A stretch of DNA of 64,000 nt from assembly GCF_013315695.1 (NCBI RefSeq), contig NZ_CP054353.1. The stretch is one strand, 5' to 3'. This document shows, in pieces, positions 1 through 64,000 of the stretch (positions within the stretch are counted from its first letter, which is position 1; the number at the start of each line of letters is the position of its first letter). The notes below the pieces were generated by a model. It did not search any database. It saw only the letters and a list, made by a program, of their open reading frames with translations, and was not told where the DNA came from. This DNA is from Escherichia coli (lineage in GTDB: Bacteria; Pseudomonadota; Gammaproteobacteria; Enterobacterales; Enterobacteriaceae). The translations under genes were made by a program, and so were the position numbers.

Positions 1-155
1 CAGGTGCGCAATTGATGACATGGTTCGGCGTGGCTTGCGAGCTGCACCGTGACTGGCGTAATGATATTGAAGGACTGGCGACGTTGTTCTCTAACCACAT
101 TCCTGATTATCGTAATTTGATGACCAGTTATGACACGTTAACGAAGCAGAAATAA
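1..155 (+). CDS. 3' end of an upstream gene (partial, ...NHIPDYRNLMTSYDTLTKQK*), possibly ycaC by synteny
   Basis: Open frame runs off the window start, stop at 153-155; convergent with dmsC as ycaC is in K-12 (synteny from memory). Confidence 0.4.
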   Translation, partial: GAQLMTWFGVACELHRDWRNDIEGLATLFSNHIPDYRNLMTSYDTLTKQK

Positions 156-162
156 AAGAGAA

Positions 163-180
163 CCGGGGCCGAAACCCCGG
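163..180. terminator. bidirectional intrinsic terminator hairpin between convergent genes
   Basis: ccgggg-ccgaaa-ccccgg stem-loop with A-run upstream and T-rich run downstream. Confidence 0.6.
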
Positions 181-190
181 TTGTTACTGA

Positions 191-1054
191 TTAGCTTGCG
201 ACGGCCATCCCCACGGTCATATGCAAACCATAGAATACGCCGCGACCGATTAATTCCCCTGCCAGAAGCAGAATGAATGATACGGAAAGTAGCGGAACCG
301 CAGGCTGATAACCTTTTAGCTGTGGTGCAATCCACAAGCACAGGGCAACGGCCAAAAGCACAATCCGCCAGGACATCAGCGCACCATAGTCCGGCACCAG
401 CGCTGCGGCCTGCTGCACAGAGCTATGAATAGTCGCCAGCTCTGCGCCCTGCATCACTGACATCACGCCACTCACTACCAGTGCCAGAACAGAAATGGCT
501 GGCAGCAGACGCATCGCCCAGCCATCGACGCCAGCCAGACTCAGCAACAGGTAACCCAGTAACGGGCCGCCCATAAACATCGTCAGGAAGAAGCCCGTCG
601 GTGTCCAGATGCTGTACCAGGTGGGTACTGTATCGATGCTGTTATACACACGCACCATCATCCAGACAAAGACTGCGCCAAGAACCATCGTCACCACCAG
701 CCAAAGCGTACGCAATGCCGGTGAAAGCTTTTTCAGCATTGCCAGCAACCAGCCGATGCCACCAACAGCAAAAAAGATCGAACCGCTGGCGATTTCGTTA
801 CTGAGTGCTGAAGCCCCTACCCGATTGAGCGAGTTAAAAGCGCGCATCGGTGAACCAAGATGAAGCATAGAGGCGATAAAGCCAATGCCCATCAGCACCC
901 ATAAACCCAACATGCAGGCAATAACACGCTGCTGGGCTTCTGCTCGCAGGTCGCCTTTGAGCAGCGCCAAAGCCAGAACGATAAAACCCCCCGCTACACA
1001 TTGCCCGAAGACCGTGAAGATCATCAGCGGCCATTCATGCCATCCACTTCCCAT
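191..1054 (-). CDS. dmsC: DMSO reductase membrane anchor subunit DmsC
   Basis: 287-aa hydrophobic protein starting MGSGWHEWPLMIF with RBS; ORF-track frame 191..1117 trimmed to the ATG; follows dmsAB. Confidence 0.9.
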   Translation of the reverse strand: MGSGWHEWPLMIFTVFGQCVAGGFIVLALALLKGDLRAEAQQRVIACMLGLWVLMGIGFIASMLHLGSPMRAFNSLNRVGASALSNEIASGSIFFAVGGIGWLLAMLKKLSPALRTLWLVVTMVLGAVFVWMMVRVYNSIDTVPTWYSIWTPTGFFLTMFMGGPLLGYLLLSLAGVDGWAMRLLPAISVLALVVSGVMSVMQGAELATIHSSVQQAAALVPDYGALMSWRIVLLAVALCLWIAPQLKGYQPAVPLLSVSFILLLAGELIGRGVFYGLHMTVGMAVAS

Positions 1055-1055
1055 C

Positions 1056-1673
1056 TCACACCTCCTTCGGGTTTGCCAGATAGCCAGTGGTATCCCCGGT
1101 CGGGCGGCTGTTGGCATTGGGTTTGATCACAATATTCGGTTTGGTAAAGTGAGCTCGCGGCAACGGCGCAACGGCCGCCAGATCGCCATGTTTTTTACGC
1201 AGCTCGTCGATAGGGCCGAAATCCAGCGCCCGCAGCGGGCAAGATTCAACACAGATCGGCTTTTTCCCCTCCGCAACACGGTCATAACAACCATCGCATT
1301 TGGTCATATGGCCTTTCGTTTCGTTATATTGCGGTGCGCCATACGGGCAAGCCATATGGCAGTAGCGGCAGCCAATGCACACATCTTCATCGACCACAAC
1401 AAAACCATCTTCACGTTTATGCATCGCACCGCTCGGGCAGACTTTAGTACAAGCCGGATCTTCGCAGTGGTTACATGAAATCGACAGATAGTAGGCAAAC
1501 ACGTTCTGGTGCCAGACACCGTTATCTTCCTGCCAGTCGCCGCCAGCATATTCATAAATGCGGCGGAAACTGACTTCTGGCGTCAAATCTTTGTAGTCTT
1601 TACAGGCCAGCTCGCAGGTTTTGCAACCGGTGCAACGGCTGGAATCAATAAAAAATCCATACTGGGTTGTCAT
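1056..1673 (-). CDS. dmsB: DMSO reductase iron-sulfur subunit DmsB
   Basis: 205 aa, MTTQYGFFIDSSRCTGCKTCELACKD with four ferredoxin-type Cys clusters. Confidence 0.93.
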   Translation of the reverse strand: MTTQYGFFIDSSRCTGCKTCELACKDYKDLTPEVSFRRIYEYAGGDWQEDNGVWHQNVFAYYLSISCNHCEDPACTKVCPSGAMHKREDGFVVVDEDVCIGCRYCHMACPYGAPQYNETKGHMTKCDGCYDRVAEGKKPICVESCPLRALDFGPIDELRKKHGDLAAVAPLPRAHFTKPNIVIKPNANSRPTGDTTGYLANPKEV

Positions 1674-1683
1674 CGGTTACTCC

Positions 1684-4128
1684 TTACACCTTTTCAACCT
1701 GAACAAGGTTTGTATGTGACGGATTCCCCTTAGCGAGAGGAGACGGACGTTGAGTGGTCAGTACGTTGATACAACCGCCCTTATCGACACGTTTTGTATC
1801 CGGGTCATACCAGGCACCTTCACCCAGTGCGACCACACCCGGCATCATTCGTGGCGTCACTTTCGCCTCAATATGAACCTCACCACGATCGTTAAAAATC
1901 CTGACTTTATCGCCGTTGTTGATACCGCGTTTTTGCGCATCAAGCGGGTTGATCCACATTTCCTGACGGCAAGCTGCTTTCAGCACATCAACGTTGCCGT
2001 AAGTTGAGTGAACGCGAGATTTATAGTGGAAACCCGTAAGCTGCAGCGGATACTGTTTGTTCAGCGGATCCTGATAACTTTCAAAGCCCGGCGTGTAGAT
2101 CGGCAGTGGATCGATCACATCACCTTCTGGCAATTCCCAGGTCGCGGCAATGTCAGCCAGCGCCTGCGAATAAATCTCAATTTTCCCCGATGGCGTGGTC
2201 AGTGGATTTGCCTGCGGATCTTCACGGAAAGCTTTATAAGCAACGTGATGCCCTTGTGGGTCGCGCTTTTTAAAGATCCCCTGCTTACGGAACTCTTCAA
2301 ACGTTGGCAGTTCAGGAATCGCTTCCCGCGACTGGGCATACAGATGCCGCATCCACTCTTCCTGGGTACGGCCCTCAGTAAACTGTTGCTCAACGCCAAG
2401 ACGTTTTGCCAGTTCGCTGGTCATTTCATAGATGGTCTTACATTCAAAGCGTGGTTTAATCACCTGATCGTTGAAAATCACGTAAGACATATTCCCGCAG
2501 GATGCATCCAGCGCAAAGTCCATCTGTTCGGAAGCGGTGCAGTCAGGCAGCAGGATGTCAGCGTATTTCGCCGATGAGGTCATGTGGCAGTCGATAACCA
2601 CAATCAGCTCGCACTTCTTATCATCCTGAAGGATTTCATGGGTACGGTTGATTTCAGAATGCTGATTAATCAGGCAGTTACCGGCATAGTTCCAGATCAT
2701 TTTGATCGGCACATCCAGCTTATCTTTCCCGCGCACACCATCACGCAGCGCTGTCATTTCCGGGCCACGTTCAATGGCATCGGTCCACATAAACATCGAA
2801 ATGCTGGTCTGGATCGGGTTTTCGAGGGTCGGCATACGGACAAACGGTAAGCTGTATGAACCTTCACGCGCGCCGCTGTTGCCTCCGTTAATACCAACGT
2901 TACCGGTCAGAATCGCCAGCATCGAGATAGCACGGGTTGCGATTTCACCGTTAGCGTGACGCTGCGGGCCCCATCCCTGGCTGATAAACGCCGGTTTGGT
3001 ACTACCGATTTCACGAGCCAATTTGATGATTTTGTCTGCCGGAACACCAGTGATTTGCGAGGCCCATTCCGGCGTTTTAGCCACGCCATCTGGCCCTTCA
3101 CCCAGAATATAAGCTTTATAGTGACCATTTTTCGGCGCACTGGCTGGCAGTGTTTTCTCGTCGTAGCCAACGCAATATTTATCGAGGAATGCCTGATCCA
3201 CCAGGTTTTCGGTGATCATGACATACGCCAGACCGTTAACCAGTGCGGCATCTGTTCCCGGACGAATAGGGATCCACTCATCTTCGCGCCCGGCACCGGT
3301 GTCGGTATAGCGCGGATCGATGATGATCATGCGAGCATTAGATTTCTGGCGCGCCTGTTCAAGATAGTAAGTCACCCCACCGCCACTCATTCGCGTTTCG
3401 CCAGGGTTATTACCAAACAGCACTACCAGTTTACTGTTTTCGATATCCGACGGGCTGTTACCATCTGCCCAGCCGCCGTAGGTATAGTTCAAACCTTCCG
3501 CAATTTGCGCGGAAGAGTAGTCACCGTAATGGTTCAGATAACCGCCGCAGCAGTTCATCAGGCGAGCGACCAGGGTATTTCCCGGCGGCCAGGAGCGGGT
3601 CATGGTGCCGCCCAGCGTACCGGTACCATAGTTCAGATAGATAGACTCGTTGCCGTACTCTTTGATCAGGCGCTGCATATTGGTCGCGATGATGTCGTAG
3701 GCTTCTTCCCAGCTAATGCGCTCGAATTTGCCTTCACCGCGCGCCCCGACTCGTTTCATCGGATATTTCAGGCGGTCCGGATTGTAGACACGGCGACGCA
3801 TGGAACGCCCACGCAGACAGGCGCGCACCTGGTGCAGGCCGTCATAGTTGTCATCGCCGGTATTATCCGTTTCAACATATTTAATTTCACCGTCCACAAC
3901 GTGCATACGTAGCGGGCAGCGGCTACCACAGTTAACTGTACAGGCGCTCCAGATTACCTTTTCGTCTGACTTTGCCGGAAGGGCACTATCAACAGCGTGC
4001 GCAATCCGACTAAAAGGTAATGTTAATGCGCTGCTGGCCATTGCCAGGCCGCCGATCGCTGTCGTTTTTACCAAACCACGGCGACTCACCTCAGCAGCCA
4101 ATACCGCATCAGGGATTTTCGTTTTCAT
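1684..4128 (-). CDS. dmsA: DMSO reductase catalytic subunit DmsA (molybdopterin oxidoreductase, Tat signal)
   Basis: 814 aa, N-terminal twin-arginine signal (SRRGLVKTTAIGGLAMA), molybdopterin oxidoreductase motifs. Confidence 0.95.
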   Translation of the reverse strand: MKTKIPDAVLAAEVSRRGLVKTTAIGGLAMASSALTLPFSRIAHAVDSALPAKSDEKVIWSACTVNCGSRCPLRMHVVDGEIKYVETDNTGDDNYDGLHQVRACLRGRSMRRRVYNPDRLKYPMKRVGARGEGKFERISWEEAYDIIATNMQRLIKEYGNESIYLNYGTGTLGGTMTRSWPPGNTLVARLMNCCGGYLNHYGDYSSAQIAEGLNYTYGGWADGNSPSDIENSKLVVLFGNNPGETRMSGGGVTYYLEQARQKSNARMIIIDPRYTDTGAGREDEWIPIRPGTDAALVNGLAYVMITENLVDQAFLDKYCVGYDEKTLPASAPKNGHYKAYILGEGPDGVAKTPEWASQITGVPADKIIKLAREIGSTKPAFISQGWGPQRHANGEIATRAISMLAILTGNVGINGGNSGAREGSYSLPFVRMPTLENPIQTSISMFMWTDAIERGPEMTALRDGVRGKDKLDVPIKMIWNYAGNCLINQHSEINRTHEILQDDKKCELIVVIDCHMTSSAKYADILLPDCTASEQMDFALDASCGNMSYVIFNDQVIKPRFECKTIYEMTSELAKRLGVEQQFTEGRTQEEWMRHLYAQSREAIPELPTFEEFRKQGIFKKRDPQGHHVAYKAFREDPQANPLTTPSGKIEIYSQALADIAATWELPEGDVIDPLPIYTPGFESYQDPLNKQYPLQLTGFHYKSRVHSTYGNVDVLKAACRQEMWINPLDAQKRGINNGDKVRIFNDRGEVHIEAKVTPRMMPGVVALGEGAWYDPDTKRVDKGGCINVLTTQRPSPLAKGNPSHTNLVQVEKV

Positions 4129-4298
4129 AATGGCTCACTCAAGCTTGCTCACGATTGATTCCAGTAACAAACCGTATTGTGTAATTATTTCTATAGCAGG
4201 TCGCTATATAGGATTGTATATATCGAATAATTTGAAAATCAAAGAGATAGGTAGATTTTCACTCGAAAGTAGTATTACGTGTAAGTGAGGAGTAATTA

Positions 4299-4312
4299 TT
4301 GTTCGGTATCAA
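4299..4312 (-). promoter_or_regulatory. FNR-type binding site upstream of dmsA (TTGATaccgAACAA on minus strand)
   Basis: Matches TTGAT-N4-ATCAA-like FNR consensus about 170 bp upstream of the dmsA start; dmsABC is FNR-activated (established). Confidence 0.6.
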
Positions 4313-4322
4313 AGGGAGACAA

Positions 4323-4338
4323 AAAAAGCGCCCGCAGG
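4323..4338. repeat. attL core: 16-bp direct repeat aaaaagcgcccgcagg
   Basis: Identical 16-mer at 43150-43165 next to the serS terminator; brackets the prophage with integrase adjacent. Confidence 0.65.
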
Positions 4339-4427
4339 AGATTTAACACACCTTACTCCCCTTGATGATTTACTTATTTTTCAATGACTAAATCAAAACA
4401 AGGGGAGCAAATTAACGCAAATTACAA

Positions 4428-5420
4428 CTAGTCAATGGACAGTTTATGGACACTATCAGCCAGCGGATTAAAGCTAATCGCATCCTGTAAAAAGTCCGGT
4501 GAAAAATGCGCATACGTCATCGTTTGTTGAATCGTGGCGTGCCCAAGGATTCGCTGTAACGTAACGATATTTCCGCCGTTCATCATGAAATGCGTGGCGA
4601 ACGTGTGACGCATAACGTGAGTCGCCTGACCTTTGGGTAAATCCGGTTTCACCTCCTGAAGGATATCCCGAAAACGGATGTAATCAGCCTGGTACAATAG
4701 CCCGGTTTTTCGGGTTTTTATCAACGAAAGCACCGTATCAGAAACAGGAACCGCGCGGGATTTTCCATTCTTTGTGTTAAAGAACATTACGCGGTTACCA
4801 ACGATATGCTCACCACGTAAGCCAGCTGCTTCCCCCCACCTTGCGCCAGTGGAAAGACACAGAACAGCAACACGACGCGCATCCCCCTCGAGTCGTTCAA
4901 GCAGCCGATCAATCTCATCATCTGAAAGAAAGGCCATTTCTGTATTCCTGACCTTGAGCTTACGTATTCCACGCACCGGGTTTTCGTTATGGAAAACCTC
5001 CGCATCAATCAACGCAGTAAACATTGCAGACAAGGCGCACAAATCACGATTAACACTGGAGGGCATTAATCCGGCCTGTAATTTGTCTGAACGATACCCG
5101 AGCATAAACTTTCGCGTCATCTCACTGGCGCGGGGGTCCCTCATCTCACGGTTTATTTTTTCCAGCCTGACCCTGTAAGTATCCCCGTAAGGCTGATTCC
5201 GGCCATCAAGCACCCACCAGGCATCTATCAGTTCGGATAACCGACGCTGATCAGCTGGCTTGGCCTGCCACGGTTTATCGTGGAAATTCTGCAAAACATA
5301 CCTTTCAAACTCCTGTGCCTTTGACTTCAGGGTAAAAATCTTACGGATCCGCTTTCCTTCCGTCCCTTGCGGTCTTACATCAACCTTATAACGCCCGTCT
5401 TTGAGTTGCTTAATCGACAT
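4428..5420 (-). CDS. int: tyrosine integrase, P2 Int-like
   Basis: 330 aa from ATG with GGAGGGG RBS; strong similarity to P2 Int as recalled (LSTGARWGEAA, HxLRHTFATHF, GHATIQQTMTYAHF). Confidence 0.92.
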   Translation of the reverse strand: MSIKQLKDGRYKVDVRPQGTEGKRIRKIFTLKSKAQEFERYVLQNFHDKPWQAKPADQRRLSELIDAWWVLDGRNQPYGDTYRVRLEKINREMRDPRASEMTRKFMLGYRSDKLQAGLMPSSVNRDLCALSAMFTALIDAEVFHNENPVRGIRKLKVRNTEMAFLSDDEIDRLLERLEGDARRVAVLCLSTGARWGEAAGLRGEHIVGNRVMFFNTKNGKSRAVPVSDTVLSLIKTRKTGLLYQADYIRFRDILQEVKPDLPKGQATHVMRHTFATHFMMNGGNIVTLQRILGHATIQQTMTYAHFSPDFLQDAISFNPLADSVHKLSID

Positions 5421-5489
5421 GATTAGCCCCTCCAACGGATGAATCAGCCGTACACTCTCTACGGGATGAAACCCGCTCGATGTACAGCG

Positions 5490-5831
5490 TTAGCCAGCAT
5501 TGCGACGAGATCGGGGTGATTTTTGGGTAATGCCGATTGAAACCTGATCGCCCTCCGACTGAATGGAGCCATCAAGAGAGAGAGCCGGAGCTATCTGACC
5601 GGCAGCAGGCATTGTCTTATCTTTTATTAGCCACATCATGTATTTTTCAAACCGATCAACTTGGAGAACCATCTCAACAATTTTGGCTCTGGCGCTTTTT
5701 TGCCCTGATTCATAGTTCCTTATGGCAGCTAAAGACAACCCCGTAATATCCGCAAATTCCTTTTGCGTTAGCCCTTCAGCCTTGCGTATTTGACGTAGCT
5801 TTTTTGCATAGTCTATTGACAAGATAACCAT
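5490..5831 (-). CDS. immunity repressor, P2 C-like HTH protein
   Basis: HTH (LTQKEFADITGLSLAAIRNYESG) and C-terminal GQIAPAL motif resembling P2 C as recalled; divergent from the early operon. Confidence 0.75.
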   Translation of the reverse strand: MVILSIDYAKKLRQIRKAEGLTQKEFADITGLSLAAIRNYESGQKSARAKIVEMVLQVDRFEKYMMWLIKDKTMPAAGQIAPALSLDGSIQSEGDQVSIGITQKSPRSRRNAG

Positions 5832-5852
5832 TTGAGTATTAACCTCTCGCGA

Positions 5853-5874
5853 AAGATACTCGTGCGAGTATCTT
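5853..5874. promoter_or_regulatory. candidate operator: 22-bp palindrome aagatactcg-tg-cgagtatctt in the C/early-operon divergent region
   Basis: 10-bp perfect inverted arms between divergent repressor and early genes; a related half-site tgagtatt lies at 5833-5840. Confidence 0.45.
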
Positions 5875-5935
5875 TTATAAACCTAAACAAACCTTCATGA
5901 GGCGCGACAAGCGCACCAACGCAAGAGGATAGCAA

Positions 5936-6460
5936 ATGCGGAAGTCAATTGCCGATAAAGAGTTATCTGACACACAAGCCCTTCAGGAAAACGACAGCAT
6001 CACCGAATCCGTTGGCGCGGCAAACGACGATGAACACCAAGAGGAAAAGAAAAAACGCACCTACAAAAAAGGGGCAACCTTGCGACTAGATGGCCCGGTA
6101 GCCGGACTTTGCTCACTTGAAAAAGGGGCAGCCTATATCGGGTTGACAAAAGCTGCATTGCGCGTGGCGCTTCAGCGAAATCAGATGCCTGGACACAAGA
6201 CCCGTTCAAACCCTGAAGATGAAAATTCGGATGGCGTGTGGTGGTTTAACGCCAGAGAGTGGGACAAGCTGGCTGACGAACTACCAGAATGCGAGCCGCC
6301 AGAATGGCACAACTGGAAAAGCTACTGGACATACGACCGACAGAAAAGAAAGTTTTCCCCGGCAAACAAAGAAGACTGCCAGACCATCAATGGAAAGCGG
6401 GTTTACACAGGAAGAAAGTCAAAACTGGAGCAACACCAATACAGTGGAGGCAACCAGTGA
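5936..6460 (+). CDS. first early-operon gene, Cox/excisionase-position protein with putative HTH and long C-terminal extension
   Basis: ATG with AGAGGA RBS; occupies the cox position divergent from C; 174 aa is about twice P2 Cox. Confidence 0.5.
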   Translation: MRKSIADKELSDTQALQENDSITESVGAANDDEHQEEKKKRTYKKGATLRLDGPVAGLCSLEKGAAYIGLTKAALRVALQRNQMPGHKTRSNPEDENSDGVWWFNAREWDKLADELPECEPPEWHNWKSYWTYDRQKRKFSPANKEDCQTINGKRVYTGRKSKLEQHQYSGGNQ

Positions 6461-6544
6461 CATCAAAACAAACCGGCAACAGCGAAATCCCAGGAATGAG
6501 ATTTCGCCGCAGATGCTGTGGAAAATGGTTGTTATGCAAGCAGC

Positions 6545-6955
6545 CTACCAGGCTGATGGATGATCATCATCAATATCAAACACATTTCTGTAAAAACGAG
6601 AATGTTGCAAGGGATGAATAAGCGACCCCCAACAATCATAAATATCAGCCAGTTCGAACACATCGTATGAGAGATGTTGAGCAAACGATTCGGCACCTTC
6701 AAAAGACTCAAACACCTCATCATACAAGTGAATGTTTTCAGGATACGAAAGTGACAAGCAAAAACCAGACGTAGATTCCGTAACCAAGAAGACAAGGTGA
6801 TATTTATCATTCACCAGTGACTGAGCACATTTTTTTACAGAGCGAAGAATCACAGGGGAACGCGCGCCAATACGAAAGAGTTCTGCATGAGCACGGGCAT
6901 CAACAAAACTGTGAAACCCCTCACTTCTTGCAAGCTCACGTTCGGCAGCACGCAA
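6545..6955 (-). CDS. hypothetical protein on the strand opposite the early operon (only non-ATG start available)
   Basis: 136-codon frame fills an otherwise gene-free 540 bp; first codon is TTG and there is no in-frame ATG. Confidence 0.3.
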   Translation of the reverse strand: MRAAERELARSEGFHSFVDARAHAELFRIGARSPVILRSVKKCAQSLVNDKYHLVFLVTESTSGFCLSLSYPENIHLYDEVFESFEGAESFAQHLSYDVFELADIYDCWGSLIHPLQHSRFYRNVFDIDDDHPSAW

Positions 6956-7000
6956 AACCCAAAATCACCGCCCAGATTCGGATGTAAGGATAATTTTCAT

Positions 7001-7264
7001 ATGAATAAAGAGAAATCTCCGGATTATTTTGTGAAACGATTACAGGATGCAACAGAGTCAATGTTGATTGCCCTGAATAATTACTCTTACGAAGAGGCCG
7101 TAACGGTACTTGAGTGGATAAAGGAAAAAATAACGGAAGACAGCATCGTCAAGATGCAGAGTATCAACATCTCCCGTGACAAAACATTTCCACTGCGAAT
7201 ACCGCCAAAACGACGACTGGTTTACTCGATACCAGTCTCAATGCAGTGCAAATTGCCGAAATAG
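7001..7264 (+). CDS. early-operon hypothetical protein (87 aa)
   Basis: ATG at 7001 with AAGGA RBS; ORF-track frame 6887..7264 trimmed. Confidence 0.55.
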   Translation: MNKEKSPDYFVKRLQDATESMLIALNNYSYEEAVTVLEWIKEKITEDSIVKMQSINISRDKTFPLRIPPKRRLVYSIPVSMQCKLPK

Positions 7265-7416
7265 TTTATGAGAAAACATAAATACTCCTTTGTGTGGTTG
7301 GTTATCGTTACAACAGTTCGGGCAAGAATTGCAAGGCGTAACGAAATTACCACAAAACCATGCGCCGGGCATGGCTAAAAACCCGGCACAAATTCACAGC
7401 AGCAGTAGGGATTTTT

Positions 7417-7761
7417 ATGAAGAAACCGGGAAATTTTTCACAGCAGAATTTTCGAACAAGTGCCGAACGCCACGTTGCACGCCAGCACTTCCGCAAAAAT
7501 AGTGCGACCACAACCACTGAAATCCATGCCACACCAGACGGTCACCCGGTAAAACAAACCGGCAAGCACACCTGGACGATTGGCGACACTGGCATCGTTA
7601 TTCACAAAAGTTTTCGCAGCCCTGTTACTGGCAGATTTAATTTCACCCTGACTCGCGGGGATGATTACTTCGGACAGGACTTCACATTTTTTGAAGCCTT
7701 AAGAACGGCAGACAGATTAATCAGCGGCCTGCGTTTTCAATATCCGGGAAGCAAGCACTGA
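7417..7761 (+). CDS. early-operon hypothetical protein (114 aa)
   Basis: ATG at 7417 after AGGGA; ORF-track frame 7360..7761 trimmed. Confidence 0.55.
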   Translation: MKKPGNFSQQNFRTSAERHVARQHFRKNSATTTTEIHATPDGHPVKQTGKHTWTIGDTGIVIHKSFRSPVTGRFNFTLTRGDDYFGQDFTFFEALRTADRLISGLRFQYPGSKH

Positions 7762-7779
7762 TAAATAAAGGATTCAGCC

Positions 7780-8022
7780 ATGATCGAAGCCTACAAAATA
7801 CTTATCAATAACGCGTTGCAACGTTATCACTTTGAACTCGCAAACCGGGGCGTAACTAAGGATGAAAGCCTTCGTAACTCACTGCGCGGCGCAATTATGG
7901 GGCTATACAACTGCGCACTGGGCAGCGATGACCGTGAAGCGCTGGAAGAATTAAAGTCGATTATGACAGAACTGTTTGAAGGTGAAATTGTTGAGCCTTA
8001 CTTCACAGGGGTAGCCGCATGA
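7780..8022 (+). CDS. early-operon hypothetical protein (80 aa)
   Basis: ATG start; stop overlaps the next start (ATGA). Confidence 0.55.
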   Translation: MIEAYKILINNALQRYHFELANRGVTKDESLRNSLRGAIMGLYNCALGSDDREALEELKSIMTELFEGEIVEPYFTGVAA

Positions 8023-8144
8023 GCATATTTCTTTCATGGGTAATTCTGATTATCTCCGTGCTTATGGCAATCGGCATTATGCGAATTATCTACACACTGA
8101 AGGATATCGAATTATTCTTTACCGGCGATAAACGCCGTAAATAA
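8019..8144 (+). CDS. small hydrophobic peptide (41 aa, MSIFLSWVILIISVLMAIGIMRIIYTLKDIELFFTGDKRRK), one predicted TM helix
   Basis: Below the ORF-track cutoff; ATGA-coupled to the upstream gene; single TM segment with basic C-terminus. Confidence 0.45.
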   Translation: MSIFLSWVILIISVLMAIGIMRIIYTLKDIELFFTGDKRRK

Positions 8145-8156
8145 AGCGAAAACCTT

Positions 8157-8252
8157 ATGAAGAATGTAAAAGCAATACTCACCATCGCCACTGTATGGGT
8201 GATATTTCAGGTGAGTGCGCTTATCTGGTTAGCCCTGAAGATCTGGGAATAA
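8157..8252 (+). CDS. small hydrophobic peptide (31 aa, MKNVKAILTIATVWVIFQVSALIWLALKIWE)
   Basis: Found by manual translation, 12 bp after the previous peptide; single TM segment; weak RBS. Confidence 0.35.
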   Translation: MKNVKAILTIATVWVIFQVSALIWLALKIWE

Positions 8253-8357
8253 CCTGAAGCCGAAAGCAGGCGCGGAATAACACCAGAAAACACACGAGCA
8301 ATTAATTAAGGCATTCATGCCTTCGGGTTCCCTTTGTCTTTTTTCAGGAGTCAACAA

Positions 8358-8588
8358 ATGAGAACAGCCGAATCACCCGGCAGAAAAATAACCGCCAGAC
8401 CAGCTAACCATCATGCACATATCAGCATTGCCGCAAGAAAAGCCGAGCGTGCGCATATCTGCGAATTGCTGCATGACCTGGTTAACACAGCGAGAGAGAA
8501 GCACACCTCCCCGGAGGAAACCTGTTCATCCATTGAACGACTGATTGCAATACTCGCCAACCCAGACGAACTGAAGGGGTGCGCATAA
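8358..8588 (+). CDS. early-operon hypothetical protein (76 aa)
   Basis: ATG at 8358 with AGGAG RBS; stop overlaps the exonuclease start (TAATG). Confidence 0.55.
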   Translation: MRTAESPGRKITARPANHHAHISIAARKAERAHICELLHDLVNTAREKHTSPEETCSSIERLIAILANPDELKGCA

Positions 8589-9169
8589 TGAACCATCTCA
8601 TGATTGACACCGAAACACTGGGTAACGGACCGGACGCAGCCATATTCACGATTGGGGCGGTGTTTTTCGACCCGTTCACCGGAAAGCTGGGCAAGCAGTT
8701 TGAGAAATTCATCGACCCGGTGGATTCAGAACGCAACGGCGGAACCGTCAATGCAGCCACCGCTGTATGGTGGGCCGGACAATCCGTGGAAGCCAGAGCC
8801 TGCCTGCGCAACGCAGATGGAACAGAGCTGGCAGCAGTGACCGAATTTCTGGCGTTCATTTCACGCAATATGCATGACGAAAGCCCGGGCAATTCACTGA
8901 ACATATGGTGTAAGGGCGCATCCTTCGATTTCCCGATCCTGAAATCCGCCATAACACGCACAGCCGGAGAAAAAAGCATCCCCTGGTGCTACTGGAACGA
9001 GCGCTGTATGCGCCCGCTTATCGCCATGGCTGAATCAACTGGATGGAAAATGCCAGGCAGATCAGGCAAAGAGACCATTGCTCACACCGCGCTGGGCGAC
9101 GCCGTTTACCAGGCAAAGGTCGTGTCAGAAATCTGGCAGCGCTTCACAACACCATTCCTGAACATATGA
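8588..9169 (+). CDS. 3'-5' exonuclease, DEDD (DnaQ-like) family
   Basis: 193 aa; MIDTETLG (Exo I D-x-E) and HTALGDA (Exo III) motifs. Confidence 0.75.
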   Translation: MNHLMIDTETLGNGPDAAIFTIGAVFFDPFTGKLGKQFEKFIDPVDSERNGGTVNAATAVWWAGQSVEARACLRNADGTELAAVTEFLAFISRNMHDESPGNSLNIWCKGASFDFPILKSAITRTAGEKSIPWCYWNERCMRPLIAMAESTGWKMPGRSGKETIAHTALGDAVYQAKVVSEIWQRFTTPFLNI

Positions 9170-9178
9170 GGTGAAGCC

Positions 9179-9406
9179 ATGGTCGCCATCCTGAATGTGT
9201 GTTGCTGCCCCCCCCTGAACGTGGAAAGAAAAGCCCGCGCATCGCTGCGTTTATTCCGCGACGGCGTGCGGAATTTTTCACGCATAAAACCCCACGACTA
9301 CCTGGTAATAAGAATCGGTTTTCGCTGGCGATTGCTGAGCAAAAACAACGGGGCGTCATGGGATTTATTAACGCACGAAACCTATAACAAAGAGGCCGCG
9401 TTATGA
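9179..9406 (+). CDS. hypothetical small protein (75 aa) between exonuclease and Dam
   Basis: ATG with GAGGTG RBS; stop overlaps the dam start (ATGA); odd composition (CCCPP). Confidence 0.35.
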   Translation: MVAILNVCCCPPLNVERKARASLRLFRDGVRNFSRIKPHDYLVIRIGFRWRLLSKNNGASWDLLTHETYNKEAAL

Positions 9407-10347
9407 GCAAAGAACTGTTATCCGGCACGCCGCTTAAATGGGTGGGCGGAAAAAGTCGCATCATGAACACACTGAAGGCGCATCTGCCAGAAGCAGACTG
9501 CCTGGTTGAGCCGTTTGTGGGTGGCGCATCGGTATTCATGAACACCAGTTACAAGCGTTACATCCTGGGTGATTCCAATGGTGCGCTGATTAATTTCTAC
9601 CGGCAAGCCAGGGACAACACCGACAGCCTGATCGACGAGGCGAAAACCCTGTTCCTGAACCACAACAACAGGGGTGACTATCTCATCATTCGCGAAACCT
9701 TTAACGCAGAGAATCATGCCTTCCTGAACAGCAGAACGGGAATAAGCGACCGCCGTGAACTGCGACTGGCCGCCATGTTTTTGTACCTGAACCGACACAG
9801 CTTTAACGGTTTGTTCCGCGTGAACGGAAAAGGCGATTTTAACGTGCCTTTCGGCTGCTACCGCAAGCCCTACTTCCCTGAGCGTGAAATCCGCGCATTT
9901 GCAGACAAGGCAAACAGCACCCGAACGCTGCTTATCCACGCAGATTTTAAGGATACGCTGAACTCTGCCAGTCACCTGTTCGGCATGGGCAACACGCTTT
10001 GCGTGTACTGCGATCCCCCTTACCTGCAATTCAGTGGCCGGGACAATTTTACCGCCTACGGAAAACCATTCGATGAAGACGAGCACGTTCGTCTGAGGGC
10101 AGCGCTCGACCGCCTTTCACAGGAAACGGGCGGCATGACCAGCATCACCATCTCCAATTCCGACACACCGGAAACACGACGCATTTATCGGGGTTACCGG
10201 ATGAACTGCATACAGGCACCACGAAGCGTTGGCGCAAGAACCCGGGAATCAGCACCGGAGGTTATCGCCACCCTGAGATGCATCACATCCGCCTTATCAA
10301 CGGTTCGCACTTCTGCGCCACGAACATGGAAGAAGTACGCGTGCTGA
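9403..10347 (+). CDS. dam: DNA adenine methyltransferase, Dam family
   Basis: PLKWVGGK, LVEPFVGGASVF, FLYLNRHSFNGLFR and DPPY motifs; about 35 extra C-terminal residues versus E. coli Dam. Confidence 0.85.
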   Translation: MSKELLSGTPLKWVGGKSRIMNTLKAHLPEADCLVEPFVGGASVFMNTSYKRYILGDSNGALINFYRQARDNTDSLIDEAKTLFLNHNNRGDYLIIRETFNAENHAFLNSRTGISDRRELRLAAMFLYLNRHSFNGLFRVNGKGDFNVPFGCYRKPYFPEREIRAFADKANSTRTLLIHADFKDTLNSASHLFGMGNTLCVYCDPPYLQFSGRDNFTAYGKPFDEDEHVRLRAALDRLSQETGGMTSITISNSDTPETRRIYRGYRMNCIQAPRSVGARTRESAPEVIATLRCITSALSTVRTSAPRTWKKYAC

Positions 10348-10375
10348 CAGCAACACGCAATACGGGAGGTAAAGC

Positions 10376-10726
10376 ATGGCAGTGATTTATATCGCCGGTC
10401 CCATGACCGGATGCAAAGACCACAACAGGACGGCATTTTGCGTGGAGGACCTGAAACTTCGGTGCGCCGGAAACATCGTTCTTAATCCTGCCGTACTGCC
10501 TGACGGATTAAGCCAGCAGCAGTACATGAGTATTTGTATTCCGATGCTCATGTGCGCCGATGCCATTTACTTACTGGATGGATGGGAAGAGTCCGCTGGC
10601 GCACGGGCTGAGTACGCAATGGCGCTCAAACTGAACATGCATGTGTCATTCCCGGAAAACCGGGCAGCCGGCGAAACCGTCGCGCAGCTGCTTCACAAAT
10701 CAAAAGCCGCACAGGCGACTGAGTAA
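10376..10726 (+). CDS. DUF4406 / nucleoside 2-deoxyribosyltransferase-like protein
   Basis: N-terminal MAVIYIAGPMTG signature and size typical of this fold (from memory); GGAGG RBS. Confidence 0.55.
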   Translation: MAVIYIAGPMTGCKDHNRTAFCVEDLKLRCAGNIVLNPAVLPDGLSQQQYMSICIPMLMCADAIYLLDGWEESAGARAEYAMALKLNMHVSFPENRAAGETVAQLLHKSKAAQATE

Positions 10727-11164
10727 CCGACCGGAGATCGAAACATGATTGCGCGCAGAGCTACCAACCGTCTCACAGGCTTTATTCCAGGCAAGGTTGA
10801 TCATGCACTCCATCACGGGGCTGTCACTTTCCTCAACAAAGGAGAGGCGCGCAATCATGCATTCCGGGGTGAGCATGTGGCGCTGGCTAATCAGTCTTTG
10901 ATAGCTAAGCGCCTGCCATTCAGCCTTTTCAGCTCTGATAGAAAGAGAGGAAGCCATGACCTGCCACACCAGAAAGAGCACCACACTGGCGAAAACAAAC
11001 GTTGCGCTGTCGCAAAAAATGAATGCGGCAACAATCGCAAGGAAAGCGCTAATCCTCAGAACCAAGGAAGCGCGACGGTGGAGAAGGCTTGTCATGTGTT
11101 CAAGCCAGTAGCTGTACCACAGGTCAAAAAGAATTTCGTAATCAGAAGGGAGCTTATCACTCAT
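10700..11164 (-). CDS. membrane protein (about 154 aa, two predicted TM helices) transcribed opposite to the early operon
   Basis: ATG at 11164; MSDKLPSDYEILFDLWYSYW, TM segments LVLRISAFLAIVAAFIF and FVFASVVLFLVWQVMASSL; 3' end overlaps the convergent DUF4406 gene. Confidence 0.5.
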   Translation of the reverse strand: MSDKLPSDYEILFDLWYSYWLEHMTSLLHRRASLVLRISAFLAIVAAFIFCDSATFVFASVVLFLVWQVMASSLSIRAEKAEWQALSYQRLISQRHMLTPECMIARLSFVEESDSPVMECMINLAWNKACETVGSSARNHVSISGRLLSRLCGF

Positions 11165-11347
11165 CAGAAACACCCCGCGTATGCAGACAATCACCAGTTG
11201 CCAGGTGATATTAATTCGCAACATTCTAACCACATCAGCACGCAACACAAAAACCGCTTGCCAGCGCTCGTCGTGTCAGGTTACATTTCCGCTGCACCTC
11301 ATAAAACGGGTGCCGGGTTTCGCAGCCTGCTGACAACCAAAGCGCAC

Positions 11348-11368
11348 AACCGCGCCAGCGGTTTTTTT
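11348..11368 (+). terminator. intrinsic terminator-like hairpin plus T-run (aaccgc-gcca-gcggtt-ttttt) in repeat copy 1
   Basis: 6-bp GC-rich stem followed by T7, nested in outer symmetry cgcacaa...ttgtgcg. Confidence 0.5.
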
Positions 11369-11547
11369 GTGCGTACTGTATTGCCACGTCTTTTTCGCGT
11401 CAGAATTATGGCGGGGCGTACGGGGCCGACTTCGGTCGGGCCGGGTTCTTTGCTAGCCGGTACTGCGAACCTCGTACGTCTCGCCACCCACAGTTTCGCA
11501 GCTCTGGATGGTGAGTTTTCACAACTTACTAGCAAAGAGGCCACACC

Positions 11548-11769
11548 ATGGCAAACCGCAAGCAACAGCGCGCCCGCGCTGAGCGTCTTCACATCCGCAG
11601 CGAAATCAACCGCAGACTTTTCCGCGCAACACGCGTCGCGCAAATCATGCATATCAACATGCTGCATGAGCGCACGCACGCACTATCAAACCGTTACTGC
11701 GCTGCTGTCTTCAGCTATCTCGCCGAAGATCTGGCAGAACTGCAAAGCCTCATCAACCAGCACCGATAA
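11548..11769 (+). CDS. small basic protein (73 aa, MANRKQQRARAERLHIRSEINRR...), repeat copy 1
   Basis: ATG with AAAGAGG RBS; identical copy at 12377-12598. Confidence 0.5.
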   Translation: MANRKQQRARAERLHIRSEINRRLFRATRVAQIMHINMLHERTHALSNRYCAAVFSYLAEDLAELQSLINQHR

Positions 11770-11837
11770 ACCACATCCGGAAGCTATCCCACACCTGCAC
11801 GCGGGAGGCTTCCGCACGTCTGTTACCGGAGGTTCTC

Positions 11838-12009
11838 ATGAAGAGCGTTAAGGGACTTTCAGATATTCAGGACTTCTTTAACTGGATGTGGGCGGTGGAT
11901 CCCCTGCTGGCTTCCCGCCTGAACAACTGGCACGACTATTACCGCCGCGCCTGTAAACAGGCTGCCCGCAGCGTCACCACATACGGGGCTTTCTCCTTCA
12001 CCGTTGACT
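11838..12009 (+). pseudogene. truncated 5' duplicate (about 57 codons) of the 138-aa gene, broken at the duplication junction
   Basis: Same RBS and first 57 codons as 12667-13083, then reads into repeat copy 2. Confidence 0.55.
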
Positions 12010-12176
12010 ATGCAGACAATCACCAGTTGCCAGGTGATATTAATTCGCAACATTCTAACCACATCAGCACGCAACACAAAAACCGCTTGCCAGCGCTCGT
12101 CGTGTCGGGTTACATTTCCGCTGCACCTCATAAAACGGGTGCCGGGTTTCGCAGCCTGCCGACTAGCAAAGCGCAC

Positions 12177-12197
12177 AACCGCGCCAGCGGTTTTTTT
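12177..12197 (+). terminator. same terminator-like hairpin in repeat copy 2
   Basis: Identical sequence at +829. Confidence 0.5.
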
Positions 12198-12376
12198 GTG
12201 CGTACTGTATTGCCACGTCTTTTTCGCGTCAGAATTATGGCGGGGCGTACGGGGCCGACTTCGGTCGGGCCGGGTTCTTTGCTAGCCGGTACTGCGAACC
12301 TCGTACGTCTCGCCACCCACAGTTTCGCAGCTCTGGATGGTGAGTTTTCACAACTTACTAGCAAAGAGGCCACACC

Positions 12377-12598
12377 ATGGCAAACCGCAAGCAACAGCGC
12401 GCCCGCGCTGAGCGTCTTCACATCCGCAGCGAAATCAACCGCAGACTTTTCCGCGCAACACGCGTCGCGCAAATCATGCATATCAACATGCTGCATGAGC
12501 GCACGCACGCACTATCAAACCGTTACTGCGCTGCTGTCTTCAGCTATCTCGCCGAAGATCTGGCAGAACTGCAAAGCCTCATCAACCAGCACCGATAA
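12377..12598 (+). CDS. small basic protein (73 aa), repeat copy 2
   Basis: Identical to 11548-11769. Confidence 0.5.
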   Translation: MANRKQQRARAERLHIRSEINRRLFRATRVAQIMHINMLHERTHALSNRYCAAVFSYLAEDLAELQSLINQHR

Positions 12599-12666
12599 AC
12601 CACATCCGGAAGCTATCCCACACCTGCACGCGGGAGGCTTCCGCACGTCTGTTACCGGAGGTTCTC

Positions 12667-13083
12667 ATGAAGAGCGTTAAGGGACTTTCAGATATTCAGG
12701 ACTTCTTTAACTGGATGTGGGCGGTGGATCCCCTGCTGGCTTCCCGCCTGAACAACTGGCACGACTATTACCGCCGCGCCTGTAAACAGGCTGCCCGCAG
12801 CGTCACCACATACGGGGATTTCTCCTTCACCGTGGACGGTCGTTACCGCGTGGACGTGAAAGGTGATGGTGATGGACTGGGTTTATTTCACATCAACGGC
12901 ACCGACAGTACCGCCATCAGCTGGTCGTCATCAGAGATGGCGCTGGTTCTGGAAATGACAACCCACAGCGTGGCCGTGAAAGGTATATACACCGCAGAAG
13001 GTTTTATCGGCGAATACCAGCGCCTTCTCGTGCTGTACCGCGCGGCGTTTCAGGTGGCAACTGCCGGGGAGTGCGACGCATGA
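12667..13083 (+). CDS. hypothetical protein (138 aa) immediately upstream of and coupled to gene A
   Basis: ATG with GGAGG RBS; stop overlaps the A start (ATGA). Confidence 0.6.
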   Translation: MKSVKGLSDIQDFFNWMWAVDPLLASRLNNWHDYYRRACKQAARSVTTYGDFSFTVDGRYRVDVKGDGDGLGLFHINGTDSTAISWSSSEMALVLEMTTHSVAVKGIYTAEGFIGEYQRLLVLYRAAFQVATAGECDA

Positions 13084-15593
13084 GCGACCATAACGCACAA
13101 CTGGCGTACCCGTGGAACGCCCCGCTACCGGTTATCGATCCTGAAACGTTCGGCAGAGCACAGCCAACCGCATTACGCCAGGCCATTCAGAGCTACATCA
13201 ACGAGGACATTCGCATTGATGCCAGACTGGATGAAGAAACCGTCGCCTTTCTGACAACCACAGACGAAGGGAAGCGAATTAATTCGCACCTTCACCACAA
13301 CGAAGAGCGTCGGATCAGACTGGAAAAACTGGCGCGGCACAAACGCGAGAATCCGCCCACGGTGGTATCGGAAGCCATGGCAGAACTTCGCGCCCTGCCC
13401 TCGTTTCTTGGCAACGCGCTCATTCGTGATCTGGCGCGTTTAAACCGCAAACAGCAAAGCGCCCGCCATGAAGGCGTGAAAAACAACAATACACACGTGG
13501 CTGATAACTTTGTTCGCCGTGGACTGCGCACACGCCTGAAACGCATCGAACAGGTGAATGAATGCTTCGCCACGACGGCATTCAAAGCCACCGCAGCACG
13601 CCATCGCCTTGATGAATTACTCATGCTGCCACAACTCAACCGTGATCAAATTCAGCGCCTTGCCACACTAACGGCGGCGGCATTTTCCACCGAACTGGAA
13701 CGCATATGTGATGAAGTTACTGAGCGGACAGGAAAAGGCGACGATAACCTGTTTACCTGGTTGCTGACTTACCAGCAGCTGGCGCGCATGGCAATAAAAC
13801 TGGGCGTGAACCCACCATACTGGCCGTCACTCGAGATCAGACGTGACCGCCGCACGGCACCAGACCCTGAACTGGTACCGGGCGCGGTAATGCGTATCAC
13901 CTGCGCCACCTGGTGGAACAACCAGCTGCGCCACCTCGCTGATCTCTGGCGGGAGGAATTACTGCGTGCCGCCGGAAGAGTATCGCGCAAGGCATCCCCC
14001 TACATCAGCCATGAGTCACTCCAGGAATTCCGGGAGAAACGCCAGCGCACCCGTGATTTTCTCAAAAGCTGGGACATTGAAAACGAAGACGGTGAACGCC
14101 TGAGCCTGGAGGACGTGTACTGGTCAGGGCTGGGGAATCCGCGCAACCGCCGCAACGAGATGATGGCCTGCGTCAGAGGGATGGAACAGGTCGCCGAATC
14201 GCGTGGTGACTCCGCGTTCTTCGTGACAGTGACCTGCCCTTCCCGCTTTCACAGCGTAAACGAGGACGGCAGCCTGAACCCGAAATACAACGGTGCCACC
14301 GTGCGCGATGCCAGTGATTATCTGGTTTACGACGTCTTTGCAGCTGCAAGAAAAAAACTCAACAAAGAAGGCCTGAGCTGGTACGGGGTGCGCACCGTTG
14401 AGCCACACCATGACGGCACACCGCACTGGCACATGCTGGTATTCACCGCCCCGGACAATGAAGAACGCATCATTGAAATCATGCGTGACGCAGCAATCAA
14501 ATCAGATCGCGCAGAACTGGGGAATGATATTTCTCCGCGCTTCAAGTGCGAAAAAATCGACCCGGCAAAAGGCACACCGGCAAGCTACATCGCAACCTAT
14601 ATTGGCAAGAACCTGGACGCCAGCACCTTTCACGACAATGACCCGAAAACCGGCAAACCTTACGCCGATAAAGAATCGGGAAAAACCATGGCGGAAACCG
14701 TGGAAAACGCCATTGCCTGGGCGAGTCTCCACCGCATCCGGCAGTTCCAGTTCTTCGGTATCCCGCCCCGCCAGGTATGGCGTGAACTCCGCCGCCTTGC
14801 CGGACAAATGGAGCGTAACCCCGCATCACCGAAGCGCCTGGACCATGACGACATTGACGCCATTCTGGCCGCCGCTGACGTGGGGTGTTTTGCCACCTAC
14901 ATCAACCGTCAGGGCGGCGTGCTCATTCCACGCAACCTGTACCTGATCCGCACCGCATACGAAACCGCAGATGAGGCCAACGACTACGGCGAATTCCCGC
15001 AGCGCATCTACGGAATTTGTGCCCCGTCGCTCGGCGAGCGCTACACCATCTGCACCCATCCGGACGAGTGGAAACTGGTCAGAAAAGAAGCGAAAGCCGA
15101 CAACAGCACGGACGAGGATTTTGACGTTGGGGGCGGCTTCGCCGCACCTTGGACTCGTGGCAATAACTGTCGCCATGATGAAAAAACAGACACCGAAGAG
15201 GGTAAAAACCCACCACCGGAAACCAGGAAAGAACAAAAACTGGTCGTCCCGGAAGGTGATTTGGGCGAGTGGTTAAGGTCACTGACCCCCACAGAGCGAA
15301 AACAACTCACCAGGCAGCTGAAAGATGCGCCATCTGACACAAAAACCGTGAAAACCGGCGGCCCCACCACGCCCGATGACGTCATACATGTGCGTACCGC
15401 ATTGCCGCTGGCTGACGTCACCACCACCGTGATCAAGTCGGCACTGAGCACGACGGGCGAGGAGCTGCACAGTGGCGCGGCACTTTCCGTACACAGAGGT
15501 GCACGCGTTCGCCTGCCTGACGGGCGGATTGTGCACTGGGATGAGAAATCACGAAGCCTGGTGGCAGCAGATCAACCGGAGGTGAACCCATGA
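13080..15593 (+). CDS. replication initiation endonuclease, P2 gpA-like (HUH rolling-circle initiator)
   Basis: 837 aa; GTPHWHMLVF H-hydrophobic-H motif; size and position as P2/186 A. Confidence 0.88.
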   Translation: MSDHNAQLAYPWNAPLPVIDPETFGRAQPTALRQAIQSYINEDIRIDARLDEETVAFLTTTDEGKRINSHLHHNEERRIRLEKLARHKRENPPTVVSEAMAELRALPSFLGNALIRDLARLNRKQQSARHEGVKNNNTHVADNFVRRGLRTRLKRIEQVNECFATTAFKATAARHRLDELLMLPQLNRDQIQRLATLTAAAFSTELERICDEVTERTGKGDDNLFTWLLTYQQLARMAIKLGVNPPYWPSLEIRRDRRTAPDPELVPGAVMRITCATWWNNQLRHLADLWREELLRAAGRVSRKASPYISHESLQEFREKRQRTRDFLKSWDIENEDGERLSLEDVYWSGLGNPRNRRNEMMACVRGMEQVAESRGDSAFFVTVTCPSRFHSVNEDGSLNPKYNGATVRDASDYLVYDVFAAARKKLNKEGLSWYGVRTVEPHHDGTPHWHMLVFTAPDNEERIIEIMRDAAIKSDRAELGNDISPRFKCEKIDPAKGTPASYIATYIGKNLDASTFHDNDPKTGKPYADKESGKTMAETVENAIAWASLHRIRQFQFFGIPPRQVWRELRRLAGQMERNPASPKRLDHDDIDAILAAADVGCFATYINRQGGVLIPRNLYLIRTAYETADEANDYGEFPQRIYGICAPSLGERYTICTHPDEWKLVRKEAKADNSTDEDFDVGGGFAAPWTRGNNCRHDEKTDTEEGKNPPPETRKEQKLVVPEGDLGEWLRSLTPTERKQLTRQLKDAPSDTKTVKTGGPTTPDDVIHVRTALPLADVTTTVIKSALSTTGEELHSGAALSVHRGARVRLPDGRIVHWDEKSRSLVAADQPEVNP

Positions 15594-15994
15594 CACGATT
15601 CCATTGCGTACTCCAGCGCCATGATTTCAGCACCATCATGAGTGGACGCATTCCGGCACTGACGCTGAGCGGCGTCAGTGTTCGGCCACAGCCAGGCGAC
15701 GAACTGGAGATCACGATCGCAAACCCCGATCGCAGCACAGATACCGTCATGACCGACATCCTGACTGCAAGAATCAACGCCGACAGAAGCGCATTCATCG
15801 TTGCCGTGCGTCCTCGTCGCGCCATATCAGAGCCTGAACCACTGACCCCCGTCGGAAAAATCATGCAGGCATACCACGAAAAACAGACCAGAAAACTCAA
15901 TGAAGAGCTGGCAAGAACGTTGGCCGTCGTTAACCGAAAAGCGGCAATTGCCCGCTATGTGCATTCAGCCGCCAACAGGCAATCACGCAGGTAA
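15590..15994 (+). CDS. hypothetical protein (134 aa) coupled to the A stop
   Basis: ATGA overlap with A; no recognisable motif. Confidence 0.5.
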   Translation: MTRFHCVLQRHDFSTIMSGRIPALTLSGVSVRPQPGDELEITIANPDRSTDTVMTDILTARINADRSAFIVAVRPRRAISEPEPLTPVGKIMQAYHEKQTRKLNEELARTLAVVNRKAAIARYVHSAANRQSRR

Positions 15995-16042
15995 CAAAAG
16001 ACCATGAACATGACCAAAAACACCAAACTGAAGGAGCACACC

Positions 16043-16213
16043 ATGAACGACATCAGGAAGATCAGCGACAAAGACCTGAAGAAAATGATTGAGTCGGCGC
16101 AGCAGCTGCTCTCACGACGAAATCCGGTTGTGGAAGAAACATGGTGGGAAAATTTACTGGCAGCGCTGACCGAACTCCGCGAACGCCGGAACAACGAAGG
16201 AGCTGCCAAATGA
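16043..16213 (+). CDS. hypothetical small protein (56 aa)
   Basis: ATG with AAGGAG RBS inside ORF-track frame 16004..16213; stop overlaps the next start. Confidence 0.45.
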   Translation: MNDIRKISDKDLKKMIESAQQLLSRRNPVVEETWWENLLAALTELRERRNNEGAAK

Positions 16214-16548
16214 AGACACCCAGAATGACCGGAAAGGAAATCATTTTACGCTACCTGAAAACGCACGCACGCTTCAGCGCACCAGAGCTGGTTGAAAAAC
16301 TGGGCGTGAAAAGGACCGTCATTAATCAGGCTGCCGGAAAGATGGTGCGCGAAGGGCTGCTGGTTGTGGATGGGTACACGGACAAGATAACGCATTACCG
16401 GAAGCCAACGAAAAAGGAGCTGCGGGAGCTGAAACGACGGGCAGAATGGCAACAGGAGCCGTCAGTAATTGAAGCCTGCAAGCGCAGCGAAATCATGAAG
16501 AGAATTCTGTTTATCTACGGCGCTGGCGAAGAGCTGCCCGTCATCTGA
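16210..16548 (+). CDS. putative winged-helix DNA-binding protein (112 aa)
   Basis: ATGA-coupled; HTH-like segment SAPELVEKLGVKRTVINQAAGKMVREGLLVV. Confidence 0.5.
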   Translation: MKTPRMTGKEIILRYLKTHARFSAPELVEKLGVKRTVINQAAGKMVREGLLVVDGYTDKITHYRKPTKKELRELKRRAEWQQEPSVIEACKRSEIMKRILFIYGAGEELPVI

Positions 16549-16580
16549 ACCCAACAATAAAACCAACACGGGAGACAAAT

Positions 16581-16898
16581 ATGCCAACACAGGTTGCAAC
16601 AGAGGGACGACTGGCAGCAGACCCGAACACAAGGAGAACAGCCAAAGGTACCAGCGTCACAACAGCACAACTGGCGGTATCACTACCCTGCCATGGCGCA
16701 GAACAGCCAACCACAATGTGGCTTTACCTTATCGCGTTCGGGAAGCAACACGAAGAACTGGCAAAACACAGAAAAGGCGATCTGATCCTGGTGCACGGGA
16801 ACTTGCAGGTAAACAGGTATCAGGACAAGTACGAGCAACAGAAAGAGGGCTGGCAGCTGCTGACGCAAAGCATTATCAGCTCAAGAACCGGGCGATGA
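16581..16898 (+). CDS. SSB-like OB-fold protein lacking the acidic C-terminal tail (105 aa)
   Basis: GGGAGA RBS; aligns by eye to the E. coli SSB OB fold ([25 protein letters not shown] vs [59 protein letters not shown] vs [35 protein letters not shown]); ends right after the fold. Confidence 0.6.
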   Translation: [105 protein letters not shown]

Positions 16899-16908
16899 CT
16901 TCACGCAT

Positions 16909-16947
16909 GTTACCCTCAGCAGCGAGGGTAACACAGGATTTCTTTTT
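16909..16947. terminator. bidirectional terminator between the convergent SSB-like gene and membrane-protein gene
   Basis: gttaccctc-agcagc-gagggtaac hairpin followed by a T-run. Confidence 0.6.
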
Positions 16948-17592
16948 TCAGTCAAACCGAAATCGGCCGCTTGTCGCGTATGCATAGGTGACCACCGCAC
17001 CCAGCGCATTCACACGCTTCTTCACATAAATCACATTACCATCCTGATAGTCACCGTATGGGTAGCAAATAAAGATTGTTTTTTGCAAATCAGGATCATC
17101 AACAAATGCCCCTGAACAACTTTTTGAGCTACCGCGACTGTACTCATAGGGAGCGGAATAGAATGAATCTTCACCCGGAAGAAAATATATCAGCGTAACC
17201 AGGAGGGTAAACAGAATCATCCAGGTAAGAAGGCACATACCCGAAAAAAACTTAAGATACGATGTAACCCCGGTAAATTTAGACCGATCAACCAGGTTCT
17301 TTTTCAACAGGCACAGTGAGACAAAAACCGAAAGCACCACAGACACTGAAACAAGGCAGTTTGTCGTGAACGAATAAAGGTAGGTAATTCTGTAAACATC
17401 GTTTCGCCACCAAATAAAAAGAAAAATCCCCCCCAAAACAGAAAGCGTGACAAAAGTTAAATAAGGATATGAGTAATTTTTCACAGTTCTCACCCGGCAA
17501 TACACCACTGATTCAGACAGATGATTATCATCACCACCCACCCCCAAAAATCGCAAGATAAAAAATGCACAAAAGCGCACGAAATTGCACAA
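16948..17592 (-). CDS. AT-rich cargo gene: multi-pass membrane protein (3-4 predicted TM helices) with about 70-aa soluble C-terminal domain; start codon unresolved
   Basis: ORF-track frame starts at TTG; first in-frame ATG gives only 96 aa; a GTG with GGTGA upstream gives about 177 aa; local GC far below flanks; sits where P2 carries old/tin. Confidence 0.5.
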   Translation of the reverse strand: MCNFVRFCAFFILRFLGVGGDDNHLSESVVYCRVRTVKNYSYPYLTFVTLSVLGGIFLFIWWRNDVYRITYLYSFTTNCLVSVSVVLSVFVSLCLLKKNLVDRSKFTGVTSYLKFFSGMCLLTWMILFTLLVTLIYFLPGEDSFYSAPYEYSRGSSKSCSGAFVDDPDLQKTIFICYPYGDYQDGNVIYVKKRVNALGAVVTYAYATSGRFRFD

Positions 17593-17688
17593 TTTTTCTT
17601 ATGTGTTTCATCCCCATTCAGCCCAGTAACGGCGCTGGCTGAGGCCGGTTTGCACGGTGCACGAAAAACGAGGCAATTGCAGCGCGCA

Positions 17689-17707
17689 GGCGACGAGGGA
17701 AGGGCGC
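17689..17707. other. candidate cos cohesive-end region (ggcgacgagggaagggcgc)
   Basis: GC-rich segment between the A-side cargo and the portal gene; resembles the P2 cos sequence as I recall it. Confidence 0.3.
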
Positions 17708-18038
17708 CCGAATTGAGGGGTGGAAGGCAGGTTGCTTTATTTGGGGTCGTATTGCGCGTGATACGCACGCAGTGAAGCCGGTTCTGAAAAAACCACACCG
17801 AAACAGAGTCAGAAAAACAGGCCGCCAGAATGCGTCTGGTTGAGTTTTACGGGGTCGGGATTAAATGCGGAAACATCACACCGCAGGCATGACGCGAAAA
17901 AGAGAAAAACCACAGCAAAACATAATGTTAAATGTTATTGATGAGTTGAGAAGCGAGAGGTGTATTGCGTTGACAGAGCTGGAGAGTCGGGGCATAAATT
18001 TTTTATGCCCCGGCGAAGCAGCCGACAAGCGAAGCGCG

Positions 18039-19082
18039 TCAGCTGGCGTTATCCTGAAGCAACGCATAGGGGTTAAAGCGCATTACCTCGCTTCCCAGCC
18101 ATTCATTGACATGCTTCATGGCCTCCATGACAGGTTGCAGCTCGTTGATGAAAAACACCCTCGCCGCTTTCTCAACGTCACCGAGCGCCGCGTTCCCGTC
18201 AGGCATTGCCCCCATCAGCTGAGGCGGTACACGGTGAGCCGCAAGGATATCGTCACGGGCGGTACCCTTGATGTTAAGGAATTCGTCCTTCGCGGTGATT
18301 TGCTGGAACGGCAGTATTTGCACACCATCCTTGCCGCCACCTGGCGCGTGCAGAAGGATATTGCGGAACGCCCCCTTGCCACGGGATTCCGTGAGGGTTT
18401 TCTTTACCGCCTCCACGCTTTCAGCGTTTGCCTGGGCGGCCCCGACATAGACAATGCACCCGGCATGTGAGCCGTTGTCATAGTAGAGCTTGCGGAACGT
18501 GTCCGCCGAGTTCGACAGGCTCACCGACAGCAGCCCACCGATATACTCCGGCATCCCGTAGATTTCCTGGTTGATATCAGGGTTCAGAACATGGCACACA
18601 GCCCCCTTCCGGAACGCGAATTCAGAACCATCATCATTGAGGTACCAGTACGTATCGAGATCACTGCCCCGCCGCGTGTATTTCGCCAGCGCCGGGCGGA
18701 GCGCAATGGGCTCACCGAACCTGTTACGGCGCACCTCAAGATAGGCATTACCGAACACAAACCAGTCGAGTGCAAACGCTGAAAACGCCTGGCGGGACAG
18801 GAGCGGATGAGGAACAAAGCACCCGTTCAGGGCGTTGCGCTTAAAATACAGGGCCGACTGGTGCCATGACGCACGACGGGAGGCGCGAGCAATGGCGTTC
18901 CAGTCCATGGGGGTGTCATAGTAGCGGCCATTATCGGCGCACGACATATTATCAAGAAGATCAAGACGGCTTGCTTCATAAGGACCGTCAAACGTGAAAG
19001 CACTGAGTGACGGCGCTGATTTCAGTGCATCGGCCAGTGAGCCCGTGCCGCGCTTTCCGGTGTATTTTTTACGTTTACTCAT
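18039..19082 (-). CDS. portal protein, P2 gpQ-like
   Basis: 347 aa; size and position next to terminase ATPase. Confidence 0.85.
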   Translation of the reverse strand: MSKRKKYTGKRGTGSLADALKSAPSLSAFTFDGPYEASRLDLLDNMSCADNGRYYDTPMDWNAIARASRRASWHQSALYFKRNALNGCFVPHPLLSRQAFSAFALDWFVFGNAYLEVRRNRFGEPIALRPALAKYTRRGSDLDTYWYLNDDGSEFAFRKGAVCHVLNPDINQEIYGMPEYIGGLLSVSLSNSADTFRKLYYDNGSHAGCIVYVGAAQANAESVEAVKKTLTESRGKGAFRNILLHAPGGGKDGVQILPFQQITAKDEFLNIKGTARDDILAAHRVPPQLMGAMPDGNAALGDVEKAARVFFINELQPVMEAMKHVNEWLGSEVMRFNPYALLQDNAS

Positions 19083-19087
19083 TGTGT

Positions 19088-20821
19088 TCAGAACTCCATT
19101 GCAAAGCCACGATTATCCTCACGCTCTGCGCCGATTGGCTCATTGATAACAGCAAGCATGGTTGCCCAGGCGAGATCACCATGACTGACACCCCGGGAGC
19201 GGTCAGTGTCATAGGTGATATAGCCGCCGGGCGTCTGTATTTTTCGCACCGATGAAAATGCCTGTATCAGGTCGCGTTCGCTGCGGTCATACTCCCACCG
19301 TCCGGCGCGGACCACCTGAAGCATCTTCATGACCAGCGCCCGTTTGGACGCGATATTGAAGTTGTACGGAACAGCCAGGGGGAAGAGCTTTTTCACAATC
19401 TGATAAACCCCTTCGCCGTTACCACCGGTCACATCAATACCAATATGTTTCACGTTATATTTCTTCGTGTACTCCTCGATCAGGGCAGCTTGTTGTTCAA
19501 ACTCCATACCCTGAACCCTGACTGTCTCCACCGTGCGAAAACGCCCACCGGCAACAAGGGGTGGCACGCACACCGACAGCGCCCCGCAGTCCCCTTTCCC
19601 GCTGCTGCCGTTGGCATCATAGCCAAGCCAGACCTCCCGAACGCCCATCGGACGGGACGCAAAAGGTTTCCAGTCAGGCCATTCATCGTAACCATCCACG
19701 CCGCAGCCGATGAGCGCATTCAGGCTGAAGGCCGCCTCACCATCACGGACAAATTCGCACATGTACAGATTGCGAAATTCACTTTCTGTATTCTCATCGC
19801 GAATATCATCAATACTGGTGAACTGCCATCCGTTAGCGACAGCATCCTCGATAGTGACAATCTGCCGCCACGTTTTATCGGGAAAGAGCACGCCCCCCTT
19901 CAGGTGGGCATGTGAAACATCAAATTCATTGCGTTTTGAGCGCGGCCGCTCGCTGTTCCAGCGGTCCCCTGTCCAGAACTGATACGCCTCATGCGTCTCA
20001 CCTGACGGCGTAGAGAAGTAAGTGCGCGTAAGCCCTTTCAGCGTCGCCATTGCCCCGGCAACCTTCCTGAGGTTCACAAAGTTACTGACCCAGAAAAATT
20101 CGTCGAATTTCAGATGACCGGTATAGGACTGCGCGGTGGCAGCTGACGTACCGAGGAAGTGCAGCTCGGCACCGTTGGACAGCACAATTTTGTCGCCGCC
20201 TTTGAGCTCAACATCCACCTCCTGAGCAGCCTGCTGAATGAAATGCTTGAACTGATACGCCTGACGACGGGAGGCGGACAAAAATATCTGGTTGCGCTGA
20301 TACCCGGCGGAGACATCATCACGCAGTGCATCAAGGAGCGCCTCGCGCGCAAAATACCAGGTCGCACCAATCTGACGCGACTTCAGGATCATGCGGTTGC
20401 GGTGGTGGCGGTTTTCGTACCATTCGCGTTGATGCCAGGCCAGTGACGGCAGGATTTTTTCCCTGAGCGCAGCAATCTGTTCTTCGGTGAAGTGATTTTT
20501 CAGTCTGCGTTTACGGGGCTTTTTACCGGAAACGGCATGCTCTCCCTGACTGTCATTCAGTTTTTTCAGCTGGCGCGTGAGAAGGTCAATTTCCTTAAAA
20601 TCGCTGCCGCTTTTCTCTGTTTTTGTGGTGAGCTGGATGAGGCGCGCATCAATGGACTGGGTGACCCGCTGGATCGGGGGGGTGGCATCCCACTCATCGC
20701 GTTTTTTCCATGAGTAAATCGTGTTCTGGCTGATCCCCATCAGTTGCGAGATTTCCGCAGGCGTGTACCCTTGCCAGTAAAGTTGTCTCGCTCCTATGCG
20801 GACAAATGCATCCTGAATCAT
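19088..20821 (-). CDS. terminase large (ATPase) subunit, P2 gpP-like
   Basis: 577 aa; divergent from the capsid operon as in P2. Confidence 0.85.
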   Translation of the reverse strand: MIQDAFVRIGARQLYWQGYTPAEISQLMGISQNTIYSWKKRDEWDATPPIQRVTQSIDARLIQLTTKTEKSGSDFKEIDLLTRQLKKLNDSQGEHAVSGKKPRKRRLKNHFTEEQIAALREKILPSLAWHQREWYENRHHRNRMILKSRQIGATWYFAREALLDALRDDVSAGYQRNQIFLSASRRQAYQFKHFIQQAAQEVDVELKGGDKIVLSNGAELHFLGTSAATAQSYTGHLKFDEFFWVSNFVNLRKVAGAMATLKGLTRTYFSTPSGETHEAYQFWTGDRWNSERPRSKRNEFDVSHAHLKGGVLFPDKTWRQIVTIEDAVANGWQFTSIDDIRDENTESEFRNLYMCEFVRDGEAAFSLNALIGCGVDGYDEWPDWKPFASRPMGVREVWLGYDANGSSGKGDCGALSVCVPPLVAGGRFRTVETVRVQGMEFEQQAALIEEYTKKYNVKHIGIDVTGGNGEGVYQIVKKLFPLAVPYNFNIASKRALVMKMLQVVRAGRWEYDRSERDLIQAFSSVRKIQTPGGYITYDTDRSRGVSHGDLAWATMLAVINEPIGAEREDNRGFAMEF

Positions 20822-20887
20822 GCGCCCCCCTTCATTAGCTGAAACAAAGAGTAAACGCCCCGCCCTTTACCGGATATTCGGCGCCGT

Positions 20888-20905
20888 TGTAGCGGTGTTC
20901 TTACA
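20888..20905. promoter_or_regulatory. Ogr-type late promoter element TGT-N12-ACA (tgtagcggtgttcttaca)
   Basis: Dyad in the divergent P/O intergenic region; shares GTTCTTACAAC with the element at 41115-41132. Confidence 0.6.
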
Positions 20906-20977
20906 ACAACCCCGCCTTGAGATGCCATCCCCTCCCCCCGCATGATGGAATACACCATTCCGGAAAGGAGATTTTTC

Positions 20978-21814
20978 ATGGCATCCAAAAACGCGCCAGT
21001 ACGAAAAAAATTCCGCGTCGCCGTCTCGGGCACAACCATCGACGGACGTGAAATTTCAGGCCAGATGTTGCGTCAGGCCGCAGAGAACTACGACCCGGAC
21101 GTGTGGGGATCACGGGTGAACGTGGAGCATATGCTTTCACGAATGCCGTCCAGTGAATTCAGTGCTGTGGGGGATGTGATTTCACTCTCCACCAAAGAAA
21201 TCACGGAAGGCAAGCTGGCCGGTCGCACCGCACTGTATGCCGAAATAGAGCCAACCCACCGTATGACGGAGATGTTGCGAGACGGCAAGAAAATCTACTC
21301 AAGCATCGAGCTTGAACCCAACATTGATGCCGTTGGCGGACCTTACGTAACCGGCCTGGCAATGACCGACACCCCGGCAAGTCTCGGCACTGAACGACTG
21401 AAATTTGCCGCTCAACAGCGCGCCAGCATCATGCAGTTCAGCAACCGCGCCGGTGAAGTTGCCATGTTCACCGAATGCATGGAAGCGGAACTGGTGGCAT
21501 CCGTCCAGGACAGCAGCGAAGAAAGCCGGAAGTGGTTTTCGCGCGTCATGGCACTCATCAGCAAAACCCGTGACACGGACAGCGAGCAGTTCGCTCACGT
21601 GCGCGAAGCCGTCGAGAGCATTGCCACGGAACAGGCCGGCCTTCTGGATCGCTTCCATGCGATGGAAGAGCAACAGCGCAGTGATAAGGCATCAATGGAA
21701 GCCCTGACCCGCGAACTGACTGAACTGAAGGCGCAGCTGAAAACCGAAGACGCAGACAAGGAACAGCGCTTTGCTTCAACCGGTGGCAACAGCCACGCCC
21801 TGGCTGATTTTTAA
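20978..21814 (+). CDS. capsid scaffolding protein, P2 gpO-like
   Basis: ATG with GGAG RBS; 278 aa; precedes major capsid gene. Confidence 0.82.
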   Translation: MASKNAPVRKKFRVAVSGTTIDGREISGQMLRQAAENYDPDVWGSRVNVEHMLSRMPSSEFSAVGDVISLSTKEITEGKLAGRTALYAEIEPTHRMTEMLRDGKKIYSSIELEPNIDAVGGPYVTGLAMTDTPASLGTERLKFAAQQRASIMQFSNRAGEVAMFTECMEAELVASVQDSSEESRKWFSRVMALISKTRDTDSEQFAHVREAVESIATEQAGLLDRFHAMEEQQRSDKASMEALTRELTELKAQLKTEDADKEQRFASTGGNSHALADF

Positions 21815-21829
21815 CAGAGGAACAAAATC

Positions 21830-22924
21830 ATGGGAAACCGCTTAACGCTTTCTCGCGAAGGCCGCAGCAATCTTGAGGCCTATCTTGCACGCCAGGCAGA
21901 ACTGGCCGAAACCACCGTAGAACGACTGGGGAAAACCTTCAGCGTTGATCCGGCTGTTCATCAGAAGATGGAAAACGCCATCAAAGAGAGCGACGAGCTG
22001 CTGAAAAGAATCAACAGCATCGGAGTTGACGATCAGGAGGGTGAAAAAGTCCTGGTGAATACCAGCGGCCCCATCGCCAGCACCAACTCAACCAGTGACG
22101 GCGTGAAGCGACGCAATCCAGCTGACGTCTCTGATCTGGCATCACGTCGTTATCGCTGCGAACAGGTGAACTACGACACTTTCATCAGCTACGCACAGAT
22201 TGACGCGTGGAGCAGCCAGAAAAACTTCCAGCAACTGCTGAGTGCACAAATCACCCGACAGATTGCACTGGACCGTATCATGATTGGCTTTAACGGTGAG
22301 TCGCACGCCCTCATCTCCGATCGTTCTGCCAACCAGAAACTTCAGGACGTTAACACCGGGTGGCTGAAACACATCCGTGAACACGCCGCGACGCGTGTCG
22401 TGAAGGCAATGACGCTGACCCGTCGCGATCATGAAAACAAACTGGTTGCAAAAGGCGACTACGGCAACGCTGACGCGATGGTTAACGACATTCGCTCTTC
22501 CGTACTGGATGAGTGGCACAAGGACGCCCCGGATCTGGTTGTTGTCATGGGCCGCAACCTGTTCAACACGCTGCGTCTGCCTATGATTAACGCCATCAGC
22601 ACCACCAACCCGAACACGGAGCTGGTCGCTGGACAGCTGATTACAGCCTCCCGCACCATTGGCGCGCTGCCAACCTTCTTTGCGCCGTACTTCCCGGACG
22701 ATGCCATGCTGATCACGTCGTTCAGCAACCTTTCGGTGTACTTCCAGAAAGGGTCACTGCGTCGCTTCATCCGTGAAGAGCCGGAGTACAACCGCATCGC
22801 CACCTACCAGTCCATGAACGACTGCTACGTGGTGGAAGACTACGGCAAATGTGCGCTGATTGAGGGTATTTCTTTCGCCGGTGAAGATCCGGAAGACAAG
22901 GAAGAGCCAGAAGAACGGGCGTAA
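21830..22924 (+). CDS. major capsid protein, P2 gpN-like
   Basis: 364 aa; C-terminal region matches recalled P2 N (YFPDDAMLITSFSNLSVYF, YVVEDYG). Confidence 0.88.
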   Translation: MGNRLTLSREGRSNLEAYLARQAELAETTVERLGKTFSVDPAVHQKMENAIKESDELLKRINSIGVDDQEGEKVLVNTSGPIASTNSTSDGVKRRNPADVSDLASRRYRCEQVNYDTFISYAQIDAWSSQKNFQQLLSAQITRQIALDRIMIGFNGESHALISDRSANQKLQDVNTGWLKHIREHAATRVVKAMTLTRRDHENKLVAKGDYGNADAMVNDIRSSVLDEWHKDAPDLVVVMGRNLFNTLRLPMINAISTTNPNTELVAGQLITASRTIGALPTFFAPYFPDDAMLITSFSNLSVYFQKGSLRRFIREEPEYNRIATYQSMNDCYVVEDYGKCALIEGISFAGEDPEDKEEPEERA

Positions 22925-22973
22925 CGCATCATGGCGGGCACATGCGCCCGCCGGTTAATCAGGAGTCGAACAC

Positions 22974-23783
22974 ATGCTGACACCGGCACAACGATACCTT
23001 CAGCGCACGATGGCGCATCATAGGGCTGATCCATTCAATCGCGAAGAGCAGAGAACACGAACGGCACATGAACAGGTTCTTCACCAGTTACGCCTCGCAC
23101 AGTTGCAGCTGAAGGGCGTGCAGTCAAACATCGCGAAAGCGGAGCTGAAGAAGCACCTGATACCGAATTTTGAAGGCTGGATCGACGGCACACTGGCAGG
23201 CGACAGCGGACGCCAGGACGAAGTCATTACCACCATGATGGTGTGGGCCATTGACTGCCGGGATTATCCGCTGGCGCTGCGTATCGGTGAGTACGTTATT
23301 CGTCACCGGCTGGCACTGCCGGACAACTTCGGGCGCGATGCGGCGACCGTACTCACCGAAGAAATTGCCGAAGTTGTGCTGACAGAAGCCGCCACCAACA
23401 GCGAAACCGACTTATCCGGCTATATCCGTATGCTGGACGAGCTGGATGCACTGGTTCACGACCAGGACATGCCGGATCAGGTCCGTGCAAAACTGCATAA
23501 GGCGCGGGCATTTTCACGACGCGCATCAGGCAGCACGGAAGACCTGACTGTGTCGCTTGGTCTGCTGCGTGAAGCCATGCGCATCAATCCGGCTGCGGGC
23601 GTGAAACGTGAAATCGCCACGCTGGCCAGAAAAGTGTCAAAGGTTCAGCCGGAACAGGAAAAACCGGCAGAAGAGAAAAGTAAATCGAAAGCAACATCAG
23701 GGCGCAAAAAGCCGGCTACAAAAGCGACGGCCAGAAAAGCCACGAAAAAAACCGCCGCAAAAGCGGCGCGTAAGGCGACCTGA
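22974..23783 (+). CDS. terminase small (endonuclease) subunit, P2 gpM-like
   Basis: 269 aa with lysine-rich C-terminus; P2 gene order. Confidence 0.8.
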   Translation: MLTPAQRYLQRTMAHHRADPFNREEQRTRTAHEQVLHQLRLAQLQLKGVQSNIAKAELKKHLIPNFEGWIDGTLAGDSGRQDEVITTMMVWAIDCRDYPLALRIGEYVIRHRLALPDNFGRDAATVLTEEIAEVVLTEAATNSETDLSGYIRMLDELDALVHDQDMPDQVRAKLHKARAFSRRASGSTEDLTVSLGLLREAMRINPAAGVKREIATLARKVSKVQPEQEKPAEEKSKSKATSGRKKPATKATARKATKKTAAKAARKAT

Positions 23784-23891
23784 TAACACCGGACCCGACC
23801 TCGTCGGCAGGCGGCGCGACCGGTGATCTGATCGCTGACTCCCGGTCATTTTCACCAGTCGCCCACCGCCTGATCTACAGGAGAAGACACC

Positions 23892-24386
23892 ATGAGCATG
23901 GTAGCCAGACCCCGTGTGAACGACGCCACGGATGACACGACAGACACCGAAGACGGCGAAGCGCGCATCAGTACAGACGCGTTCTGGCCGGATATCGTGC
24001 TGAAGGAGCTGCGGCTTGCCATGCGTATCCCGGGGCGAACCACAACGTCACGTCTGCTGCATGCCGCCACCGAAGCTGTTGCTCATGTGACGGCAGAGCT
24101 TGACGCCTGGAAGCAGGAACAGGAGGCGGCGGGACGGTCGACACTGGCGGACGTTCCGGCAGCACACATCAACGGTGAGAGCGTGAACGTGCACCGGTAC
24201 CGCCGGGCGGTGTATGCACTGACCCGTGCGGGTGTTCTTGAGCGTTCCCGGGATGTGGACACCACCGACAAAGGTGATCGCCGTGCCGATGCCCTGGACA
24301 TGCAGATTGAAGATATGTGGCGCGATGCGCGATGGGCCATATCGGACATCCGGGGCGTGAAACGGATTTATGCGGAGCTGATTTAA
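23892..24386 (+). CDS. head completion protein, P2 gpL-like
   Basis: 164 aa; P2 gene order. Confidence 0.75.
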   Translation: MSMVARPRVNDATDDTTDTEDGEARISTDAFWPDIVLKELRLAMRIPGRTTTSRLLHAATEAVAHVTAELDAWKQEQEAAGRSTLADVPAAHINGESVNVHRYRRAVYALTRAGVLERSRDVDTTDKGDRRADALDMQIEDMWRDARWAISDIRGVKRIYAELI

Positions 24387-24586
24387 TGAAAGTGATAGCG
24401 CAGGATGGCGACACCGTTGATTTACTCTGCCAGCGTCATTACGGCATGACAAAAGGCGTGACGGAGCGCGTCCTGGCAGCCAATCCGGGGCTGAGCAGCA
24501 CCGTATTTCTGGCGACAGGTCAGGAAGTGGAGCTGCCGGAAATCACACAGGAAAAACAGCGCGAAACCGTTCAGTTGTGGGATTGA
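24386..24586 (+). CDS. tail protein X, P2 gpX-like (LysM-like)
   Basis: 66 aa MKVIAQDGDTVDLLCQRHYG...AANPGL...; coupled to L stop. Confidence 0.8.
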   Translation: MKVIAQDGDTVDLLCQRHYGMTKGVTERVLAANPGLSSTVFLATGQEVELPEITQEKQRETVQLWD

Positions 24587-24588
24587 TT

Positions 24589-24879
24589 ATGTTTCAGAGA
24601 ATTTACGACCACATTACGTTTTTCACATCCGTCATGGTCACCGGTATAGGGGTTATGACGCTGAGCGAGAAGATGGCGCTGGCCGGGCTGATTCTGGGGG
24701 CTCTTTCTCTGCTGCGTGGATGGATGCACAGAACACGTATGGAGCAGGCACAGGAGCGCCGCAACGAGCTTATTGCACGCATAGCCGACCAGATGCAGCA
24801 ACGACCACTAAAAGGCAGCGAGAAACGCGCTCTGGAGGCGCTGAAAGCAGACGGAGATACTCATGGGAAACCAGGTTAA
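24589..24879 (+). CDS. holin (96 aa, two TM segments)
   Basis: Position before the endolysin; TM segments ITFFTSVMVTGIGVM and MALAGLILGALSLL. Confidence 0.7.
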   Translation: MFQRIYDHITFFTSVMVTGIGVMTLSEKMALAGLILGALSLLRGWMHRTRMEQAQERRNELIARIADQMQQRPLKGSEKRALEALKADGDTHGKPG

Positions 24880-25402
24880 ACGTTATACCGTTGCCGCCAT
24901 CGTGGCGCTGGGTTTTTCGCTGGCCCCCGGGGAACTGAGAACCTCACAGGAGGCACAGGAAAAAATAGCCACGTGGGAAGACTGCCGGGCCGTTCCGTAC
25001 AGGGATATCGCCGGGGTGAAAACCGTGGGCTGCGGCTCAACGGGAAACGTGCCCGACCGCCACCACACCCAACAGGAGGTTGCCGGTCGCTGGGTGAATG
25101 ATTTGCGACGGGCAGAGAACTGCATCAATCAGAACTTCAATGGCCGCGACATGCCACAGCGCCACTTCGAGGCAATGACGGATGCCGCCTTTAATCTGGG
25201 GTGCAAAGGTCTGATGTGGTTTAAGGGGCGTGACGGGAGAATGCACAGAACAACCATCTGGAAGTTCGCTCAGGGAAAGAACTGGAACGCAATGTGCGGC
25301 AGGCTGACGGATTTTGTGAACAGCGGCGGACGCTATTCACAGGGGCTGTTTAACCGACGGGACGACTTCCGGAAATGGTGTTCACAGGAGAACAAAACAT
25401 GA
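24863..25402 (+). CDS. SAR endolysin, GH24 lysozyme with N-terminal signal-anchor-release domain
   Basis: N-terminal weakly hydrophobic segment (YTVAAIVALGFSLAPG) then E-x8-D-x5-T catalytic triad (WEDCRAVPYRDIAGVKT). Confidence 0.8.
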   Translation: MGNQVKRYTVAAIVALGFSLAPGELRTSQEAQEKIATWEDCRAVPYRDIAGVKTVGCGSTGNVPDRHHTQQEVAGRWVNDLRRAENCINQNFNGRDMPQRHFEAMTDAAFNLGCKGLMWFKGRDGRMHRTTIWKFAQGKNWNAMCGRLTDFVNSGGRYSQGLFNRRDDFRKWCSQENKT

Positions 25403-25842
25403 GAGTCACCGTCATCATTGTCTGGCTGGTTGTGACGCTTCTGTTATGTGGGCTGGTCGGCTGGGAAGCATACCGCAAGGGGCAGGAAAGTCTGGGGAGA
25501 CAACAAATGATGGATGTCATCGAGGACAACCGGGCCGCCATGCATGAAGTCCGCGAGGCATACAGCGATTTTTCGCGGGTGATTAACATCATCCGGATCC
25601 TGGACCAGCAACGCATCACCGAAGGAGAGCAACGACGTGAAGCTATGCAGAAGGCCGCACAGAATGATGCGTGTGCTGGCGCTCATCCTCCTGGCGCTGT
25701 CACTGAGCGGCTGCAACAGCACATCGCACACGTTGAAAACCAGACTCGTTTACGAGCCGGTGCCGGAAGTACTGACAAGGCAGACGCCGATCCCCTTTCT
25801 GGAGCGACCGGTGACCTGGTACCGGATAACCGAATGGAGTGA
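25399..25842 (+). CDS. i-spanin (Rz/LysB-like, N-terminal TM anchor)
   Basis: MRVTVIIVWLVVTLLLCGLVG TM then coiled-coil-like region; ATGA-coupled to endolysin. Confidence 0.7.
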   Translation: MRVTVIIVWLVVTLLLCGLVGWEAYRKGQESLGRQQMMDVIEDNRAAMHEVREAYSDFSRVINIIRILDQQRITEGEQRREAMQKAAQNDACAGAHPPGAVTERLQQHIAHVENQTRLRAGAGSTDKADADPLSGATGDLVPDNRME

Positions 25843-25948
25843 CCAGTTACTGGCTGCGCTGGATACATGCAACACAGACAAAGCCGCAATAGCCTGGCTG
25901 GACAAGCAGAGGGCAGAACGGGCGCAAGATGCACCCAATCAGGAGTAG
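25664..25948 (+). CDS. o-spanin lipoprotein (Rz1/LysC-like), overlapping the i-spanin in another frame
   Basis: MMRVLALILLALSLSGC with lipobox LSGC; overlapping architecture typical of spanin pairs. Confidence 0.7.
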   Translation: MMRVLALILLALSLSGCNSTSHTLKTRLVYEPVPEVLTRQTPIPFLERPVTWYRITEWSDQLLAALDTCNTDKAAIAWLDKQRAERAQDAPNQE

Positions 25949-25951
25949 ACG

Positions 25952-27889
25952 ATGAGCAAAAAACATTTTGAGTTGATTACCGCCATGAGCCGTACGGAGC
26001 TGGCTGAGAAAGTTAACGAACGTCTGGCGCTGGGCTGGCAGCTTCAGGGCGACGCACAGGTTGCGTCAGAGCCGGGCGTGCCGTGGTATTTGATGCAGGC
26101 CATGACCGGTGATCAGCCCGTCACCGACGAGCCGCAAATTGCTGTGGATGACGAAGGGAACACAATCAACGAACCGGAATACTACTTCGTCATTGCTCTG
26201 GCCGGGCAATCCAACGGCATGGCGTATGGCGAAGGTCTGCCGCTGCCTGAGACATACGATCGCCCCGATCAGCGCATTAAGCAACTGGCACGCCGCAGTA
26301 CTGTCACGCCGGGTGGTGCGTCCTGTAATTACAACGACATTATTCCTGCGGACCACTGCCTGCATGATGTTCAGGATTTGAGTAAGTTTTCACACCCGAA
26401 AGCCAGCGCAGCTCAGTATGGATGCGTGGGGCAGGGATTACATATCGCGAAGAAATTGTTGCCGTTTATTCCGGCGAATGCGGGCATTCTTCTGGTTCCG
26501 TGCTGTCGTGGTGGATCTGCGTTTACTACAGGGGGTGATGGCGCTTTCAGTGAAACAACCGGTGCAACAGAAGCATCGTCTCGTTGGGGGGTCGATAAAC
26601 CGTTATACAAGGATCTACTCACCCGAACAAAAGCCGCACTGAAAACCAACCCTAAAAACATTCTGCTTGCAGTGGTCTGGATGCAGGGCGAGTTTGACTT
26701 AAAACAAACAACGGCATATTCCAACCAGCCAGCGGCGTTTGATGCCATGGTGGCAAAATACCGCTCCGATCTGGCGGGCGTATCAGGTCAGTGCGTTGGT
26801 GGCTCTTCATCATCAGTACCCTGGATTTGTGGTGATACAACTTATTACTGGAAAGAGACATATCCAACCGAGTACGGTGTTGTCTATGGCGCATACAAAA
26901 ACAAGCAGGCTAAAAACATCTTCTTTGTGCCGTTTATGACGGATGAAAACGGTCAGAATGTTGGCACCAACGAGCCAGATGAAGATCCTGATATCACTGA
27001 AATCGACTATTACGGTTCTGGATGGCGCAAAGATAAAACCACATGGACAACGGCAGATCGTAAAACTCACTTTGGCTCATGGGCACGTCGGGGAATTATT
27101 TCAGATCGTCTTGCTACAGCAATAATTGAGCATGCAGGTAAAACGGAAGCACTTGTTTATGGCAGGGTAACGCTCAGTAAAGAGGAAGAGCGCCCGGAAG
27201 AGGAAGATGAACCCATTGTAAAACCCACAGCTGAACAGTCAGTTATACTTTACGACGCTAAAAATGCCTCAGATACCAATTTACAGGCGCTGAACTGGGA
27301 GTTGAAGGATGTCACCCCCTCTCTGATTCAGGAGGGAAGTAATAAGGCGTTGCGTCTTGAGAAAAGCAACAGTGCGAAACCATGGTCATTACTTCATAGT
27401 ATTGCAGCCGAAAAATCAGGACAACTTCTGGAAAAAGGCGGAGAAATTTCCGTTCGCTTCAAAATACCTGAAAACACCTCTCTTGATACAGGAAAAAATA
27501 AGTATGTGTTAGGGCTGTACTGGAAAATAGCGGGATGGCCAGGTGATGGCGGAGAAGGCTATCTGAGTTCTTTTCTTGTTCAGACAGATAAAGCAAACCT
27601 GGATGTTGTTTACCATTACAACAGTAATCAACTGAAAGATATTGGTACATTTGATGAGTTTGATCATGACTGGCATACGCTCGCATTCAGGTTTGAAGGC
27701 GGTAACAGCCTCAGCGTTACACCGGTGCTCGATGGTAAAGATGGTCAGGCGTTTGATCTTGTTAAGTGGACTAATTCAGCTAATGAGGCCAATAAGTTTA
27801 TTTTGACCGATATTACTGGCACAGCTGAAACGTATCCTGTCCTTATTGAGACAATCGAAGTTAAAGCAAACCAGGCAGCAGCGAAATAA
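25952..27889 (+). CDS. sialate O-acetylesterase, NanS-p-like (SGNH/SASA domain with C-terminal lectin-like region)
   Basis: 645 aa; GQSN block (ALAGQSNGMAYGEG); size and domain order match prophage NanS-p esterases as recalled; inserted between lysis and tail genes. Confidence 0.7.
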   Translation: MSKKHFELITAMSRTELAEKVNERLALGWQLQGDAQVASEPGVPWYLMQAMTGDQPVTDEPQIAVDDEGNTINEPEYYFVIALAGQSNGMAYGEGLPLPETYDRPDQRIKQLARRSTVTPGGASCNYNDIIPADHCLHDVQDLSKFSHPKASAAQYGCVGQGLHIAKKLLPFIPANAGILLVPCCRGGSAFTTGGDGAFSETTGATEASSRWGVDKPLYKDLLTRTKAALKTNPKNILLAVVWMQGEFDLKQTTAYSNQPAAFDAMVAKYRSDLAGVSGQCVGGSSSSVPWICGDTTYYWKETYPTEYGVVYGAYKNKQAKNIFFVPFMTDENGQNVGTNEPDEDPDITEIDYYGSGWRKDKTTWTTADRKTHFGSWARRGIISDRLATAIIEHAGKTEALVYGRVTLSKEEERPEEEDEPIVKPTAEQSVILYDAKNASDTNLQALNWELKDVTPSLIQEGSNKALRLEKSNSAKPWSLLHSIAAEKSGQLLEKGGEISVRFKIPENTSLDTGKNKYVLGLYWKIAGWPGDGGEGYLSSFLVQTDKANLDVVYHYNSNQLKDIGTFDEFDHDWHTLAFRFEGGNSLSVTPVLDGKDGQAFDLVKWTNSANEANKFILTDITGTAETYPVLIETIEVKANQAAAK

Positions 27890-27896
27890 TAAAAAA

Positions 27897-27919
27897 CCCC
27901 CTCCGGCATTCGGAGGGGG
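27897..27919. other. strong GC stem-loop (ccccctccg-gcatt-cggaggggg) after the esterase gene
   Basis: 9-bp stem; A-run on the 5' side, so the T-run is on the minus strand. Confidence 0.5.
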
Positions 27920-28189
27920 AGAGAAACTAACCATTAAAAACGAATATCTATAAGCATCTCAATTCTGGCGTTTTACACCATCACACGCAATGCAAAGGAG
28001 CAATGTATGAATTTATTTCAACAGTCCATGTTGTATTTCAGTGCTGCAGTATGCGTCATATGGGTGTGATAAGGCAGACAGAACTTCCGGAACAAAAAAC
28101 AAATAAGGCAGCAGTAAGAAAAGCAGCTGGCGGTACAACTAACCGATCCTGAAATAGCCTGCCATACACAACAAACAGACGGTGTTTTT

Positions 28190-28660
28190 ATGCTGAAAAT
28201 GAACTCATTACGCGAAGCACTGACCAGCAACTGCCGGTGGTGCAAAGCCAATCCGGAAAAATTCACGGTATTCACTGAGTCCGGAGGCATTGAGACCACC
28301 GCAGAAAGACCGTCATTTCTGTATCGCTACAACCTGGTCGTTTTCATCATGGATTTCACGGAAAGCATCGACAACATCATGCTGCCGGTAATGGCGTGGC
28401 TGTACCGCAACCAGCCTGACCTGCTGCTTAATCCGGAGAAGAACAAAAGCATTAAATTTTCGACGGCCATTAACGACGATGACAGCGCCGATATCCTGCT
28501 GGAAATCCCGGTATGGGAACGCGTGATTGTACGCCGCAACGATGACGGCACGGTAACGGCAGAGCATATCGGTGAGCCACCGATAAGCCGGGCACTGGAA
28601 GCATGGCGAGTGGTCTTTGAAGACATGACATGGAAAACCGCAGAAGAGGCCGGGGCATGA
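28190..28660 (+). CDS. tail completion protein, P2 gpR-like
   Basis: 156 aa; MLKMNSLREALT start resembles P2 R; P2 gene order. Confidence 0.8.
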   Translation: MLKMNSLREALTSNCRWCKANPEKFTVFTESGGIETTAERPSFLYRYNLVVFIMDFTESIDNIMLPVMAWLYRNQPDLLLNPEKNKSIKFSTAINDDDSADILLEIPVWERVIVRRNDDGTVTAEHIGEPPISRALEAWRVVFEDMTWKTAEEAGA

Positions 28661-29292
28661 GAGACGCTCACGAACTGGATGCCATCTTTCAGGATATTCT
28701 TTCCGGCCTGTCGGCTGCTGGCATTCAGCGCACAGCAATGAACGTGGGTAAGATTATCCGGCAGCAACAGGCCAGGCGCATCAGAAACCAGGTATCCCCG
28801 GAAGGCCAGCCCTGGGAGAAACGAAAACGCCGCATAATGCGTATACAAAAAGGCGTGAAGTTTATCTGGAAAGACGGACAGGTGAGAAACCTGAAAAACT
28901 GGAGCACATCCCGGGGACGGTTCGGGCAGAAAATTACCGGCTACGATACAGACACCGGGGGTATCCGGACGTTTTACAAAGCGGATATCGAAGATTACCT
29001 GGAAATTAACACTCTGCGTGTTGGCGCGAAAACAACTCGCCCTTCCCCCATGTTTGAAAAGCTGAGAACGCCGCGCTTCATGAAAATAACCCCGGCTCCT
29101 GACGGCGTAAGCGTTGGGTTTCAGGGGCGGGCCGCGCGTATTGCCAGGGTACATCAGTTCGGAGAAGTGAGCCTGGTATCACCCGGGAACGCCACGAAAT
29201 ACCCCGTGCGCGAGCTGCTGGGCCTGAACGGGAAAGACAAACAGCAAATCACAGAAACCGTGATAGCCGGACTGGGGAAAGCGACGAAATGA
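28657..29292 (+). CDS. tail completion protein, P2 gpS-like
   Basis: ATGA-coupled to R; size and order. Confidence 0.75.
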   Translation: MRDAHELDAIFQDILSGLSAAGIQRTAMNVGKIIRQQQARRIRNQVSPEGQPWEKRKRRIMRIQKGVKFIWKDGQVRNLKNWSTSRGRFGQKITGYDTDTGGIRTFYKADIEDYLEINTLRVGAKTTRPSPMFEKLRTPRFMKITPAPDGVSVGFQGRAARIARVHQFGEVSLVSPGNATKYPVRELLGLNGKDKQQITETVIAGLGKATK

Positions 29293-29870
29293 ACATCGAG
29301 CTTATGCGACTGCTGCACAACATTGTCCGCATTGGCGTGGTCACAGAAATCAACACCGACAACTGGGAGGTTCGCGTGCAGAGCGGCGGACTGACCACCA
29401 ACTGGATCAGATGGAACTGCGGGCGGGCCGGAAAATTCAGAATCTGGATCCCGCCATCACCGGGCGAACAGGTGCTTATCCTGTGCCCCGGCGGCAACCC
29501 GGAAACCGCCGTCAGCGCGGGTAGCCTGTACAGTAATGACAACCCACCGCCGGACTCGCTGGAAAACGAAATGGTCATCACCGCACCGGACGGTGCAGTG
29601 TTTCGCTATAACGCACAGGAAAGCGCGCTGACTGCAACAGGCATTAAAACCGCAACCATCACAGCGGAAACCCGCATCACGCTGGACACGCCAAGGGTGG
29701 AATGCACGCAGCACCTGAAGGCAAAAACATTCGAGCTGACCGAAGGCGGGAAGATGACCGGTAACATCACGCACACCGGAGGAAGCCTGACCTCCAACGG
29801 CATCACGGTACACAGCCACGTACACGGCGGAGTCAGAAGCGGCGGAGACACAAGCGGAGGTCCACAGTGA
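29289..29870 (+). CDS. baseplate spike/assembly protein, P2 gpV-like
   Basis: 193 aa; order and coupling. Confidence 0.8.
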   Translation: MNIELMRLLHNIVRIGVVTEINTDNWEVRVQSGGLTTNWIRWNCGRAGKFRIWIPPSPGEQVLILCPGGNPETAVSAGSLYSNDNPPPDSLENEMVITAPDGAVFRYNAQESALTATGIKTATITAETRITLDTPRVECTQHLKAKTFELTEGGKMTGNITHTGGSLTSNGITVHSHVHGGVRSGGDTSGGPQ

Positions 29871-30235
29871 GCATTGACTACACCGGCATGAATCCGCACG
29901 GCACGGGAACAATTTCAGGGCACGAACACCTGAAGAACGCCATCATGGACATCATCATGACACCTGTCGGAACACGCGTCATGAGACGGGACTATGGCAG
30001 CCTGGTTCCCGGACTCATCGACAGCCCGATGAATGATGTAACCCGCCTTCAGTGCATGAGTGCAGCTGTAATAGCAATCAGCCGCTGGGAGCCGCGCGTG
30101 GCCGTGAGCGCCGTTGATGTGGCATGGGATAAACAGGGGCGGGCCATGCTGTCCCTGAACTGCCTGATTGTAAACACCATGGAAAAACTGGAGTTTTCTG
30201 TAGAGATGGGAGGAAAGGCGGATGCCGGCCATTGA
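29867..30235 (+). CDS. baseplate wedge protein, P2 gpW-like (gp25 fold)
   Basis: 122 aa; order and coupling. Confidence 0.8.
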   Translation: MSIDYTGMNPHGTGTISGHEHLKNAIMDIIMTPVGTRVMRRDYGSLVPGLIDSPMNDVTRLQCMSAAVIAISRWEPRVAVSAVDVAWDKQGRAMLSLNCLIVNTMEKLEFSVEMGGKADAGH

Positions 30236-31118
30236 TTTATCTGAACTGCCAAAACCGAACGTTATCGAAACGCTGGATTACGAGGTGATACTGGCAGAAA
30301 CGAAAGCATTCATCACCGGTCTTTACCCGGCAGAAATGCAGGCAGCCGTCACTGCCGCAATGACGCTGGAATCAGAACCCCTGAACATTATTGCCCAGGG
30401 CATGGCTTTTCGTGAGCTCATTATTCGCCAGAGAATCAATGACGCCGCAGGTGCCGTTTTGCTGAGCCATGCGGTATCCACAGACCTGGATCATGTTGCC
30501 GCGAACCTGAACACCATTCGCCTTGTCACCACACCTGCAACAGATACCCGTGACGCCATCATGGAAAGTGATACCGCTCTGCGTCTTCGGGCACAGTCTG
30601 CCTTTGACGGACTGAGTGTTGCCGGACCGGCAGGTGCATATGAGTATTTTGCCCGAAGTGTGAGCGGAAGCATTGCCGATGTAAGGGCGACGAGCCCATC
30701 CCCCGCCCAGGTCACCGTGGCAGTATTGTCCACTGACGGCGACGGCAGAGCTTCCGAAGACTTGATCGAAAAAGTCAGAACCGCACTGAGCGCGGAGGAC
30801 GTCCGCCCGGTGGGAGACCGTCTTACCGTAAAGAGCGCTGAAATCATTAACTACCAAATCAACGCCAGACTCTATTTTTATCCGGGACCGGAATCAGAGC
30901 CGATACTGAATGCGGCAAAAAACAACCTGGAAGCCTGGATCAGGGAGCAAAGAAAGATAGGCCGTGACGTTGCGCTTTCGGCCATCATGGCGGTACTGCA
31001 TGTTCAGGGGGTTCAGCGGGTGGAGCTGATTGAGCCAAAGCAAAACATTACCGTCAGTGATGTGCAGTCAGCCTATTGCACGTCATTCAATGTAAGCACC
31101 GGGGGAACCAATGAATAA
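30222..31118 (+). CDS. baseplate protein, P2 gpJ-like
   Basis: 298 aa; order. Confidence 0.82.
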   Translation: MPAIDLSELPKPNVIETLDYEVILAETKAFITGLYPAEMQAAVTAAMTLESEPLNIIAQGMAFRELIIRQRINDAAGAVLLSHAVSTDLDHVAANLNTIRLVTTPATDTRDAIMESDTALRLRAQSAFDGLSVAGPAGAYEYFARSVSGSIADVRATSPSPAQVTVAVLSTDGDGRASEDLIEKVRTALSAEDVRPVGDRLTVKSAEIINYQINARLYFYPGPESEPILNAAKNNLEAWIREQRKIGRDVALSAIMAVLHVQGVQRVELIEPKQNITVSDVQSAYCTSFNVSTGGTNE

Positions 31119-31644
31119 GACATCATTGCTGCCCCCTTCCGCCACAGAATTCATACGCAAAGCAGAGCGTGGCGGTGAACGGTTAATGGCGCTGCCCGTC
31201 GGTATTCGCCATCTCTGGGATCCTGACTCATGCCCCGTGCAGCTGCTGCCTTATCTGGCATGGGCGTTGTCGGTTGACAGATGGGATCAGAACTGGCCGG
31301 AGGAAACCAAGCGGCAGGTCATTCGCGATTCATGGGATATTCACCGGCATAAAGGCACCATCAAAGCCATTCGCCGGGTTGTTGAGCCGTTTGGTTATGT
31401 GATCAGGGTAACCGAATGGTGGGAAACCAACGAAACACCAGGAACATTCCGGCTGGATATCGGCGTACTGGATATCGGGATCACCGAAGAGATGTACAGG
31501 GAAGTCGAACGCCTGGTGGCCGACGCGCGCCCGGTCAGTCGCCACCTGATCGGCCTGAACATCATTCAGGACGTACCGGGTTACATGTACACCGGCGGCA
31601 TCGCCTACGACGGCGACATCATTACAATTTATCCGGCAGAGTAG
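31111..31644 (+). CDS. baseplate protein, P2 gpI-like
   Basis: 177 aa; order. Confidence 0.8.
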   Translation: MNKTSLLPPSATEFIRKAERGGERLMALPVGIRHLWDPDSCPVQLLPYLAWALSVDRWDQNWPEETKRQVIRDSWDIHRHKGTIKAIRRVVEPFGYVIRVTEWWETNETPGTFRLDIGVLDIGITEEMYREVERLVADARPVSRHLIGLNIIQDVPGYMYTGGIAYDGDIITIYPAE

Positions 31645-31650
31645 AGCACT

Positions 31651-34632
31651 ATGAGCGTGAAATTTAAAACTGTGATCACTAAAAGCGGCGCAGCAAAAAT
31701 CGCCGCAGCGACCAGCGCATCAGGAAAAAAAGTCAACATCACGCACATGGCCGTTGGTGATGGTGACGGTAATTTACCTACCCCCTCCTCATCCCAGAAA
31801 AAACTTATTCGTGAGGTCTGGCGCGGCACACCAAATAAGGTCGTTCAGGACAGCAAAAAACCAAACCAGATTATTGCTGAGCTGGTCATCCCTCCTGATG
31901 CCGGTGGATTCTGGATGCGTGAAATTGGGTTGTTTGATGACTCGGGAACGCTGATCGCTGTTGCCAATATGGCCGAAAGCTACAAACCGCTGCTGTCTGA
32001 AGGTTCCGGCAGGGCGATGACATGCCGCATGGTTATTGTCATCAGCGATGTAAGCGCGGTGAAGGTGTCTGTGGACACCACGACGATTATGGCAACCCAG
32101 GATTACGTTGATGATAAAATCGCTGAGCATGAGCAGTCGCGCCGACATCCCGATGCCACCCTGACCCAGAAAGGCTTCACCCAACTGGACAGCTCGGTAA
32201 ACAGTAGCAGTGAGGCGAAAGCTGCAACACCAAAAGCAGTAAAAACACTGAACGATACAAAGGCCCCGCTGAACAGCCCTAAGCTGACCGGAACACCGAC
32301 TGCCCCCACGGCAGCAAAAGGGGTCAACAACACCCAGATAGCGACAACCGCTTACGTGATGGCAGCAATCGCTAATTTAGTGGACTCATCACCGGACGCC
32401 CTGAATACGCTGAACGAGCTGGCGCAGGCGCTGGGAGATGACCCAAACTTTTCTGCCACCATGACAAAGGCACTGGCCGGAAAGCAACCCCTTGACGCCA
32501 CGCTGACAGCAATAGCAGCACTGGCTACAGCAGCTGATAAACTGCCTTACTTCACCGGAAGCGACAAGGCAGCACTGACAGCGCTGACGAAAGTTGGCCG
32601 GGACATTCTCGGGAAGGCATCCGTCAGTGAGGTCATTACATACCTGGGCCTCACTAACACCATCACGCAGGCATCGGGCGCACTTCAGAAAGCACAGAAC
32701 GGTAAAGACATCCCGAATAAAGCAACTTTTCTGACGAACATTGGCGTTACCAGCCAGACATTCATGAAGCACAACGGAGAACTGCCCGAAGATGCGGACC
32801 TGAATACCTATGGCCCGGTTGCGGCAACACTGGGAACATGGGGAAAAGCCTCATCAACCAATGCAACGATCGCTAAAAATTTCCCGGAAGAGAGCGCTGT
32901 GGGGATACTGGAAGTCCTTACTGGCGGATCATTTAACGGAACGCAAAGGTACACCTGCCGCAGCGGGAATATTTATGTTCGGACCCTGACCGCCAGATGG
33001 AACGGTACAAACGGACCATGGGGAGTGTGGCGAAACGTACAGATGGCGACCAGGCCACTTAGCACAACCATTGATCTGAATACCCTGGGGAATGCAGGTG
33101 ATATCGGCATATGGAGGAACAGTAACGCCAGTATTGCTTCATTCACCAGAAACTACCCCGAAGAAGGCAATAATGCCCAGGGGATTCTCGAGCTTATGGA
33201 AGGGGGTGCGTATGGGCGAACCCAGCGCTACACGACCATTCTCGGGAACGTGTATATTCGCACCCTTACAACAACATGGGACGCGTCCGCGCCGAAATGG
33301 GGAGGGTGGCACAGAGTCGGACATCAGTCTGACGGGGCATATCGTGATGATGACCTGAACACCATGAAAACGCCGGGCATTTACAGTGTGACCAACAAGG
33401 CAAAAAACGGCCCCATGAAGAGCGGAAATGAAAATTTGCTGGGGATCCTTGAAGTCATAAGGCGACTGGATGGCAGAACCTTTGTGCAGCGTTACACCAC
33501 AGCCGGAACGGCGACACTGACCCGGGGGCGATCTTTTGAAAGAACCTTCAGCGGTGACGCCTGGACAGAATGGCGGGAAATCTATAACTCATTCAGTCTT
33601 GCCCAGAGTCTGGGGATGGGTCGTGCGGTAGCAAGACTATCCAGCCTGGACTGGCAGACCTACGACTTTGTACCTGGCAGTTTGATCACCGTTCGGCTGG
33701 ATGACATGACCAACATTCCTGACAGCATGGACTGGGGGGTTATCGATGGCAACATAATAAATATTGCCGTTGGCCCGAGTGAGGATTCAGGTTCTGGCAG
33801 GTCAGTAATGGTATGGCGCGGTACAGTAAGTAAAGCGAACTACCGTTTCTTTATGGCACGAATTGCCGGGAATCCGGGAAATCGCACGATCACAACAAGA
33901 CGAGTACCAATTATTGATGAAGCCCAGACGTGGGGGGCAAAACAGATATTCAGTTCTGGCCTTTCAGGTGAGTTATCCGGCAACGCATCAACTGCAACAA
34001 AACTTAAAACCGCTCGCAAGATTAACGGCGTTGCGTTTGATGGTTCGGCAAATATTGAAGCGTTTCCCCCCGGCGTTCCACTGCCGTGGCCATCAGATAC
34101 ACCACCTGCTGGCTATGCCATTATGCAGGGGCAAACCTTCGACAAGGCAAAATACCCGAAACTTGCCATTGCCTACCCGTCAGGAAAGCTTCCTGATATG
34201 CGGGGATGGACAATCAAGGGGAAACCCGCCAGCGGTCGGGCGGTATTATCGCAGGAGCAGGACGGTATTAAATCGCATACCCATACGGCCAGCGTGTCAA
34301 AGACCGATCTGGGTTCGAAAACGACCAGTTCATTTAATTATGGAACCAAAACAACCAGCACAGGCGGGAGACACGAGCATGATGTTCCGCTCAAGTATCA
34401 GAACGGTGGCGGTGTAAACTTTGACTGGCTGGACGGAGCATCAAACAGTGGTGTTATTGCATACGGTAAAGTACCTGCCGCCGGTGAACACACCCACACC
34501 GTGGCAATCGGGGAGCACACTCATACCGTCCCATTGGGATCACACGGGCACGGCGTGACCGTTAACGCCACAGGCAACACGGAAAACACCGTGAAAAACA
34601 TTGCGTTTAACTACATCGTGAGGCTTGCATAA
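31651..34632 (+). CDS. tail fiber protein, P2 gpH-like N-terminus with long divergent C-terminal domain
   Basis: 993 aa; N-terminus [23 protein letters not shown] resembles P2 H; C-terminal HxH repeats ([24 protein letters not shown]). Confidence 0.85.
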
Positions 34633-35378
34633 TGACCTTTACAATGGAAGACGAAGCCAGAATGCTTCACGTATTTCATATTCACCCGGAAACCAGCGAA
34701 CTGACTGGAGAAAGCGACGTATATATCCCACCGTATACCGGGTTGCCCGCAGGCTGTACGACGACCGAGCCGCCACATATCCCGGAAGGGTTCGTGGCGC
34801 TTTTTGATGACGTGCGCCAGCGCTGGGAGCTTGCAGAAGATCACCGGGGAAAAGTGGTGTGGAATACGGCATCCGGGGATGAGATCGCAATTACGGAAAT
34901 CGGACCGCTACCTGAAAATACAACAACGGCAGCCCCGTCAACAGCCGCAGACAAGTTTATTGATGGCGAGTGGAGAGAAGATCGCAGTCTGGCAATCAGC
35001 ATAAAAAATAACGAGATAAACGAATGGCGAAGCACCATGGAAGCCGCGAATTACGTTTTCACGTTCAATGGTCGTAGCTGGGATTACGGAAAAGAAACCC
35101 AGTCCCGGCTGGATCCATCAGTGACAGCCGCAAAGTCCGGGTTATTACCGGAGGGATTTTTCTGGACGGATGCCGATAACAACGATATCCCGGTTACCGC
35201 AGATGAATTGATCGCACTGAGCAATGCTGCATCTGCTGCAATGTTTACCAAGGGAATGGAAATACATATCCGGCAACGGGAAATGAAAAAAGCCATAGAG
35301 GAATTACAGGACCCCGGCGAAATCATGGCATACCCGGTGGGATGGAAAACAGATACCGGAGACGGTGCCGGTGAGTGA
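34632..35378 (+). CDS. tail fiber assembly chaperone (gpG/Tfa-like)
   Basis: 248 aa directly after and overlapping the fiber gene. Confidence 0.7.
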   Translation: MTFTMEDEARMLHVFHIHPETSELTGESDVYIPPYTGLPAGCTTTEPPHIPEGFVALFDDVRQRWELAEDHRGKVVWNTASGDEIAITEIGPLPENTTTAAPSTAADKFIDGEWREDRSLAISIKNNEINEWRSTMEAANYVFTFNGRSWDYGKETQSRLDPSVTAAKSGLLPEGFFWTDADNNDIPVTADELIALSNAASAAMFTKGMEIHIRQREMKKAIEELQDPGEIMAYPVGWKTDTGDGAGE

Positions 35379-35383
35379 AAGTT

Positions 35384-35408
35384 AAAACGCCCGACTGACG
35401 GGCGTTTT
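35384..35408. terminator. bidirectional terminator between convergent G and U (aaaacgcccg-actgac-gggcgtttt)
   Basis: Perfect 6-bp GC stem flanked by A-run and T-run. Confidence 0.7.
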
Positions 35409-35410
35409 AA

Positions 35411-35887
35411 TTATCTTACCAGCGCCAGCGCAGAACTGATGCCGGACTTAATATTATTTGTCAGATCTCCCAGAGATGAAGACTGAAGACGTTCGCGGAG
35501 ATCTTCATTCACACGCTGAAAGGTCACCGTAAACTCAATCTTCCGCGCCTTGCCATAGCGATCAAGCTCTGAACGCGTGGTATTCAGAGCGGTAATAACG
35601 TACATACCGTAAATCTGCCCGACACCATCAATCAGCGGCCATGGACGTCCAGCATACGCCTGAGTTGTCAGCGCGGTAAGTGAGACTTCACCGCCTGTAA
35701 TTTCCGGGTAGAGAAGACCGGAAAGCGTGATGGTATCGTCACCCGCGCCGATATACTGCCAGCTGGCCGAGCGATTGATTCGCTCATTCTTCACGTGGCG
35801 CCAGTTACGGGACTGCTGTATTTGTTGGTGTGGCAGCGTGCTTAACTGAAAAACAAACATGCCGTAAATCATCATCATAATCACCAC
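35411..35887 (-). CDS. tail protein, P2 gpU-like
   Basis: About 155 aa; last gene of the FI-FII-E-T-U order; exact start among several Met codons unresolved. Confidence 0.75.
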   Translation of the reverse strand: MVIMMMIYGMFVFQLSTLPHQQIQQSRNWRHVKNERINRSASWQYIGAGDDTITLSGLLYPEITGGEVSLTALTTQAYAGRPWPLIDGVGQIYGMYVITALNTTRSELDRYGKARKIEFTVTFQRVNEDLRERLQSSSLGDLTNNIKSGISSALALVR

Positions 35888-35889
35888 TC

Positions 35890-38748
35890 CTAATCACGAT
35901 CGCGGAAGCTGTTCATCCCGGCGGATTGTCTGCGAATTTCTTCCCGTACAGCCTCCCCCACCATTCTGGCAAGGTCGCGCGGGTTCTGCGTCGCCACGTT
36001 GTGAAGATGAACGTGGATTTCCCCACCGAACACAGACGACGGTTCAGGAGAGCGCGAAGCCTCCCGGGTAGCCGGGGAGACTGGCGCCCACTGCTTAACC
36101 TCCACGGAACGGGAAGCATCCCGGGAGACCTCCGGAGGCACAGGCGAAACCGGAGGCATAACCGGTAGTCCTGGCGCAACAGTCGGCTCATTCCACTGCC
36201 CGCGAACAGCCAGCGCACGGGGGAGGTTTTTAAACACGATATCGCCGGGACCGATACGCTTGCGGGCTTCATGAAGCATGCCCGACGTATTACCCTCGAT
36301 ACCTTTAAGCCTGCGAAGAACGGCGCTGTTACCGCTGGTTATGCCGGGGGGATTGCTGGTTTTACCGTCATTCTGTGGATTACCATTCCCGTTGTTATTA
36401 TTGCTGACAGGAGCGGCCGGAGTGGGTACCCAGGACTTCTGAACCATTTTTTTCTGAACAGGGTCCCACTCCCACATAACCGGAGCCTTTGCAACTGCCT
36501 CAGCACGATTTTTCGCCCGCTCAACTTCAGAAGGGAGCACGCCGAGTTTTTCCAGCACCCATGCCAGGCCGTCCATCAACGCCTGAAGAGGAGTAAGCGC
36601 AAGCGATATCGCCCCGCTGAGCACGCGACCAAAAGTTTCCCCGACCGAGGCACACCGTTCAAGAGATTCATGGCTGGTCTGAACAGGTGTGAGTAACCGC
36701 CTGAACCAGTCATACACCGTGGACACCGCACCCGATACCAGATCAAACAGCGGCGCAAACTGAGCAACACCTTCACGAACAGGCGCAAGGCCAGCCCACA
36801 GCGCCCGGAATGTTCCGAGCATAAAAGCCTTAACCTGTTCCCAGTGACGCCATATGAGCAGCGCTCCACCGGCAAGGGCAGCAACCACGAGACCAACAGG
36901 ACTGAGAAGACCGGCAAGCGCCCCGCCCAGCACTGAAACCGCACCGGATACCATCCCCCACAGTGCCGGAAGGCCAGACAGGCGAAGGGCAAGACCACCA
37001 ACGCCAGTTGCAACAGAGGAAAACCCGCCACCAAGAAGCGCAGAGCCAAGCTGAAGTTTTGCAAAAATACCGGTCAGCACCCCGGAGGTCAGGGACAACG
37101 CCCCAAGGGCTGTCGTGGCCGCAAGAACACCACCGGCAACAATCGCCAGAGTACGCACCAGTTGCGGATTATCCTGAACCCATCCTCTGAGCCGTTCACC
37201 CCATGATACCGCTACCTGAACAAGTTCGCGGAGGTCATCGGTGACAAGGGCAACGACATCACTGCGTATACCGGAGAAGACACCAGACAGGCGATCGGCA
37301 TCACCGCCAAGGTTATCCCGCAGAACATCACCCATACGCCGGGCGGTTCCCTGCACCTGCCCCATACGGTCAGACACCGTTGCCAGCGAGCGGAGAAAAT
37401 CCGGGATCTGATCAACGGCCAGATCTTCGATGGGTGTGCCGAACAGCGCTATCGCCGCATTGGCTCGTTCCGCAGGATCCTGAATCTTCAGCAGCCCGGC
37501 AGCCGTTCGCTGCATTGCCTCGCGAGCAGCCGCGCCTCCGCTGGCAATCGCTGACAACATTTTTTCCGCATTAAGGCCAATCAGCCCATAAGCCTCAACG
37601 CTTGCTTTGGACATATCCGAGCCACGAATACTGAATTCCTTGACGGCATCGCCGGTTTTATCCAGGGCGAATTTCCCCTGCTGCGCCATGCTGACAAGCA
37701 GCGTCATGGTTTCAGAGCCGGAGAGCCCCATATTGCGGAAATGCGTGGAATACTCATGCAGAATTTCAGGAAGTTCGCCGCGCATTTCGGCGGACATTTT
37801 CTGCATGCCTGCCGCCATCAGGTCCACGGCCTCACCTGCATTTGCAGCGAGACCGTTTTTCAGCATGATGCCGGCCGCCTGAACCTGTTCAGCCACATTA
37901 CCGCCGGTGACCTGAGCAAGATCGATTGCCTGCCGTGTCACCCTCTCTAGTTCTTCAGTCCCTACAGTACCCAGTGCGCCAAGCGTGCTTTGCGCCGCAG
38001 CTGCCGCTTCGGAAATCATCGCGATATCCGTAGCCGCACCTGACGCACGGATGTTCTGAATCATACGGCTGTAGCGCTGGCCGTCTTCTGCGCTGCCTCC
38101 ACTCTGTGCCGCAATGAGCGCACCCTGCCGTTGCTCTTCAACAACAGGTGCAACCGCACGTCCGGCGGCGTACAGACCAGCACTGCCCGCTGCCATGGCA
38201 AGCGCACCGCGCTGGCTGAGTTTACCGGCGATATCCTGAACACGATCGTAACGTTGTTGTGCCTGCGTGACGCGCGCAAGCTGAGCCTGCTGGCGCTCAA
38301 GCTGATCGTTGTATTCCTGCGTTCGCCTGATTGCTTCTTCAGTGGTGCGGTTACTTCCGTCCGCCCGTATACCGTGAGACTCCAGCTCACGACCGGCTTC
38401 CCGTAGCCGGGACTGGTGAAGGGCGTAAACGGTATTAAGACGCTCAATCTTTGCAGTCAGTGAGCGGATAGCTTCCTGCTGTTTTTCCGTCAGTGTCGTG
38501 CCAGTACGCTGGACCTCCAGGAGGCGCTGAAGTCGCCCACGCGCCTCGTTCAGGCTGTTTTCAGTCGAGGCAACCTGCTGACGGGCACGGGAAAACGCAT
38601 CACTGCTTCGCTGGAGTGACTTAAGAGCGTTCTGCGTGGAGGAAAGAGATTCGGAAAGCGCGCCGGTCATTTCCCGGGCGCGCCTGACGGGTTGGGTGAG
38701 ACGGTCGACCGCAGTGAGGGCTACACGTATCTGGAGATTATTACTCAT
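35890..38748 (-). CDS. tail tape measure protein, P2 gpT-like
   Basis: 952 aa from ATG (MSNNLQIRV); Ala/Gly-rich helical protein; ORF-track frame extends to 38802. Confidence 0.85.
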   Translation of the reverse strand: MSNNLQIRVALTAVDRLTQPVRRAREMTGALSESLSSTQNALKSLQRSSDAFSRARQQVASTENSLNEARGRLQRLLEVQRTGTTLTEKQQEAIRSLTAKIERLNTVYALHQSRLREAGRELESHGIRADGSNRTTEEAIRRTQEYNDQLERQQAQLARVTQAQQRYDRVQDIAGKLSQRGALAMAAGSAGLYAAGRAVAPVVEEQRQGALIAAQSGGSAEDGQRYSRMIQNIRASGAATDIAMISEAAAAAQSTLGALGTVGTEELERVTRQAIDLAQVTGGNVAEQVQAAGIMLKNGLAANAGEAVDLMAAGMQKMSAEMRGELPEILHEYSTHFRNMGLSGSETMTLLVSMAQQGKFALDKTGDAVKEFSIRGSDMSKASVEAYGLIGLNAEKMLSAIASGGAAAREAMQRTAAGLLKIQDPAERANAAIALFGTPIEDLAVDQIPDFLRSLATVSDRMGQVQGTARRMGDVLRDNLGGDADRLSGVFSGIRSDVVALVTDDLRELVQVAVSWGERLRGWVQDNPQLVRTLAIVAGGVLAATTALGALSLTSGVLTGIFAKLQLGSALLGGGFSSVATGVGGLALRLSGLPALWGMVSGAVSVLGGALAGLLSPVGLVVAALAGGALLIWRHWEQVKAFMLGTFRALWAGLAPVREGVAQFAPLFDLVSGAVSTVYDWFRRLLTPVQTSHESLERCASVGETFGRVLSGAISLALTPLQALMDGLAWVLEKLGVLPSEVERAKNRAEAVAKAPVMWEWDPVQKKMVQKSWVPTPAAPVSNNNNGNGNPQNDGKTSNPPGITSGNSAVLRRLKGIEGNTSGMLHEARKRIGPGDIVFKNLPRALAVRGQWNEPTVAPGLPVMPPVSPVPPEVSRDASRSVEVKQWAPVSPATREASRSPEPSSVFGGEIHVHLHNVATQNPRDLARMVGEAVREEIRRQSAGMNSFRDRD

Positions 38749-39288
38749 CGTTATGATTCCCGGATCTGGCAGCCGCCCGCTCTCGCCAGGCAACAACCTC
38801 ACCAGGACTCATACCGAATATCTCTGCGGGCGACCAGTTAAAGACAACAGCGATATCAGCGACAAGCTCTTCGATATCGTCAAACAGGAGACGAATTACA
38901 TCACACCTGTATTCGTCTTTTTCTTGCCGGGCAAGGCCTTCGGCGAGAAAAAATACGTTGCCGCCGTGGAAAGCGCCCCGAAATCCTCCGTGCGCATGGT
39001 CGACAGTTCCGCTTCAGTAAGGCGGGGCTCTGTAACACGGCTGAGATAAACGCACATCGCGTTAAAGTTCAGGCTGTACAGGTGAGCCAGAGACAGACCA
39101 CGCAGTGAACCACTCTGACGGGCACGTTCGCCAATCTTCACATGTGTAATAACCTGTTCACCACGGACAACCGGAACGGTTAACTCAATGGGCTCACCGT
39201 TATAGGCAACCTCATTACCATCAGCAACATCAAAGTTGTCGACGTTATCAGCACCGGCAACCAGTACTTCGTTTTGTTTTTTTGACAT
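38741..39288 (-). CDS. predicted E+E' -1 frameshift product of the tail chaperone
   Basis: The -1 frame from the TTTTTTC site (plus 38947-38953) stays open to a TAA that overlaps the tape-measure ATG (ATGAGTAA). Confidence 0.5.
38896..39288 (-). CDS. tail assembly chaperone, P2 gpE-like (frame 0 product)
   Basis: 130 aa; lies between tail tube and tape measure; contains slippery heptamer T TTT TTC. Confidence 0.7.
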   Translation of the reverse strand: MSKKQNEVLVAGADNVDNFDVADGNEVAYNGEPIELTVPVVRGEQVITHVKIGERARQSGSLRGLSLAHLYSLNFNAMCVYLSRVTEPRLTEAELSTMRTEDFGALSTAATYFFSPKALPGKKKTNTGVM

Positions 39289-39333
39289 TGTGAAATTCTC
39301 CTGGCGGCCACACGACCGCCGTCAGTCAGTTAA

Positions 39334-39846
39334 TCAGCCAAGTCCCAGCATGGAGCGGGTGCGATCAGGCAGCACATCCTTGCCATCAACGCGCCAGATG
39401 AAGTTCAGCACGTCGATTTCAATAACATCGCTGTTATCAACGCTGAGCTTGTACCAGGTGCATTTCATCGCGTAGGTGTGTTCGGTATCTTCACCCTGTT
39501 TGGCCTCGCCCTTGTCGATTTCGACAATGCGACCACGGGCTTCAATATCGACGTACTCAATCCCTTCTTCGGAATAGTATTCACCCGAGAAGCGCACGCG
39601 TACCGCATCAATGCCAGCGGCATATTTGGCAAAGATGTGACGATCCATACCGCCAACCGCAAAGGAGAGATCCAGCGCACCATCATCAAGACCGAGATCC
39701 ACCGCCGCAGAGCCTGGCATACCCGCACCACGATATGCTTCCGTCTTGCGGGTCAGTTTCGGTGGGGTGAAGGAGGTCACCTTACCCAGTTTGTTGTCAC
39801 CGTCCACAAAGACGGTAAACACACGAAGTTTTTTTGGTACGGCCAT
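39334..39846 (-). CDS. tail tube protein, P2 gpFII-like
   Basis: 170 aa directly after the sheath gene. Confidence 0.82.
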   Translation of the reverse strand: MAVPKKLRVFTVFVDGDNKLGKVTSFTPPKLTRKTEAYRGAGMPGSAAVDLGLDDGALDLSFAVGGMDRHIFAKYAAGIDAVRVRFSGEYYSEEGIEYVDIEARGRIVEIDKGEAKQGEDTEHTYAMKCTWYKLSVDNSDVIEIDVLNFIWRVDGKDVLPDRTRSMLGLG

Positions 39847-41039
39847 CAGCTACCTCCCAGAGATGCAAAAGCAGAGCCAAAGAACTCGTCGGTAAACGTC
39901 TGATAGAGTTCCATGCATTCCATCGGTGGTACGGGCGTGTATTTGTAGCGAATGCGCACAATGCCCTGACGAAGACTGGTCGTGTTGTTGTCGACAATAT
40001 CGAACCAGCATTCCGCCCCAATGAGTTTTCCGGCCGTGACCAGGGAATCCAGTTTCGCCTTGATGGCACTTACTGCATCTTTCGCATTGGAAGGTGTCAG
40101 AGGCGAATCCACCACCTGAAGCTGCGCCTCTGCGATACTGTCAGCCAGTTGTTGCGCCGTGCGGGTGTACACCTCAAAGATATACTCCGCTGTTTCCGGC
40201 GTACGGTTCCCCCAGAAACGGAAGGAGCCGTCACCCTGGTGAATAATCGTGGTCACCTCACTGCTGTTCAGCGTGTTGGCATCGCTGTTTTCATCCTGAA
40301 GCGACCAGGAAACCGACGCAGAGATCCCGAGAACATTCTTCACAGGGATGTTTGAAAGAGAGCGATGCCAGCCCTGTTCGTGGTCGATTCGGGCACGAAG
40401 ACCGCACGCATACGCCGCAGCCGGGAAAGTTTCACTTTTACCGGACACGGGGTTGAACGCCGTGAAATCAGGCCACAGGAGCATGATTTCACGCCCGGAA
40501 ATCTTTTTGCGGAATGCAATGGCATCGGACGGTTTTGTGCATGCCGGACAGCCGGAATACGCAAAAGCTCGCATTTTGCCCGCAATCGTCACCAGTGCCG
40601 CCGTAACGGCATCGGACTCAAGACCGGGCGCTGCCAGGATACGCGGACGACAGCCAATCCCCTCCATCTGTTCAGCGACCAGAAGGGCCTGCATCCCCGT
40701 GTAACTGCCATCAGACTCCACAGTACCAATAACAAGCTGGTCCTGTGTCTTCTGGTCTTCCGCCTCCTTCGCTTCGGCAACACGCACGACGATAACGCGC
40801 GTGCTGACCTGATCGGAGATAGCCTTAAGGGATTTGTAGAGCGTCCCCTTTGTGCCAGCCTTACCCAGAACATTATTGACTCGTGTTAACAGCACCGGCG
40901 TGTCAAGCGGGAACTGCTCTTCGTCAGCATCATCTGCAACAGCAATAAGCCCAATGACGCTGGAATCAACGTCATTAATTGCCGTCACCAGATCGGTGTT
41001 TTCCCTGACGCGCACACCGTGAAATCGTGTTTCAGCCAT
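39846..41039 (-). CDS. tail sheath protein, P2 gpFI-like
   Basis: 397 aa; similarity to recalled P2 FI (WPDF, GLRARIDHEQGWH, FRFWGNRT, YTRTAQ). Confidence 0.88.
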   Translation of the reverse strand: MAETRFHGVRVRENTDLVTAINDVDSSVIGLIAVADDADEEQFPLDTPVLLTRVNNVLGKAGTKGTLYKSLKAISDQVSTRVIVVRVAEAKEAEDQKTQDQLVIGTVESDGSYTGMQALLVAEQMEGIGCRPRILAAPGLESDAVTAALVTIAGKMRAFAYSGCPACTKPSDAIAFRKKISGREIMLLWPDFTAFNPVSGKSETFPAAAYACGLRARIDHEQGWHRSLSNIPVKNVLGISASVSWSLQDENSDANTLNSSEVTTIIHQGDGSFRFWGNRTPETAEYIFEVYTRTAQQLADSIAEAQLQVVDSPLTPSNAKDAVSAIKAKLDSLVTAGKLIGAECWFDIVDNNTTSLRQGIVRIRYKYTPVPPMECMELYQTFTDEFFGSAFASLGGS

Positions 41040-41114
41040 ACGATTCACCATCAGTTGTGTTTATGTTCGCCGGAATCATCCATGACTGGCGCGCAGATCT
41101 CACGCGTTGGGGGG

Positions 41115-41132
41115 TGTGAGGGGGTTCTTACA
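41115..41132. promoter_or_regulatory. Ogr-type late promoter element TGT-N12-ACA (tgtgagggggttcttaca)
   Basis: Dyad between divergent FI and D; shares GTTCTTACAAC with 20888-20905. Confidence 0.6.
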
Positions 41133-41191
41133 ACAGAACCGAACGGAAACGACCGGAACTGCGTGGGATGATACGTATACGGGAGGGCTGC

Positions 41192-42337
41192 ATGAACATC
41201 ACTGAATCACTGACACTTCACATCAACAGTGCACTGGATACCGCAGAAGACACAGTGCGGGTACCGGATTTCAGTATCACACTGGAAGGGCGGGATGCCA
41301 GCCTGAAAAACATCACGCAGCGCATCATGCGTCTCACCATGACAGACAACAGGGGATTTGAGGCCGACAGGGTGACACTGGAAATCGACGACGCTGACGG
41401 TGAGGTGGTTCTTCCGGAACGCGGCACCCGATTATCGCTGACCATGGGATGGAAAGGGGGAAGCCTGACAAACAAAGGGACGTTTGTTGTGGATGAAGTG
41501 GCGCACGACGGACCACCGGATAAGCTCACCATCTCCGCGAACAGCGCGGATTTTCGCGAAGAGTTTAACGTGAAACGCGAAGTCTCCTGGCATGACGTGA
41601 CGGTGGAGCGCGTGGTGTCTGCCATTGCCCACCGTTACGGACTGAAGGCACAAATCAGCGAGATGTTGATGGATATTGAAATCGACCATGCAGACCAGAC
41701 AGAGGAAAGTGATATGTCATTCCTCACTCGCATGGCCGACATGCTGGGTGCAATAGCCACCGTAAAAAACGGGTGTCTGCTGTTCATTCTGCCGGGAGGC
41801 GGCGTCACCGCCAGCGGTCGCGCCCTCCCCTCATTCGCCCTGACCCGCTCTGACGGAGACGGCCACCGCTTTCGCATTGCTGACAGAAACGCCTATACCG
41901 GAGTGAAGGCCCACTGGCTGGATTTAAAGTTCGGTCAGAAGAAGGCCGTGAACGTGAAAAAGCGAAACGCGCAAACCACGAAGAAGCCGGAGAAAAGCAG
42001 TGCGCGGGAAGGTGGTTACATGGAAGGCGCAGAGGGTAACGTGTATGTACTGAGAAAAACCTACCCGAACGAAGAAGCCGCGCGTCGTGCAGCTGCCGCA
42101 CGCTGGCAGCAACTTCAGCGGGGCGCAGCGGAATTCAGTATCACGCTGGCGCGCGGACGTGCTGACCTGTATCCGGAGATGCACGGCACGGTATCCGGAT
42201 TCAAGAGCGACATTGACAACCAGGACTGGATTATTTCGCGCATTGAGCACGTCATCGACGACAGCGGCTTCACCACCAGACTGGAGCTGGAAGCAAAAAT
42301 CGCAGACTGGATAGCAGAGAGTAACACGACTGGCTAG
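41192..42337 (+). CDS. tail protein / late control gene D, P2 gpD-like
   Basis: 381 aa from ATG with GGGAGGG RBS; adjacent to ogr. Confidence 0.82.
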   Translation: MNITESLTLHINSALDTAEDTVRVPDFSITLEGRDASLKNITQRIMRLTMTDNRGFEADRVTLEIDDADGEVVLPERGTRLSLTMGWKGGSLTNKGTFVVDEVAHDGPPDKLTISANSADFREEFNVKREVSWHDVTVERVVSAIAHRYGLKAQISEMLMDIEIDHADQTEESDMSFLTRMADMLGAIATVKNGCLLFILPGGGVTASGRALPSFALTRSDGDGHRFRIADRNAYTGVKAHWLDLKFGQKKAVNVKKRNAQTTKKPEKSSAREGGYMEGAEGNVYVLRKTYPNEEAARRAAAARWQQLQRGAAEFSITLARGRADLYPEMHGTVSGFKSDIDNQDWIISRIEHVIDDSGFTTRLELEAKIADWIAESNTTG

Positions 42338-42378
42338 AATGAGCGCGAGCCCACCCCGTTTCAGCCAGGGGGACCATC

Positions 42379-42681
42379 ATGCATCCTTGCCCATACTGCG
42401 GAGCAAGCACCCGCACCAGAACAAGCCGCAACGCCAACGACACAGGAACAATCAGGGAGAAATACTATCAGTGCAACAACATTGAATGCAGCGCAACCTT
42501 TGTGACGCACGAGTTTGTCGTGAGAACCGTATGCCGTCCGCAACCCACCGAAGAACGGGGAATCATCCCCACAGACGCTTTCAAATCATGCCACCGGGGA
42601 AGGGAACAACTCAGCCTCCCCCTGGGCGATTGCTCCTCCCAGTCAAAAACTGTACATTACGCGCGGGTGCCTTTCGGCTGA
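42379..42681 (+). CDS. ogr: late transcription activator Ogr (zinc finger)
   Basis: MHPCPYCGAS...YYQCNNIECSATF: CxxC-N22-CxxxxC motif; N-terminal 70 aa resemble P2 Ogr as recalled. Confidence 0.8.
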   Translation: MHPCPYCGASTRTRTSRNANDTGTIREKYYQCNNIECSATFVTHEFVVRTVCRPQPTEERGIIPTDAFKSCHRGREQLSLPLGDCSSQSKTVHYARVPFG

Positions 42682-42812
42682 CGGCTGGAAGGATTACCTG
42701 AAGGCCGGATGTGGAAAGGCCCCGAGTCAAACATATTGTTTAACCCGAGGCCCTAACCATCCAACCGTGACAAGTGGAAGGTTAGCGCCTCTTTGAAAAA
42801 GGAGCAAGCGCT

Positions 42813-42953
42813 ATGCCGCAAAAAACGATCATCGTGAGCATTTTATGCTTAACCATGTTGTTGACCGTCTGGATGATACACCGTTCGCCGTGTGAATTCA
42901 GACTTAACATCATGTGGTCAGAATTTGCGGCGTTCTTGCAGTGTAAACCGTAA
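42813..42953 (+). CDS. Hok/Gef-family type I toxin peptide, HokA-like (46 aa)
   Basis: Below ORF-track cutoff; AAGGAG RBS; MPQKTIIVSILCLTMLLTVWMIHRSPCEFRLNIMWSEFAAFLQCKP resembles E. coli HokA as recalled (MPQK..., WMI, LCE, AAFL.CK). Confidence 0.65.
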   Translation: MPQKTIIVSILCLTMLLTVWMIHRSPCEFRLNIMWSEFAAFLQCKP

Positions 42954-42962
42954 GAAACCGCA

Positions 42963-42995
42963 GCGGGGGTGAAAGCCCCCGCTATCCGGTTGTTA
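42963..42995 (+). terminator. hairpin after the hok-like gene (gcggggg-tgaaa-gcccccgc)
   Basis: 7-bp GC stem 10 bp after the stop. Confidence 0.5.
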
Positions 42996-43047
42996 AAGGT
43001 TCAGTCGAAAGTCGCACCCTTGCATGCAAGTCACAAAGAAAAAACAA

Positions 43048-43080
43048 AGCCCGTAGCGTAAAAACTGCGGGCTTTTTTGT
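43048..43080. terminator. bidirectional terminator hairpin (agcccg...cgggct with flanking A/T runs)
   Basis: Stem-loop with T6 downstream and A-run upstream. Confidence 0.55.
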
Positions 43081-43149
43081 TTCAAAGATGGACGTTATAT
43101 GGACACCTGAAAATAAATTCCTTTTATTTTCAATTAATTAACATAATGC

Positions 43150-43165
43150 AAAAAGCGCCCGCAGG
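43150..43165. repeat. attR core: 16-bp direct repeat aaaaagcgcccgcagg, part of the serS terminator hairpin
   Basis: Identical to 4323-4338; continues as gcgcccgcaggcgc hairpin plus T-run on the serS strand. Confidence 0.65.
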
Positions 43166-43193
43166 CGCTTTTTAGATTCAGAAAAATTGGGTA

Positions 43194-44507
<1,314 letters not shown>

Positions 44508-44576
44508 TTAAATGGGAGATGTGGCCACAGCCTGCGACCACAGGGATACAGTAACAACATTACCGCAACGATAACA

Positions 44577-45920
44577 TTAACGGTAGCGTTTTATGGGGCT
44601 ATTTTGATCCTGTTCAGCCAGCCAGGCGAGCTTTTCGCCAATCTTGCCTTCAAGGCCCCTGTTTGTCGGGAAATAATAGCGTGTTTGTGCTATTTCCGGC
44701 GGGAAATAAACCTCACCGGCAGCATAAGCGTTTGCTTCATCATGAGCGTAACGATATTCCTGCCCGTAGCCCATTTCCTTCATTAATTTCGTCGGCGCAT
44801 TACGCAAATGAACCGGCACGTCATAATCCGGACGTTCGCGAGCATCGGCCAGCGCGGCTTTAAACGCGGTGTAGACAGCGTTGCTTTTTGGCGCGCAGGC
44901 GAGGTAAACAATCGCCTGAGCAATGGCGCGTTCACCTTCCGCCGGGCCAACGCGAGTAAAGCAATCCCAGGCCGCAATTGCCACCTGCATCGCTCGTGGA
45001 TCAGCATTACCCACATCTTCCGACGCTATCGCCAGACAGCGACGCGCGACATATAACGGATCGCCTCCGGCAGTAATAATTCGCGCATACCAGTACAGCG
45101 CCGCATCGGGTGCGCTACCACGTACCGACTTATGCAGTGCGGAAATGAGATCGTAAAAGCGATCGCCTTTGTTATCAAAGCGGGCGCTACGTTCACCGGC
45201 GATTTCGGTCAGTAATTCAGGTTTCAGGACCCGCTTACCGCTATCATCGACTTCGGCCATATCCGCCATCATTTCCAGCGTATTTAACGCCCGGCGCGCG
45301 TCGCCATTCACCAGTTCAGCAATGGCGCGTCGTGTTTCATCTGGCAGAACAATATCCTGACCACCATAGCCACGGGTCTTGTCTTCCATCGCCTGAGTTA
45401 GTACTTGCTCAATATCCTTTGTACTGAGGGATTTCAGCAGATAGACACGGGCACGGGAAAGCAGTGCCGAATTAAGCTCAAATGACGGGTTTTCAGTGGT
45501 TGCGCCAATAAAAGTGATGGTGCCGTCTTCAATATGTGGCAGAAATGCATCCTGCTGGCTTTTGTTGAAACGGTGAACTTCGTCAACAAAAAGAATAGTG
45601 CGGCGACCTGCATTGCGGTTTTGCCGAGCGCGCTCAATCGCCTCGCGAATCTCTTTCACGCCAGAGGTGACAGCAGAAATACGTTCCACATCAGCGTTCG
45701 CATAGCGGGCAATCACTTCAGCGAGGGTTGTTTTGCCGGTACCCGGTGGCCCCCAGAGGATCATAGAATGCAAATGCCCGGCTTCGATAGCGCGCGGCAA
45801 CGGCTTCCCCGCAGCCAGCAAATGTTGCTGGCCGATATACTGTGCTAAATTTTCTGGCCGCATACGCGCGGCCAGAGGTTGAAAAGTATTATCCGAAAAA
45901 TCGAGCGACAGATTGCTCAC
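44577..45920 (-). CDS. rarA: replication-associated recombination protein A (AAA+ ATPase)
   Basis: 447 aa, Walker [10 protein letters not shown]; position between serS and lolA. Confidence 0.93.
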
Positions 45921-45930
45921 TCAGGTGCCT

Positions 45931-46542
45931 CTACTTACGTTGATCATCTACCGTGACGCCTTGCGGCGGGGTGAAGGTAAATTTCGCTGCATCCACAGCC
46001 CCATTTTGCTGGGATTTCAGCTGATAACTGCTGCGCTGATCGTCCTGCTCCACCGCGCTAAACTGATGGATTGTGCCATCACGTCCCACGTTAATGGTGA
46101 ACTGCTTCAGATTGCCATTGCTGGCTTTCGGCGTCAGGACAAAGTCATCGCCATTCTGTTTGATATTGTACTGCTGCCAGTCGCTGGACTGGTTGCGGGC
46201 AATCAGCATAAACGGCGTATTACCGGTGGCATCTTTCAGCCAGGTTGCCGTAGCTTGCTCAACGAACGGGTTATAGAACCACAGTGTTTTACCGTCAGAA
46301 ACCAGAATGCTTTCGTCAGGTTGAGTCATATGCCAGTTGAATAAGTTTGGACGTTTCACCCACAGATCGCCCTGACCTTCCTGCACCGCCGCGCCGCTAC
46401 CGTCAGTCACTTTTTGTGTGAAGCTGGCGTGGAAGCTGCTGACTTTATCCAGGCGGCTTTTCAGATCGCTTGCGGCATCAGCCCAAACGCTGCTTGCTAC
46501 TAAGCTTGAGAGTAATGCACAGGTGATAGCAATTTTTTTCAT
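45931..46542 (-). CDS. lolA: outer-membrane lipoprotein carrier protein LolA
   Basis: 203 aa with signal peptide [21 protein letters not shown]. Confidence 0.93.
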
Positions 46543-46700
46543 CATTATTCCTCAAATTACGTCACTCCCGACCGGGAGCTCCCTCTACTCTCTATTCCAG
46601 GCTAATAATCAGCTTGAGGAAAGAAGAAAATACTGAATTTTCAGTTGATAGAGTGCCGGATGCGACGCTACCGCGCCTTTTCCGGCATACGATGCATTAA

Positions 46701-49700
46701 TTAGTCAAACGGCGGTGGGGCCAGCACTTCACGATTACCGTTGTGCCCCTGTTCGCTGACAATCCCCTGCGCTTCCATCTGTTCGATAATACGCGCTGCA
46801 CGGTTATAACCAATGCGGAACTGACGCTGTACGCCAGAAATTGATGCTTTGCGTTTTTCAGTGACAAACTGCACCGCCTGATCGAACAACGGATCCAGTT
46901 CTTCAGCGCCATCGAAACCGCCCGCGCCACCTTCGCTTTCACTGTCGGAGGTGATGCCATCAACATACTGTGGGCGGCCACGCGCTTTCCAGTCCTGCAC
47001 CACGGCATGAACTTCCTGATCGCGAACAAAAGCACCATGAACACGTACCGGCAACGTGGAGTTCGGCCCAGAGTAAAGCATATCCCCCATACCCAGCAGT
47101 GATTCCGCGCCAGCCTGATCAAGAATGGTACGTGAGTCAATCTTACTGGATACGGTAAAGGCGATACGGGTCGGAATATTCGCTTTAATCAGACCAGTAA
47201 TAACATCAACCGATGGACGCTGCGTTGCCAGTACGAGGTGGATACCCGCGGCACGGGCTTTTTGCGCCAGACGTGCTATCAGCTCTTCCACTTTTTTACC
47301 TACCGTCATCATCAGGTCGGCAAATTCGTCCACCAACACCACAATGTACGGTTCTTTTTTCAGCACCGGATGCTGGGCATCCATACTGTCACCCGGCTTC
47401 CAGTACGGGTCTGGAATCGGACGCATCATCCTATCGGCTTCAGCAATTTTTTCGTTATAACCCGCCAGATTACGCACACCCAGCGCAGACATCAGTTTAT
47501 AACGACGCTCCATCTCGTTAACACACCAGCGCAGCGCGTTGGCGGCATCTTTCATATCAGTAACGACTTCCGTTAACAGATGCGGAATGCCTTCATAAAC
47601 CGAAAGCTCCAGCATTTTCGGGTCGATCATGATGAAACGAACATCTTCTGGCTGTGCTTTATAAAGCATGCTCAGGATCATCGCGTTCACACCGACAGAC
47701 TTACCGGAACCGGTAGTCCCCGCAACCAACAAGTGCGGCATTTTTGCCAGATCGGCAACCACCGGCTCACCGGCGATATCTTTACCCAGCACCACGGTTA
47801 ATGGCGACGGATTATCGCGGAATTTGGCGTTATCCAAAACTTCGCGCAGATAAACGGTTTGTCGTTTTTTATTCGGTAACTCCAGACCTACATAGGGTTT
47901 GCCAGGAATAACTTCAACGACACGCACCGCCACCGTCGAAAGTGAACGGGCAAGGTCCCGTGACAAGTTAGAAATGCGCGCCGCTTTTACGCCAGGTGCC
48001 AGGTTAAGTTCAAAGCGAGTGATAACTGGCCCCGGAGAGTAATTGACGACATCGGCTTTAATACGGAAATCAGCCAGACGCGCTTCCACCAGACGCGCCA
48101 TTTGTTCAAGCGCAAAGGTATCTACCGGCTCCACTTCGCTCGGCGGAGGTGTCAACAAATCCAGAGAAGGCAGCGGCGTCGTCGGTTTATGCAACGGACG
48201 GCTGTCGCCATTACGCATCAACAGCGGATGAAGCAGGGTATCCTGCGGCTGTGGCGCAACTGGCTGTTGTGGCTGCTGATACTGCGGCTGCGGCGCAACT
48301 GGCTGTTGTGGCTGCTGATATTGCTGCTGCGGCGCAACCGGTTGTTGTGGCTGCTGATACTGCGGCTGCGGCGCAACTGGCTGTTGCGGCTGCTGATATT
48401 GCGGCTGTGGTGCAACCGGCTGTTGCGGCTGCTGATATTGCTGCTGCGGTGCAACCGGCTGTTGCGGCTGCTGATATTGCTGCTGCGGTGCAACCGGCTG
48501 TTGCGGCTGCTGATACTGCGGCTGCGGCGCAACTGGTTGCTGCGGCTGCTGATACTGTTGCTGCGGTGCAATCGGTTGTTGCGGCTGCTGTACAGGTTCA
48601 ACAATTGGCGTAAACAGCGGTTCGTGTGGACCATCATCCAGCAATGCTTTCATTGGCGAAAATTCAAAATCATCCAGAGTGAACGGATTCGCCCCAGCCG
48701 GTTGTTCGCCGGAATAACGTTGTTGTTGAGTTTGAGCAAACTGACGAGCCAGTTCAGCCTCTGCCGCAGCATCTGCATCTTCTGCGTTCACGGGCACATC
48801 ATGTTGATACTGTTCGCCGTAGCGTTGCTGCTGTGTCTGGGCGAATTGACGCGCCAGTTCATCCTGCTGCATCGCATCGATTTCATCATCGTTATACTGA
48901 TCGCCAGAATCATACTGATTGCGCTGGGCTTCACGGGCTTTTTCTTCTGCCGCACGCTGTGAGGGCAGCTTAATACCGTAAGACGCCAGTTCACGACGAG
49001 TTGGCACGCGGATGCGTTTCGGTCGTGGCAACTGGGGGCCAATCCCCTCTTTGACCTGTGGACGCGGTCCACCGCTATTTGCCAGACTGAAGACTGGCGC
49101 GGCAACGGTTGCGGCAGCCCCCGTCGCCAGTGTCGCTTTTTTCACGCCAGATGCCAGCGGAGAAACGGCGGCAGCGGCTTCCACTGGAGGTACTGCTGCA
49201 ACAGAAGGTGCTTTTAGCGAAGATTTGATCGGTTCTGGTTCTTTAACAGGTTCTGGAATCGGTTGATACCAGGCCGCAAGTTGTTCACGTTCACGGGCAC
49301 GCTTCTCTTCCACTTCTTCAAAATAGTAAAGCGGCGGACGCGCGGGTTTTGTCTCTTCTACAACGGGTTCAGGCTCCACAACAGGCTGCTGTTCAACGGG
49401 TTGCGGCTGTTGGTACAACGGCTCCTGAGCGGCTGGCTGCTGATAAGTTTGCTCCGTCTGGTATGTAGACTGTGGAGCAAAAGTGGATTGCTGCTCTTCG
49501 GCTTGCCAGGCGTTACCTGCCACCGATTGTTCTGGCGCAGGGGCGTAATACGGCTGTTGCGCAGACTGTTCCGGCGCAGGAGCGTAGTAAGGTTGTTGCG
49601 CAGATTGTTCAGCTGCAGGTGCATAATACGGCTGCTGTGGCTGTACTGGTTGTTGCAGCGGCTCATTATATTGCACTGCAGGCTGCGCATATTGTGGCTG

Positions 49701-50849
49701 CTGTGGGTAACCTTCCGGTGCAGGAGCAATAACCGGCTCTCCCGTTTGTGGCCCCGGTACAGGCTGCCAGGCTACTGTAGGTTGTGCAGGTGGAACATCA
49801 ACAGAGGCAACAGGCGGCGTCTGAGTCACAGGTTCAACCGGCGCAGCCCAGCTTTGTGTCGCCGTGGTAGCAGCAGCTGCTACAGCAACAGGTTCGGTAA
49901 TTGGCGCACCGTTTAATAATGGATCGTACTCGTCATATTCTGGCTGCGTTGCACGATTGCCCGAAAAGAGGACGTCGTCAGGGTCGGCAGCCACACCGCG
50001 TGCAGTGTAGGTAATCTCTTCGTCATCATCCATCCGCTTACCGGAGAACAACGCAGCGTCTGTTTGCCGCCCCATCGGATTAATGAATTTTTCCGCCAAC
50101 CGTTTACGACGCGCTAGCGCGCCGCGAAGAATACGGGCACGGCGTGATTCATGCTGTTTGCCGTGACTTTCATCTTCTTCATATTCTTCGTCGTCTTCAT
50201 ACTCATCTTCATCGACCCAGGTATCATCGCGACGGGTACGATTACTGGCGAAGGTAAGAATATTTAAAATCCAGCCGCCGAGTTTTTCAGCAATGGTCAC
50301 CCATGACCAACCGGTGAACAGCGTCAGGCCCGCTGCCCAAACGCAGAGCAGTGCAATAGTTCCCCCGCTACTGTGTAGCAGTGGTTGTAGCGTAGTGCTC
50401 AGTAAGCTGCCAATGACGCCACCGGAGGCAAAATACCAGATATCGTCAGCGTTGATTGCCGCCAGACCACAGGAGGTAAGGATGAGCGCCAAAACGCCAA
50501 TGATGCGTAGCGAAACGGCAAAATAATCAATGTATTCGTCGCTGGACTGATGACGCCAGGCAAACCAACAACCGCCGACAATAATGACGGGAATGGTGTA
50601 AGCCATCACGCCAAAAATAAAGAACAGCGTATCTGCCAGCCATGCACCGGGCATCCCACCTAAATTATGGATAGGTTCATGCCAGGCCGTTTGCGACCAG
50701 CTGGGGTCCGAAGGGTTAAAGCTTAGTAAGGCAGCCATCAACCAGACGGCAAACAGGACAATAAGGATCAGCAACGCCTCCAGAAGGCGGCGGCCGCTAC
50801 TTAACTTTGTCAATGTGACTTCTTTGTCTTCAGTGTATTCCTGGCTCAA
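46701..50849 (-). CDS. ftsK: DNA translocase FtsK
   Basis: 1382 aa; N-terminal membrane domain, Pro/Gln-rich linker, C-terminal motor with Walker A. Confidence 0.95.
48235..48600. repeat. in-frame tandem 33-bp repeats in the FtsK linker ([13 protein letters not shown] units, about 10 copies)
   Basis: Repeated CAGCCGCAACAGCCGGTTGCACC units visible in DNA and protein; locus is about 50 codons longer than the K-12 length I recall. Confidence 0.8.
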
Positions 50850-50927
50850 GAAAGGCTCTCCAGGTTACAGGCTTTTCCTGCCCGATGCTAAAACGGACAA
50901 CAGTACCAGGTTACCCCAGTACTGTTG

Positions 50928-50943
50928 CTGTATGGATTAACAG
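50928..50943. promoter_or_regulatory. LexA box (CTGT-N8-ACAG) upstream of ftsK
   Basis: ctgtatggattaacag about 80 bp upstream of the ftsK start; ftsK has an SOS-inducible promoter (established). Confidence 0.55.
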
Positions 50944-50983
50944 GAGTGTAATCAAAATACGCCGATTTTGCACCTGTTCCGTG

Positions 50984-51478
50984 TTAGCGCGTCTTAATAA
51001 CCAGACGATTACTCTGCTTGACTTCTTCCATAACAACGTATGTCCGTGTGTCATTGACGCCAGGCAGACGCAGCAGGGTTTCCCCCAGCAACTTACGGTA
51101 AGCTGACATATCCGGCACGCGTGTTTTCAACAGGTAGTCGAAATCACCGGACACTAAATGACACTCCTGAATTTCTTCAAGTTTTTGTACAGCGGTATTG
51201 AATTGTTCAAACACATCCGGTGCGCCACGATTCAGAGTAATCTCAACGAATACCAGAAGTGATGCATCCAGATAATGGGGGTTCAGCAGCGCCGTATAGC
51301 CCTGAATAAACCCTTGTCTTTCCAGCCGACGCACACGCTCAAGGCACGGCGTTGGGGAAAGTCCCACACGTTTAGAAAGCTCGACGTTAGAAATACGCCC
51401 ATCCTTTTGCAACTCATTAAGAATGTTACGATCGATACGGTCGAGATCTTTGCCAGGGCGCTTCTTGCTATCTACCAT
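50984..51478 (-). CDS. lrp: leucine-responsive regulatory protein Lrp
   Basis: 164 aa from MVDSKKRPGKDLDRIDRNILNELQKDGR; ORF-track frame is longer upstream. Confidence 0.95.
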   Translation of the reverse strand: MVDSKKRPGKDLDRIDRNILNELQKDGRISNVELSKRVGLSPTPCLERVRRLERQGFIQGYTALLNPHYLDASLLVFVEITLNRGAPDVFEQFNTAVQKLEEIQECHLVSGDFDYLLKTRVPDMSAYRKLLGETLLRLPGVNDTRTYVVMEEVKQSNRLVIKTR

Positions 51479-51905
51479 TATTATTGTCTCTCTGTATTCC
51501 TTCCCTACTCCTGTCTGACCCTGAAACATCACTGTTCAGAGTCGCTACCCGTCACGATAGACCGAAATCATGAAGATTCACGGCGCGCAATGCCTGGGTC
51601 TACGGTGAGAAGACCGTTGCCTTGTGGCAGCTATCGACATCACGAATGGCGTCTGTCCACGCCATACGTAGATTTCACTAGCACGGTAAACATGGTATTT
51701 ACATGCATGATTATGCGCATATAAGAATACTGTTTTTTTTCTTCCTAGAATGTTTTCGCAAAACACCAGGGGATTGTCAAAGCAAAACATCGATTTTTAG
51801 TACAACATGCCAGATATTCATTAACAGGGGCGTTTATTCATCATTTAATCGGCTTATAAAGCGGGAAATTTAAGTAGCAGAGGTGATAATGACGGGAGAA
51901 TTTGA

Positions 51906-52988
<1,083 letters not shown>

Positions 52989-53015
52989 TTTTACAAATCA
53001 GTAACAAAAGTAAAG

Positions 53016-53054
53016 AAGGCGACACCATGCGACTATGGGTCGCCTTTATTTTTT
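53016..53054 (+). terminator. trxB intrinsic terminator
   Basis: aaggcgaccca...tgggtcgcctt hairpin plus T-run. Confidence 0.65.
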
Positions 53055-53110
53055 CCTCGTTGTAACATTGCTCTGCAAATAATTCTGATAACTCACCTGC
53101 TAAGCGTGCA

Positions 53111-54877
53111 ATGAATAAATCCCGTCAAAAAGAGTTAACCCGCTGGTTAAAACAGCAAAGCGTCATCTCCCAACGTTGGCTGAATATTTCTCGTCTGCTG
53201 GGCTTTGTGAGCGGCATATTGATCATTGCCCAGGCCTGGTTCATGGCGCGAATTCTGCAACATATGATTATGGAGAATATTCCCCGTGAAGCCCTGCTGC
53301 TTCCCTTTACGTTACTGGTTCTGACCTTTGTACTGCGCGCATGGGTGGTCTGGTTACGCGAACGGGTGGGTTATCACGCCGGGCAGCATATCCGCTTTGC
53401 CATCCGCCGTCAGGTTCTCGACCGTCTGCAACAAGCAGGGCCAGCGTGGATTCAGGGTAAACCGGCGGGGAGCTGGGCGACGCTGGTACTCGAGCAAATT
53501 GACGATATGCATGATTACTATGCACGCTACCTGCCGCAAATGGCGCTGGCAGTGTCGGTGCCGTTGCTGATTGTGGTGGCTATCTTCCCCTCTAACTGGG
53601 CTGCGGCGCTCATTCTGCTGGGCACTGCTCCGTTAATTCCGTTGTTTATGGCGCTGGTTGGAATGGGGGCTGCCGATGCTAACCGACGTAACTTTCTCGC
53701 TCTTGCTCGCTTAAGTGGGCATTTTCTCGATCGCCTGCGCGGCATGGAAACATTGCGTATTTTTGGTCGTGGTGAAGCTGAAATTGAAAGTATTCGTTCT
53801 GCTTCGGAAGATTTCCGCCAACGGACAATGGAAGTGCTACGGCTGGCGTTTTTATCCTCCGGCATTCTCGAATTTTTTACCTCGCTGTCAATTGCTCTGG
53901 TGGCGGTCTACTTTGGTTTTTCCTACCTCGGCGAGCTGGATTTTGGTCACTACGATACTGGCGTGACGCTGGCTGCGGGTTTTCTGGCCCTGATCCTTGC
54001 GCCAGAGTTTTTCCAGCCATTACGCGATCTCGGTACGTTTTATCATGCTAAAGCCCAGGCTGTTGGTGCAGCTGACAGTTTGAAAACGTTTATGGAAACC
54101 CCGCTCGCCCATCCGCAGCGCGGTGAGGCGGAATTAGCATCGACCGAGCCGGTGACCATTGAAGCCGAGGATCTGTTTATCACGTCGCCGGAAGGTAAAA
54201 CGCTGGCCGGACCGCTGAATTTTACTTTGCCAGCAGGCCAACGAGCAGTGTTGGTTGGTCGCAGCGGTTCAGGTAAAAGTTCACTGTTGAACGCGCTTTC
54301 TGGTTTTCTCTCATATCAGGGATCGCTACGAATCAACGGGATAGAATTACGCGATTTATCACCGGAATCATGGCGTAAGCATCTCTCCTGGGTTGGGCAA
54401 AACCCACAATTACCGGCAGCAACACTACGGGATAACGTACTACTGGCACGACCTGATGCCAGCGAACACGAGTTACAAACAGCGCTGGATAACGCTTGGG
54501 TCAGTGAGTTTCTACCGCTCCTGCCACAAGGCGTTGATACGCCTGTTGGCGACCAGGCTGCCCGCCTTTCCGTGGGGCAGGCACAGCGCGTGGCGGTGGC
54601 CCGTGCGTTACTAAATCCCTGTTCGCTATTACTGTTGGATGAACCCGCTGCCAGCCTTGATGCTCACAGTGAACAGCGCGTAATGGAGGCGCTGAATGCC
54701 GCCTCTCTGCGCCAGACAACGTTAATGGTCACCCACCAGTTAGAAGATCTTGCTGACTGGGATGTCATTTGGGTAATGCAGGATGGTCAGATTATTGAGC
54801 AAGGACGTTACGCGGAATTAAGCGTGGCTGGTGGTCCTTTCGCCACATTGCTGGCCCATCGTCAGGAGGAGATTTAA
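53111..54877 (+). CDS. cydD: cysteine/glutathione ABC exporter subunit CydD
   Basis: 588 aa; six TM segments plus ABC ATPase (GRSGSGKSS, LSVGQAQR). Confidence 0.95.
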   Translation: MNKSRQKELTRWLKQQSVISQRWLNISRLLGFVSGILIIAQAWFMARILQHMIMENIPREALLLPFTLLVLTFVLRAWVVWLRERVGYHAGQHIRFAIRRQVLDRLQQAGPAWIQGKPAGSWATLVLEQIDDMHDYYARYLPQMALAVSVPLLIVVAIFPSNWAAALILLGTAPLIPLFMALVGMGAADANRRNFLALARLSGHFLDRLRGMETLRIFGRGEAEIESIRSASEDFRQRTMEVLRLAFLSSGILEFFTSLSIALVAVYFGFSYLGELDFGHYDTGVTLAAGFLALILAPEFFQPLRDLGTFYHAKAQAVGAADSLKTFMETPLAHPQRGEAELASTEPVTIEAEDLFITSPEGKTLAGPLNFTLPAGQRAVLVGRSGSGKSSLLNALSGFLSYQGSLRINGIELRDLSPESWRKHLSWVGQNPQLPAATLRDNVLLARPDASEHELQTALDNAWVSEFLPLLPQGVDTPVGDQAARLSVGQAQRVAVARALLNPCSLLLLDEPAASLDAHSEQRVMEALNAASLRQTTLMVTHQLEDLADWDVIWVMQDGQIIEQGRYAELSVAGGPFATLLAHRQEEI

Positions 54878-56599
54878 ATGCGCGCTTTGCTACCCTATCT
54901 GGCACTGTATAAACGTCATAAATGGATGTTAAGTCTTGGTATTGTGCTGGCAATTGTCACGCTGCTCGCCAGTATCGGTCTGTTGACACTTTCCGGCTGG
55001 TTCCTCTCCGCCTCAGCGGTAGCGGGGGTTGCCGGACTGTACAGCTTCAACTATATGCTACCCGCTGCGGGCGTGCGTGGCGCAGCAATCACCCGTACTG
55101 CCGGGCGCTATTTTGAACGTCTGGTAAGTCACGACGCGACTTTCCGCGTGTTGCAGCATCTGCGCATTTATACCTTCAGCAAATTGCTGCCCCTCTCCCC
55201 TGCCGGACTGGCGCGCTATCGTCAGGGCGAATTGCTCAACCGCGTGGTGGCGGATGTTGATACGCTCGATCATCTTTACCTGCGCGTTATCTCGCCGCTG
55301 GTGGGCGCTTTTGTGGTGATTATGGTGGTGACAATCGGGTTAAGTTTCCTTGATTTCACCCTCGCCTTTACGCTGGGCGGCATTATGTTACTGACGCTTT
55401 TCCTTATGCCACCACTGTTTTATCGTGCGGGAAAAAGCACCGGGCAAAATCTGACTCATCTTCGCGGGCAGTATCGCCAACAACTGACGGCCTGGCTGCA
55501 AGGGCAAGCTGAGCTGACCATTTTTGGTGCCAGCGATCGTTATCGCACGCAGTTAGAGAATACCGAAATTCAGTGGCTGGAAGCGCAACGTCGTCAATCT
55601 GAACTCACCGCATTGTCGCAAGCGATAATGCTGCTCATTGGCGCGTTAGCGGTGATCCTGATGCTGTGGATGGCGTCTGGCGGCGTTGGCGGCAATGCTC
55701 AACCCGGCGCGTTAATTGCCCTGTTTGTCTTCTGCGCGTTAGCCGCGTTTGAAGCACTGGCACCAGTAACGGGTGCATTTCAGCATCTGGGGCAAGTCAT
55801 TGCCTCTGCCGTACGGATCACTGACTTAACGGATCAAAAACCGGAGGTCACCTTCCCTGATACCCAAACTCGTGTTGCCGATCGCGTTTCGCTGACGTTA
55901 CGGGATGTTCAGTTCACTTATCCGGAGCAATCCCAACAGGCACTTGAAGGGATTTCTCTTCAGGTAAACGCCGGAGAACATATAGCGATTCTCGGGCGAA
56001 CCGGATGCGGCAAATCAACATTGTTACAACTGCTGACCCGCGCATGGGACCCGCAACAGGGCGAGATTTTGCTTAACGATAGCCCCATAGCCAGCCTGAA
56101 TGAAGCGACTCTACGACAGACCATCAGCGTTGTGCCACAGCGAGTGCATCTGTTTAGCGCCACGCTGCGTGATAATCTGTTACTCGCCTCACCTGGCAGT
56201 AGTGATGAGGCTCTGGCGGAGATCTTACGTCGCGTTGGTCTGGAGAAGCTGCTCGAGGATGCAGGTCTCAACAGTTGGTTAGGTGAAGGCGGACGCCAGC
56301 TCTCCGGTGGTGAACTGCGCCGTCTGGCTATCGCCCGTGCGCTGTTACATGATGCGCCGCTGGTATTGCTGGATGAACCTACAGAAGGCTTAGATGCCAC
56401 AACCGAAAGTCAGATCCTTGAATTGCTTGCAGAAATGATGTGCGAGAAAACGGTGTTAATGGTCACCCATCGACTTCGCGGACTCTCTCGTTTCCAACAA
56501 ATAATAGTGATGGACAACGGGCAAATTATTGAGCAAGGTACTCACGCAGAACTGCTTGCCAGACAGGGGCGTTATTACCAGTTTAAGCAGGGTTTGTAA
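54878..56599 (+). CDS. cydC: cysteine/glutathione ABC exporter subunit CydC
   Basis: 573 aa; ABC motifs (GRTGCGKST, LSGGELRR); coupled to cydD. Confidence 0.95.
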   Translation: MRALLPYLALYKRHKWMLSLGIVLAIVTLLASIGLLTLSGWFLSASAVAGVAGLYSFNYMLPAAGVRGAAITRTAGRYFERLVSHDATFRVLQHLRIYTFSKLLPLSPAGLARYRQGELLNRVVADVDTLDHLYLRVISPLVGAFVVIMVVTIGLSFLDFTLAFTLGGIMLLTLFLMPPLFYRAGKSTGQNLTHLRGQYRQQLTAWLQGQAELTIFGASDRYRTQLENTEIQWLEAQRRQSELTALSQAIMLLIGALAVILMLWMASGGVGGNAQPGALIALFVFCALAAFEALAPVTGAFQHLGQVIASAVRITDLTDQKPEVTFPDTQTRVADRVSLTLRDVQFTYPEQSQQALEGISLQVNAGEHIAILGRTGCGKSTLLQLLTRAWDPQQGEILLNDSPIASLNEATLRQTISVVPQRVHLFSATLRDNLLLASPGSSDEALAEILRRVGLEKLLEDAGLNSWLGEGGRQLSGGELRRLAIARALLHDAPLVLLDEPTEGLDATTESQILELLAEMMCEKTVLMVTHRLRGLSRFQQIIVMDNGQIIEQGTHAELLARQGRYYQFKQGL

Positions 56600-56640
56600 G
56601 CTATTATTGAACGATCCGACTTGCGTGGAGTTTTGCGGTC

Positions 56641-57345
56641 ATGCGCCTGGTTCAGCTTTCTCGCCATTCAATAGCCTTCCCTTCCCCGGAAGGCGCATTA
56701 CGTGAGCCTAACGGCCTGCTGGCACTGGGGGGCGATCTTAGCCCTGCGCGCCTGTTAATGGCTTATCAGCGTGGTATTTTCCCGTGGTTTTCTCCAGGCG
56801 ACCCCATCCTCTGGTGGTCGCCCGATCCTCGCGCGGTACTATGGCCTGAATCATTGCATATCAGCCGTAGTATGAAACGATTTCATAAACGCTCGCCCTA
56901 TCGTGTCACGATGAATTACGCCTTTGGTCAGGTCATTGAAGGCTGTGCCAGCGATCGCGAAGAAGGAACCTGGATCACGCGTGGCGTGGTCGAAGCCTAC
57001 CATCGTCTTCACGAACTCGGTCATGCCCACTCCATCGAAGTCTGGTGTGAAGATGAGCTTGTTGGCGGTATGTACGGTGTGGCCCAGGGAACACTATTTT
57101 GTGGCGAGTCCATGTTCAGCCGGATGGAAAATGCGTCTAAAACGGCGCTTCTGGTATTCTGTGAGGAATTTATCGGTCATGGCGGTAAACTTATCGACTG
57201 CCAGGTCCTTAACGATCACACAGCGTCGCTTGGTGCCTGCGAAATTCCCCGCCGGGATTACCTCAATTATCTCAATCAAATGCGCCTCGGACGATTGCCG
57301 AATAATTTCTGGGTACCACGGTGCTTGTTTTCACCACAAGAATGA
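56641..57345 (+). CDS. aat: leucyl/phenylalanyl-tRNA-protein transferase
   Basis: 234 aa; position between cydC and infA. Confidence 0.9.
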
Positions 57346-57625
57346 ATGTTTTCGGCACATTTCTCCCCAGAGTGTTATAATTGCGGTCGCAGAGTTGGTT
57401 ACGCTCATTACCCCGCTGCCGATAAGGAATTTTCGCGTCAGGTAACGCCTATCGTTTATCTCACCGCTCCCTTATACGTTGCGCTTTTGGTGCGGCTTAG
57501 CCGTGTGTTTTCGGAGTAATGTGCCGAACCTGTTTGTTGCGATTTAGCGCGCAAATCTTTACTTATTTACAGAACTTCGGCATTATCTTGCCGGTTCAAA
57601 TTACGGTAGTGATACCCCAGAGGAT

Positions 57626-57847
<222 letters not shown>

Positions 57848-57887
57848 TTGTTTTACCGCCTGATGGGCGAAGAGAAAGAACGAGTAA

Positions 57888-57915
57888 AAGGTCGGTTTAA
57901 CCGGCCTTTTTATTT
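57888..57915 (+). terminator. infA intrinsic terminator
   Basis: ggtcgg-tttaa-ccggcc hairpin plus T-run. Confidence 0.6.
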
Positions 57916-58100
57916 TGTGATATGTAGGAAGTACTTTGGAAGTATAAGTCCATAACTTGTCTCGATGTAGATATACTGCACAACTTGTTTACAGTATGAG
58001 CAAACAATAATTATCATTAAAATTCTTCTTGACCGTTTTACTCCAACTCCCTATAGTAGCGCCCCGTTGCCCCCCATGAGGTCAGGCAGCAAAACAATTT

Positions 58101-58188
58101 GGTGAGGTGTCCGAGTGGCTGAAGGAGCACGCCTGGAAAGTGTGTATACGGCAACGTATCGGGGGTTCGAATCCCCCCCTCACCGCCA
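58101..58188 (+). tRNA. serW: tRNA-Ser (anticodon GGA)
   Basis: 88 nt GGTGAGGTGTCCGAGTGG...GGTTCGAATCCCCCCCTCACCGCCA with long variable arm; anticodon loop cctGGAaag. Confidence 0.92.
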
Positions 58189-58202
58189 TATTCAAAGAAG
58201 AG

Positions 58203-58228
58203 CTCGTACGAAAGTACGAGTTTTTTTT
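58203..58228 (+). terminator. serW intrinsic terminator
   Basis: ctcgtac-gaaa-gtacgag hairpin followed by T8. Confidence 0.7.
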
Positions 58229-58238
58229 CGCATTTTAT

Positions 58239-58318
58239 CTGCCTGTACGGCAGTGAACGGTATAAAAATCGAGTTTTTCTTTCGGTTGGCTTTCTAAGCT
58301 GCCTGTACGGCAGTGAAC
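58239..58318. repeat. two copies of a 20-bp hairpin-forming motif (ctgcctgtacggcagtgaac) 60 bp apart
   Basis: Exact direct repeat in the serW-clpA intergenic region, each able to fold (ctgcc-tgtac-ggcag). Confidence 0.6.
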
Positions 58319-58529
58319 TCAAATACTACACGTTTAGCTCGTTGTTGATAAAGAAAAATCATCTCATTTTCCTGCCGCACCCTTTTTTATTCTTACCTTC
58401 CAGCACCATTAATTATCAACAACTTACCTTCACATCCAAAAATAGGGTTTTCACCGTTCCACCCTACAAACAAAAAGTCCGTAACCTCTTTCGAGATTAC
58501 GGACTTCACCAACCTACCTAACAATTAGA

Positions 58530-60806
58530 TTAATGCGCTGCTTCCGCCTTGTGCTTTTGTGCACTCTGGAATCCGTAAGTCAGCTCATTTTTCTCTTTAT
58601 CCAGCGCAACCGTCACCTGACCGCCGTCCACCAGCGAACCAAACAACAGTTCGTTGGCGAGCGGTTTTTTCAGGTTGTCCTGGATGACACGCGCCATCGG
58701 ACGTGCGCCCATTGCCCGGTCGTAACCTTTCTCGGCCAGCCAGTTACGCGCTTCCTGGCTCACTTCCAGAGAAACACCTTTCTGATCCAGCTGAACCTGC
58801 AACTCGACGATGAATTTATCCACTACCTGATGGATCACGTCGGTGGAGAGATGATCGAACCAGATAATGTTGTCGAGACGGTTACGAAACTCCGGCGTAA
58901 AGATCTTCTTGATCTCTTCCATCGCATCGGTGCTGTTGTCCTGGTGGATAAGACCAATCGATTTACGCTCAGTTTCTCGTACCCCAGCGTTGGTGGTCAT
59001 CACCAATACCACGTTACGGAAGTCCGCTTTGCGTCCGTTGTTATCGGTCAGCGTACCGTTGTCCATCACCTGCAACAGAATATTGAACACGTCCGGATGC
59101 GCTTTCTCGATTTCGTCCAGCAGCAGTACCGCGTGCGGATGCTTGATTACCGCATCGGTCAGCAGCCCCCCCTGATCAAAACCAACGTATCCCGGAGGCG
59201 CACCAATCAGACGGCTGACGGTATGGCGTTCCATATACTCGGACATATCAAAGCGCAGAAGCTCAATGCCCAAAGCTTTCGAAAGCTGTACCGTCACCTC
59301 TGTTTTCCCGACCCCGGTAGGGCCGGCAAACAGGAACGAACCGACCGGTTTATGTTCGTGACCTAAACCTGCACGCGCCATCTTAATGGCTTCAGTCAGC
59401 GCCTCAATGGCTTTATCCTGACCGAAGACCAGCATTTTCAGGCGATCGCCGAGGTTTTTCAGGGTATCGCGGTCACTCTGAGAAACACTCTTCTCTGGAA
59501 TGCGTGCAATACGGGCCACCACGGACTCAATATCCGCCACATTAACGGTTTTCTTGCGTTTGCTGACCGGCATCAGACGCGCGCGAGCGCCCGCTTCGTC
59601 GATAACATCAATCGCTTTATCCGGCAGATGACGATCGTTAATGTATTTCACCGCCAACTCTACCGCCGCACGCACCGCTTTTGCGGTATAACGCACGTCG
59701 TGGTGCGCTTCATACTTCGGTTTCAGGCCATTGATGATTTGAACAGTTTCTTCGATCGACGGTTCAGTAATATCAATTTTCTGGAAGCGACGCGCCAGAG
59801 CACGGTCTTTCTCGAAAATGTTGCTGAACTCCTGATAGGTTGTCGAACCAATTACGCGAATTTTACCGCTGGAGAGCAGCGGTTTGATCAGGTTAGCCGC
59901 ATCGACCTGGCCACCAGACGCTGCACCCGCACCGATAATGGTGTGGATCTCATCAATAAACAGGATGCTGTTAGTGTCCTGCTCCAGCTGCTTGAGCAAC
60001 GCTTTAAAACGTTTTTCAAAGTCGCCGCGATATTTTGTGCCCGCTAACAGAGAACCGATATCGAGAGAGTAAATCGTACAGTCAGCCATCACTTCCGGCA
60101 CATCGCCCTGAACAATTCGCCAGGCAAGACCTTCCGCAATCGCGGTTTTACCGACACCAGACTCCCCCACCAGCAGCGGGTTGTTTTTACGGCGACGGCA
60201 GAGAACCTGAATAGCACGCTCCAGCTCCTTCTCACGACCAATCAGTGGGTCGATTCCGCCCACTCGCGCAAGCTGATTCAGGTTCGTCGTGAAATTCTCC
60301 ATACGTTCCTCCCCACCAGCTTGTTCTTCGCTGTTTGGCTGGCTGCCAGGATCAGAAGACTGTGTCGGCTCGTCTTTACGCGTGCCATGAGAGATAAAGT
60401 TCACCACATCGAGACGGCTGACTTCATGTTTACGCAACAGATATGCCGCCTGCGACTCCTGTTCGCTAAAGATAGCGACCAGAACGTTTGCACCGGTAAC
60501 CTCATTGCGACCGGAGGACTGGACATGGAAGACCGCACGTTGCAGTACACGCTGAAAACTCAGCGTCGGCTGTGTGTCGCGCTCCTCTTCACTGGCAGGC
60601 AGAACGGGTGTGGTTTGTTCAATAAAGGCTTCCAGTTCCTGACGGAGCGCAACCAAATCCACAGAACACGCTTCCAGCGCCTCCCGGGCAGATGGGTTAC
60701 TGAGCAGCGCCAGTAACAAGTGCTCGACGGTCATAAACTCATGACGGTGCTCGCGCGCTCTGGCGAAAGCCATATTTAAACTGAGTTCCAGTTCTTGATT
60801 GAGCAT
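58530..60806 (-). CDS. clpA: ATP-dependent Clp protease ATP-binding subunit ClpA
   Basis: 758 aa from [22 protein letters not shown]; two AAA+ modules; ORF-track frame starts 5 codons upstream. Confidence 0.95.
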
Positions 60807-60836
60807 AGGCACCTCCCCCAATTTTTATGCCTGCAT

Positions 60837-61157
60837 TCAGGCTTTTTCTAGCGTACACAGCAATGGATGCTCATTCTCCCTCGCGTACTTGTTCACCATC
60901 GCCACTTTGGTTTCTGCAACCTCGGCGGTAAAGACTCCGCAAATGGCCTTCCCCTGGTAGTGAACAGCGAGCATCAATTGCGTTGCACGTTCTACATCAT
61001 AAGAAAAGAATTTTTGTAACACGTCAATAACAAACTCCATCGGAGTGTAATCATCATTGACTAATATCACTTTATACATAGATGGCGGTTTTAGCGCGTC
61101 GCGAACTTTTTCTTCCGCCAGTTGATCAAAGTCCAGCCAGTCGTTCGTTTTACCCAT
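60837..61157 (-). CDS. clpS: ClpA adaptor protein ClpS
   Basis: 106 aa [42 protein letters not shown]. Confidence 0.95.
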
Positions 61158-61779
61158 TGTCAGTTATCATCTTCGGTTACGGTTATCGGCAGAACGCCCT
61201 GCCGCTGACAAGAGCTTATTTGCCTGACCAATCTACTCCACATGATAGATAACTATCATTTATAACATCTCATTGATTAGTCTTTATTTTTCATTGTGTT
61301 ACAAATAACAGCTCTGTCAAAAACAGCGAAATTAACTACACCATTAACTACACCGTTTCACGAACAATATCGAACAACCACGAACAAAGATCAACACGCT
61401 TTAACCGTTATCATTTTCCGGCTATCCGTTATGAAGCTGGTGGATGTTCCCCGATATGGGGATCCCCACCTACCGGAATTTTTGCCAGGTTAAATGTTAA
61501 CCTCTGCCCTGTTAACATTTTTACCAAAAAGGTAGTTAACATTTTTTGCACGCAACCAGATGAATCATAAAGAAAAAATCAACAACAACGCTTCATCAGG
61601 CAGTTAACATGTTAACTACTACGAAACGGTAATTTTTTCTCTGCGTGAGAGGGGGCGCGGTGTCCAGCTTATTCGTTGTTCGTGGCTAACCACTCCCCCC
61701 CCATGCCGGATTTTTTTTCCGGTTAACTGTTAATCAGGCTGGTGGGTTTTACATACCCTTGATCACCGTAATGATGATC

Positions 61780-62000
61780 CAGATCTGCACATTTCCACCA
61801 ATGGTGGAAAAGCCCACAGCAGGCCGCCCAGCCTCCACCAATGGGGTAAAAGCATCAACCGTAACGAAAGTCGTTATGGTTGCCACCGATACCCCAAATT
61901 TGGGTATCACGAGTAAGCCCCAAAATCTGGGTGTTACTCTTACCACCCAAACTACGGGTAGTTTCCGTAGTTTCATGGTCGAGTTGCAGATCTGCAACTC
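61780..62000. promoter_or_regulatory. cluster of palindromic motifs (ccaccaatggtgg x2, acccaaatttgggt-like x3, tgcagatctgca)
   Basis: Several near-perfect 12-16 bp palindromes within 220 bp; the overlapping ORFs look non-coding. Confidence 0.35.
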
Positions 62001-62293
62001 CCCCATTAACCACAGGCGAATTTCCGCCTTCGGTCATTCCTTAATCATCTGCGTAATCATAATGATTATTCAGCAAGCGCAATTTTGCGCTTTGCTTAAA
62101 GTTCAGCGAGTTACCGCGCCGACTTCCTCAAATTGAGGTTTCCGAAAATATCAGCGGGTTAGCGATTAAGCTGATCATTAATTAAACTGCGAAAATTTCG
62201 TAGTTTGTGACTGTCTTTCAGGCAGCTTGTTAACAGTCCTCAGAAGCGAGGGATGTAGCCACCCATTTTTGGTCCGTCGGGAATATCAACCAG

Positions 62294-62575
62294 TTACCGC
62301 CGCAACCGCTCCGGCTTCTTCCAGTGGTACGTTATTTTCTCCTTCTCCCGATACATCTCCACGCGGCGACGGTAGGCCAGCAACTCAAGAACTCTGGTTC
62401 GTATGTTGCGCATATCCACGCCATTAAGTTCTATACCATCACGGCGCATCACCTCCGCAACAACACGCGCATAATTTTCAGCGGTCACGCTGTCCGGCTG
62501 CGTGGCCTGTTCGTCAACCTGCTGGCTGATTCCGGCAACGCGGCGGATTAATCCCAGTATTTCGGCTTCTGTCAT
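62294..62575 (-). CDS. hypothetical protein (93 aa, MTEAEILGLIRRVAGISQQVDEQ...)
   Basis: ATG-initiated ORF with protein-like composition; my hand count places the ATG one base from the ORF-track start. Confidence 0.45.
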   Translation of the reverse strand: MTEAEILGLIRRVAGISQQVDEQATQPDSVTAENYARVVAEVMRRDGIELNGVDMRNIRTRVLELLAYRRRVEMYREKEKITYHWKKPERLRR

Positions 62576-62610
62576 TGTGCCCCCATCGTTCTGATAGTCT
62601 GGTGTCGTCG

Positions 62611-63210
62611 GGTCCTTCCTGGAATTATGGCCCGTTACGGGGCGGCGACCTCGCGGTTTTTCGCTATTTATGAGATTTTTTGAGGGGGTGGTTGTTGTTT
62701 AATTGTTTGGTATATCTAATTGATAAGTAAGGTAAAAATAAAATAAATACAACAACCTTACGATGTATTTTGATGTCATTAATGTGAAAAAATTCAATGA
62801 TATCAAATGGTTTTGTAAAAACACATGGTTGTTGTATCGCGTATTTGATGGCGTAACAGAAAGTGATTTTTAACTTTACCGCTCTGTAACTACGGATTAT
62901 TCCATGCTGGCACGGAGAACGGCTACGGCATGACGCCACCCAGCCTATACAGCACAGTAAAGCCGATAAATTGTTAATCACGCGCAGCAATGCGTGTGAT
63001 TTTTGCACACTTCCGGTTAACGGGTACGATGTCCGGTTTTAGTGTCTGTTTTTTGCGCATGTCCGGTTCATAGAAAGCATGTTTTTATATTTTTCATATG
63101 GTTAACTTGCAGAGAAACCGGACATGGATCCCGGAAAATTTTCATAAATAGTGAAAACGCGCGAGGTCGCCGCCCCGTAACGGGTCCATATGCCGGAAAG
63201 GACCCGTAAA
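62611..63210. repeat. ~50-bp imperfect inverted repeats (25-bp perfect core cccgttacggggcggcgacctcgcg / cgcgaggtcgccgccccgtaacggg) flanking a ~500-bp AT-rich segment
   Basis: Left arm 62611-62660, right arm 63157-63210 in reverse complement; interior holds atgtccggtt repeats and no convincing ORF. Confidence 0.7.
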
Positions 63211-63232
63211 AAAAAGCCGGATTTCTCCGGCC
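63208..63232 (-). terminator. intrinsic terminator for the minus-strand operon (gccgga-tttct-ccggc plus T8 on minus strand)
   Basis: Hairpin immediately after the 137-aa gene stop, followed by a T-run on the transcribed strand. Confidence 0.65.
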
Positions 63233-63237
63233 TTGTC

Positions 63238-63651
63238 TCAGATGGTTTTCAGTATGCGATCGATGTCGCCGTCATCGCCCTGGTTTCTGCCATCGTACGC
63301 CATGCCAGCTGATACGGCTTGCGGGCTGTGCATGTCCATAAAGTTTTCAAAGGCTGCGGTAAGCTCTGGTGCAACCTTTGGGCGCTCCTGCTCTATGGTC
63401 ATGTTCAGGATTTCACGAGCATTATCGACGCTAATACATGGCACGTTTGCCATTGCACGTAACAGCGGCTGATAGTCGTTATGTTCATGAAGCGCCATAA
63501 TCGCATCAGCGCGCGGCTTGTCCTGTTCTTCCAGTTTGTTGAGTTGATATACGGCCTCGTAGGTTGATAAACCTCTGTCAGCCATTGCCCGCGCTTCTGC
63601 TTTAAATTTACTCGCCAGCGGTAGCGCCATGATGCTTTCATTCGTTGCCAT
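63238..63651 (-). CDS. hypothetical protein (137 aa) co-transcribed with the decoration-protein homolog
   Basis: ATG with AGGGGAAA RBS 12 bp after the upstream stop; terminator follows. Confidence 0.6.
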   Translation of the reverse strand: MATNESIMALPLASKFKAEARAMADRGLSTYEAVYQLNKLEEQDKPRADAIMALHEHNDYQPLLRAMANVPCISVDNAREILNMTIEQERPKVAPELTAAFENFMDMHSPQAVSAGMAYDGRNQGDDGDIDRILKTI

Positions 63652-63663
63652 CGTTTCCCCTGC

Positions 63664-64000
63664 TTATCGCGCCAGCGGCTGAACGGATACGCCAGAACCC
63701 GCAAAGGCGGCGCATTTTTTCGCGTCAGTGTCGGCGCTCTCAGGCCAGTTTACGGCGGCGATATTAAATATCCCCGTCTTGTAACACTGTGCTGATTTCT
63801 GCTTTGACGTGTCCACGGGGTACGAAGTCAGATAAACAGCCTTGCCAGATTCCTGACCATCCCACGGCTTAAACTCGCCATTGTCCGCCAGCATCAGCGG
63901 GGTAAATTCCTGAATAACGCCAGCATCAGCGGCAAAATGTACCAGCGTCGTGGATACCTGCTGACTGCCTGCAAATAACTCAATGTATGGAGTGTCCATA
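63664..64000 (-). CDS. phage head decoration protein, lambda gpD-like (5' end outside window)
   Basis: TPLMLADNGEFKPWDG...YKTGIFNIAAVNWPESADTDAKKCAAFAGSGVSV aligns with recalled lambda gpD (TPLMLD...WDG...[35 protein letters not shown]). Confidence 0.65.
   Translation of the reverse strand, partial: MDTPYIELFAGSQQVSTTLVHFAADAGVIQEFTPLMLADNGEFKPWDGQESGKAVYLTSYPVDTSKQKSAQCYKTGIFNIAAVNWPESADTDAKKCAAFAGSGVSVQPLAR

Follow-up and report, generated by a model that had tools for sequence, protein, structure and literature searches.

Temperate phages of the P2-like family carry integrases with conserved arm-binding and catalytic domains and a variable core-binding domain, with a new attB for each lineage, and P2-type integrases tend toward intergenic sites (PMC3448106). 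In MG1655 coordinates, P2 uses locI at 2,165,238 (PMC3448106 Table 1), and the attB sites of WPhi and PhiD145 lie at 4,104,392 and 950,293, respectively; 186, Fels-2 and SopEPhi are tRNA or tmRNA integrators, the 186 type residing at tRNA-Ile or ssrA (PMC3448106). The integration site between serS and dmsA is itself already known, as it is occupied in strain UTI89 by the prophage PhiECO5 (NC_007946 911187-948481; PMC3448106 Table 1; Nilsson & Haggard-Ljungquist 2011, Bacteriophage 1:207). A full-text literature search for a prophage at serS-dmsA returned nothing relevant, and the site was traced via Table 1 of PMC3448106. PhiECO1 of strain HS was also considered as a published occupant of the site and was rejected, being located at rcdA-ybjL.

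Here we analysed a stretch of 64,000 nucleotides of Escherichia coli DNA (hereafter the window) in which an element of ~38.8 kb lies between serS and dmsA. We conclude, with a probability of about 0.9, that the two 16-mers at its ends are the attL and attR cores of a P2-family temperate phage, integrated by its Int at an attB formed by the bidirectional serS-dmsA terminator hairpin. PhiECO5 shares this attB with the same orientation, the same order of int, C-like repressor and cox-like gene, and Hok and ogr at the right end, and its Int is 88% identical to the Int described here; the coordinates published for it point to the middle of the core as we define it. Its structural genes are diverged. 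WPhi, PhiD145 and 186-type phages use other attB sites, and the target here differs from theirs in being the terminator of a protein-coding gene, possibly also the 3′ end of a small RNA. The value of the result lies mainly in annotation, since ~6% of complete E. coli genomes are occupied at this site, for which the exact prophage boundaries are now set.

Core repeats and the empty site

The 16-mer AAAAAGCGCCCGCAGG occurs in the window in exactly two exact copies, both on the + strand. The attL copy (4323-4338) has the bacterial dmsA side to its left and the phage int side to its right, and the attR copy (43150-43165) has the right end of the phage to its left and the serS side to its right, as judged from the flanks compared with empty sites. 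Between them lies a prophage body of 38,811 bp (4339-43149), which belongs to the P2 family (Peduoviridae) according to the RefSeq annotation of the MSB1_4I prophage. When up to two mismatches were allowed, three matches were observed against a mean of 0.09 in shuffled sequences (none of 100 shuffles reached three), the third being the reverse complement within the att hairpin itself. Identity of the repeats ends at 16 bp: the preceding base is A at the left copy and C at the right copy, and four of the next six bases are still alike (AGATTT vs CGCTTT). The phage-side flanks hold diverged near-copies of the attB arms (AGATTT vs CGCTTT; AAAACCA vs AAAAGCG), which indicates that the element brings its own core.

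An empty site reconstructed by joining 600 bp of flank on either side to a single core matched E. coli MS 21-1 with 100% identity over 1200 bp. Both K-12 and MS 21-1 carry the 16-mer once, at the serS-dmsA junction, so the core common to attL and attR is single in unoccupied chromosomes. The sequence-only reading had proposed identical 16-mers bounding the prophage and had set comparison with prophage-free strains beforehand as the test able to refute it; the proposal came through, the empty junction carrying the 16-mer exactly to the base. Among 5426 complete E. coli genomes, the serS-dmsA junction is contiguous in 5076, and the attL-type and attR-type junctions, found in 343 and 346 genomes respectively, account for nearly all of the others; a related prophage is thus present at the site in about 345 genomes. 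In every lysogen read, int adjoins dmsA, so the orientation is constant.

Integrase genes and the reconstructed attP

The tyrosine integrase gene int (4428-5420, - strand; Pfam Int_N and Phage_integrase) is transcribed toward attL and dmsA. Its product shows 52% identity to P2 Int by BLASTP (E = 2e-134) and 55-56% by tblastn, and its catalytic residues (R, H-x-x-R, H and Y) line up with those of P2 Int in alignment columns that show no variation. As in the P2 layout, int adjoins attP, toward which it is transcribed, and lies downstream of a gene for a C-like immunity repressor with an HTH domain (5490-5831, - strand; Pfam HTH_3; P2-like position) and divergent from a gene for a Cox-like excision and switch protein (5936-6460, + strand). 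The latter encodes 174 aa, about double the 91 aa of P2 Cox, and its Pfam Phage_Cox match is weak (25.3 bits, just under the cutoff of 27.5); orthologues occupying this position carry a Cox-family annotation. The closest record, MSB1_4I, matches the window at 99.8% identity through most of the prophage but diverges in patches at 5665-5885 and 10273-12008; its RefSeq prophage lists int, the C-like repressor, replication endonuclease, portal, terminase, P2-family capsid, tail genes, D and ogr. Compared with the phage collection, the structural genes reach no more than ~71% nucleotide identity with any entry, and PADLOC found no known defence system among five accessory ORFs.

The attP sequence and the competence for excision were both deduced from attL and attR only, the reconstructed junction reading CATAATGC-AAAAAGCGCCCGCAGG-AGATTTAAC. 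Its elements stand in the same order as in P2 attP (NC_001895), namely ogr terminator, P arm repeats, IHF site (putative here), core, and P′ repeats overlapping the 3′ end of int. The terminator scan placed a phage terminator closing the D-ogr-hok unit at 43046-43075 (+ strand), the counterpart by alignment of the P2 ogr/F-operon terminator. Two arm-type Int sites were found on each side, aligning with the annotated P2 arms: ATGGAC and then ATGGACA on the P arm (43088-43105, + strand; starts at 43088 and 43099, 11 bp apart), and ATGGACA twice on the P′ arm (4435-4452, + strand; starts at 4435 and 4446, 11 bp apart), inside the 3′ end of int. This repeat resembles the P2 sequence TGTGGACA, which occurs twice in the P2 P′ arm site, and the published P2-type arm consensus is tgTGGaCa (PMC3448106). 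Between the P arm and the core, 43111-43143 (+ strand) aligns with the annotated P2 IHF site, and within it TTTCAATTAATTA at 43128-43140, with one mismatch to the consensus WATCAANNNNTTR, is a putative IHF site. The attP spacings are about 62 and 109 bp here and 63 and 114 bp in P2.

The 27-bp P2 core AAAAAATAAGCCCGTGTAAGGGAGATT, by contrast, differs from AAAAAGCGCCCGCAGG, and the two core regions have in common only AAAAA, GCCCG and GGAGATTT, the last of which each phage has on the P′ side of its core. The serS-dmsA locus also differs from that of P2 and is not one of the classical P2 attachment sites locI and locH, which agrees with the earlier view that this is not the classical P2 site.

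The exact attP junction gave 0 matches both in IMG/VR and in JGI metagenome contigs, and so did a lineage-independent pattern in which 25 unspecified bases separate the conserved P-arm motif TTTATTTTCA from CCCGCAGGMGVTTTAAC. A looser pattern retrieved from IMG/VR attL-type prophage ends (L024, L028, L033) along with unrelated matches, and a synthetic attP of 438 bp, compared by BLAST with 50,697 phage records, yielded half-matches only. For the early region, the closest phage records (PV468777, ON470599 and ON470623) are prophage predictions that extend past attL into dmsABC, and neither attP nor attR was found in them. Absence of attP from the searched collections does not count against excision.

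P2-type phages are classically not inducible by the SOS response. This property, together with the failure of any collection searched (IMG/VR, JGI metagenomes, sequenced phages) to yield an attP junction, can be counted for a reading in which genuine att sites flank a prophage that has become fixed and no longer excises, the repeats being relics of a past integration. We hold this to be unlikely: the 99.8%-identical RefSeq prophage has intact genes for Int, the C-like repressor, the Cox-like protein and the replication endonuclease, its structural genes are all intact as well, and lysC alone is flagged as partial. Both cores are perfect, and a strain whose flanks are 100% identical has a clean empty site, as fits a recent gain or loss.

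The serS terminator hairpin

The serS gene (43194-44486, - strand), identified from the ORF list and the RefSeq annotation of a near-identical genome, encodes a serine-tRNA ligase of 430 aa. Starting 20 nt past its stop codon (43194-43196) is an intrinsic terminator (43150-43173, - strand), a bidirectional hairpin AAAAAGCGCC-CGCA-GGCGCTTTTT that the terminator scan called on the serS strand, its stem having 11 pairs and its loop 4 nt. The right 16-mer forms half of this hairpin; that it is part of the hairpin had been noticed from the sequence. RNA folding gave -17.2 kcal/mol at attR (z = -3.1), compared with -16.3 kcal/mol for the K-12 empty site, whereas the hairpin is lost at attL (z = 0.6). 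The U-tract behind serS is shortened from seven residues in the empty site to five at attR here, compared with three in UTI89. By sequence and fold, a GC-rich hairpin with a U-tract after the stop codon is thus kept after integration, and the proposed regeneration of the terminator is confirmed at attR. Because the match of attP to attB covers the 16 bp that run from the core to the serS-distal side, only this junction regains the complete hairpin.

The same hairpin can be read from the other strand. The Rfam model STnc130 (RF02084), a putative enterobacterial sRNA, matches the intergenic region in full on the + strand and scores well over its gathering threshold (140 bits for the K-12 empty site; 126 bits here at attL, 4219-4353), and the terminal hairpin of the model is the att hairpin, broken at attL. 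The true target might thus be the 3′ end of STnc130, antisense to dmsA and serS, in line with the classical structured-RNA strategy known for tRNA and tmRNA genes, and the serS terminator would be incidental. The UTI89 phage fits such a scheme, as it supplies CGCTTT and rebuilds the hairpin at attL in the manner of tRNA-gene integrators. However, the hairpin is not rebuilt at attL here or in the ECCNB12-2 or strain-154 lineages, which indicates that preservation of the sRNA is no general feature. In addition, the promoter scan found no + strand promoter in 4000-4600, the dmsA promoter and the serS terminator already account for the conservation of the intergenic region, and STnc130 is listed only as a putative sRNA adjoining dmsA in Salmonella (PMC3632133), a search for E. 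coli expression data having found none. We therefore consider an sRNA target improbable, if worth keeping in mind.

Variant cores, probable strand exchange and the dmsA promoter

Related prophages at serS-dmsA differ in how far their cores match attB: the identity extends over 20 bp in UTI89 (AAAGCGCCCGCAGGCGCTTT), 16 bp here, 15 bp in ECCNB12-2 and 8 bp in O22:H8 strain 154, whose type of attR junction also occurs in three further strains. The hairpin is accordingly rebuilt at both junctions by the 20-bp core, at attR only by the 16-bp core and fully at neither by the 8-bp core. The sole block common to attP and attB in every variant lineage is CCCGCAGG, which consists of the hairpin loop CGCA and 2 bp of each stem arm. 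From this shared block and the hairpin geometry, its copies at 4331-4338 (attL) and 43158-43165 (attR) are the candidate overlap region, and strand exchange probably takes place in these 8 bp, within the hairpin loop region, provided that all variant integrases (87-94% mutually identical) cut at the same positions. The 16 bp would then represent the extent of identity in this particular phage, and the functional crossover would be narrower, at 8 bp. The series of attP cores (20, 16, 15 and 8 bp) in this way narrows the probable strand exchange to the loop of the terminator hairpin without experiment, and it illustrates why integrases favour dyad-symmetric targets.

The same series contradicts, to the point of making it barely credible, the suggestion that the 16-mers are a transposition-type target-site duplication or a chance repeat with the true junctions elsewhere, for although a single copy in empty sites is also expected of a duplication, its length would be fixed and not vary among related elements at one site, the element carries its own core arms next to a tyrosine integrase gene and a P2-type attP, and about 0.09 matches to the 16-mer are expected by chance, while the empty-site reconstruction is exact to the base.

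In the Int-mediated integration favoured here, the tyrosine recombinase Int would recombine phage attP with a chromosomal attB consisting of the bidirectional hairpin. The stem arms AAAAAGCG and CGCTTTTT may serve as inverted core-type Int half-sites, and both strand exchanges would occur within the asymmetric centre CCCGCAGG as the overlap region, the asymmetry of which would set the orientation that always leaves int beside dmsA. The phage attP would provide the P2-type accessory sites, two ATGGACA arm repeats per side and the putative IHF site on the P arm, and the presence of the cox-like gene at 5936-6460 suggests Cox-type control of excision; no Cox-binding sites were identified in attP. 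As products, attR would receive the complete hairpin, keeping the serS terminator, and attL the broken one.

On the attL side, dmsA (1684-4128, - strand; ORF list and RefSeq annotation) encodes the 814-aa DMSO reductase subunit A. The left edge of the core at 4323 is 195 bp from the dmsA ATG (4128), and not ~130 bp from dmsA as first estimated, and it is only 10 bp from TTGATACCGAACAA (4299-4312, - strand), a match to the FNR consensus with one mismatch that we take, from its position and the literature, to be the functional FNR box of the class II dmsA promoter. FNR is centred at -41.5 for dmsABC (PMC3688515 Table 1), and from the box and this spacing we infer the dmsA transcription start; on that scale the att core would begin near -59 of the promoter. 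The promoter sequence is native out to about -74, and dmsA regulation may be left intact, as first proposed. However, no terminator-like site lies between int and the dmsA promoter, and since attL lacks the terminator, int, which is co-directional, would no longer be insulated from dmsA.

The single attB hairpin could have three roles, as serS terminator, as insulator 10 bp upstream of the FNR-dependent dmsA promoter, and as 3′ end of the putative antisense sRNA STnc130. It is a doubtful further step, less likely still than either the sRNA target or the fixed prophage, that core variants, by rebuilding the hairpin differently, rewire host anaerobic respiration in a prophage-type-specific manner through the att core alone, and any effect on dmsABC insulation is speculative. 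If it were so, lineages could differ in serS 3′-end formation and in STnc130 termination, with read-through antisense to int, and lysogen lineages could differ in dmsABC expression via read-through from the phage C-int operon.

Junctions and empty sites between serS and dmsA

The P2-family prophage of the window is bounded, as the sequence-only reading had proposed, by two identical copies of the 16-mer AAAAAGCGCCCGCAGG at 4323-4338 and 43150-43165. These are the only two copies in the window, against about 0.09 matches expected from shuffled sequence, and the sole other near match is the reverse complement contributed by the hairpin itself. Identity stops at 16 bp, the next six bases being equal at four positions (AGATTT at attL, the dmsA-side junction, vs CGCTTT at attR, the serS-side junction). 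Since dmsA (1684-4128, -) lies to the left and serS (43194-44486, -) to the right, the window is E. coli chromosome read opposite to the K-12 orientation. The phage site attP reconstructed from attL and attR reads CATAATGCAAAAAGCGCCCGCAGGAGATTTAAC across the junction, and the empty chromosomal site attB reads GAGACAAAAAAAGCGCCCGCAGGCGCTTTTTAG.

Comparison with prophage-free strains, suggested by the same reading, was carried out with a 1200-bp empty-site construct consisting of 600 bp of left flank, a single core and 600 bp of right flank. MS 21-1 matched it with 100% identity, and it was uninterrupted in 5076 of 5426 complete E. coli genomes, the annotation always being serS | dmsA. Both K-12 and MS 21-1 carry the 16-mer once, as ...GGGAGACAA-AAAAAGCGCCCGCAGG-CGCTTTTTAGATTC... 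The attL junction together with a related integrase was present in 343 genomes and the attR junction in 346, so that occupied and empty states together cover essentially all genomes; an attL of the same kind also occurs in the E. albertii type strain. The exact empty-site match and the occupancy counts establish that the junctions are exact and that the site is recurrently used. The host flanks (3739-4338 and 43166-43765) are 100% identical to MS 21-1 and ~96-97.7% identical to most E. coli, and 32 records match them at 99% or more; judged by this identity, the window comes from a less common E. coli lineage containing lysogens and non-lysogens alike.

The PhiECO5 prophage of UTI89 (911187-948481) is listed with its own integration site (PMC3448106, Table 1; Nilsson & Haggard-Ljungquist 2011). 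The UTI89 record identifies it as the serS-dmsA prophage, and its published end coordinates land in the middle of the core as defined here. The site is therefore already catalogued, and the window prophage is a further member with a core match shorter than that of PhiECO5. The finding is real, rightly interpreted in its main points and ordinary in kind; the core's overlap with terminator and FNR box, like the 8-bp intersection described below, was not found in the PMC3448106 text searched and adds incremental detail.

Architecture of attP and position of the crossover

Joining the right end of the prophage to its left end gave an attP that aligns element by element with the experimentally annotated P2 attP. 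It comprises the phage terminator (43046-43075), the P-side direct repeats ATGGAC and ATGGACA, 11 bp apart (43088-43105), a predicted IHF-site homologue (43111-43143; TTTCAATTAATTA, one mismatch to consensus), then the core, and two ATGGACA arm repeats, 11 bp apart (4435-4452), within the 3′ end of int, where P2 also has them. The arm-core spacings are ~62 and 109 bp, vs 63 and 114 bp in P2, and the repeats agree with the P2-type arm consensus tgTGGaCa (PMC3448106). The core AAAAAGCGCCCGCAGG, in contrast, differs from the P2 core AAAAAATAAGCCCGTGTAAGGGAGATT, consistent with the earlier remark that this is not the classical P2 site. The recombination module is of P2 type and has been redirected to another attB. 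Searches of IMG/VR, JGI metagenomes and sequenced phages yielded no intact attP, so present excision competence can only be inferred.

The attP cores of lysogens at serS-dmsA match attB over differing lengths: 20 bp in UTI89 (AAAGCGCCCGCAGGCGCTTT), 16 bp in the window, 15 bp in ECCNB12-2 (AAAAGCGCCCGCAGG) and 8 bp in O22:H8 strain 154, whose attR reads ...AAAACCA-CCCGCAGG-CGCTTTTT and attL ...AAAAAGCG-CCCGCAGG-AGGTTT. The strain-154-type attR junction was found in three more unrelated strains. As the 8-bp block CCCGCAGG is the intersection of all identity blocks, both strand exchanges would take place inside it or at its edges; the overlap region of tyrosine recombinases is expected to be ~8 bp. 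In the hairpin AAAAAGCGCC-CGCA-GGCGCTTTTT, the 8-mer covers the loop and extends two bases into either stem arm, and the flanking AAAAAGCG and CGCTTTTT form a perfect inverted repeat, which would make them obvious candidates for the pair of core-type Int half-sites. Orientation is identical in every lysogen read, int adjoining dmsA, and the asymmetry of the loop fits this constancy.

The serS terminator, the dmsA promoter and STnc130

The hairpin begins 20 nt past the serS stop codon and is called as a terminator on the strand of serS, placing the right core copy within it as first read from the sequence. That reading also held that integration regenerates the terminator. The hairpin is indeed intact at the window attR (-17.2 kcal/mol vs -16.3 kcal/mol at the empty K-12 site), but the U-tract is reduced from U7 to U5; at the window attL the hairpin is broken (z = 0.6). 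In UTI89 it is intact at both attR (U3) and attL (U7), and at the strain 154 attR it is weakened (z = -0.8). Because the hairpin state varies in this way, retention of the serS terminator is a property of the window lineage's attP, not general to the site.

On the other side, the core lies 195 bp from the dmsA ATG, not the ~130 bp first estimated, and 10 bp from a predicted FNR box (4299-4312, TTGATACCGAACAA). If -41.5 is taken as the FNR centre at dmsABC (PMC3688515, Table 1), the dmsA transcription start would lie near 4264 and the core would begin near -59; because the core is duplicated, native sequence reaches ~-74. The dmsA promoter elements are kept, and the upstream insulating terminator is replaced by the 3′ end of the co-directional int. 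In P2 lysogens, int is co-transcribed with C. A scan of the window detected no terminator-like sites from the int stop codon up to the dmsA promoter.

A minority reading takes the att target to be the 3′ terminus of a gene for an sRNA. Rfam STnc130 (RF02084) spans the whole serS-dmsA intergenic region (4219-4353, +), antisense to dmsA, the terminal hairpin of its model is the att hairpin, and its score, 140 bits for the empty site of K-12, falls to 126 bits at the window attL. STnc130 is, though, only a putative Salmonella sRNA, beside dmsA (PMC3632133); were it real, the phage family would be one that inserts at an sRNA gene's 3′ end.

Prophage content and related records

The nearest record, E. 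coli MSB1_4I, is 99.8% identical across most of the element yet not identical to it, and is annotated in RefSeq as a complete P2-family prophage with integrase, HTH repressor, cox-like and replication endonuclease genes, portal, terminase and P2-family capsid genes, those for tail and baseplate, D and ogr, and a Hok/Gef toxin. Pfam matches in the window prophage are Int_N + Phage_integrase, HTH_3, Ogr_Delta, HOK_GEF and, weakly, Phage_Cox. Its Int shares 52% identity with P2 Int in BLASTP, the catalytic residues being aligned (55-56% by tblastn), and 87-94% with integrases of other prophages at serS-dmsA. Prophage records of ST131 strains match the early region at 85% identity; the structural genes reach at most ~71% nucleotide identity to any sequenced relative, none being close.

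The sheath, tube, E, tape-measure and U tail genes (35411-41051, -) lie on the opposite strand to D and ogr (41168-42681, +), whereas the P2 F operon is co-linear; UTI89 and ECCNB12-2 share the opposite-strand arrangement. In NZ_CP067426 (3534900-3570300) this att site holds a prophage that shares the int / C-like repressor / cox-like and replication module and differs in its tail module (DUF2586, baseplate J/gp47, tail-collar fibre); the integration module therefore moves among mosaic backbones.

The Hok/Gef type I toxin gene (42813-42953, +) lies at the right end of the prophage, immediately within attR; among related lysogens the number of tandem hok copies ranges from one to three, O22:H8 strain 154 having three (33614-34699 of its NZ_CP067426 locus). 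A 645-aa ORF (25952-27889, +) with DUF1737, a SASA sialate O-acetylesterase-like domain and DUF6645 sits in a low-GC patch (0.44) between lysis and tail-completion genes; it probably represents cargo that might modify surface glycans, and PADLOC returned no match for it. In the early region, each of two tandem units 829 bp apart (11294-11491 and 12123-12320, +) consists of an isrK-like Hfq-binding sRNA and, after it, a C4 antisense RNA, both matched at Rfam gathering level. UTI89 has one such unit, and the duplication coincides with the patch divergent from MSB1_4I (10273-12008). The unit resembles an antirepressor-control module in the style of P1/P7, present twice in the window.

ON470599, PV468777 and ON470623, filed as phage genomes, are actually prophage predictions with misplaced boundaries: all three extend through attL into dmsABC, and PV468777 continues ~15 kb further into host genes (pflAB, focA, serC, aroA). 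Elsewhere in the window, a single CRISPR-DR4 repeat (50 bits; 58291-58318, -) lies between clpA and a tRNA-Ser gene (58101-58188); it is probably an orphan repeat, because the clpA-infA interval is where E. coli has its type I-F CRISPR arrays or what remains of them.

Follow-up and report, generated by a model that had tools for sequence, protein, structure and literature searches.

A minus-strand open reading frame lacking an ATG in a P2-like Escherichia coli prophage as the probable remnant of a gene interrupted by a nonsense codon

Described systems and the prophage locus

The phage P2 genes old, tin and fun(Z) are non-essential accessory genes that occupy a swappable slot, are distributed patchily among similar prophages and are expected to be produced in the lysogen; the defence hotspot of P2 lies between gpA and gpQ (PMC9122126). 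In the Listeria excludon and in the convergent-transcription switches of the P2/186 type, an operon transcript is full-length antisense to the opposite gene. At the protein level, YegP of E. coli and SO_3888 of Shewanella have a tandem beta-beta-beta-alpha fold, the YegP/DUF1508 fold, to which the literature assigns no function. The proposals made for it include a Whirly/PC4-like sensor of single-stranded nucleic acid, as in Menshen NsnA (PMC12065111), induction by stress and occurrence as the N-terminal domains of Bub ubiquitin-like proteins (10.1101/2024.11.21.623966), and association with the capK/capS regulators (PMC13373217). Another related case is that of nonsense pseudogenes with a spurious downstream start, which have one early in-frame stop and are otherwise intact, and in which gene finders shift the start to the next TTG or GTG after a Shine-Dalgarno-like sequence.

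The window, a stretch of 64,000 nucleotides of an E. coli contig (NZ_CP054353.1), contains a P2-like prophage integrated next to dmsA. The gene under study, hereafter X, occupies positions 6545..7000 of the minus strand as a full frame of 151 codons and a stop, which is interrupted at codon 12 in the window. Like old, tin and fun(Z), X appears to be a non-essential accessory gene in a swappable slot with a patchy distribution among similar prophages, and it would likewise be produced in the lysogen. X differs from the P2 exclusion genes in that it immediately follows the first early gene, is embedded in the early operon in antisense orientation and has no PADLOC match; its locus, between the cox-like and DUF4761 genes, is outside the gpA-gpQ hotspot. 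The likeness of X to the excludon and to the P2/186-type switches is purely one of gene geometry. X shares the tandem fold with YegP and SO_3888, with undetectable sequence similarity; however, it has longer linkers between the repeats and an extra conserved C-terminal tail, it is acidic and confined to P2-like prophages, and it is always found head-to-head with an 87-aa gene. The single early stop and the intact remainder are shared with the nonsense pseudogenes, but unlike in the usual case, the shortened PGAP model has also been applied to intact alleles.

X lies on the same strand as the tyrosine integrase (4428..5435, minus strand) and the C-type HTH immunity repressor (5490..5831, minus strand; Pfam HTH_3, 3e-10, and RefSeq annotation), inside the rightward early operon and antisense to it. 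The first early gene (5936..6460, plus strand, 174 aa) is cox-like and convergent with X; its score against Phage_Cox was 25.3 bits, where the cutoff is 27.5, and it matched phrog_23196, a transcriptional regulator. The 87-aa partner gene on the other side of X is followed on the plus strand by DUF4761 and DUF4754 genes, an exonuclease, a ParE-like gene and a Dam methylase. The initial annotation described a 540-bp stretch without a plus-strand gene, and the gap of this length between the cox-like stop at 6460 and the next ATG at 7001, which the minus-strand ORF fills, indeed contains no conserved plus-strand gene.

X and its partner belong to a swappable cassette of 986 bp (6477..7462), which also takes in a hairpin, a conserved intergenic element and the start of the DUF4761 gene as far as codon 15. 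The prophage of strain SW070917, which is near-identical elsewhere, is homologous to the window up to 6476 and again from 7463 onwards, and in place of the cassette it carries 292 bp with an unrelated 64-aa gene. The cassette was found in 5 of 5426 complete E. coli genomes and at four loci in IMG/VR, and its absence from sister prophages was counted in favor of the dispensability of X. X has been damaged independently three times, by a nonsense codon in E. coli, an internal deletion in Yersinia and a 3' replacement in Salmonella, and the partner is intact in all three cases. Therefore, X is considered to be non-essential and repeatedly lost.

In the Yersinia enterocolitica prophage (L029, 3600-4080), which is P2-like and located at the cpxP/cpxRA site, the internal deletion of about 300 bp keeps both ends of X and is bounded by a short TGAG microhomology, as seen in the comparison with L030 (3921-4700). 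A 68-aa plus-strand ORF called in L029 is antisense to the retained 3' end of X, and the same ORF overlaps the intact X of L030 by 107 nt. In the Salmonella copy (L037 469-1000, compared with L003 1114-1700), a mosaic junction is located in X at approximately codon 108, where the 3' third is replaced by unrelated sequence toward a different 93-aa gene and repressor, leaving a truncated ORF of 116 aa (P0006, P0009). In the same slot, other P2-like phages carry small counter-oriented genes, encoding 63 aa in vB_EcoM-569R5 (L042 5990-6181) and 60 aa in SEN5 (L044 1266-1448), which suggests that the site behind the first early gene is one where reverse-oriented genes recur in this phage group.

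Reading frame, protein family and nonsense allele of gene X

The ORF listing confirmed the minus-strand ORF of 136 codons at 6545-6955 with a TTG start, which had been reported in the initial annotation as having no ATG. The 136-aa translation contains no internal methionine and, therefore, only TTG or GTG can start the ORF in the window. However, the same frame runs 45 nt upstream of the TTG (6953..6955), past an in-frame TGA (6965..6967), to an ATG (6998..7000), so that the absence of an ATG holds for the ORF as listed and not for the whole gene. Upstream of this point the window sequence has an in-frame TAA, after which no start is possible before the ATG at 7000. The translation of 6545-7000 on the minus strand begins with MKIILTSESGR, continues after the stop with FWVLRAAERE and ends in HPSAW before the terminal stop codon. 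The TTG is codon 16 of this frame and corresponds to a leucine that is invariant in the family. With a TGA at codon 12, the longest remaining ORF begins at the TTG of this internal Leu-16. The ORF at 6545..6955 is thus very probably the downstream remnant of a real gene of 151 codons, which starts at ATG and is cut by a TGG to TGA change at codon 12, and the TTG start is an artefact of a recent nonsense mutation and of inconsistent start calls in RefSeq.

Related proteins form a small family, which is found only in P2-like prophages of Enterobacteriaceae. Six related clusters were recovered when 1.84 billion representatives were scanned exhaustively with HMMER, and nine in a profile search of 5.8 billion proteins; the members with a named source are from E. 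coli, Salmonella, Klebsiella and Trabulsiella. All full-length members have 148-154 aa and the same methionine start, with 37-56% identity among homologues, and share the N-terminal block M-K/N-I/L-x-L-x-S-E-x-x-K-W-x-W-x-L. Trp-14 and Leu-16 are invariant, and position 12 is tryptophan in six of the seven homologues and phenylalanine in one. All seven full-length homologues extend over 15 conserved residues upstream of the TTG position to the ATG. The window allele differs at codon 12, TGA in place of TGG, whereas the 11 upstream codons and the ATG are conserved across the family. The initial annotation had considered a real gene with a non-canonical start: the conserved protein-coding family bears out the gene, and the ATG found 15 codons upstream in every homologue removes the non-canonical start. 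It had also named disruption of the frame in relatives as evidence against the gene, and the outcome was the reverse, as the relatives keep the frame and the window is disrupted. The conservation of the frame in related prophages was established by eight other sequences, whose homologues are intact and have 148-154 aa. A chance ORF was rejected on the basis of these homologues and of the substitution pattern, in which, for every divergent pair, changes were most frequent at third codon positions and least frequent at second ones (e.g., 50/39/79 and 18/12/40 in first/second/third order, codon-aligned).

Neither the 136-aa nor the 151-aa protein had a significant match in Pfam, NCBIfam or PADLOC, and the only PHROGs match of X was phrog_28512, its own family of unknown function. 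None of 50,697 sequenced phage records contained X or the partner, and no mention of the protein accessions was found in the literature.

Alignment of the window with two complete genomes showed a single relevant difference, at plus-strand base 6965 (alignment column 486): STEC17-183 has a C, where the window and MSB1_4I share a T, which turns codon 12 from TGG to TGA. Among the 20 E. coli copies examined, codon 12 was TGA in 3 (the window, L002 of MSB1_4I and L017) and TGG in 17 (L001, L004-L011, L018-L023). The 136 residues encoded past the stop do not differ between the window allele and the intact alleles and, therefore, the lesion is taken to be recent. The representative P0001 obtained in the large protein search has 151 aa, is 99% identical and carries 15 extra N-terminal residues, MKIILTSESGRWFWI; besides the stop codon, it differs from the window X at V15I.

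The annotation of X in RefSeq is inconsistent. The 151-aa form starting at the ATG (WP_047645004.1) is annotated as an intact CDS in the complete genomes G1/2, G6/7 and G8, which are outside the 20-copy count of codon 12. In two complete E. coli genomes (L001 and L002), PGAP annotates the 411-nt CDS of 136 aa as a "hypothetical protein". The 136-aa forms starting at TTG (WP_225379704.1 and WP_225374596.1) occur also in genomes with an intact TGG at codon 12, and this model is used in MSB1_4I, STEC17-183 and several drafts with codon 12 intact. The records in this comparison were NZ_CP075652.1 (L001 3146-3556), NZ_LR898874.1 (L002) and NZ_CP060083.1 (L034 146-601), together with L018-L023.

As read from the sequence, the TGA ends translation after 11 residues, and the window allele is inferred to be a recent pseudogene or a strong hypomorph. 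It is expected to yield no protein, or at best traces by read-through of the UGA or by a restart at the TTG. Read-through by tRNA-Trp would restore the wild-type residue, in small amounts at most, whereas the product of re-initiation at the TTG, located 9 nt past the stop, would lack the first strand of the first domain and half of its second strand.

Predicted structure, partner gene and alternative readings

The AlphaFold2 model of X, built from the seven-sequence alignment, had a mean pLDDT of 84.2 and a pTM of 0.77. The model consists of two beta-beta-beta-alpha repeats at residues 2-45 and 70-117, where strand 1 (2-8) and strand 2 (11-18) have a pLDDT of about 95. They are followed by a C-terminal tail of approximately 25 residues, HPLQHSRxYRxMFDIxDDHPS, which is modelled with low confidence and is highly conserved. 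The Foldseek search of the PDB matched the model to E. coli YegP (2K8E, probability 0.99) and Shewanella SO_3888 (2K49, probability 0.98). Both are UPF0339/DUF1508 proteins, and the tandem beta-beta-beta-alpha pseudo-dimer was recovered at the level of the fold only. At the level of sequence, P0001 and P0002 had no Pfam match to DUF1508 (PF07411) at E<=10, the hmmsearch of the X family profile against PDB sequences did not find any YegP chain, and hhalign of X against YegP gave a probability of 0.5%. The search of viral structures in BFVD returned weak single-domain DUF1508-like matches only, which do not indicate a function.

The model and the fold search show intact X, as predicted, to be a soluble, acidic (pI 4.9-6.0) tandem pseudo-dimer like YegP/UPF0339 (DUF1508) with a conserved tail. 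Since the predicted relationship is one of fold only, X is described as YegP-fold-like rather than as a demonstrated member of DUF1508. In this model, strand 1 is lost through the nonsense codon, and with initiation at Leu-16 most of strand 2 would be lost as well, so that the 136-aa product, if made, should be structurally compromised.

The partner gene (7001..7264, plus strand) encodes a basic protein of 87 aa with two predicted helices and a conserved tail, FPLRIPPKRRLVYS, and stands head-to-head with X at zero spacing. It abuts X in seven of seven lineages (E. coli, two Salmonella types, Klebsiella, Trabulsiella and two others), in which it has 86-88 aa, an identity of 47-59% and a pI of 9.3-10.2. 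In all seven, the two start codons abut as the palindrome CATATG (6998-7003 in the window) with no intergenic base, although the proteins have diverged by 38-59%; the junctions compared with that of the window were those of L003, L012, L016, L030, L032 and L033. The Shine-Dalgarno sequence of each gene is located in the first five codons of the other. In E. coli, the Shine-Dalgarno sequence of X is badly spaced, with GGAG 16 nt upstream of the ATG, unlike in L003, L012, L016 and L030. The change of partner codons 3-4 in E. coli from T/S-P to K-E is the one by which the well-spaced Shine-Dalgarno sequence for X was lost.

The partner had no Pfam, PHROG or PADLOC match, and two other members of its family weakly matched the unannotated phrog_7272 (E 2e-4). 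The plus strand of the gap has one ORF of notable size (6887-7264), which extends the partner in frame. A longer partner of 125 aa, starting at the ATG at 6887 and overlapping X, was rejected because the extension is stopped within 4-8 codons in all other lineages. The occurrence of the partner without X was also rejected, since the only apparent case, the Yersinia prophage, is the internal deletion that keeps both ends of X. With regard to a possible type II toxin-antitoxin-like pair, X and the partner have opposite charges and are divergent rather than co-transcribed, and no toxin or antitoxin domain was found in the domain scans of the two. In AlphaFold2 modelling of X and the partner fused by a (GGGGS)6 linker, with a paired seven-lineage alignment, a confident complex was not obtained (the pTM was 0.53 and the pLDDT of the partner was about 50-65); this fusion is a weak test.

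A functional gene that truly starts at TTG, or at GTG, with a product of 136 aa is quite improbable. In the window, such a product would be reached by termination at the UGA and re-initiation 9 nt downstream. It is established for lacI and T4 rIIB that translation can restart after a nonsense codon. In the window, the motif GGTGAT, which matches the extended Shine-Dalgarno sequence over 6 nt, lies 8 nt before the TTG and overlaps the TGA; on the basis of the sequence, this makes a weak restart at the TTG conceivable. PGAP and other callers also annotate the 136-aa form where the upstream frame is open, including on TGG alleles; this counts against the ATG start, as the gene finder sees some start signal at the TTG. 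However, the TTG is an internal leucine that never varies. It is preceded by 15 residues that all lineages conserve and that form, in the model, the first strand and half of the second strand of the first YegP-like repeat (pLDDT of about 95); without these strands, the product is unlikely to fold. In addition, the conserved ATG abuts the partner in all lineages, and RefSeq uses this ATG in three genomes. It is very improbable that the TGA allele is instead a leaky hypomorph, in which read-through by tRNA-Trp at a low rate keeps X at a reduced and possibly advantageous level. Near-cognate read-through of UGA in E. coli inserts tryptophan, and at a former Trp codon it would insert the native residue. 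No second lesion is present in the allele, which is shared by three independent assemblies, and two of these differ elsewhere in X, so that the allele has persisted. Against this, the UGA-U context is not among the leakiest stops, the absence of further decay is explained equally well by a recent mutation, and the repeated destruction of X in other lineages points to simple loss.

The initial annotation had also considered that the interval might be untranslated or RNA-coding. In this reading, 6461-7000 would be a non-coding leader or spacer, or an RNA gene, of the early operon, and the ORF would be fortuitous. One part of this stands: the plus strand has no conserved gene over the interval, so that the early transcript would carry about 540 untranslated nt, antisense to X, and the minus-strand gene is inactivated in the window and elsewhere. 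However, X is coding. The protein homologues with 37-56% identity, the frames intact in eight other sequences, the substitutions biased to third positions and the confident fold prediction from only seven sequences all argue for a protein, and no Rfam match was found at E<=1 over 5300-8000 on either strand. The non-coding reading is already largely refuted and is extremely improbable. With a 151-codon gene interrupted at codon 12 as the preferred reading, the outcome is an ordinary one, in which an exotic start codon and a hidden RNA would both be ruled out and the ORF would be what is left of a nonsense-broken accessory prophage gene.

Proposed role and regulatory elements of the early region

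The arrangement of the genes suggests how X would be expressed. To reach the partner, the rightward early transcript would have to cross about 540 nt antisense to X, and the mRNA of X would have to begin inside or beyond the partner gene. Since the early transcript would be full-length antisense to X, X and the early operon should be expressed in a mutually exclusive manner. X would be produced in the lysogen, where the early promoter is repressed, and would be silenced in lytic growth by the antisense early transcript. We infer that X is a dispensable accessory gene in the lysogeny direction, which the early transcript would silence. The product would bind nucleic acid or the basic partner protein rather than act as a catalyst. 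The opposite charges and the conserved tails of the two proteins suggest that X might bind its partner, which the fusion model described above does not support.

A further, rather unlikely proposal is that X and the partner constitute an undescribed two-gene switch module, where X, produced only in the lysogen as an exclusion or defence factor or as a modulator of the lysis-lysogeny decision, would be shut off twice in lytic growth. At the RNA level, the early transcript would cover the ribosome-binding site of X, and at the protein level, the basic partner would bind the conserved acidic and histidine-containing tail of X. Neither X nor the partner matched a defence family in PADLOC (0 matches). 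If the proposal is true, the CATATG abutment, conserved across a protein divergence of 38-56%, would be the structural signature of the coupling, and the YegP/DUF1508 fold would acquire its first experimentally tractable function.

The family is of modest interest in itself. It is rare (about nine clusters among 5.8 billion proteins), unannotated and found only in prophages, and it appears to be a relative, unrecognisable by sequence, of a fold without an assigned function. X is tied head-to-head, at zero spacing, to an early gene that is conserved, yet it has been repeatedly lost. It would provide a compact case of temperate phages embedding a gene of the lysogeny direction in a lytic operon, and it may serve as a handle on the role of YegP-like domains.

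The signals for the expression of X were sought in the sequence around it. A stable hairpin (6479..6510, minus strand) with a 14-bp stem is located approximately 35 nt past the X stop and is followed by UUUGUUUU; the z-score of the whole segment is only -1.6. It is possibly, on weak grounds, a non-canonical terminator of X, and the terminator scan, in which this hairpin was included, called none. For X, neither the consensus scan nor the position-weight-matrix scan over five lineages gave a convincing sigma-70 promoter, and the latter revealed no strong promoter at a conserved position. An A-rich run similar to a -10 element, about 22 nt upstream of the X ATG, was rejected, as it is explained by the conserved D-F-F codons of the partner. 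No LexA box was present in 5400-7800.

According to the window and the annotations of L001 and L004, the exonuclease of the early region (approximately 8579-10347 on the plus strand) is Rv2179c-like and of the 3'-5' type, and the methylase is of the Dam type. A DUF4406 gene is also present, and the ParE-family toxin-like gene in this region has no annotated antitoxin adjacent to it. The cox-like gene is about twice as long as P2 Cox, and only its residues 58-129 match Phage_Cox. A separate Cox of 93 aa is encoded further downstream in the Trabulsiella, Yersinia and SEN5-type relatives. Because of this separate Cox and the sub-threshold Phage_Cox score, the first early gene of the window may not be the Cox orthologue.

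A conserved intergenic element (7277-7390, plus strand) is located between the partner and the next early gene, which is the DUF4761 gene here and Cox in SEN5 and Trabulsiella. It contains ACATAAnnACTCCTT, which on the plus strand resembles an anti-Shine-Dalgarno sequence, as well as TTACCAC, which is invariant, and a small hairpin, CCATGC-GCCGG-GCATGG (7361-7377), where three pairs change on both sides between haplotype groups. No Rfam match to the element was found. The element is also present in L003, L012, L016, L024, L029, L032 and the Salmonella phage SEN5 (L044 1501-1565). Phages without X and the partner also have the element, which is therefore not restricted to the cassette; it could be an internal promoter, an operator or an RNA element of the early operon.

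Follow-up and report, generated by a model that had tools for sequence, protein, structure and literature searches.

The window analysed here, a stretch of 64,000 nucleotides of Escherichia coli DNA (NZ_CP054353.1), carries the left (early) arm of a P88-like (Xuanwuvirus) prophage of the P2 family, a prophage type whose integration site adjoins dmsA in close E. coli relatives. An integrase gene (4428-5435) and a C-type HTH repressor gene (5490-5831), both on the minus strand, are followed by a cox-like gene (5936-6460), a minus-strand insert gene (6545-6955), an 87-aa ORF between this insert and DUF4761, the DUF4761 gene, which ends at 7761, and an 80-aa DUF4754 gene (7780-8022, plus strand; Pfam PF15946, E = 1e-15; PHROG 2549). 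Behind DUF4754 the ORF listing confirms, at exactly the coordinates given in an earlier note on this DNA, two tandem ORFs on the plus strand: peptide 1 (8019-8144, 41 aa, MSIFLSWVILIISVLMAIGIMRIIYTLKDIELFFTGDKRRK) and peptide 2 (8157-8252, 31 aa, MKNVKAILTIATVWVIFQVSALIWLALKIWE). The arrangement, previously called back to back, is head-to-tail with an A-rich spacer of 12 nt (8145-8156) between the stop of peptide 1 and the start of peptide 2. The highly conserved untranslated leader (8253-8357, plus strand) of a 76-aa gene (8358-8588, plus strand; PHROG 22206) comes next, then the genes for a 3'-5' exonuclease, a ParE-like ORF, a Dam methylase and DUF4406, with replication gene A further on. 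C4 antisense RNA and isrK are each present in two copies, at 11294-11491 and 12123-12320. The placement of the two peptides inside the early operon appears a fair description; the transcription unit itself is assumed from the P2 paradigm, because the minus-strand gene at 6545-6955 breaks up the early region. Both ORFs had been described as invisible to the ORF track, which holds for the track, owing to its length cut-off, but not for existing annotation, as RefSeq (PGAP) lists peptide 1 as the hypothetical protein WP_000021704.1 (UniProt A0A0Q3F2A7).

The start codon of peptide 1 (ATG, 8019-8021) shares two bases with the stop codon of DUF4754 (TGA, 8020-8022), yielding the sequence ATGA at 8019-8022, and a Shine-Dalgarno-like AGGGG (8007-8011, plus strand) is found 7 nt upstream of this ATG within the last DUF4754 codons. 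The corresponding SD:anti-SD duplex reaches -6.6 kcal/mol, compared to a background mean of -2.4 and values between -5.4 and -11.6 for most neighbouring genes. Using DUF4754 as an independent anchor for locus retrieval (80 loci from IMG/VR, together with others from E. coli and phages), we found a homologous peptide of 37 or 41 aa after DUF4754 in 87/87 loci, the window included, in every case with the ATGA overlap, which bears out the proposed coupling to the upstream gene; GGGG, GGGA or GGAG occupies the Shine-Dalgarno position in nearly all of these loci. Peptide 1 would hence be translated in lock-step with DUF4754 via the ATGA overlap, aided by its own Shine-Dalgarno sequence. The order DUF4761 - DUF4754 - peptide is common to E. 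coli, E. albertii, phage P88 and IMG/VR and metagenome contigs, and divergent members of the family (P0096 and P0098, loci L115 and L118) keep this order together with the 4-nt overlap. At one locus (L114) the equivalent ATGA-coupled slot is occupied by a different, unannotated hydrophobic peptide of 34 aa, which, judged by its similarity to peptide 1 (p = 0.0004-0.015 vs shuffles), is probably a remote homologue.

The exact sequence of peptide 1 occurs on at least 1000 contigs, and approximately 9% of complete E. coli genomes, pathogenic lineages among them, carry the gene pair. When 1.84 billion representative proteins were searched with a profile, 18 matched, all belonging to the peptide 1 family (best E 2e-18), and the identity of peptide 1 to family members ranges from 61 to 98%. 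In a GTDB scan with one genome per species the family was found in E. albertii only, and tblastn searches with peptide 1 and DUF4754 matched, among phages, only P88-like ones (for peptide 1, those of E. coli and Citrobacter rodentium), not 186 or P2. Judged by these searches, the family is very small and hardly extends beyond Escherichia. Within it, peptide 1 belongs to the cluster of P88 gp07, WP_000021704.1 and A0A0Q3F2A7, whose members share the ATGA-coupled slot after DUF4754 and a single helix; P88 gp07 (YP_009113050, 37 aa) is itself annotated as a "membrane protein". The window carries the 41-aa form ending in DKRRK, P88 the 37-aa form ending in TGE. Neither peptide 1 nor peptide 2 had a significant match in Pfam, PHROGs, NCBIfam or PADLOC, a sequence search of the PDB was negative for both, and the searched literature contained nothing on DUF4754, on these peptide sequences or on the early genes of P88-like phages.

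The earlier note described two single-helix hydrophobic peptides, and this characterisation stands. The best 19-residue Kyte-Doolittle windows score 2.75 (peptide 1) and 2.15 (peptide 2), placing the two ORFs 2nd and 8th in a six-frame set of the window's 269 ORFs that start with ATG and encode 25-60 aa. However, 11 of these 269 small ORFs score 2.0 or higher and the top one (50151-50267), which runs antisense to an acidic part of ftsK, is a product of chance, so that hydrophobicity alone is weak evidence; it is conservation, not composition, that raises the peptides above chance in these comparisons. For peptide 1, AlphaFold2 predicts a single continuous helix from residue 2 to 38 (pLDDT 84). 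Residues 2-21 would form a membrane helix and residues 22-37 an amphipathic, mostly basic cytoplasmic tail. Invariant positions include S6, W7, I12, V14, I23, I24, K28 and F34, with F4 and I18 invariant or near-invariant. The membrane helix contains a small-residue motif, S13-x3-A17-x-G19, whose S13, A17 and G19 do not vary in an alignment of 15 sequences and are kept in 96-98% of 51 unique peptides. The N-terminus is uncharged, whereas R22, K28 and the KRRK end carry the charges, a layout which by the positive-inside rule suggests an N-out, C-in topology. Peptide 1 is thus predicted to be a bitopic inner-membrane micro-protein. A conserved lipid-facing stripe on the transmembrane helix was considered and rejected (variability periodicity p = 0.22 there; marginal, p = 0.04, in the tail).

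The AlphaFold2 model of DUF4754 is a three-helix bundle (pLDDT 89; helices 2-23, 29-48 and 52-66) with a conserved C-terminal tail that is flexible in the model. The bundle is generic and its fold found no match in the PDB at E <= 0.001, hence no function can be read from the partner gene. DUF4754 would be a likely cytosolic partner of peptide 1. Natural fusions of the two proteins, looked for as evidence of an interaction, did not hold up, since all proteins of 103-116 aa turned out to be frameshifted read-throughs. Alleles of DUF4754 and peptide 1 occur in free combination, the recombination junctions falling precisely on the border between the two genes: compared to the window, one locus (L087) differs by 59% in DUF4754 and by 6% in peptide 1, while another (L098) differs by 0% and 5%, respectively. 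This free exchange argues against a finely co-adapted physical pair. Across the loci compared, DUF4754 and peptide 1 thus appear obligately syntenic, while their alleles are not co-adapted.

Peptide 2 resides on a 131-bp presence/absence segment (8145-8275) with a short AATAA repeat at its flanks. Relatives such as E. coli 2013C-3033 are devoid of this segment; in that strain the stop codon of peptide 1 runs directly into the leader (ATAACACCAG). The segment is present in 20-25 of 5426 complete E. coli genomes, in 9 IMG/VR contigs and in 12 of 241 million metagenome records; where a contig includes upstream sequence, peptide 2 always follows the 41-aa DKRRK form of peptide 1. RefSeq (PGAP) never annotates peptide 2, which is called by just a few pipelines elsewhere (DAU42316.1, KGM81220.1). 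The spacer to peptide 1 measures 12 nt in all variants and is predicted to be unpaired in the RNA fold; it contains no Shine-Dalgarno sequence in any variant, and the SD:anti-SD duplex of -1.8 kcal/mol, weaker than the background mean of -2.4, agrees with the weak ribosome-binding site noted earlier. Only over its first ~20 nt does the peptide 2 ORF match the A-rich spacer which follows peptide 1 in P88-type phages (p = 0.008), where the position of the ATG reads ATA/TAA and no start codon exists. An origin of peptide 2 as a diverged tandem copy or paralogue of peptide 1 was rejected, as local alignments of the two equal those of composition-matched shuffles (protein p = 0.09-0.7, DNA p = 0.78). 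The leader after peptide 2 likewise could not be identified as a remnant of the 3' end of a P88-type peptide 1, its spacer and its hairpin (p = 0.43 and 0.14). Taken together, peptide 1 falls into an already annotated family, and peptide 2, as the genome comparisons indicate, is a rare, indel-borne addition outside the conserved pair of DUF4754 and peptide 1.

The leader itself (8253-8357) diverges by 1-5% in four comparisons in which the peptide 2 ORF diverges by 4-17%. It contains a perfect 7-bp inverted repeat, AAGGCAT-TC-ATGCCTT, at 8308-8323, and its fold is no better than that of shuffled sequences (z = -0.15). In all 78 loci without peptide 2, a 5-bp hairpin, TCCGC-ATTC-GCGGA (3090-3103 in locus L002), is located about 45 nt after peptide 1, and it is missing from exactly the 20 loci with peptide 2. 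It is paired in 145 of 145 cells, two pairs showing compensatory double changes and three showing wobble changes, a pattern which fits an mRNA hairpin.

To judge whether the two ORFs are genes, their conservation has to be weighed against explanations that need no protein. In principle, the conservation of 8019-8144 could reflect a cis-acting nucleic-acid element, i.e. a recombination linker, an RNA structure or a binding site. In approximately 455 of 507 matching E. coli genomes, blastn homology starts at 8016-8017, the start of peptide 1, and nothing else is detectable, so that the segment is the sole recognisable homology there, with mosaic junctions on both of its sides. However, between the window and P88, 16 synonymous changes have accumulated at 22 sites, compared to 15 non-synonymous changes at 77 sites, while the protein stays 66% identical (DUF4754: 41%). 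Synonymous sites are thus nearly saturated while non-synonymous changes are few, which indicates that the constraint acts on the protein rather than on a nucleic-acid element. Variable columns are concentrated at the third codon position (19, 11 and 26 for positions 1, 2 and 3), which largely refutes a cis-acting element. Comparison of 40 distinct nucleotide versions gave a pN/pS of 0.30 for the peptide 1 frame and of 1.1-1.7 for the remaining forward frames; stops interrupt four of the five other frames in most sequences and the fifth in half of them, and Rfam yields no match. We therefore consider a cis-acting element very improbable. By these comparisons peptide 1 is a genuine gene under purifying selection, and its frame is clearly conserved at the amino-acid level in relatives, as the earlier note had required of a real peptide. 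For peptide 2, for which the same holds on a small sample, the balance is closer. It may be no gene at all but a chance open frame in a 131-bp intergenic indel, at most an untranslated leader RNA, leaving peptide 1 as the only real one. The missing Shine-Dalgarno sequence (-1.8 kcal/mol), the missing PGAP call and the absence of peptide 2 from most relatives would all be expected on that account. Moreover, its ORF is the fastest-evolving local segment (16.7% vs 4-12%), a 1-nt indel rewrites its C-terminus from KIWE to KNLGII, and hydrophobic small ORFs do arise by chance (11/269, one of them antisense to ftsK). The window sequence also forms a hairpin in the peptide 2 region that folds better than shuffles (z = -2.3); the fold differs between variants, however, with z between -2.1 and +0.4 and different pairings, and RNA structure was therefore rejected as the explanation of this region. 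An attenuator-type upstream ORF encoding a leader peptide found no more support, in that no terminator was detected on the plus strand, the folds of the ORF region vary as stated and the leader folds no better than shuffles. On the other side, the frame is open in 11/11 variants (31-34 aa), a 3-nt indel among them is in-frame, the hydrophobic core IATxWxxFQVxALIWLALK is retained and the 12-nt gap to the stop of peptide 1 is invariable. A synonymous excess is seen in this frame only (pN/pS 0.30 vs >2 in other frames): between the window and L087, there are 8 synonymous and 7 non-synonymous changes where ~3.4 synonymous ones are expected (binomial p = 0.009). The suspicion that peptide 2 may be untranslated thus keeps its grounds in the lacking Shine-Dalgarno sequence and annotation, and is countered by the open frame and the synonymous excess. 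We consider it doubtful, though a serious possibility, that peptide 2 is no gene; from the ~11 sequence variants at hand, it is probably translated and selected.

If peptide 2 is indeed made, the constant 12-nt gap to the UAA of peptide 1 and the unpaired start region make termination-reinitiation the most likely route, i.e. ribosomes which end at peptide 1 would reinitiate 12 nt downstream. Its charge distribution suggests the opposite, N-in topology. Peptide 2 would then probably represent a younger, lineage-restricted second membrane micro-ORF, and a new lineage-specific micro-gene is a plausible description of it.

With regard to function, the accessory genes fil and dhr of phage 186 and orf78-orf83 of P2 lie between cox/apl and gene A, which we take to be the equivalent early-operon neighbourhood, and this region of P2-family phages houses non-essential host-directed functions. 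The two peptides are themselves placed between cox and gene A, and from this P2-type layout we infer that they would be made only upon derepression of the early operon, during induction or infection. In the inner membrane, both would work through helix-helix packing, either among themselves or with a membrane protein of the host, and their role would be accessory, i.e. host takeover or exclusion rather than replication or lysis. A holin, antiholin or spanin function finds no endolysin neighbour, the peptides being situated in the early arm between cox and gene A. Position and anatomy make an inner-membrane accessory factor our best guess, and the host-takeover or toxin-like reading of the earlier note is plausible from position alone. 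The proposed role would also fit the host-directed kind known for early phage genes such as SPO1 gp56. This early-expressed gene, reported to inhibit host cell division (PMC6873191), belongs to an unrelated phage of a Gram-positive host, so that such host-takeover-module products offer an analogy only.

Two more specific functions can be weighed against this accessory role. One or both peptides might act as membrane depolarisers of the type I toxin kind, killing or arresting the host or stabilising the prophage; the earlier note had spoken of toxin-like factors. Like Hok, Ldr, TisB and DinQ, some of which are prophage-borne, they are small, hydrophobic and single-helical (PMC3567139, PMC8309996), the charged C-terminus is similar, and prophage-borne type I systems are known (PMC12648545). 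Unlike these toxins, however, which possess an antisense RNA, an own promoter and a structured leader, both peptides lack a promoter of their own and a long folded 5' UTR: peptide 1 is coupled to the upstream gene and peptide 2 starts 12 nt after peptide 1. The sole antisense promoter-like match (8070-8043) is at chance level, and P88, its sequence read by eye, has no recognisable promoter hexamers at the equivalent position. Both strands of 7900-8450 were free of antitoxin or sRNA matches in Rfam with a cut-off as loose as E <= 10, and no toxin-family similarity was detected in Pfam, NCBIfam or PADLOC. In sum, a type I toxin appears improbable. Peptide 1, together with DUF4754, could instead be a membrane factor for superinfection exclusion that blocks DNA entry, in a role like that of T4 Imm or Sie, and shield the cell, once infected or induced, against secondary phages. 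Its predicted inner-membrane location, its setting in a mosaic, accessory genome region where recombination junctions mark the borders of peptide 1, and the lack of linkage to lysis or replication genes would suit such a function; T4 imm, too, is an early gene. Nevertheless, no known exclusion protein shows homology to it, the known Sie proteins are larger, and no promoter was found for expression in the lysogen. The PADLOC defence and exclusion families match neither peptide and give only sub-threshold noise for neighbouring genes. We thus regard exclusion as a rather unlikely function of peptide 1.

In conclusion, the best overall explanation, to which we assign a probability of roughly 60%, is that peptide 1 is a real, translationally coupled gene product, that peptide 2 is produced by reinitiation and that both serve as inner-membrane accessory factors on prophage induction. 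Functional models are offered by small membrane proteins such as MgrB, AcrZ and MgtS (PMC12648545), which likewise have fewer than 50 aa, a single transmembrane helix with small residues conserved in it, and no catalytic domain. In contrast to the two peptides, which are phage early-operon genes, these are chromosomal stress-regulon genes with their own promoters, and no sequence similarity exists. Helix packing with a host membrane protein or with itself is how known bacterial small membrane proteins act (PMC12648545), and regulation of larger membrane proteins in the manner of MgrB, AcrZ and MgtS is, by analogy, the most likely mode of action. A bolder extension would view peptide 2 as a newborn membrane micro-gene, created by a 131-bp insertion behind a conserved A-rich spacer, non-coding in P88-type phages, and translated by reinitiation without a Shine-Dalgarno sequence, and would combine the two peptides of opposite topology with DUF4754 in a membrane-tethered early device for host manipulation or exclusion; this scenario is speculative and, as a whole, unlikely.

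The value of these results lies in annotation and in an experimental lead; they leave current concepts unchanged and constitute an ordinary but solid small-protein finding. Peptide 1 is part of a strongly conserved, invariably coupled pair of DUF4754 and a membrane helix of 37-41 aa, and its sharp conservation makes it a sensible candidate for small-protein work on prophage induction. The presence or absence of peptide 2 on a near-identical background, in turn, offers a clean contrast for studying the birth of small genes and translation that does not depend on a Shine-Dalgarno sequence.

The 41-aa membrane micro-protein peptide 1 (8019-8144, plus strand) occupies a position which is delimited by mosaic recombination junctions lying exactly at both of its borders, i.e. 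at window positions 8016-8017 and 8145. Relatives which share peptide 1 carry either unrelated alleles of the upstream DUF4754 gene or unrelated gene modules downstream. In E. coli SCU-106 (locus L114), an unannotated, hydrophobic peptide of 34 aa, MSSTLIIIASWVILLASFVVSYFVVKLLTQYLNL, is encoded at about 1379-1483; it differs from peptide 1, yet fills the same ATGA-coupled slot after DUF4754 and is probably a remote homologue of it.

Downstream of peptide 1, the related loci carry either peptide 2, the 31-aa hydrophobic ORF at 8157-8252, or a conserved 5-bp hairpin, TCCGC-ATTC-GCGGA, located approximately 45 nt 3' of peptide 1 in phage P88 (L002, 3090-3103) and at the equivalent site in 78 related loci. 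The two are mutually exclusive: all loci without peptide 2 possess the hairpin, and all loci with peptide 2 lack it. Among the related loci, pairing of the P88-type hairpin is intact in 145/145 cells, with compensatory double changes at two pairs and wobble changes at three; no Rfam match was found for it. In the spacer 5' of the hairpin, a minimal start-stop (ATGTAA or ATGTGA) is frequent (L002 3078-3083 and equivalents in other P88-type loci), and the first codons of peptide 2 in the window lineage fall at the same position.

Ahead of the following 76-aa gene lies its untranslated leader (8253-8357), which diverges by only 1-5% and is more conserved than most of the surrounding coding sequence. 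Within it lie a T-run and a perfect 7-bp inverted repeat, AAGGCAT-TC-ATGCCTT (8308-8323), which could either form a hairpin in the RNA or be a palindrome to which a protein binds.

Elsewhere in the early region, a functionally unassigned 136-aa gene on the minus strand (6545-6955), situated between the cox-like gene and DUF4761 and oriented opposite to the early region, has the appearance of a moron insertion. Between the genes for the exonuclease and Dam lies a short ORF (about 9199-9405) which close relatives have annotated as 'ParE family toxin-like protein', with no obvious antitoxin gene adjoining it. Just upstream of the replication gene, isrK (65.9 and 64.3 bits) and the C4 antisense RNA (82.8 bits each) both occur twice, at 11294-11491 and 12123-12320; this arrangement, with the copies approximately 829 bp apart, indicates a tandem duplication.

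The highest hydrophobicity among the small ORFs of the window belongs to a 38-aa frame at 50151-50267, on the strand opposite to ftsK (46701-50849, minus strand), where that gene encodes an acidic stretch. This ORF is a chance frame and a warning against over-reading hydrophobic micro-ORFs.

Follow-up and report, generated by a model that had tools for sequence, protein, structure and literature searches.

Four genes in the distal early operon of a P2-like prophage of Escherichia coli, among them a gene of the DUF4406 family, probably provide independent accessory functions rather than the parts of one machine, and we attach the same confidence to their shared operon context and to the individual roles suggested below. 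The genes lie within a window of 64,000 nucleotides, the whole stretch of DNA that was analysed, and are arranged together with one deletion junction as follows.

8588..9169, + strand: exonuclease gene, coding for a DEDDh 3'-5' exonuclease of the Rv2179c/T4-DexA family, 193 aa
9179..9406, + strand: ParE-like gene, coding for a small RelE/ParE-fold protein, 75 aa
9403..10347, + strand: Dam gene, coding for a D12 alpha-class N6-adenine DNA methyltransferase with predicted GATC specificity, 314 aa
10273..10282, + strand: deletion junction, a 485-bp loss relative to the commoner allele, placed by DNA alignment of the window with the related locus L005
10376..10726, + strand: DUF4406 gene, coding for a 116 aa protein with a minimal nucleoside 2-deoxyribosyltransferase / DNPH1 / MilB-type fold

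As comparisons with related prophages show, a P2-like temperate phage has integrated in an E. coli chromosome, and the region corresponds to the distal part of its early (lytic) operon. The four-gene stretch lies directly upstream of the gpA replication nickase gene, and E. coli prophages that are 98.8–99% identical carry an integrase, a repressor, the same operon, a replication endonuclease, a portal, a terminase and a GPO scaffold. Neighboring genes overlap or are separated by 0–28 nt, no terminator-like site is present on the + strand within 8334–10726, and a scan for internal sites that would split the four genes gave promoter- and terminator-like counts close to the shuffle expectation. 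The four tightly packed genes are thus apparently co-transcribed. All four proteins are exact matches to annotated E. coli proteins, and the gene arrangement itself is routine and already annotated. Among deposited phages, a near-identity search returns no match and a distant search returns only short matches to the Dam and exonuclease genes. Of the four proteins, only Dam has a model in NCBIfam; PADLOC reports nothing for the ParE-like protein and DUF4406, and only generic DEDDh and methyltransferase matches for the exonuclease and Dam.

An earlier note on this DNA had proposed that three consecutive genes, a DnaQ-like exonuclease, a Dam methylase and a DUF4406-like protein, could act jointly against host restriction. 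The three + strand ORFs and their families are borne out by matches to PF16473, PF02086 and PF14359. They are not consecutive, since the 75-aa ORF, which is annotated by PGAP in relatives, occupies the space between the exonuclease and Dam genes and shares 4 nt with the start of Dam. Its product matches the PF24732 ParE_like model (E 1.1e-17) and PHROG 1525, and both its profile matches and its predicted fold place it in the RelE/ParE toxin superfamily, although at 75 aa it is shorter than the typical 84–121 aa of these toxins. No antitoxin gene is evident beside it; its neighbors are the exonuclease and Dam genes, with no small antitoxin-like ORF between them.

The exonuclease matches the entire PF16473 Rv2179c-like model (positions 1–177 of 177; E 6.5e-51; 173 bits against a cut-off of 27), PHROG 255 exonuclease (E 2e-59) and the T4 DexA structures 8KEN/8KEL (E 1.6e-12). 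The RNase_T (DnaQ-type) model is matched only at E 0.019, and the description as DnaQ-like therefore stands for the DEDDh superfamily and gives way to Rv2179c/DexA for the family. Identity to T4 DexA is only 28%, but the two proteins share the same DEDDh catalytic residues: D7 and E9 (ExoI, D-x-E), D114 (ExoII), and H166 and D171 (ExoIII, H-x4-D) all align with DexA catalytic residues of described role (PMC12153337). Judged by these residues, the active site is intact and that of a DexA-type 3'-5' exonuclease. During lytic growth the enzyme may attack DNA ends or break down DNA that is foreign or modified. Catalytic residues are lost, however, in 22 of 39 distinct homologues that adjoin Dam in other P2-like phages, so what is conserved at this gene position may be a role other than nucleolysis.

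The same gene has probably already entered the literature as EcD (GenBank HAK9828821.1), the HREX exonuclease of Kang et al. 2025, for which 3'-5' exonuclease activity is reported (PMC12153337). Residue numbering and the cloning primers are the grounds for this identification. Of the EcD primers, the forward one matches at 17 of 17 positions (8600–8616) and the reverse primer at 19 of 20 (9151–9169), with one extra base (a 1-nt indel). EcD residue A78 corresponds to A82 of the window protein if translation starts at M5, and the exonuclease cluster includes a 189-aa member. EcD degrades T4 hydroxymethylcytosine DNA, spares unmodified duplex DNA and, expressed from a plasmid, blocks T4; residues equivalent to W136 and E149 are tied to hydroxymethylcytosine recognition, and the residue equivalent to A82 to loss of the tetramer (PMC12153337). 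The window exonuclease has the HREX/EcD state at these three residues, with W136 and the acidic E149 aligned to DexA W152 and D169, and A82 in place of the DexA tetramer residue D90. EcD is treated as a bacterial defence gene in a paper that mentions prophage 0 times (PMC12153337), whereas in the window the gene belongs to the early operon of a P2-like prophage. A gene in the early operon is expected to be repressed in lysogens, which fits the bacterial defence reading poorly. If EcD is such an early gene, its interpretation moves from host immunity towards phage biology or inter-phage competition, and the timing of its expression becomes a question.

The methylase matches PF02086 (E 1.3e-51; 176 bits against a cut-off of 22) and TIGR00571 (226 bits against 114.85), but scores 217.6 bits against NF008152, the NCBIfam equivalog for chromosomal E. 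coli Dam, below its cut-off of 441. It is thus a phage paralogue and not the host enzyme. BLASTP aligns residues 11–292 with residues 8–269 of E. coli Dam at 38% identity. Like EcoDam (PDB 2G1P), the protein is a D12 enzyme of the alpha class with an AdoMet motif (EPFVGGASVF, of the FxGxG type) and a catalytic DPPY at residue 204. Residues K12, F134, N135, L137, R139, P149 and Y153 correspond to K9, Y119, N120, L122, R124, P134 and Y138 of EcoDam, whose roles in GATC contact have been described (PMC4417163); the sole change is Tyr to Phe at F134. The window protein thus keeps the GATC-contact residues of EcoDam, and on the strength of this alignment is predicted to methylate GATC. M.EcoGII, a non-specific adenine methylase, was considered as a model and rejected because it belongs to the beta class. 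GATC occurs at 123 sites in the prophage; the observed/expected value of 0.73 is close to those of the host flanks (0.83–0.86) and is uninformative as a sign of selection on GATC.

Unlike EcoDam, the window protein has internal insertions and an unrelated C-terminal tail. The earlier note had described a C-terminal extension of about 35 aa. The BLASTP alignment instead distributes most of the 36 surplus residues over internal insertions (13 aa near residue 105 and ~8 aa near residue 190), and the tail past the homologous region is 22 aa, ~13 aa longer than that of the host enzyme. This tail is the product of the 485-bp deletion relative to the commoner 326-aa allele, which took out the Cys-rich end of Dam together with two small ORFs of 78 and 72 aa. 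Among relatives with full query coverage, the span is 2501 bases in some, as in the window, and ~2986 in others, and clustering at 90% identity puts the 314-aa and 326-aa alleles together. The methylase would methylate GATC on rapidly replicating phage DNA. It could thereby supplement limiting host Dam and shield progeny in dam-negative hosts or where the restriction enzymes of the host cut GATC. Because GATC is methylated anyway in a dam+ E. coli host, an anti-restriction role there would be redundant at best.

The DUF4406 assignment, for which a failed profile search had been named as one refutation, holds firmly: PF14359 is matched over positions 2–90 of 91 (E 1.1e-32; 112.7 bits against a cut-off of 22). 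The suggested relationship to nucleoside 2-deoxyribosyltransferases is likewise upheld, by PHROG 355 'nucleoside 2-deoxyribosyltransferase' (E 2.6e-38), by the fold match and by an aligned Glu. A single-sequence search of the PDB returns no match, and the relatives are seen through profile and fold searches. The best structural matches include MilB, a CMP/hydroxymethyl-CMP hydrolase, and DNPH1, whose structure has been solved with hydroxymethyl-dUMP bound. Shared with the wider superfamily (DNPH1/Rcl, MilB/BcmB, DmtZ) are the flavodoxin-like fold, the Y-I-A-G-P loop at the N-terminus and, in the place of the covalent nucleophile, a Glu within an S/D-x-G-x3-E motif. This Glu is E79; its counterpart in 2A0K lies in the motif G-T-A-F-E-V-G, and 95 of 101 homologues keep it. 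At the Tyr5 position, 81 of the same homologues have Tyr and 14 have Phe. The third catalytic position, mapped through the 2A0K alignment and usually Asp or Asn, is C54 here; among the homologues it is Cys (70), Gly (11), Thr (8) or Asp (8). The full Tyr / Asp (or Asn) / Glu triad of the deoxyribosyltransferases is therefore not present. DUF4406 proteins are also shorter (~95–116 aa against ~135–165 aa) and are without the C-terminal third. An N-P-x3-P-x-G loop and residues Y50, M57 and W70 are invariant features specific to DUF4406, and PF05014 (Nuc_deoxyrib_tr) does not match the window protein and gives one weak match among 45 longer homologues.

These features suggest that the DUF4406 protein is probably a nucleotide N-glycosidase. 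Like DNPH1, MilB and DmtZ, it would cleave the N-glycosidic bond in a (deoxy)nucleoside monophosphate or a similar nucleotide, and it might adjust nucleotide pools early in infection. Catalysis is not assured, as the usual third catalytic residue and the C-terminal third are absent and Tyr5 is replaced by Phe in 14% of homologues. Phage DmtZ, of the deoxyribosyltransferase family, is a dAMP N-hydrolase and reportedly has no Pfam model (PMC12884076), which makes it a family distinct from DUF4406. The PA1492-like DUF1937 protein (PDB 1T1J) is only 19% identical, and the Pfam DUF1937 score of 15.7 is below the cut-off of 23. Only three passing mentions of DUF4406 were found in the literature, in keeping with the earlier statement that its role in phages is not established.

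Gene neighborhoods in other phages indicate which of these genes belong together. The exonuclease is present in 42 of 80 P2-like viral Dam loci and gpA lies downstream of Dam in 78 of 80; the exonuclease–Dam–gpA layout is common in P2-like phages, and the data support exonuclease–(ParE-like)–Dam as a recurrent block of their early operons. Klebsiella phage 3LV2017 and Escherichia phage ESSI2_ev040 (Peduoviridae) have the same order of small early genes, DEDD exonuclease, an optional small gene, Dam and nickase. The 3LV2017 exonuclease and Dam are 47% and 49% identical to those of the window, while ESSI2_ev040 carries an RNase_T-type exonuclease and a DUF3850/ASCH protein where the window has an Rv2179c-type exonuclease and the ParE-like protein. 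Relative to this block, the window prophage has a deletion allele of Dam and an added DUF4406 gene downstream of it, the latter found in only 3 of 80 P2-like Dam loci. Conversely, in a related-loci search built on 16 closer sequences, a D12 Dam lies within 4 kb in only 5 of 80 DUF4406 viral loci and the exonuclease in only 2 of 80. Most DUF4406 genes elsewhere follow lambdoid O and DnaB-like replication genes, and no methylase is among their recurrent scanned neighbors. In close relatives, two further ORFs separate Dam from DUF4406. DUF4406 is thus a sporadic and independently mobile addition to the P2-like block.

This mobility bears directly on the reading of the earlier note, in which the exonuclease, Dam and DUF4406 form one DNA-modification or processing module that shields phage DNA from host restriction. 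The genes are all directed at DNA or nucleotides and are tightly packed on one strand of an early operon, and Dam and DUF4406 genes also adjoin in a handful of divergent P2-like contigs (L007, L008, L035, L137 and L140) whose Dam and DUF4406 proteins are 45–48% and 55–64% identical to those of the window; in addition, N15 gp57, a DUF4406 protein, adjoins a putative cytosine methylase. However, the joint action claimed for the three genes does not survive the rarity of their co-occurrence, the usual place of DUF4406 behind O/DnaB-like genes, and the ORFs that part it from Dam in close relatives. A dam+ host provides the predicted GATC methylation in any case, and no feature of DUF4406 points to polymeric DNA as its target. 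We regard a single anti-restriction module as very unlikely. DUF4406 might instead be a counter-defence protein and not an enzyme of nucleotide metabolism, binding or cleaving a nucleotide-derived immune signal, such as the ADP-ribose-type products of TIR-domain enzymes, through a TIR/deoxyribosyltransferase-like fold. Profile and Foldseek matches favor deoxyribosyltransferases, MilB and DNPH1 over TIR domains, the conserved Glu sits within an S-x-G-x3-E motif of deoxyribosyltransferase type, PADLOC gives no match, and a literature search found no link of the family to counter-defence, all of which makes this role quite improbable.

The published activity of EcD raises another alternative, that the block is a weapon against competing phages in which the exonuclease destroys the hydroxymethylcytosine DNA of T-even phages, Dam marks self, and DUF4406 destroys modified nucleotides such as hydroxymethyl-dCMP. 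EcD degrades T4 DNA and protects against T4 (PMC12153337), the window exonuclease retains the recognition residues W136 and E149 as well as A82, and the structural matches of DUF4406 to MilB and DNPH1 involve hydroxymethylated nucleotides. Yet the protection by EcD comes from plasmid expression only, a gene placed in the early operon should be repressed in lysogens, over half of the syntenic exonuclease homologues are catalytically dead, and DUF4406 is rarely found with the exonuclease; such a weapon is therefore unlikely. It is more doubtful still that all four genes form an anti-T-even cassette, in which the exonuclease would cut hydroxymethylcytosine DNA, DUF4406 would destroy released or newly made hydroxymethyl-dCMP, and Dam would mark self. 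If this highly improbable arrangement were true, DUF4406 would be the first N-glycosidase encoded by a phage to act on a modified nucleotide in inter-phage competition.

Independent accessory functions thus remain the preferred reading, in which DUF4406 merits attention in its own right. The fusion partners of the 45 longer homologues (DUF7768, DUF551, HTH domains and a zinc finger) are uninformative, and the 'deoxycytidylate deaminase' and 'MazG-like' labels on actinophage homologues were discarded because these are stand-alone ~120-aa genes and not fusions. The family comprises 7,732 clusters at 50% identity and is present in 443 deposited phage genomes. As a large phage-borne family with a confidently predicted deoxyribosyltransferase-like fold and a conserved nucleophile, it offers a tractable biochemical target.

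ORF listing and profile searches established the genes and families at the locus. The exonuclease, Dam methylase and DUF4406 protein described in an earlier note are all present on the + strand:

8588-9169, + strand: exonuclease, 193 aa (PF16473 Rv2179c-like, E 6.5e-51; PHROG 255 'exonuclease')
9403-10347, + strand: Dam, 314 aa (PF02086 D12 methyltransferase, E 1.3e-51; TIGR00571 above cut-off)
10376-10726, + strand: DUF4406 protein, 116 aa (PF14359, E 1.1e-32; PHROG 355 'nucleoside 2-deoxyribosyltransferase')

These three proteins and the ParE-like protein encoded between the exonuclease and Dam occur with identical sequences in public databases, where the same names are already attached, and the locus is an ordinary, previously annotated piece of a P2-like prophage. 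The earlier observation is partly confirmed, and its interpretation holds only in reduced form; the interest that is left lies in the probable prophage origin of the published DexA homologue EcD, in degenerate exonuclease homologues, and in the role of the very widespread DUF4406 family.

Most of 30 matching complete E. coli genomes carry the 2.5-kb stretch in their chromosomes at 96-99% identity. In NZ_CP075852 it lies inside a prophage adjoining nadA/pnuC. There, an integrase and an HTH repressor precede a rightward early operon that includes these genes; next comes a 'replication endonuclease' (gpA) and, after it, genes for portal, terminase and GPO scaffold. This layout is P2-like (Peduoviridae-type), and gene order in the window matches it, with gpA at 13071-15593. 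Since neighbouring genes of the block overlap or stand ≤28 nt apart, and a scan of 8334-10726 found no + strand terminator-like site, the simplest reading is that the four genes belong to the early transcript and are transcribed together. Overall, the scan counted about as many promoter-like and terminator-like sites as shuffled sequence gives. No antitoxin gene is adjacent to the ParE-like gene. Just beyond the integrase end of the prophage, 4219-4353 matches the Rfam enterobacterial sRNA STnc130 (126 bits).

Co-occurrence in viral contigs does not support the proposed three-gene module of exonuclease, Dam and DUF4406. Among 80 Dam-anchored viral contigs (40-86% identity), gpA lies downstream of Dam in 78 and an Rv2179c-type exonuclease directly upstream in 42; a ParE-like gene is found in 30 and DUF4406 in three. 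Anchoring on DUF4406 instead (80 viral contigs, 50-99% identity) places a D12 Dam within 4 kb in five contigs, all P2-like, and an exonuclease in two. Upstream of DUF4406, the genes met most often encode a lambda O-like replication protein and a DnaB-type helicase; Ead/Ea22, DUF4752 or DUF977 proteins are encoded nearby. This setting is the accessory region that follows the replication genes of lambdoid phages. DUF4406 is also found in 443 deposited phage records, from Vibrio, Gordonia, Arthrobacter, Mycobacterium, Pseudomonas and N15 (gp57). Together, the co-occurrence counts argue for exonuclease-(small gene)-Dam as a block that recurs in P2-like phages, and for DUF4406 as a sporadic, independently mobile addition to it. 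Annotated Peduoviridae share the exonuclease-Dam-nickase order of the window. In one of them, ESSI2_ev040, the position of the Rv2179c-type exonuclease is held by an RNase_T-type exonuclease and that of the ParE-like protein by a DUF3850/ASCH protein. In Klebsiella phage 3LV2017 (L085), the deposited 'DNA methyltransferase' CDS (3312-4451, 379 aa) runs into the exonuclease gene. The CDS start seems to have been set too far upstream, thereby covering the stretch that holds the ParE-like gene in related phages.

The exonuclease had been called DnaQ-like, which is correct at the level of the DEDDh superfamily; profile search places it in the Rv2179c/DexA family, outside the RNase_T/DnaQ family. 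Its only PDB relatives by sequence are the T4 DexA entries 8KEN/8KEL (E 1.6e-12), and alignment with T4 DexA identifies D7, E9, D114, H166 and D171 as the catalytic residues. DexA and its E. coli homologue EcD (HAK9828821.1) were described by Kang et al. 2025 (PMC12153337), who report that the DexA tetramer residue D90 is Ala (A78) in EcD, that EcD retains the Trp and acidic residue tied to hydroxymethylcytosine recognition (DexA W152, D169), that it leaves unmodified duplex DNA uncut at 25 °C but digests T4 DNA, and that plasmid-expressed EcD shields cells from T4. At the DexA D90, W152 and D169 positions the window exonuclease has A82, W136 and E149; A82 becomes A78 under an M5 translation start, and a 189-aa form is found in the same cluster. 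The EcD forward primer in the supplement of PMC12153337 matches the window at 17/17 positions (8600-8616). The reverse primer, EcD_R, fits 9151-9169 apart from one extra base (primer GAAACATATGA, gene 3' end GAACATATGA), which points to a typing error or to a difference between alleles. From the primer matches and residue numbering, we conclude that EcD is probably the window exonuclease gene or a very close allele. PMC12153337 never mentions a prophage. The window exonuclease would then have the published EcD activity.

Catalytic residues are intact in the window copy. Exonuclease homologues lie at about 3000-3800 in viral loci L097, L102, L127, L107, L103, L130, L098 and L112. P2-like viral contigs gave 39 distinct homologues located upstream of Dam, of which 22 have lost E9, D114 and H166: DLI or DIR stands at the ExoI motif and Arg or Thr replaces the ExoIII His, with the conserved N- and C-terminal segments kept. 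These 22 appear to be pseudo-exonucleases kept in synteny, which suggests that catalysis is not always required by the force that keeps the exonuclease gene beside Dam in many P2-like phages.

Window Dam shares 38% identity with E. coli Dam (BLASTP, residues 11-292 on 8-269). EcoDam reads GATC through R124 (Gua4), L122 and P134 (third base pair), Y119 (intercalation), N120, and K9 and Y138 (first base pair) (PMC4417163); the window equivalents are R139, L137, P149, F134, N135, K12 and Y153. With DPPY (residue 204) and the AdoMet motif also intact, GATC specificity is predicted. The protein is a paralogue distinct from the host enzyme, because its score falls below the NCBIfam equivalog cut-off. 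The non-specific methylase M.EcoGII was rejected as a relative, being of the beta class. An anti-restriction role for Dam is redundant in dam+ E. coli, but possible where the host is dam-negative or has GATC-cutting enzymes. The prophage shows no GATC depletion beyond host levels.

A C-terminal extension of ~35 aa had been noted in Dam. The length excess over E. coli Dam is indeed 36 aa, but consists mostly of internal insertions, and only 22 residues lie past the part that aligns. Proteins that cluster with it at ≥90% identity are 297-326 aa long and differ in their tails. After '...EVIATLR' the window tail is CITSALSTVRTSAPRTWKKYAC, unrelated to that of the commoner allele, QCDACGHHGGGYCPDCG... 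In that allele, represented by viral contig L005 (3385-4010), a 326-aa Dam with a Cys-rich CxxC...CxxC tail is followed by small ORFs of 78 aa and 72 aa. DNA alignment reveals that, relative to L005, the window has cleanly lost 485 bp at about 10273-10282; this deletion takes out the Cys-rich tail and both ORFs and fuses the 3' ends of Dam and the 72-aa ORF. Because the two tails are unrelated and the deletion makes this fusion, the window tail is a by-product of the deletion junction and no conserved extension. Both forms circulate, the 314-aa protein in 129 contigs and one 326-aa protein in 511.

The DUF4406 family comprises 7,732 representatives at 50% identity (E ≤ 0.001). A confident AlphaFold2 model built with 101 homologues (pLDDT 94.8, pTM 0.88) has a four-stranded alpha/beta fold, and the family profile matches the T. 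brucei deoxyribosyltransferase 2A0K (E 5e-4), aligning Y-I-A-G-P on Y-I-A-G-P and S73-x-G75-x3-E79 on the covalent-nucleophile motif D-x-G-x3-E. Conservation is high at E79 (95/101), S73 (99/101) and G75 (97/101). The superfamily triad is Tyr/Asp-or-Asn/Glu, as described for phage DmtZ (PMC12884076). Two of its positions are less conserved in DUF4406: Phe takes the place of Tyr5 in 14 of 101 homologues, and at the Asp/Asn position, mapped via the 2A0K alignment, 70 homologues have Cys, 11 have Gly, 8 have Thr and 8 have Asp. Unlike deoxyribosyltransferases, DUF4406 proteins have their own invariant N37, P38, P42, Y50, M57 and W70 and are without the C-terminal third. With moderate to low confidence, and by analogy with DNPH1, MilB and DmtZ, DUF4406 may be a small N-glycosidase/transferase on a nucleoside monophosphate or related nucleotide; it would thus act on nucleotides.

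A 182-aa ORF on the - strand (10700-11248) is convergent with DUF4406, sharing 27 nt with the 3' end of that gene. A Pfam search gave nothing significant for this ORF (DUF6239, E 0.006), and relatives have a shorter hypothetical protein annotated at this site. A tandem duplication with an 829-bp unit and about 5 mismatches between copies occupies 11180-12837:

11180-12008: copy 1, with isrK (Rfam) at 11294-11368 and C4 antisense RNA at 11404-11491
12009-12837: copy 2, with isrK (Rfam) at 12123-12197 and C4 antisense RNA at 12233-12320

Each copy also contains a 73-aa ORF that hits the Pfam model PF25738, 'Derepression protein' (E 1.6e-6), together with the 5' part of a 138-aa ORF. In the close relative NZ_CP075852, every ORF of the duplicated unit is listed once only. 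The arrangement resembles the P1 immI region (C4 RNA and antirepressor), here inside a P2-like prophage.

Follow-up and report, generated by a model that had tools for sequence, protein, structure and literature searches.

The window, i.e. the whole stretch of 64,000 nt of Escherichia coli DNA that was analysed, includes the early replication region of a P2-like prophage. The plus strand was assigned to the early lytic operon because it carries the gene for a gpA-like replication endonuclease. Between the Dam/DUF4406 genes and gpA, an accessory gene lies antisense to this operon, and the strand opposite to it is open in an operon-sense frame, here called the “bridge” ORF. The features of the region and the evidence for them are as follows:

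10376–10726, plus strand: DUF4406 gene of the early operon (ORF list)
10700–11164, minus strand: gene for a 154-aa SLATT-like protein with two transmembrane (TM) helices, phrog_6315 (ORF list, PHROG, third-position bias, dN/dS, PGAP)
10705–10720, minus strand: weak terminator-like hairpin with U-run at the 3′-end of the minus-strand gene (consensus scan only)
10745–11851, plus strand: operon-sense “bridge” ORF, 368 codons (ORF list, stop purge, dN/dS)
10940–11068, minus strand: hydrophobic hairpin (hydropathy, AF2 helices)
11165–11250, minus strand: conserved 5′-leader and candidate promoter of the minus-strand gene (alignment; hexamers read from the sequence)
11180–12837, no strand: tandem duplication of 2 × 829 bp (copies 11180–12008 and 12009–12837, period 829)
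11294–11368, plus strand: isrK sRNA, copy 1; copy 2 at 12123–12197 (Rfam RF01394, 65.9 bits)
11404–11491, plus strand: C4-type antisense RNA, copy 1; copy 2 at 12233–12320 (Rfam RF01695, 82.8 bits)
11548–11769, plus strand: ORF for a 73-aa “derepression protein”, copy 1; copy 2 at 12377–12598 (ORF list; PGAP names in relatives)
13071–15593, plus strand: replication endonuclease, gpA-like (ORF list, annotation in relatives)

The minus-strand frame is open from 11248 to 10700 (182 aa from a GTG), and an internal ATG at 11164–11162 yields a protein of 154 aa (MSDKLPSDYEILF...SRLCGF) that terminates with the TGA at 10702–10700. An SD-like GGGGTG motif (11176–11171) is located 6 nt ahead of the ATG. 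The start at 11164 is supported by the distant homologues, in which the first residue corresponds to an aligned Met, by the identical 154-aa product called by the NCBI pipeline PGAP (WP_225374594.1), and by the lack of codon periodicity further upstream: the variable sites at the three codon positions number 15/20/15 in the segment 330–85 nt upstream, versus 29/16/48 within the gene. The absent upstream periodicity and the homologue Met rule out the N-terminally extended versions, i.e. the 182-aa product from the GTG at 11248 as well as products of 174, 215, and 263 aa. E. coli records give three different lengths for the protein, and the evolutionary test settles its start as well as its coding strand (see below).

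At the 3′-ends, the minus-strand gene and the DUF4406 gene overlap tail to tail by 27 nt, and the TAA stop codon of the latter is the sole TTA codon of the former. The 5′-end of the minus-strand gene adjoins the tandem duplication, since the duplication starts 16 nt upstream of the ATG. A preliminary description had proposed a 154-aa, ATG-started ORF antisense to the early operon that spans 10700–11180, overlaps the 3′-end of the DUF4406-like gene, and ends beside a duplication. The ORF, its start codon type, the overlap, the boundary at 10700, and the duplication itself were all recovered; 11180, however, is the duplication boundary and not the gene start, and it is the 5′-end of the gene that lies next to the duplication.

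The 84 nt preceding the ATG contain only two variable columns, compared with about 20% elsewhere. A candidate promoter was found there, with a −10 element TAGAAT (11228–11223) and a −35 element TTGTGT (11250–11245) separated by a 16-nt spacer. It is weak, i.e. the −35 element has 3 of 6 matches and the score was under the threshold of the promoter scan. The isrK gene is divergent from the minus-strand gene and has a promoter-like sequence, TTGCCA-18-TACATT (11258–11287), and a terminator (11348–11363). We infer from these sequence motifs that 11165–11250 holds the promoter of the minus-strand gene, back-to-back with that of isrK.

The coding strand was evaluated by comparison of relatives. Sorted by minus-frame codon position, 64–74% of the substitutions are at third, 21–25% at first, and 5–12% at second positions, in every divergence bin below 20%. 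NG86 estimates of dN/dS are 0.07–0.22 for the minus frame and 0.75–3.8 (about 1) for the mirrored plus frame, and dS between lineages (0.5 to >2.5) indicates saturation of the minus-frame synonymous sites. The minus-frame products of three phages, Fels-2 and Yersinia phage vB_YenM_42.18 among them, match phrog_6315 (E 1e-44 to 1e-77), whereas the plus-frame products have zero PHROG matches. In relatives outside the operon embedding, the minus-strand protein is intact and the plus frame is riddled with stops. On this comparative evidence, the minus strand is the protein-coding strand, as the preliminary description had suspected, and is under purifying selection.

The plus-strand ORF is codon-aligned with the minus-strand gene, and its residues 1–140 mirror it. 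A GGAG motif (10733–10736) is located 8 nt ahead of its ATG; the ORF begins 19 nt past the DUF4406 stop and ends 14 nt into the next ORF (ATG 11838). Bridge ORFs have tight junctions with the flanking operon genes, and their starts are preceded by the SD-like motifs GGAG, GGGGAGGAAG, GGAGGG, and AAGGGGTG. The plus-frame product has a low hydrophobicity and is rich in A, K, R, H, and N. Residues 180–270 cross isrK and C4 and have a weak match to Phage_ASH (Pfam PF10554, E 2.7e-4). The downstream two-thirds of the ORF are not a conventional protein gene, because they run through the isrK and C4 RNA genes.

The codons of the minus-strand gene that create stops in the plus frame (antisense-stop codons) were counted in seven deep lineages with amino acid identities of 20–65%. 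CTA was found in 0 of 94, TCA in 0 of 44, and TTA in 2 of 26 cases, while the other A-ending codons reached 18% in four-fold and 63% in two-fold families (P 7e-9, 1.6e-4, and 8e-9). GTA, ATA, ACA, GCA, CCA, GGA, and CGA are used at 10–30%, i.e. only CTA, TCA, and TTA are depleted. In neighbouring genes, for comparison, antisense-stop codons number 4.45 per 150, and a count of one or none is seen in only 3 of 67 of these genes. The stop-free gap matches the extent of the gene; outside, stops occur every 30–80 nt. Both frames are open across the whole overlap beyond chance, and purifying selection on both products was not observed, given the plus-frame dN/dS. The codon counts show that the plus frame is kept stop-free by selection, even though its protein sequence is unconstrained. 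The preliminary description had regarded this ORF as low-complexity and apparently spurious. The lack of constraint on the protein sequence agrees with this, but the ORF is not to be dismissed as a product of chance, because its openness is selected, it has start signals, and it abuts operon genes.

The number of antisense stops per gene is bimodal, with 0–1 in bridged lineages versus 5–15 in the “GDLPR” clade, even where the flanking ORFs of the latter face the other way. The Fels-2 clade is intermediate, with values of 1 (Fels-2), 3 (L035), and 6 (L075, which is clearly embedded in a 186-like operon). The bridge is thus not universal, and translation across the insert is not an absolute requirement. 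Rut-like composition (C-rich, G-poor) was considered as a trait separating the two types and was rejected: bridged and unbridged lineages showed no difference in the C/G composition of their operon-sense RNA, so that a Rho-based rationale has no compositional support. A literature search on antisense overlap, Rho-dependent polarity, and prophages retrieved nothing relevant.

Three other readings of the two frames were weighed against these data. That the plus-strand ORF is the true early-operon gene and the minus-strand ORF its shadow agrees with the greater length of the former, its operon orientation, and its SD motif and ATG, and GenBank annotators chose the plus strand in Fels-2 (STM2733.1) and in the Yersinia phage (vBYenM4218_008). 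The substitutions, however, pile up at plus-frame position 1 (minus-frame position 3), and the dN/dS values, the PHROG matches, and the non-embedded relatives all point the other way. We regard this reading as very improbable; a conserved plus-frame protein, which the preliminary description had named as an observation that would refute its own minus-strand call, is refuted at the level of protein conservation, and the published Fels-2 and Yersinia phage annotations call the wrong strand at this gene. The stop-free plus frame might instead be a by-product of codon bias or ancestry rather than of selection for translation. Antisense frames in codon alignment are frequently long, a stop-free plus frame is missing from several relatives, and the lineages are not fully independent. 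Against this, other A-ending codons are used normally, the neighbouring genes have no such depletion, and synonymous sites are saturated between the lineages. A low third-position A content was rejected as the cause, as 4–10 antisense-stop codons per gene are expected under a model that takes this A content from the genes themselves. In addition, an allele of 35% identity and an unrelated Cro/CII-type phage show the purge as well, and the counts are bimodal. A by-product is thus a rather improbable explanation. True dual coding, in which the hydrophilic, basic plus-strand product might e.g. regulate the membrane protein or serve as its antidote, is compatible with the stop purge, the start signals, and the operon packing, all of which suggest a translated plus frame, and reports of antisense overlapping genes exist for E. 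coli and Pseudomonas (PMC9927249, PMC8850804). Yet the plus-frame amino acid sequence is unconstrained while the minus-frame synonymous sites are saturated, and the product, with its composition described above, has no family match, so that we give this possibility a similarly small chance. As far as can be judged from codon usage, start signals, and gene packing, the plus-strand ORF most probably undergoes translation as a “bridge” that is indifferent to its sequence.

The minus-strand protein was analysed for its fold. Kyte-Doolittle hydropathy (19-residue windows) exceeds 1.6 without a break at window centres 40–67, i.e. over residues 32–75, approximately. TM1 comprises about residues 33–51 (11012–11068) and TM2 about residues 55–75 (10940–11002), with the turn CDSAT between them, and the hairpin is flanked on both outer sides by Arg/Lys. 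The AF2 model (pLDDT 83.4, pTM 0.73) has helices at 8–50 and 53–93, which form a hairpin, followed by three C-terminal helices. Hydropathy and model thus agree with the two TM helices of the preliminary description. A Foldseek search of AFDB50 retrieved dozens of models named SLATT or DUF4231 with a probability of 1.00, TM-scores of 0.7–0.87, and E values of 1e-7 to 1e-4. The best matches in the viral library were likewise SLATT proteins, but weak. The PDB, searched by sequence and with Foldseek, contained no solved-structure relative.

At the sequence level, the likeness to SLATT proteins remains below all thresholds. The window protein has nothing significant in Pfam (the sole match is DUF6239 at E 0.005), no match in NCBIfam, and 0 matches in PADLOC-DB v2. 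Pfam searches with 42 family members gave nothing significant, the best match being SLATT_fungal at E 0.011. NCBIfam SLATT_4 matches members at E 2e-4 to 0.12, with 12–21 bits compared with a cut-off of 55, and the PADLOC models of CBASS 2TM-effectors and RT-associated SLATT proteins match other members only at E 0.015–0.04. Such sub-threshold matches (SLATT_4, SLATT_1, CBASS 2TM-effector, RT-associated SLATT) recur over the hairpin in several members. A word-indexed homology search with the family profile gave no Pfam-annotated match and hence no sequence bridge to SLATT.

SLATT proteins carry 2–3 TM helices and have been predicted to act as pore-forming effectors in defence systems (PMC9226505; bioRxiv 10.64898/2026.04.29.721553). 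According to the definition used here, taken from PMC9226505 and the DRT10 preprint, the window protein resembles the SMODS and SLOG-associating 2TM effectors (Pfam SLATT_1-6, DUF4231; NCBIfam NF033632/NF033634) in its fold and size of ~150 aa, its TM hairpin with cytoplasmic flanking helices, and its location on mobile, conflict-associated DNA. In contrast to SLATT systems, it is below every HMM cut-off including the curated one, it has no adjoining sensor or signal partner (SMODS, SLOG, reverse transcriptase, RADAR, and similar), all neighbours being early-operon genes on the other strand, and its gene is antisense in a phage early operon. A proline-rich micro-ORF (25–40 aa), the only co-oriented partner, precedes the gene in most lineages, again unlike SLATT systems, and its peptides have no PHROG match. 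The window allele is devoid of it and for this reason may be regulated differently or may be a reduced variant.

The protein matches phrog_6315 with an E value of 8.2e-66 (residues 6–154 on profile positions 2–149 of 152), a family in the PHROG category “unknown function”. The family comprises about 345 representative clusters at 50% identity, nearly all of 150–165 aa. Relatives are present in Fels-2, the Yersinia phage, and Elizabethkingia phage EKP1 as well as in more than 80 IMG/VR loci, so that the homology search called for in the preliminary description did find prophage homologues; the results of the structure search are given above. A scan of genome contigs retrieved two loci only. Further loci were found with a sub-clade alignment in place of the 42-sequence alignment, which was too diverse. 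Relatives have an antisense orientation within early operons in Fels-2, the Yersinia phage, and many prophages, the phages concerned being P2-like, 186-like, or of the Cro/CII type, and in Fels-2-type phages the gene is in the regulatory/early region, adjoining cII/fil. A literature search on STM2734 found nothing. The allele of the window is sporadic, i.e. present in 24 of 5426 E. coli genomes, and the 35%-identical allele occupies the same site in a backbone of ~89% identity. Such apparent allele turnover in a conserved backbone is typical of conflict genes.

Our preferred interpretation, with a probability of about 0.6, is that the minus-strand gene encodes a SLATT-like exclusion or abortive-infection protein that is expressed in the lysogen, and that it is crossed by a translated, but unconstrained, bridge ORF of the lytic operon. 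The product would be an inner-membrane protein with an N-in/C-in helical hairpin and a cytoplasmic helical tail of roughly 80 residues. In the lysogen, with the early promoter repressed, the gene would be transcribed from its own promoter, and membrane perturbation or gating as by a SLATT effector may exclude other phages or abort their infection. An exclusion or lysogenic-conversion role, which had been suggested from the gene orientation, is plausible, and the modelled SLATT-like fold strengthens it. Upon induction, convergent early transcription would silence the membrane protein gene. Owing to the bridge, the early mRNA would remain occupied by ribosomes throughout the antisense insert, the isrK terminator, and the C4 region, and polarity on the replication genes further downstream could thereby be avoided. 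It is tentatively proposed, at slightly worse than even odds, that the two strands of the same DNA are read in alternative life-cycle states, the minus strand as an effector gene in the lysogen and the plus strand as a ribosome bridge in the lytic cycle that is selected only for the absence of stops. The synonymous codon choice of the membrane protein gene, i.e. no CTA, TCA, and TTA, would then be dictated by the opposite strand. To our knowledge, a constraint of this kind has not been described for phage accessory genes.

The minus-strand gene could also be real and serve the phage’s own cycle instead of defence or exclusion. Candidate roles are a modulator of membrane potential or lysis timing, a fil/kil-like inhibitor of host growth, and a stabiliser of lysogeny, which we regard, even taken jointly, as unlikely. 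The location beside cII/fil in Fels-2-type phages, the lack of a sensor partner, and the lack of a PADLOC match are compatible with such a role. A place in a lysis cassette beside an endolysin, as for a holin, was not found. The orientation against the lytic transcript in diverse phages, the SLATT-like fold, the extreme allelic divergence in a conserved backbone, and the sporadic occurrence are, in contrast, better explained by an accessory conflict gene than by a core function.

The exclusion reading has parallels in lambda RexB, P22 SieB, and HK97 gp15, which are small inner-membrane exclusion or abortive-infection proteins made by prophages, often with their own promoter and independent of the lytic operons. 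Judged by its PHROG category and the lack of a PADLOC match, the window protein has no detected relationship to them in sequence or family. The phrog_6315 proteins would represent a widespread, uncharacterised, phage-borne SLATT-like family of stand-alone effectors, encoded backwards in early operons and with hypervariable alleles, and their genes are thus plausible candidates for a new class of prophage genes for exclusion or abortive infection.

The overlap resembles the overlapping genes of EHEC and Pseudomonas (PMC9927249, PMC8850804), which are likewise long, opposite-strand ORFs that fully overlap, are codon-aligned, and have their own start signals. Unlike these, one partner here is unconstrained as a protein and selected for openness alone, the overlap is found again in alleles that have diverged deeply, and the life-cycle programmes to which the two strands belong are opposed. 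The antisense-stop purge is a clean case of an opposite frame under selection with an unconstrained protein. If the plus frame is translated, it would show how a phage can host a counter-oriented gene in an operon without an antiterminator, and that translation as such, and not the product, is the reason why some “shadow ORFs” are maintained.

The immediate neighbour of the membrane protein gene is the module of isrK, C4, and the “derepression protein”. isrK is known from Salmonella Gifsy. In the immI-type module of P1/P7, the c4 antisense RNA controls an antirepressor, and the P1 module works through translation-coupled transcription. The membrane protein gene is not part of this module, as phage P88 and the ST131 and O157:H7 prophages have the module without the gene. 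Each 829-bp copy of the duplication comprises the promoter region of the minus-strand gene, isrK, C4, the 73-aa derepression ORF, and the first 172 nt of a 138-aa ORF. Among the 24 E. coli genomes with the gene, the duplication is present only in strains G1/2, G6/7, and G8; strain STEC17-183, for example, has the prophage with a single copy of this segment instead of the duplication.

The early lytic operon of the P2-like prophage in the window lies on the plus strand. Between its DUF4406 gene and gpA, the minus strand has an open frame (10700-11248) in which an ATG at 11164, with GGGGTG 6 nt upstream, starts a gene for a 154-aa protein. The features are:

8579-9169 (+), 3'-5' exonuclease, early operon
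9403-10347 (+), Dam methylase, early operon
10376-10726 (+), DUF4406 gene, early operon
10700-11164 (-), gene of the 154-aa membrane protein ("minus gene")
10745-11851 (+), ORF of 368 codons opposite the minus gene ("bridge ORF")
11180-12008 and 12009-12837, exact 829-bp tandem duplication
13071-15593 (+), gpA-type replication endonuclease, early operon

The preliminary description of a two-TM protein with an ATG start, encoded antisense to the early operon, is confirmed by this ORF and the hydrophobic hairpin of its product, and so is the overlap with the DUF4406 gene, which is tail to tail and comprises the last 27 nt of the latter. The gene was also said to lie beside the duplication; its start codon is indeed 16 nt from the left edge, but the proposed end at 11180 is the duplication boundary and not the start codon. 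We regard 10700-11164 (-) as almost certainly a real gene.

The minus gene and the bridge ORF share codon boundaries in such a way that the third position of either frame serves as the first of the other, and the two strand hypotheses therefore predict opposite substitution patterns. When the substitutions in a codon alignment of 58 homologous loci were tallied by minus-frame codon position, position 3 accounted for 64-74%, position 1 for 21-25%, and position 2 for 5-12%; this held for all bins with less than 20% divergence. The dN/dS values (Nei-Gojobori, ten pairs) were 0.07-0.22 for the minus frame and 0.75-3.8 for the plus-strand reading of the same columns. In the window, Fels-2, and Yersinia phage vB_YenM_42.18 alike, the minus-frame product matched the phage protein family phrog_6315 (E 8e-66, 2.5e-77, and 4e-44, respectively), and the plus-frame products of the same three had no family match in these searches. 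Third-position bias, dN/dS, and family matches thus all fall on the minus frame, refuting a real gene on the plus strand; judged from these sequence comparisons, the protein-coding strand is the minus strand, as had been proposed. True dual coding of both strands is unlikely, given a plus-frame dN/dS of about 1.

The aligned methionine is the start in distant homologues as well. Longer N-terminal versions in the databases (174, 182, 215, and 263 aa) were rejected as artefacts, because codon periodicity is absent 5' of the ATG (variable sites by codon position 15/20/15 upstream versus 29/16/48 in the gene). One of the E. coli copies (P0006, 174 aa) is a locally frame-shifted translation, with the segments RLLPHSFFADSA and WLPLFLSELKRLNGR, indicating frameshifts that represent either a pseudogene or sequencing errors. 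The GenBank/RefSeq entries of Fels-2 and the Yersinia phage leave out the conserved opposite-strand membrane protein gene and contain annotated operon-sense mirror ORFs, STM2733.1 (Fels-2 locus L004, 3408-3812) and vBYenM4218_008 (Yersinia phage locus L005, 3309-3974).

The 154-aa protein has a single unbroken hydrophobic stretch (residues ~32-75), which is split into two helices by a CDSAT turn and flanked by basic residues on both sides, predicting a hairpin whose N and C termini are both cytoplasmic. Among 1.84 billion representative proteins, a profile search retrieved 345 clusters at E <= 1e-3, nearly all of them single-domain proteins of 150-165 aa. Conserved motifs of the family include F-x-[LI]-x-Y-S-Y-x-L-E preceding the hairpin, A-x-x-Q-A-x-x-Y following it, [ED]-x-D-S, N-P-A-x-x-R-A, and a C-terminal A-G-x-x-P-[RK]. 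No model in Pfam, NCBIfam, or PADLOC matched significantly; several members had recurrent sub-threshold matches in the hairpin region, namely to SLATT_4 and SLATT_1 of NCBIfam and to the CBASS "2TM effector" and RT-associated-SLATT models of PADLOC. The AlphaFold2 model (15-sequence alignment) is confident (pLDDT 83.4, pTM 0.73) and consists of a hairpin of two long helices (residues 8-50 and 53-93) followed by three short C-terminal helices. With this model as query, Foldseek yielded 72 hits at E <= 1e-3 in AFDB50, many of them SLATT/DUF4231-named (TM-score 0.7-0.87), and the top matches in a viral structure library were also SLATT proteins, though weak; no relative was found among solved structures. 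SLATT proteins have 2-3 TM helices and are predicted pore-forming effectors in defence systems, among them CBASS, RADAR, and RT-based ones (PMC9226505; bioRxiv 10.64898/2026.04.29.721553). By its modelled fold, the protein probably resembles this type; as the likeness comes without a significant HMM match, we term it SLATT-like and do not file it in a curated SLATT family.

Plus-frame stops in codon register can arise only from TTA, CTA, or TCA codons of the minus gene. In genes neighbouring it at the same loci, such codons number 4.45 per 150 codons, and only 3 of 67 neighbours with at least 130 codons have one or none. Eleven P2-like lineages have 0, 0, 0, 0, 0, 0, 1, 1, 1, 2, and 3 in the minus gene, compared with about 50 expected in total; a model based on the genes' own third-position A content predicts 4-10 per gene. 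When seven deep lineages with pairwise aa identities of 20-65% were pooled, CTA was used in 0/94 cases (P = 7e-9), TCA in 0/44 (P = 1.6e-4), and TTA in 2/26 (P = 8e-9), one of the two TTA codons being the DUF4406 stop codon itself, while other A-ending codons in the pool reached 18% (four-fold) and 63% (two-fold). The stop-free gap coincides with the extent of the gene, outside of which stops in the same frame occur every 30-80 nt. Two further cases are an E. coli allele with 35% protein identity (0/163 antisense-stop codons; an open plus frame of 457 codons that spans the interval between the DUF4406 stop and the following gene) and locus L061 of an unrelated Cro/CII-type phage (0/153). Synonymous sites are saturated between bridged lineages (dS 0.5 to >2.5), so the stop-free frame must be actively maintained, and we assign a probability of about 0.85 to its maintenance by selection. 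That the purge is a by-product is unlikely, because it is codon-specific and recurrent.

The plus ORFs start with ATG or GTG behind SD-like motifs (GGAG 8 nt 5' of the ATG in the window; GGGGAGGAAG, GGAGGG, AAGGGGTG, and AGGGGGAAGGG in other lineages), usually just outside the minus-gene stop. The window ORF begins 19 nt past the stop of the DUF4406 gene and overlaps the ORF that follows by 14 nt, and that of locus L020 has gaps of 21 and 15 nt to its operon neighbours. The earlier view that the plus ORF is spurious therefore stands insofar as its protein sequence is unconstrained, but not in view of the purged stop codons, SD-like starts, and tight operon junctions. The simplest reading would be that the frame is translated and that its openness alone matters. 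The bridge does not occur in all lineages: members of the "GDLPR" clade have 5-15 antisense stops, even where flanking ORFs point the opposite way. The Fels-2 clade is intermediate, with 1 (Fels-2), 3 (L035), and 6 (L075); L075, the protein of which is 72% identical to that of Fels-2, clearly lies within a 186-like operon. A further caveat on the bridge is that bridged and unbridged lineages did not differ in the base composition of the operon-sense RNA. The DUF4406 gene of the window is in frame with the bridge ORF, from which TAA and five sense codons separate it, so that stop read-through would fuse the two; the 35%-identical allele in E. coli 2013C-3033 is not so arranged.

The best-supported explanation is a SLATT-like inner-membrane protein that would be expressed in the lysogen as an exclusion or abortive-infection effector, the gene of which is crossed by a bridge ORF that would be translated as part of the lytic operon. 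We infer that the bridge would keep ribosomes on the early transcript across the ~0.5-kb antisense insert and, in the window, also across the isrK intrinsic terminator (11348-11363) and C4, avoiding polarity on the replication genes in an operon without a known antiterminator. Translation for anti-polarity is a tentative proposal, at somewhat less than even odds, and a defence or exclusion function, suggested by the structural model, is slightly more tentative still. Alternatively, the minus gene may serve the phage's own cycle.

Concerning regulation, ten E. coli and IMG/VR sequences hardly vary in the 84 nt 5' of the ATG, compared with ~20% variable columns in the gene and farther upstream. 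This stretch contains a candidate promoter, TTGTGT-16-TAGAAT (11250-11223, minus strand), and a promoter-like isrK site, TTGCCA-18-TACATT (11258-11287, plus strand), follows 7 nt beyond, so that back-to-back promoters would drive divergent transcription of the membrane gene and isrK. Fels-2-type lineages have a TG-extended -10 (TAGACT, TAGAAT, or TATATT) ~131 nt 5' of the ATG, ahead of a micro-ORF. In the lysogen, repression of the early promoter would allow minus-gene expression, and upon induction convergent transcription and translation from that promoter would suppress it.

Antisense homologues occur in early operons of very different temperate phages, i.e. after apl-cII-fil in Fels-2, before gpB in the Yersinia phage, in a 186-like IMG/VR contig (L075), and in a Cro/CII/S24-repressor-type prophage (L061); other contexts exist, and one relative adjoins Nmad2 and DpnII-MboI family genes. 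Few complete E. coli genomes (24 of 5426) carry the window allele. In E. coli 2013C-3033 the backbone is ~89% identical in DNA, but the same slot contains the 35%-identical allele (L095, 2969-3460; also in DG351-2, L100, 228-710), a cassette-like allelic replacement typical of conflict genes.

In almost all lineages other than that of the window (absent from 11165-11330), a small co-oriented ORF ends 3-10 nt 5' of the membrane-gene ATG, and its final codons provide the SD of the SLATT-like gene (L004, 3405-3485; L005, ~3373-3492; L075, ~3887-3967; most other loci). It encodes 25-40 proline-rich residues with the core F-H-x-L-[HP]-x-P-A-P-x-P and a charged tail (MSDSDNFHVLPRPAPAPKPEPGQDKK in Fels-2). 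The third-position bias of its substitutions (22/21/54 by codon position) indicates a real micro-ORF; its peptides have no PHROG match. It could be a polyproline stalling leader or encode a small partner protein. Its presence in nearly all lineages makes micro-ORF plus SLATT-like gene the canonical unit, which the window allele either lost or did not possess to begin with.

The family is already recorded as phrog_6315 (hypothetical proteins) but uncharacterised. No prior description was found in the literature of four points: foremost the selection-maintained mirror frame, and also the SLATT-like assignment, the micro-ORF cassette, and the conserved antisense placement.

Each copy of the duplication contains the isrK sRNA (Rfam, 65.9 bits), a C4-type antisense RNA (82.8 bits), a 73-aa "derepression protein" ORF, and the initial 172 nt of a 138-aa ORF; the candidate minus-gene promoter is duplicated, the gene itself is not. 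Among the 24 genomes carrying the gene, the duplication is confined to strains G1/2, G6/7, and G8, and thus is recent; it is incidental to the minus gene. As 829 = 1 mod 3, the truncated 138-aa ORF (ATG 11838) continues in frame into the copy-2 frame that spans the module, and the resulting ORF (11838-12680) lets ORFs cover the operon end to end.

Beyond the membrane gene, the bridge ORF (11165-11851) crosses isrK and C4 and has a weak Pfam Phage_ASH match (E 2.7e-4). Of 5426 complete E. coli genomes, 1277 have the module of isrK, C4, and the "derepression protein" ORF. Its ~210-218-codon plus frame is open in every variant checked, from upstream-gene stop to downstream-gene start through both RNA genes (window, 11258-11851; L096, 2454-3110; L097, 1480-2127; L099, 1454-2110; L100, 1500-2132). 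The set includes P88, ST131, O157:H7, strain 190693, and DG351-2, with prophages that lack the membrane gene among them. Because the variants are 83-90% identical, this is weaker evidence. PGAP in some cases calls the frame "ash family protein". This protein family may be no more than RNA genes read as protein; alternatively, ribosomes may indeed translate the frame.

Elsewhere in the window, a 75-aa ORF that separates the exonuclease gene from the Dam gene (9179-9406, plus strand) is named "ParE family toxin-like protein" by PGAP in relatives. The gpA-to-portal interval is a known P2 hotspot for anti-phage systems (PMC9122126); here, 16000-18000 has a low GC content (0.48) and contains a 214-aa ORF with several hydrophobic segments (16948-17592, minus strand). 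A tRNA-Ser (GGA) gene lies outside the prophage at 58101-58188 (plus strand).
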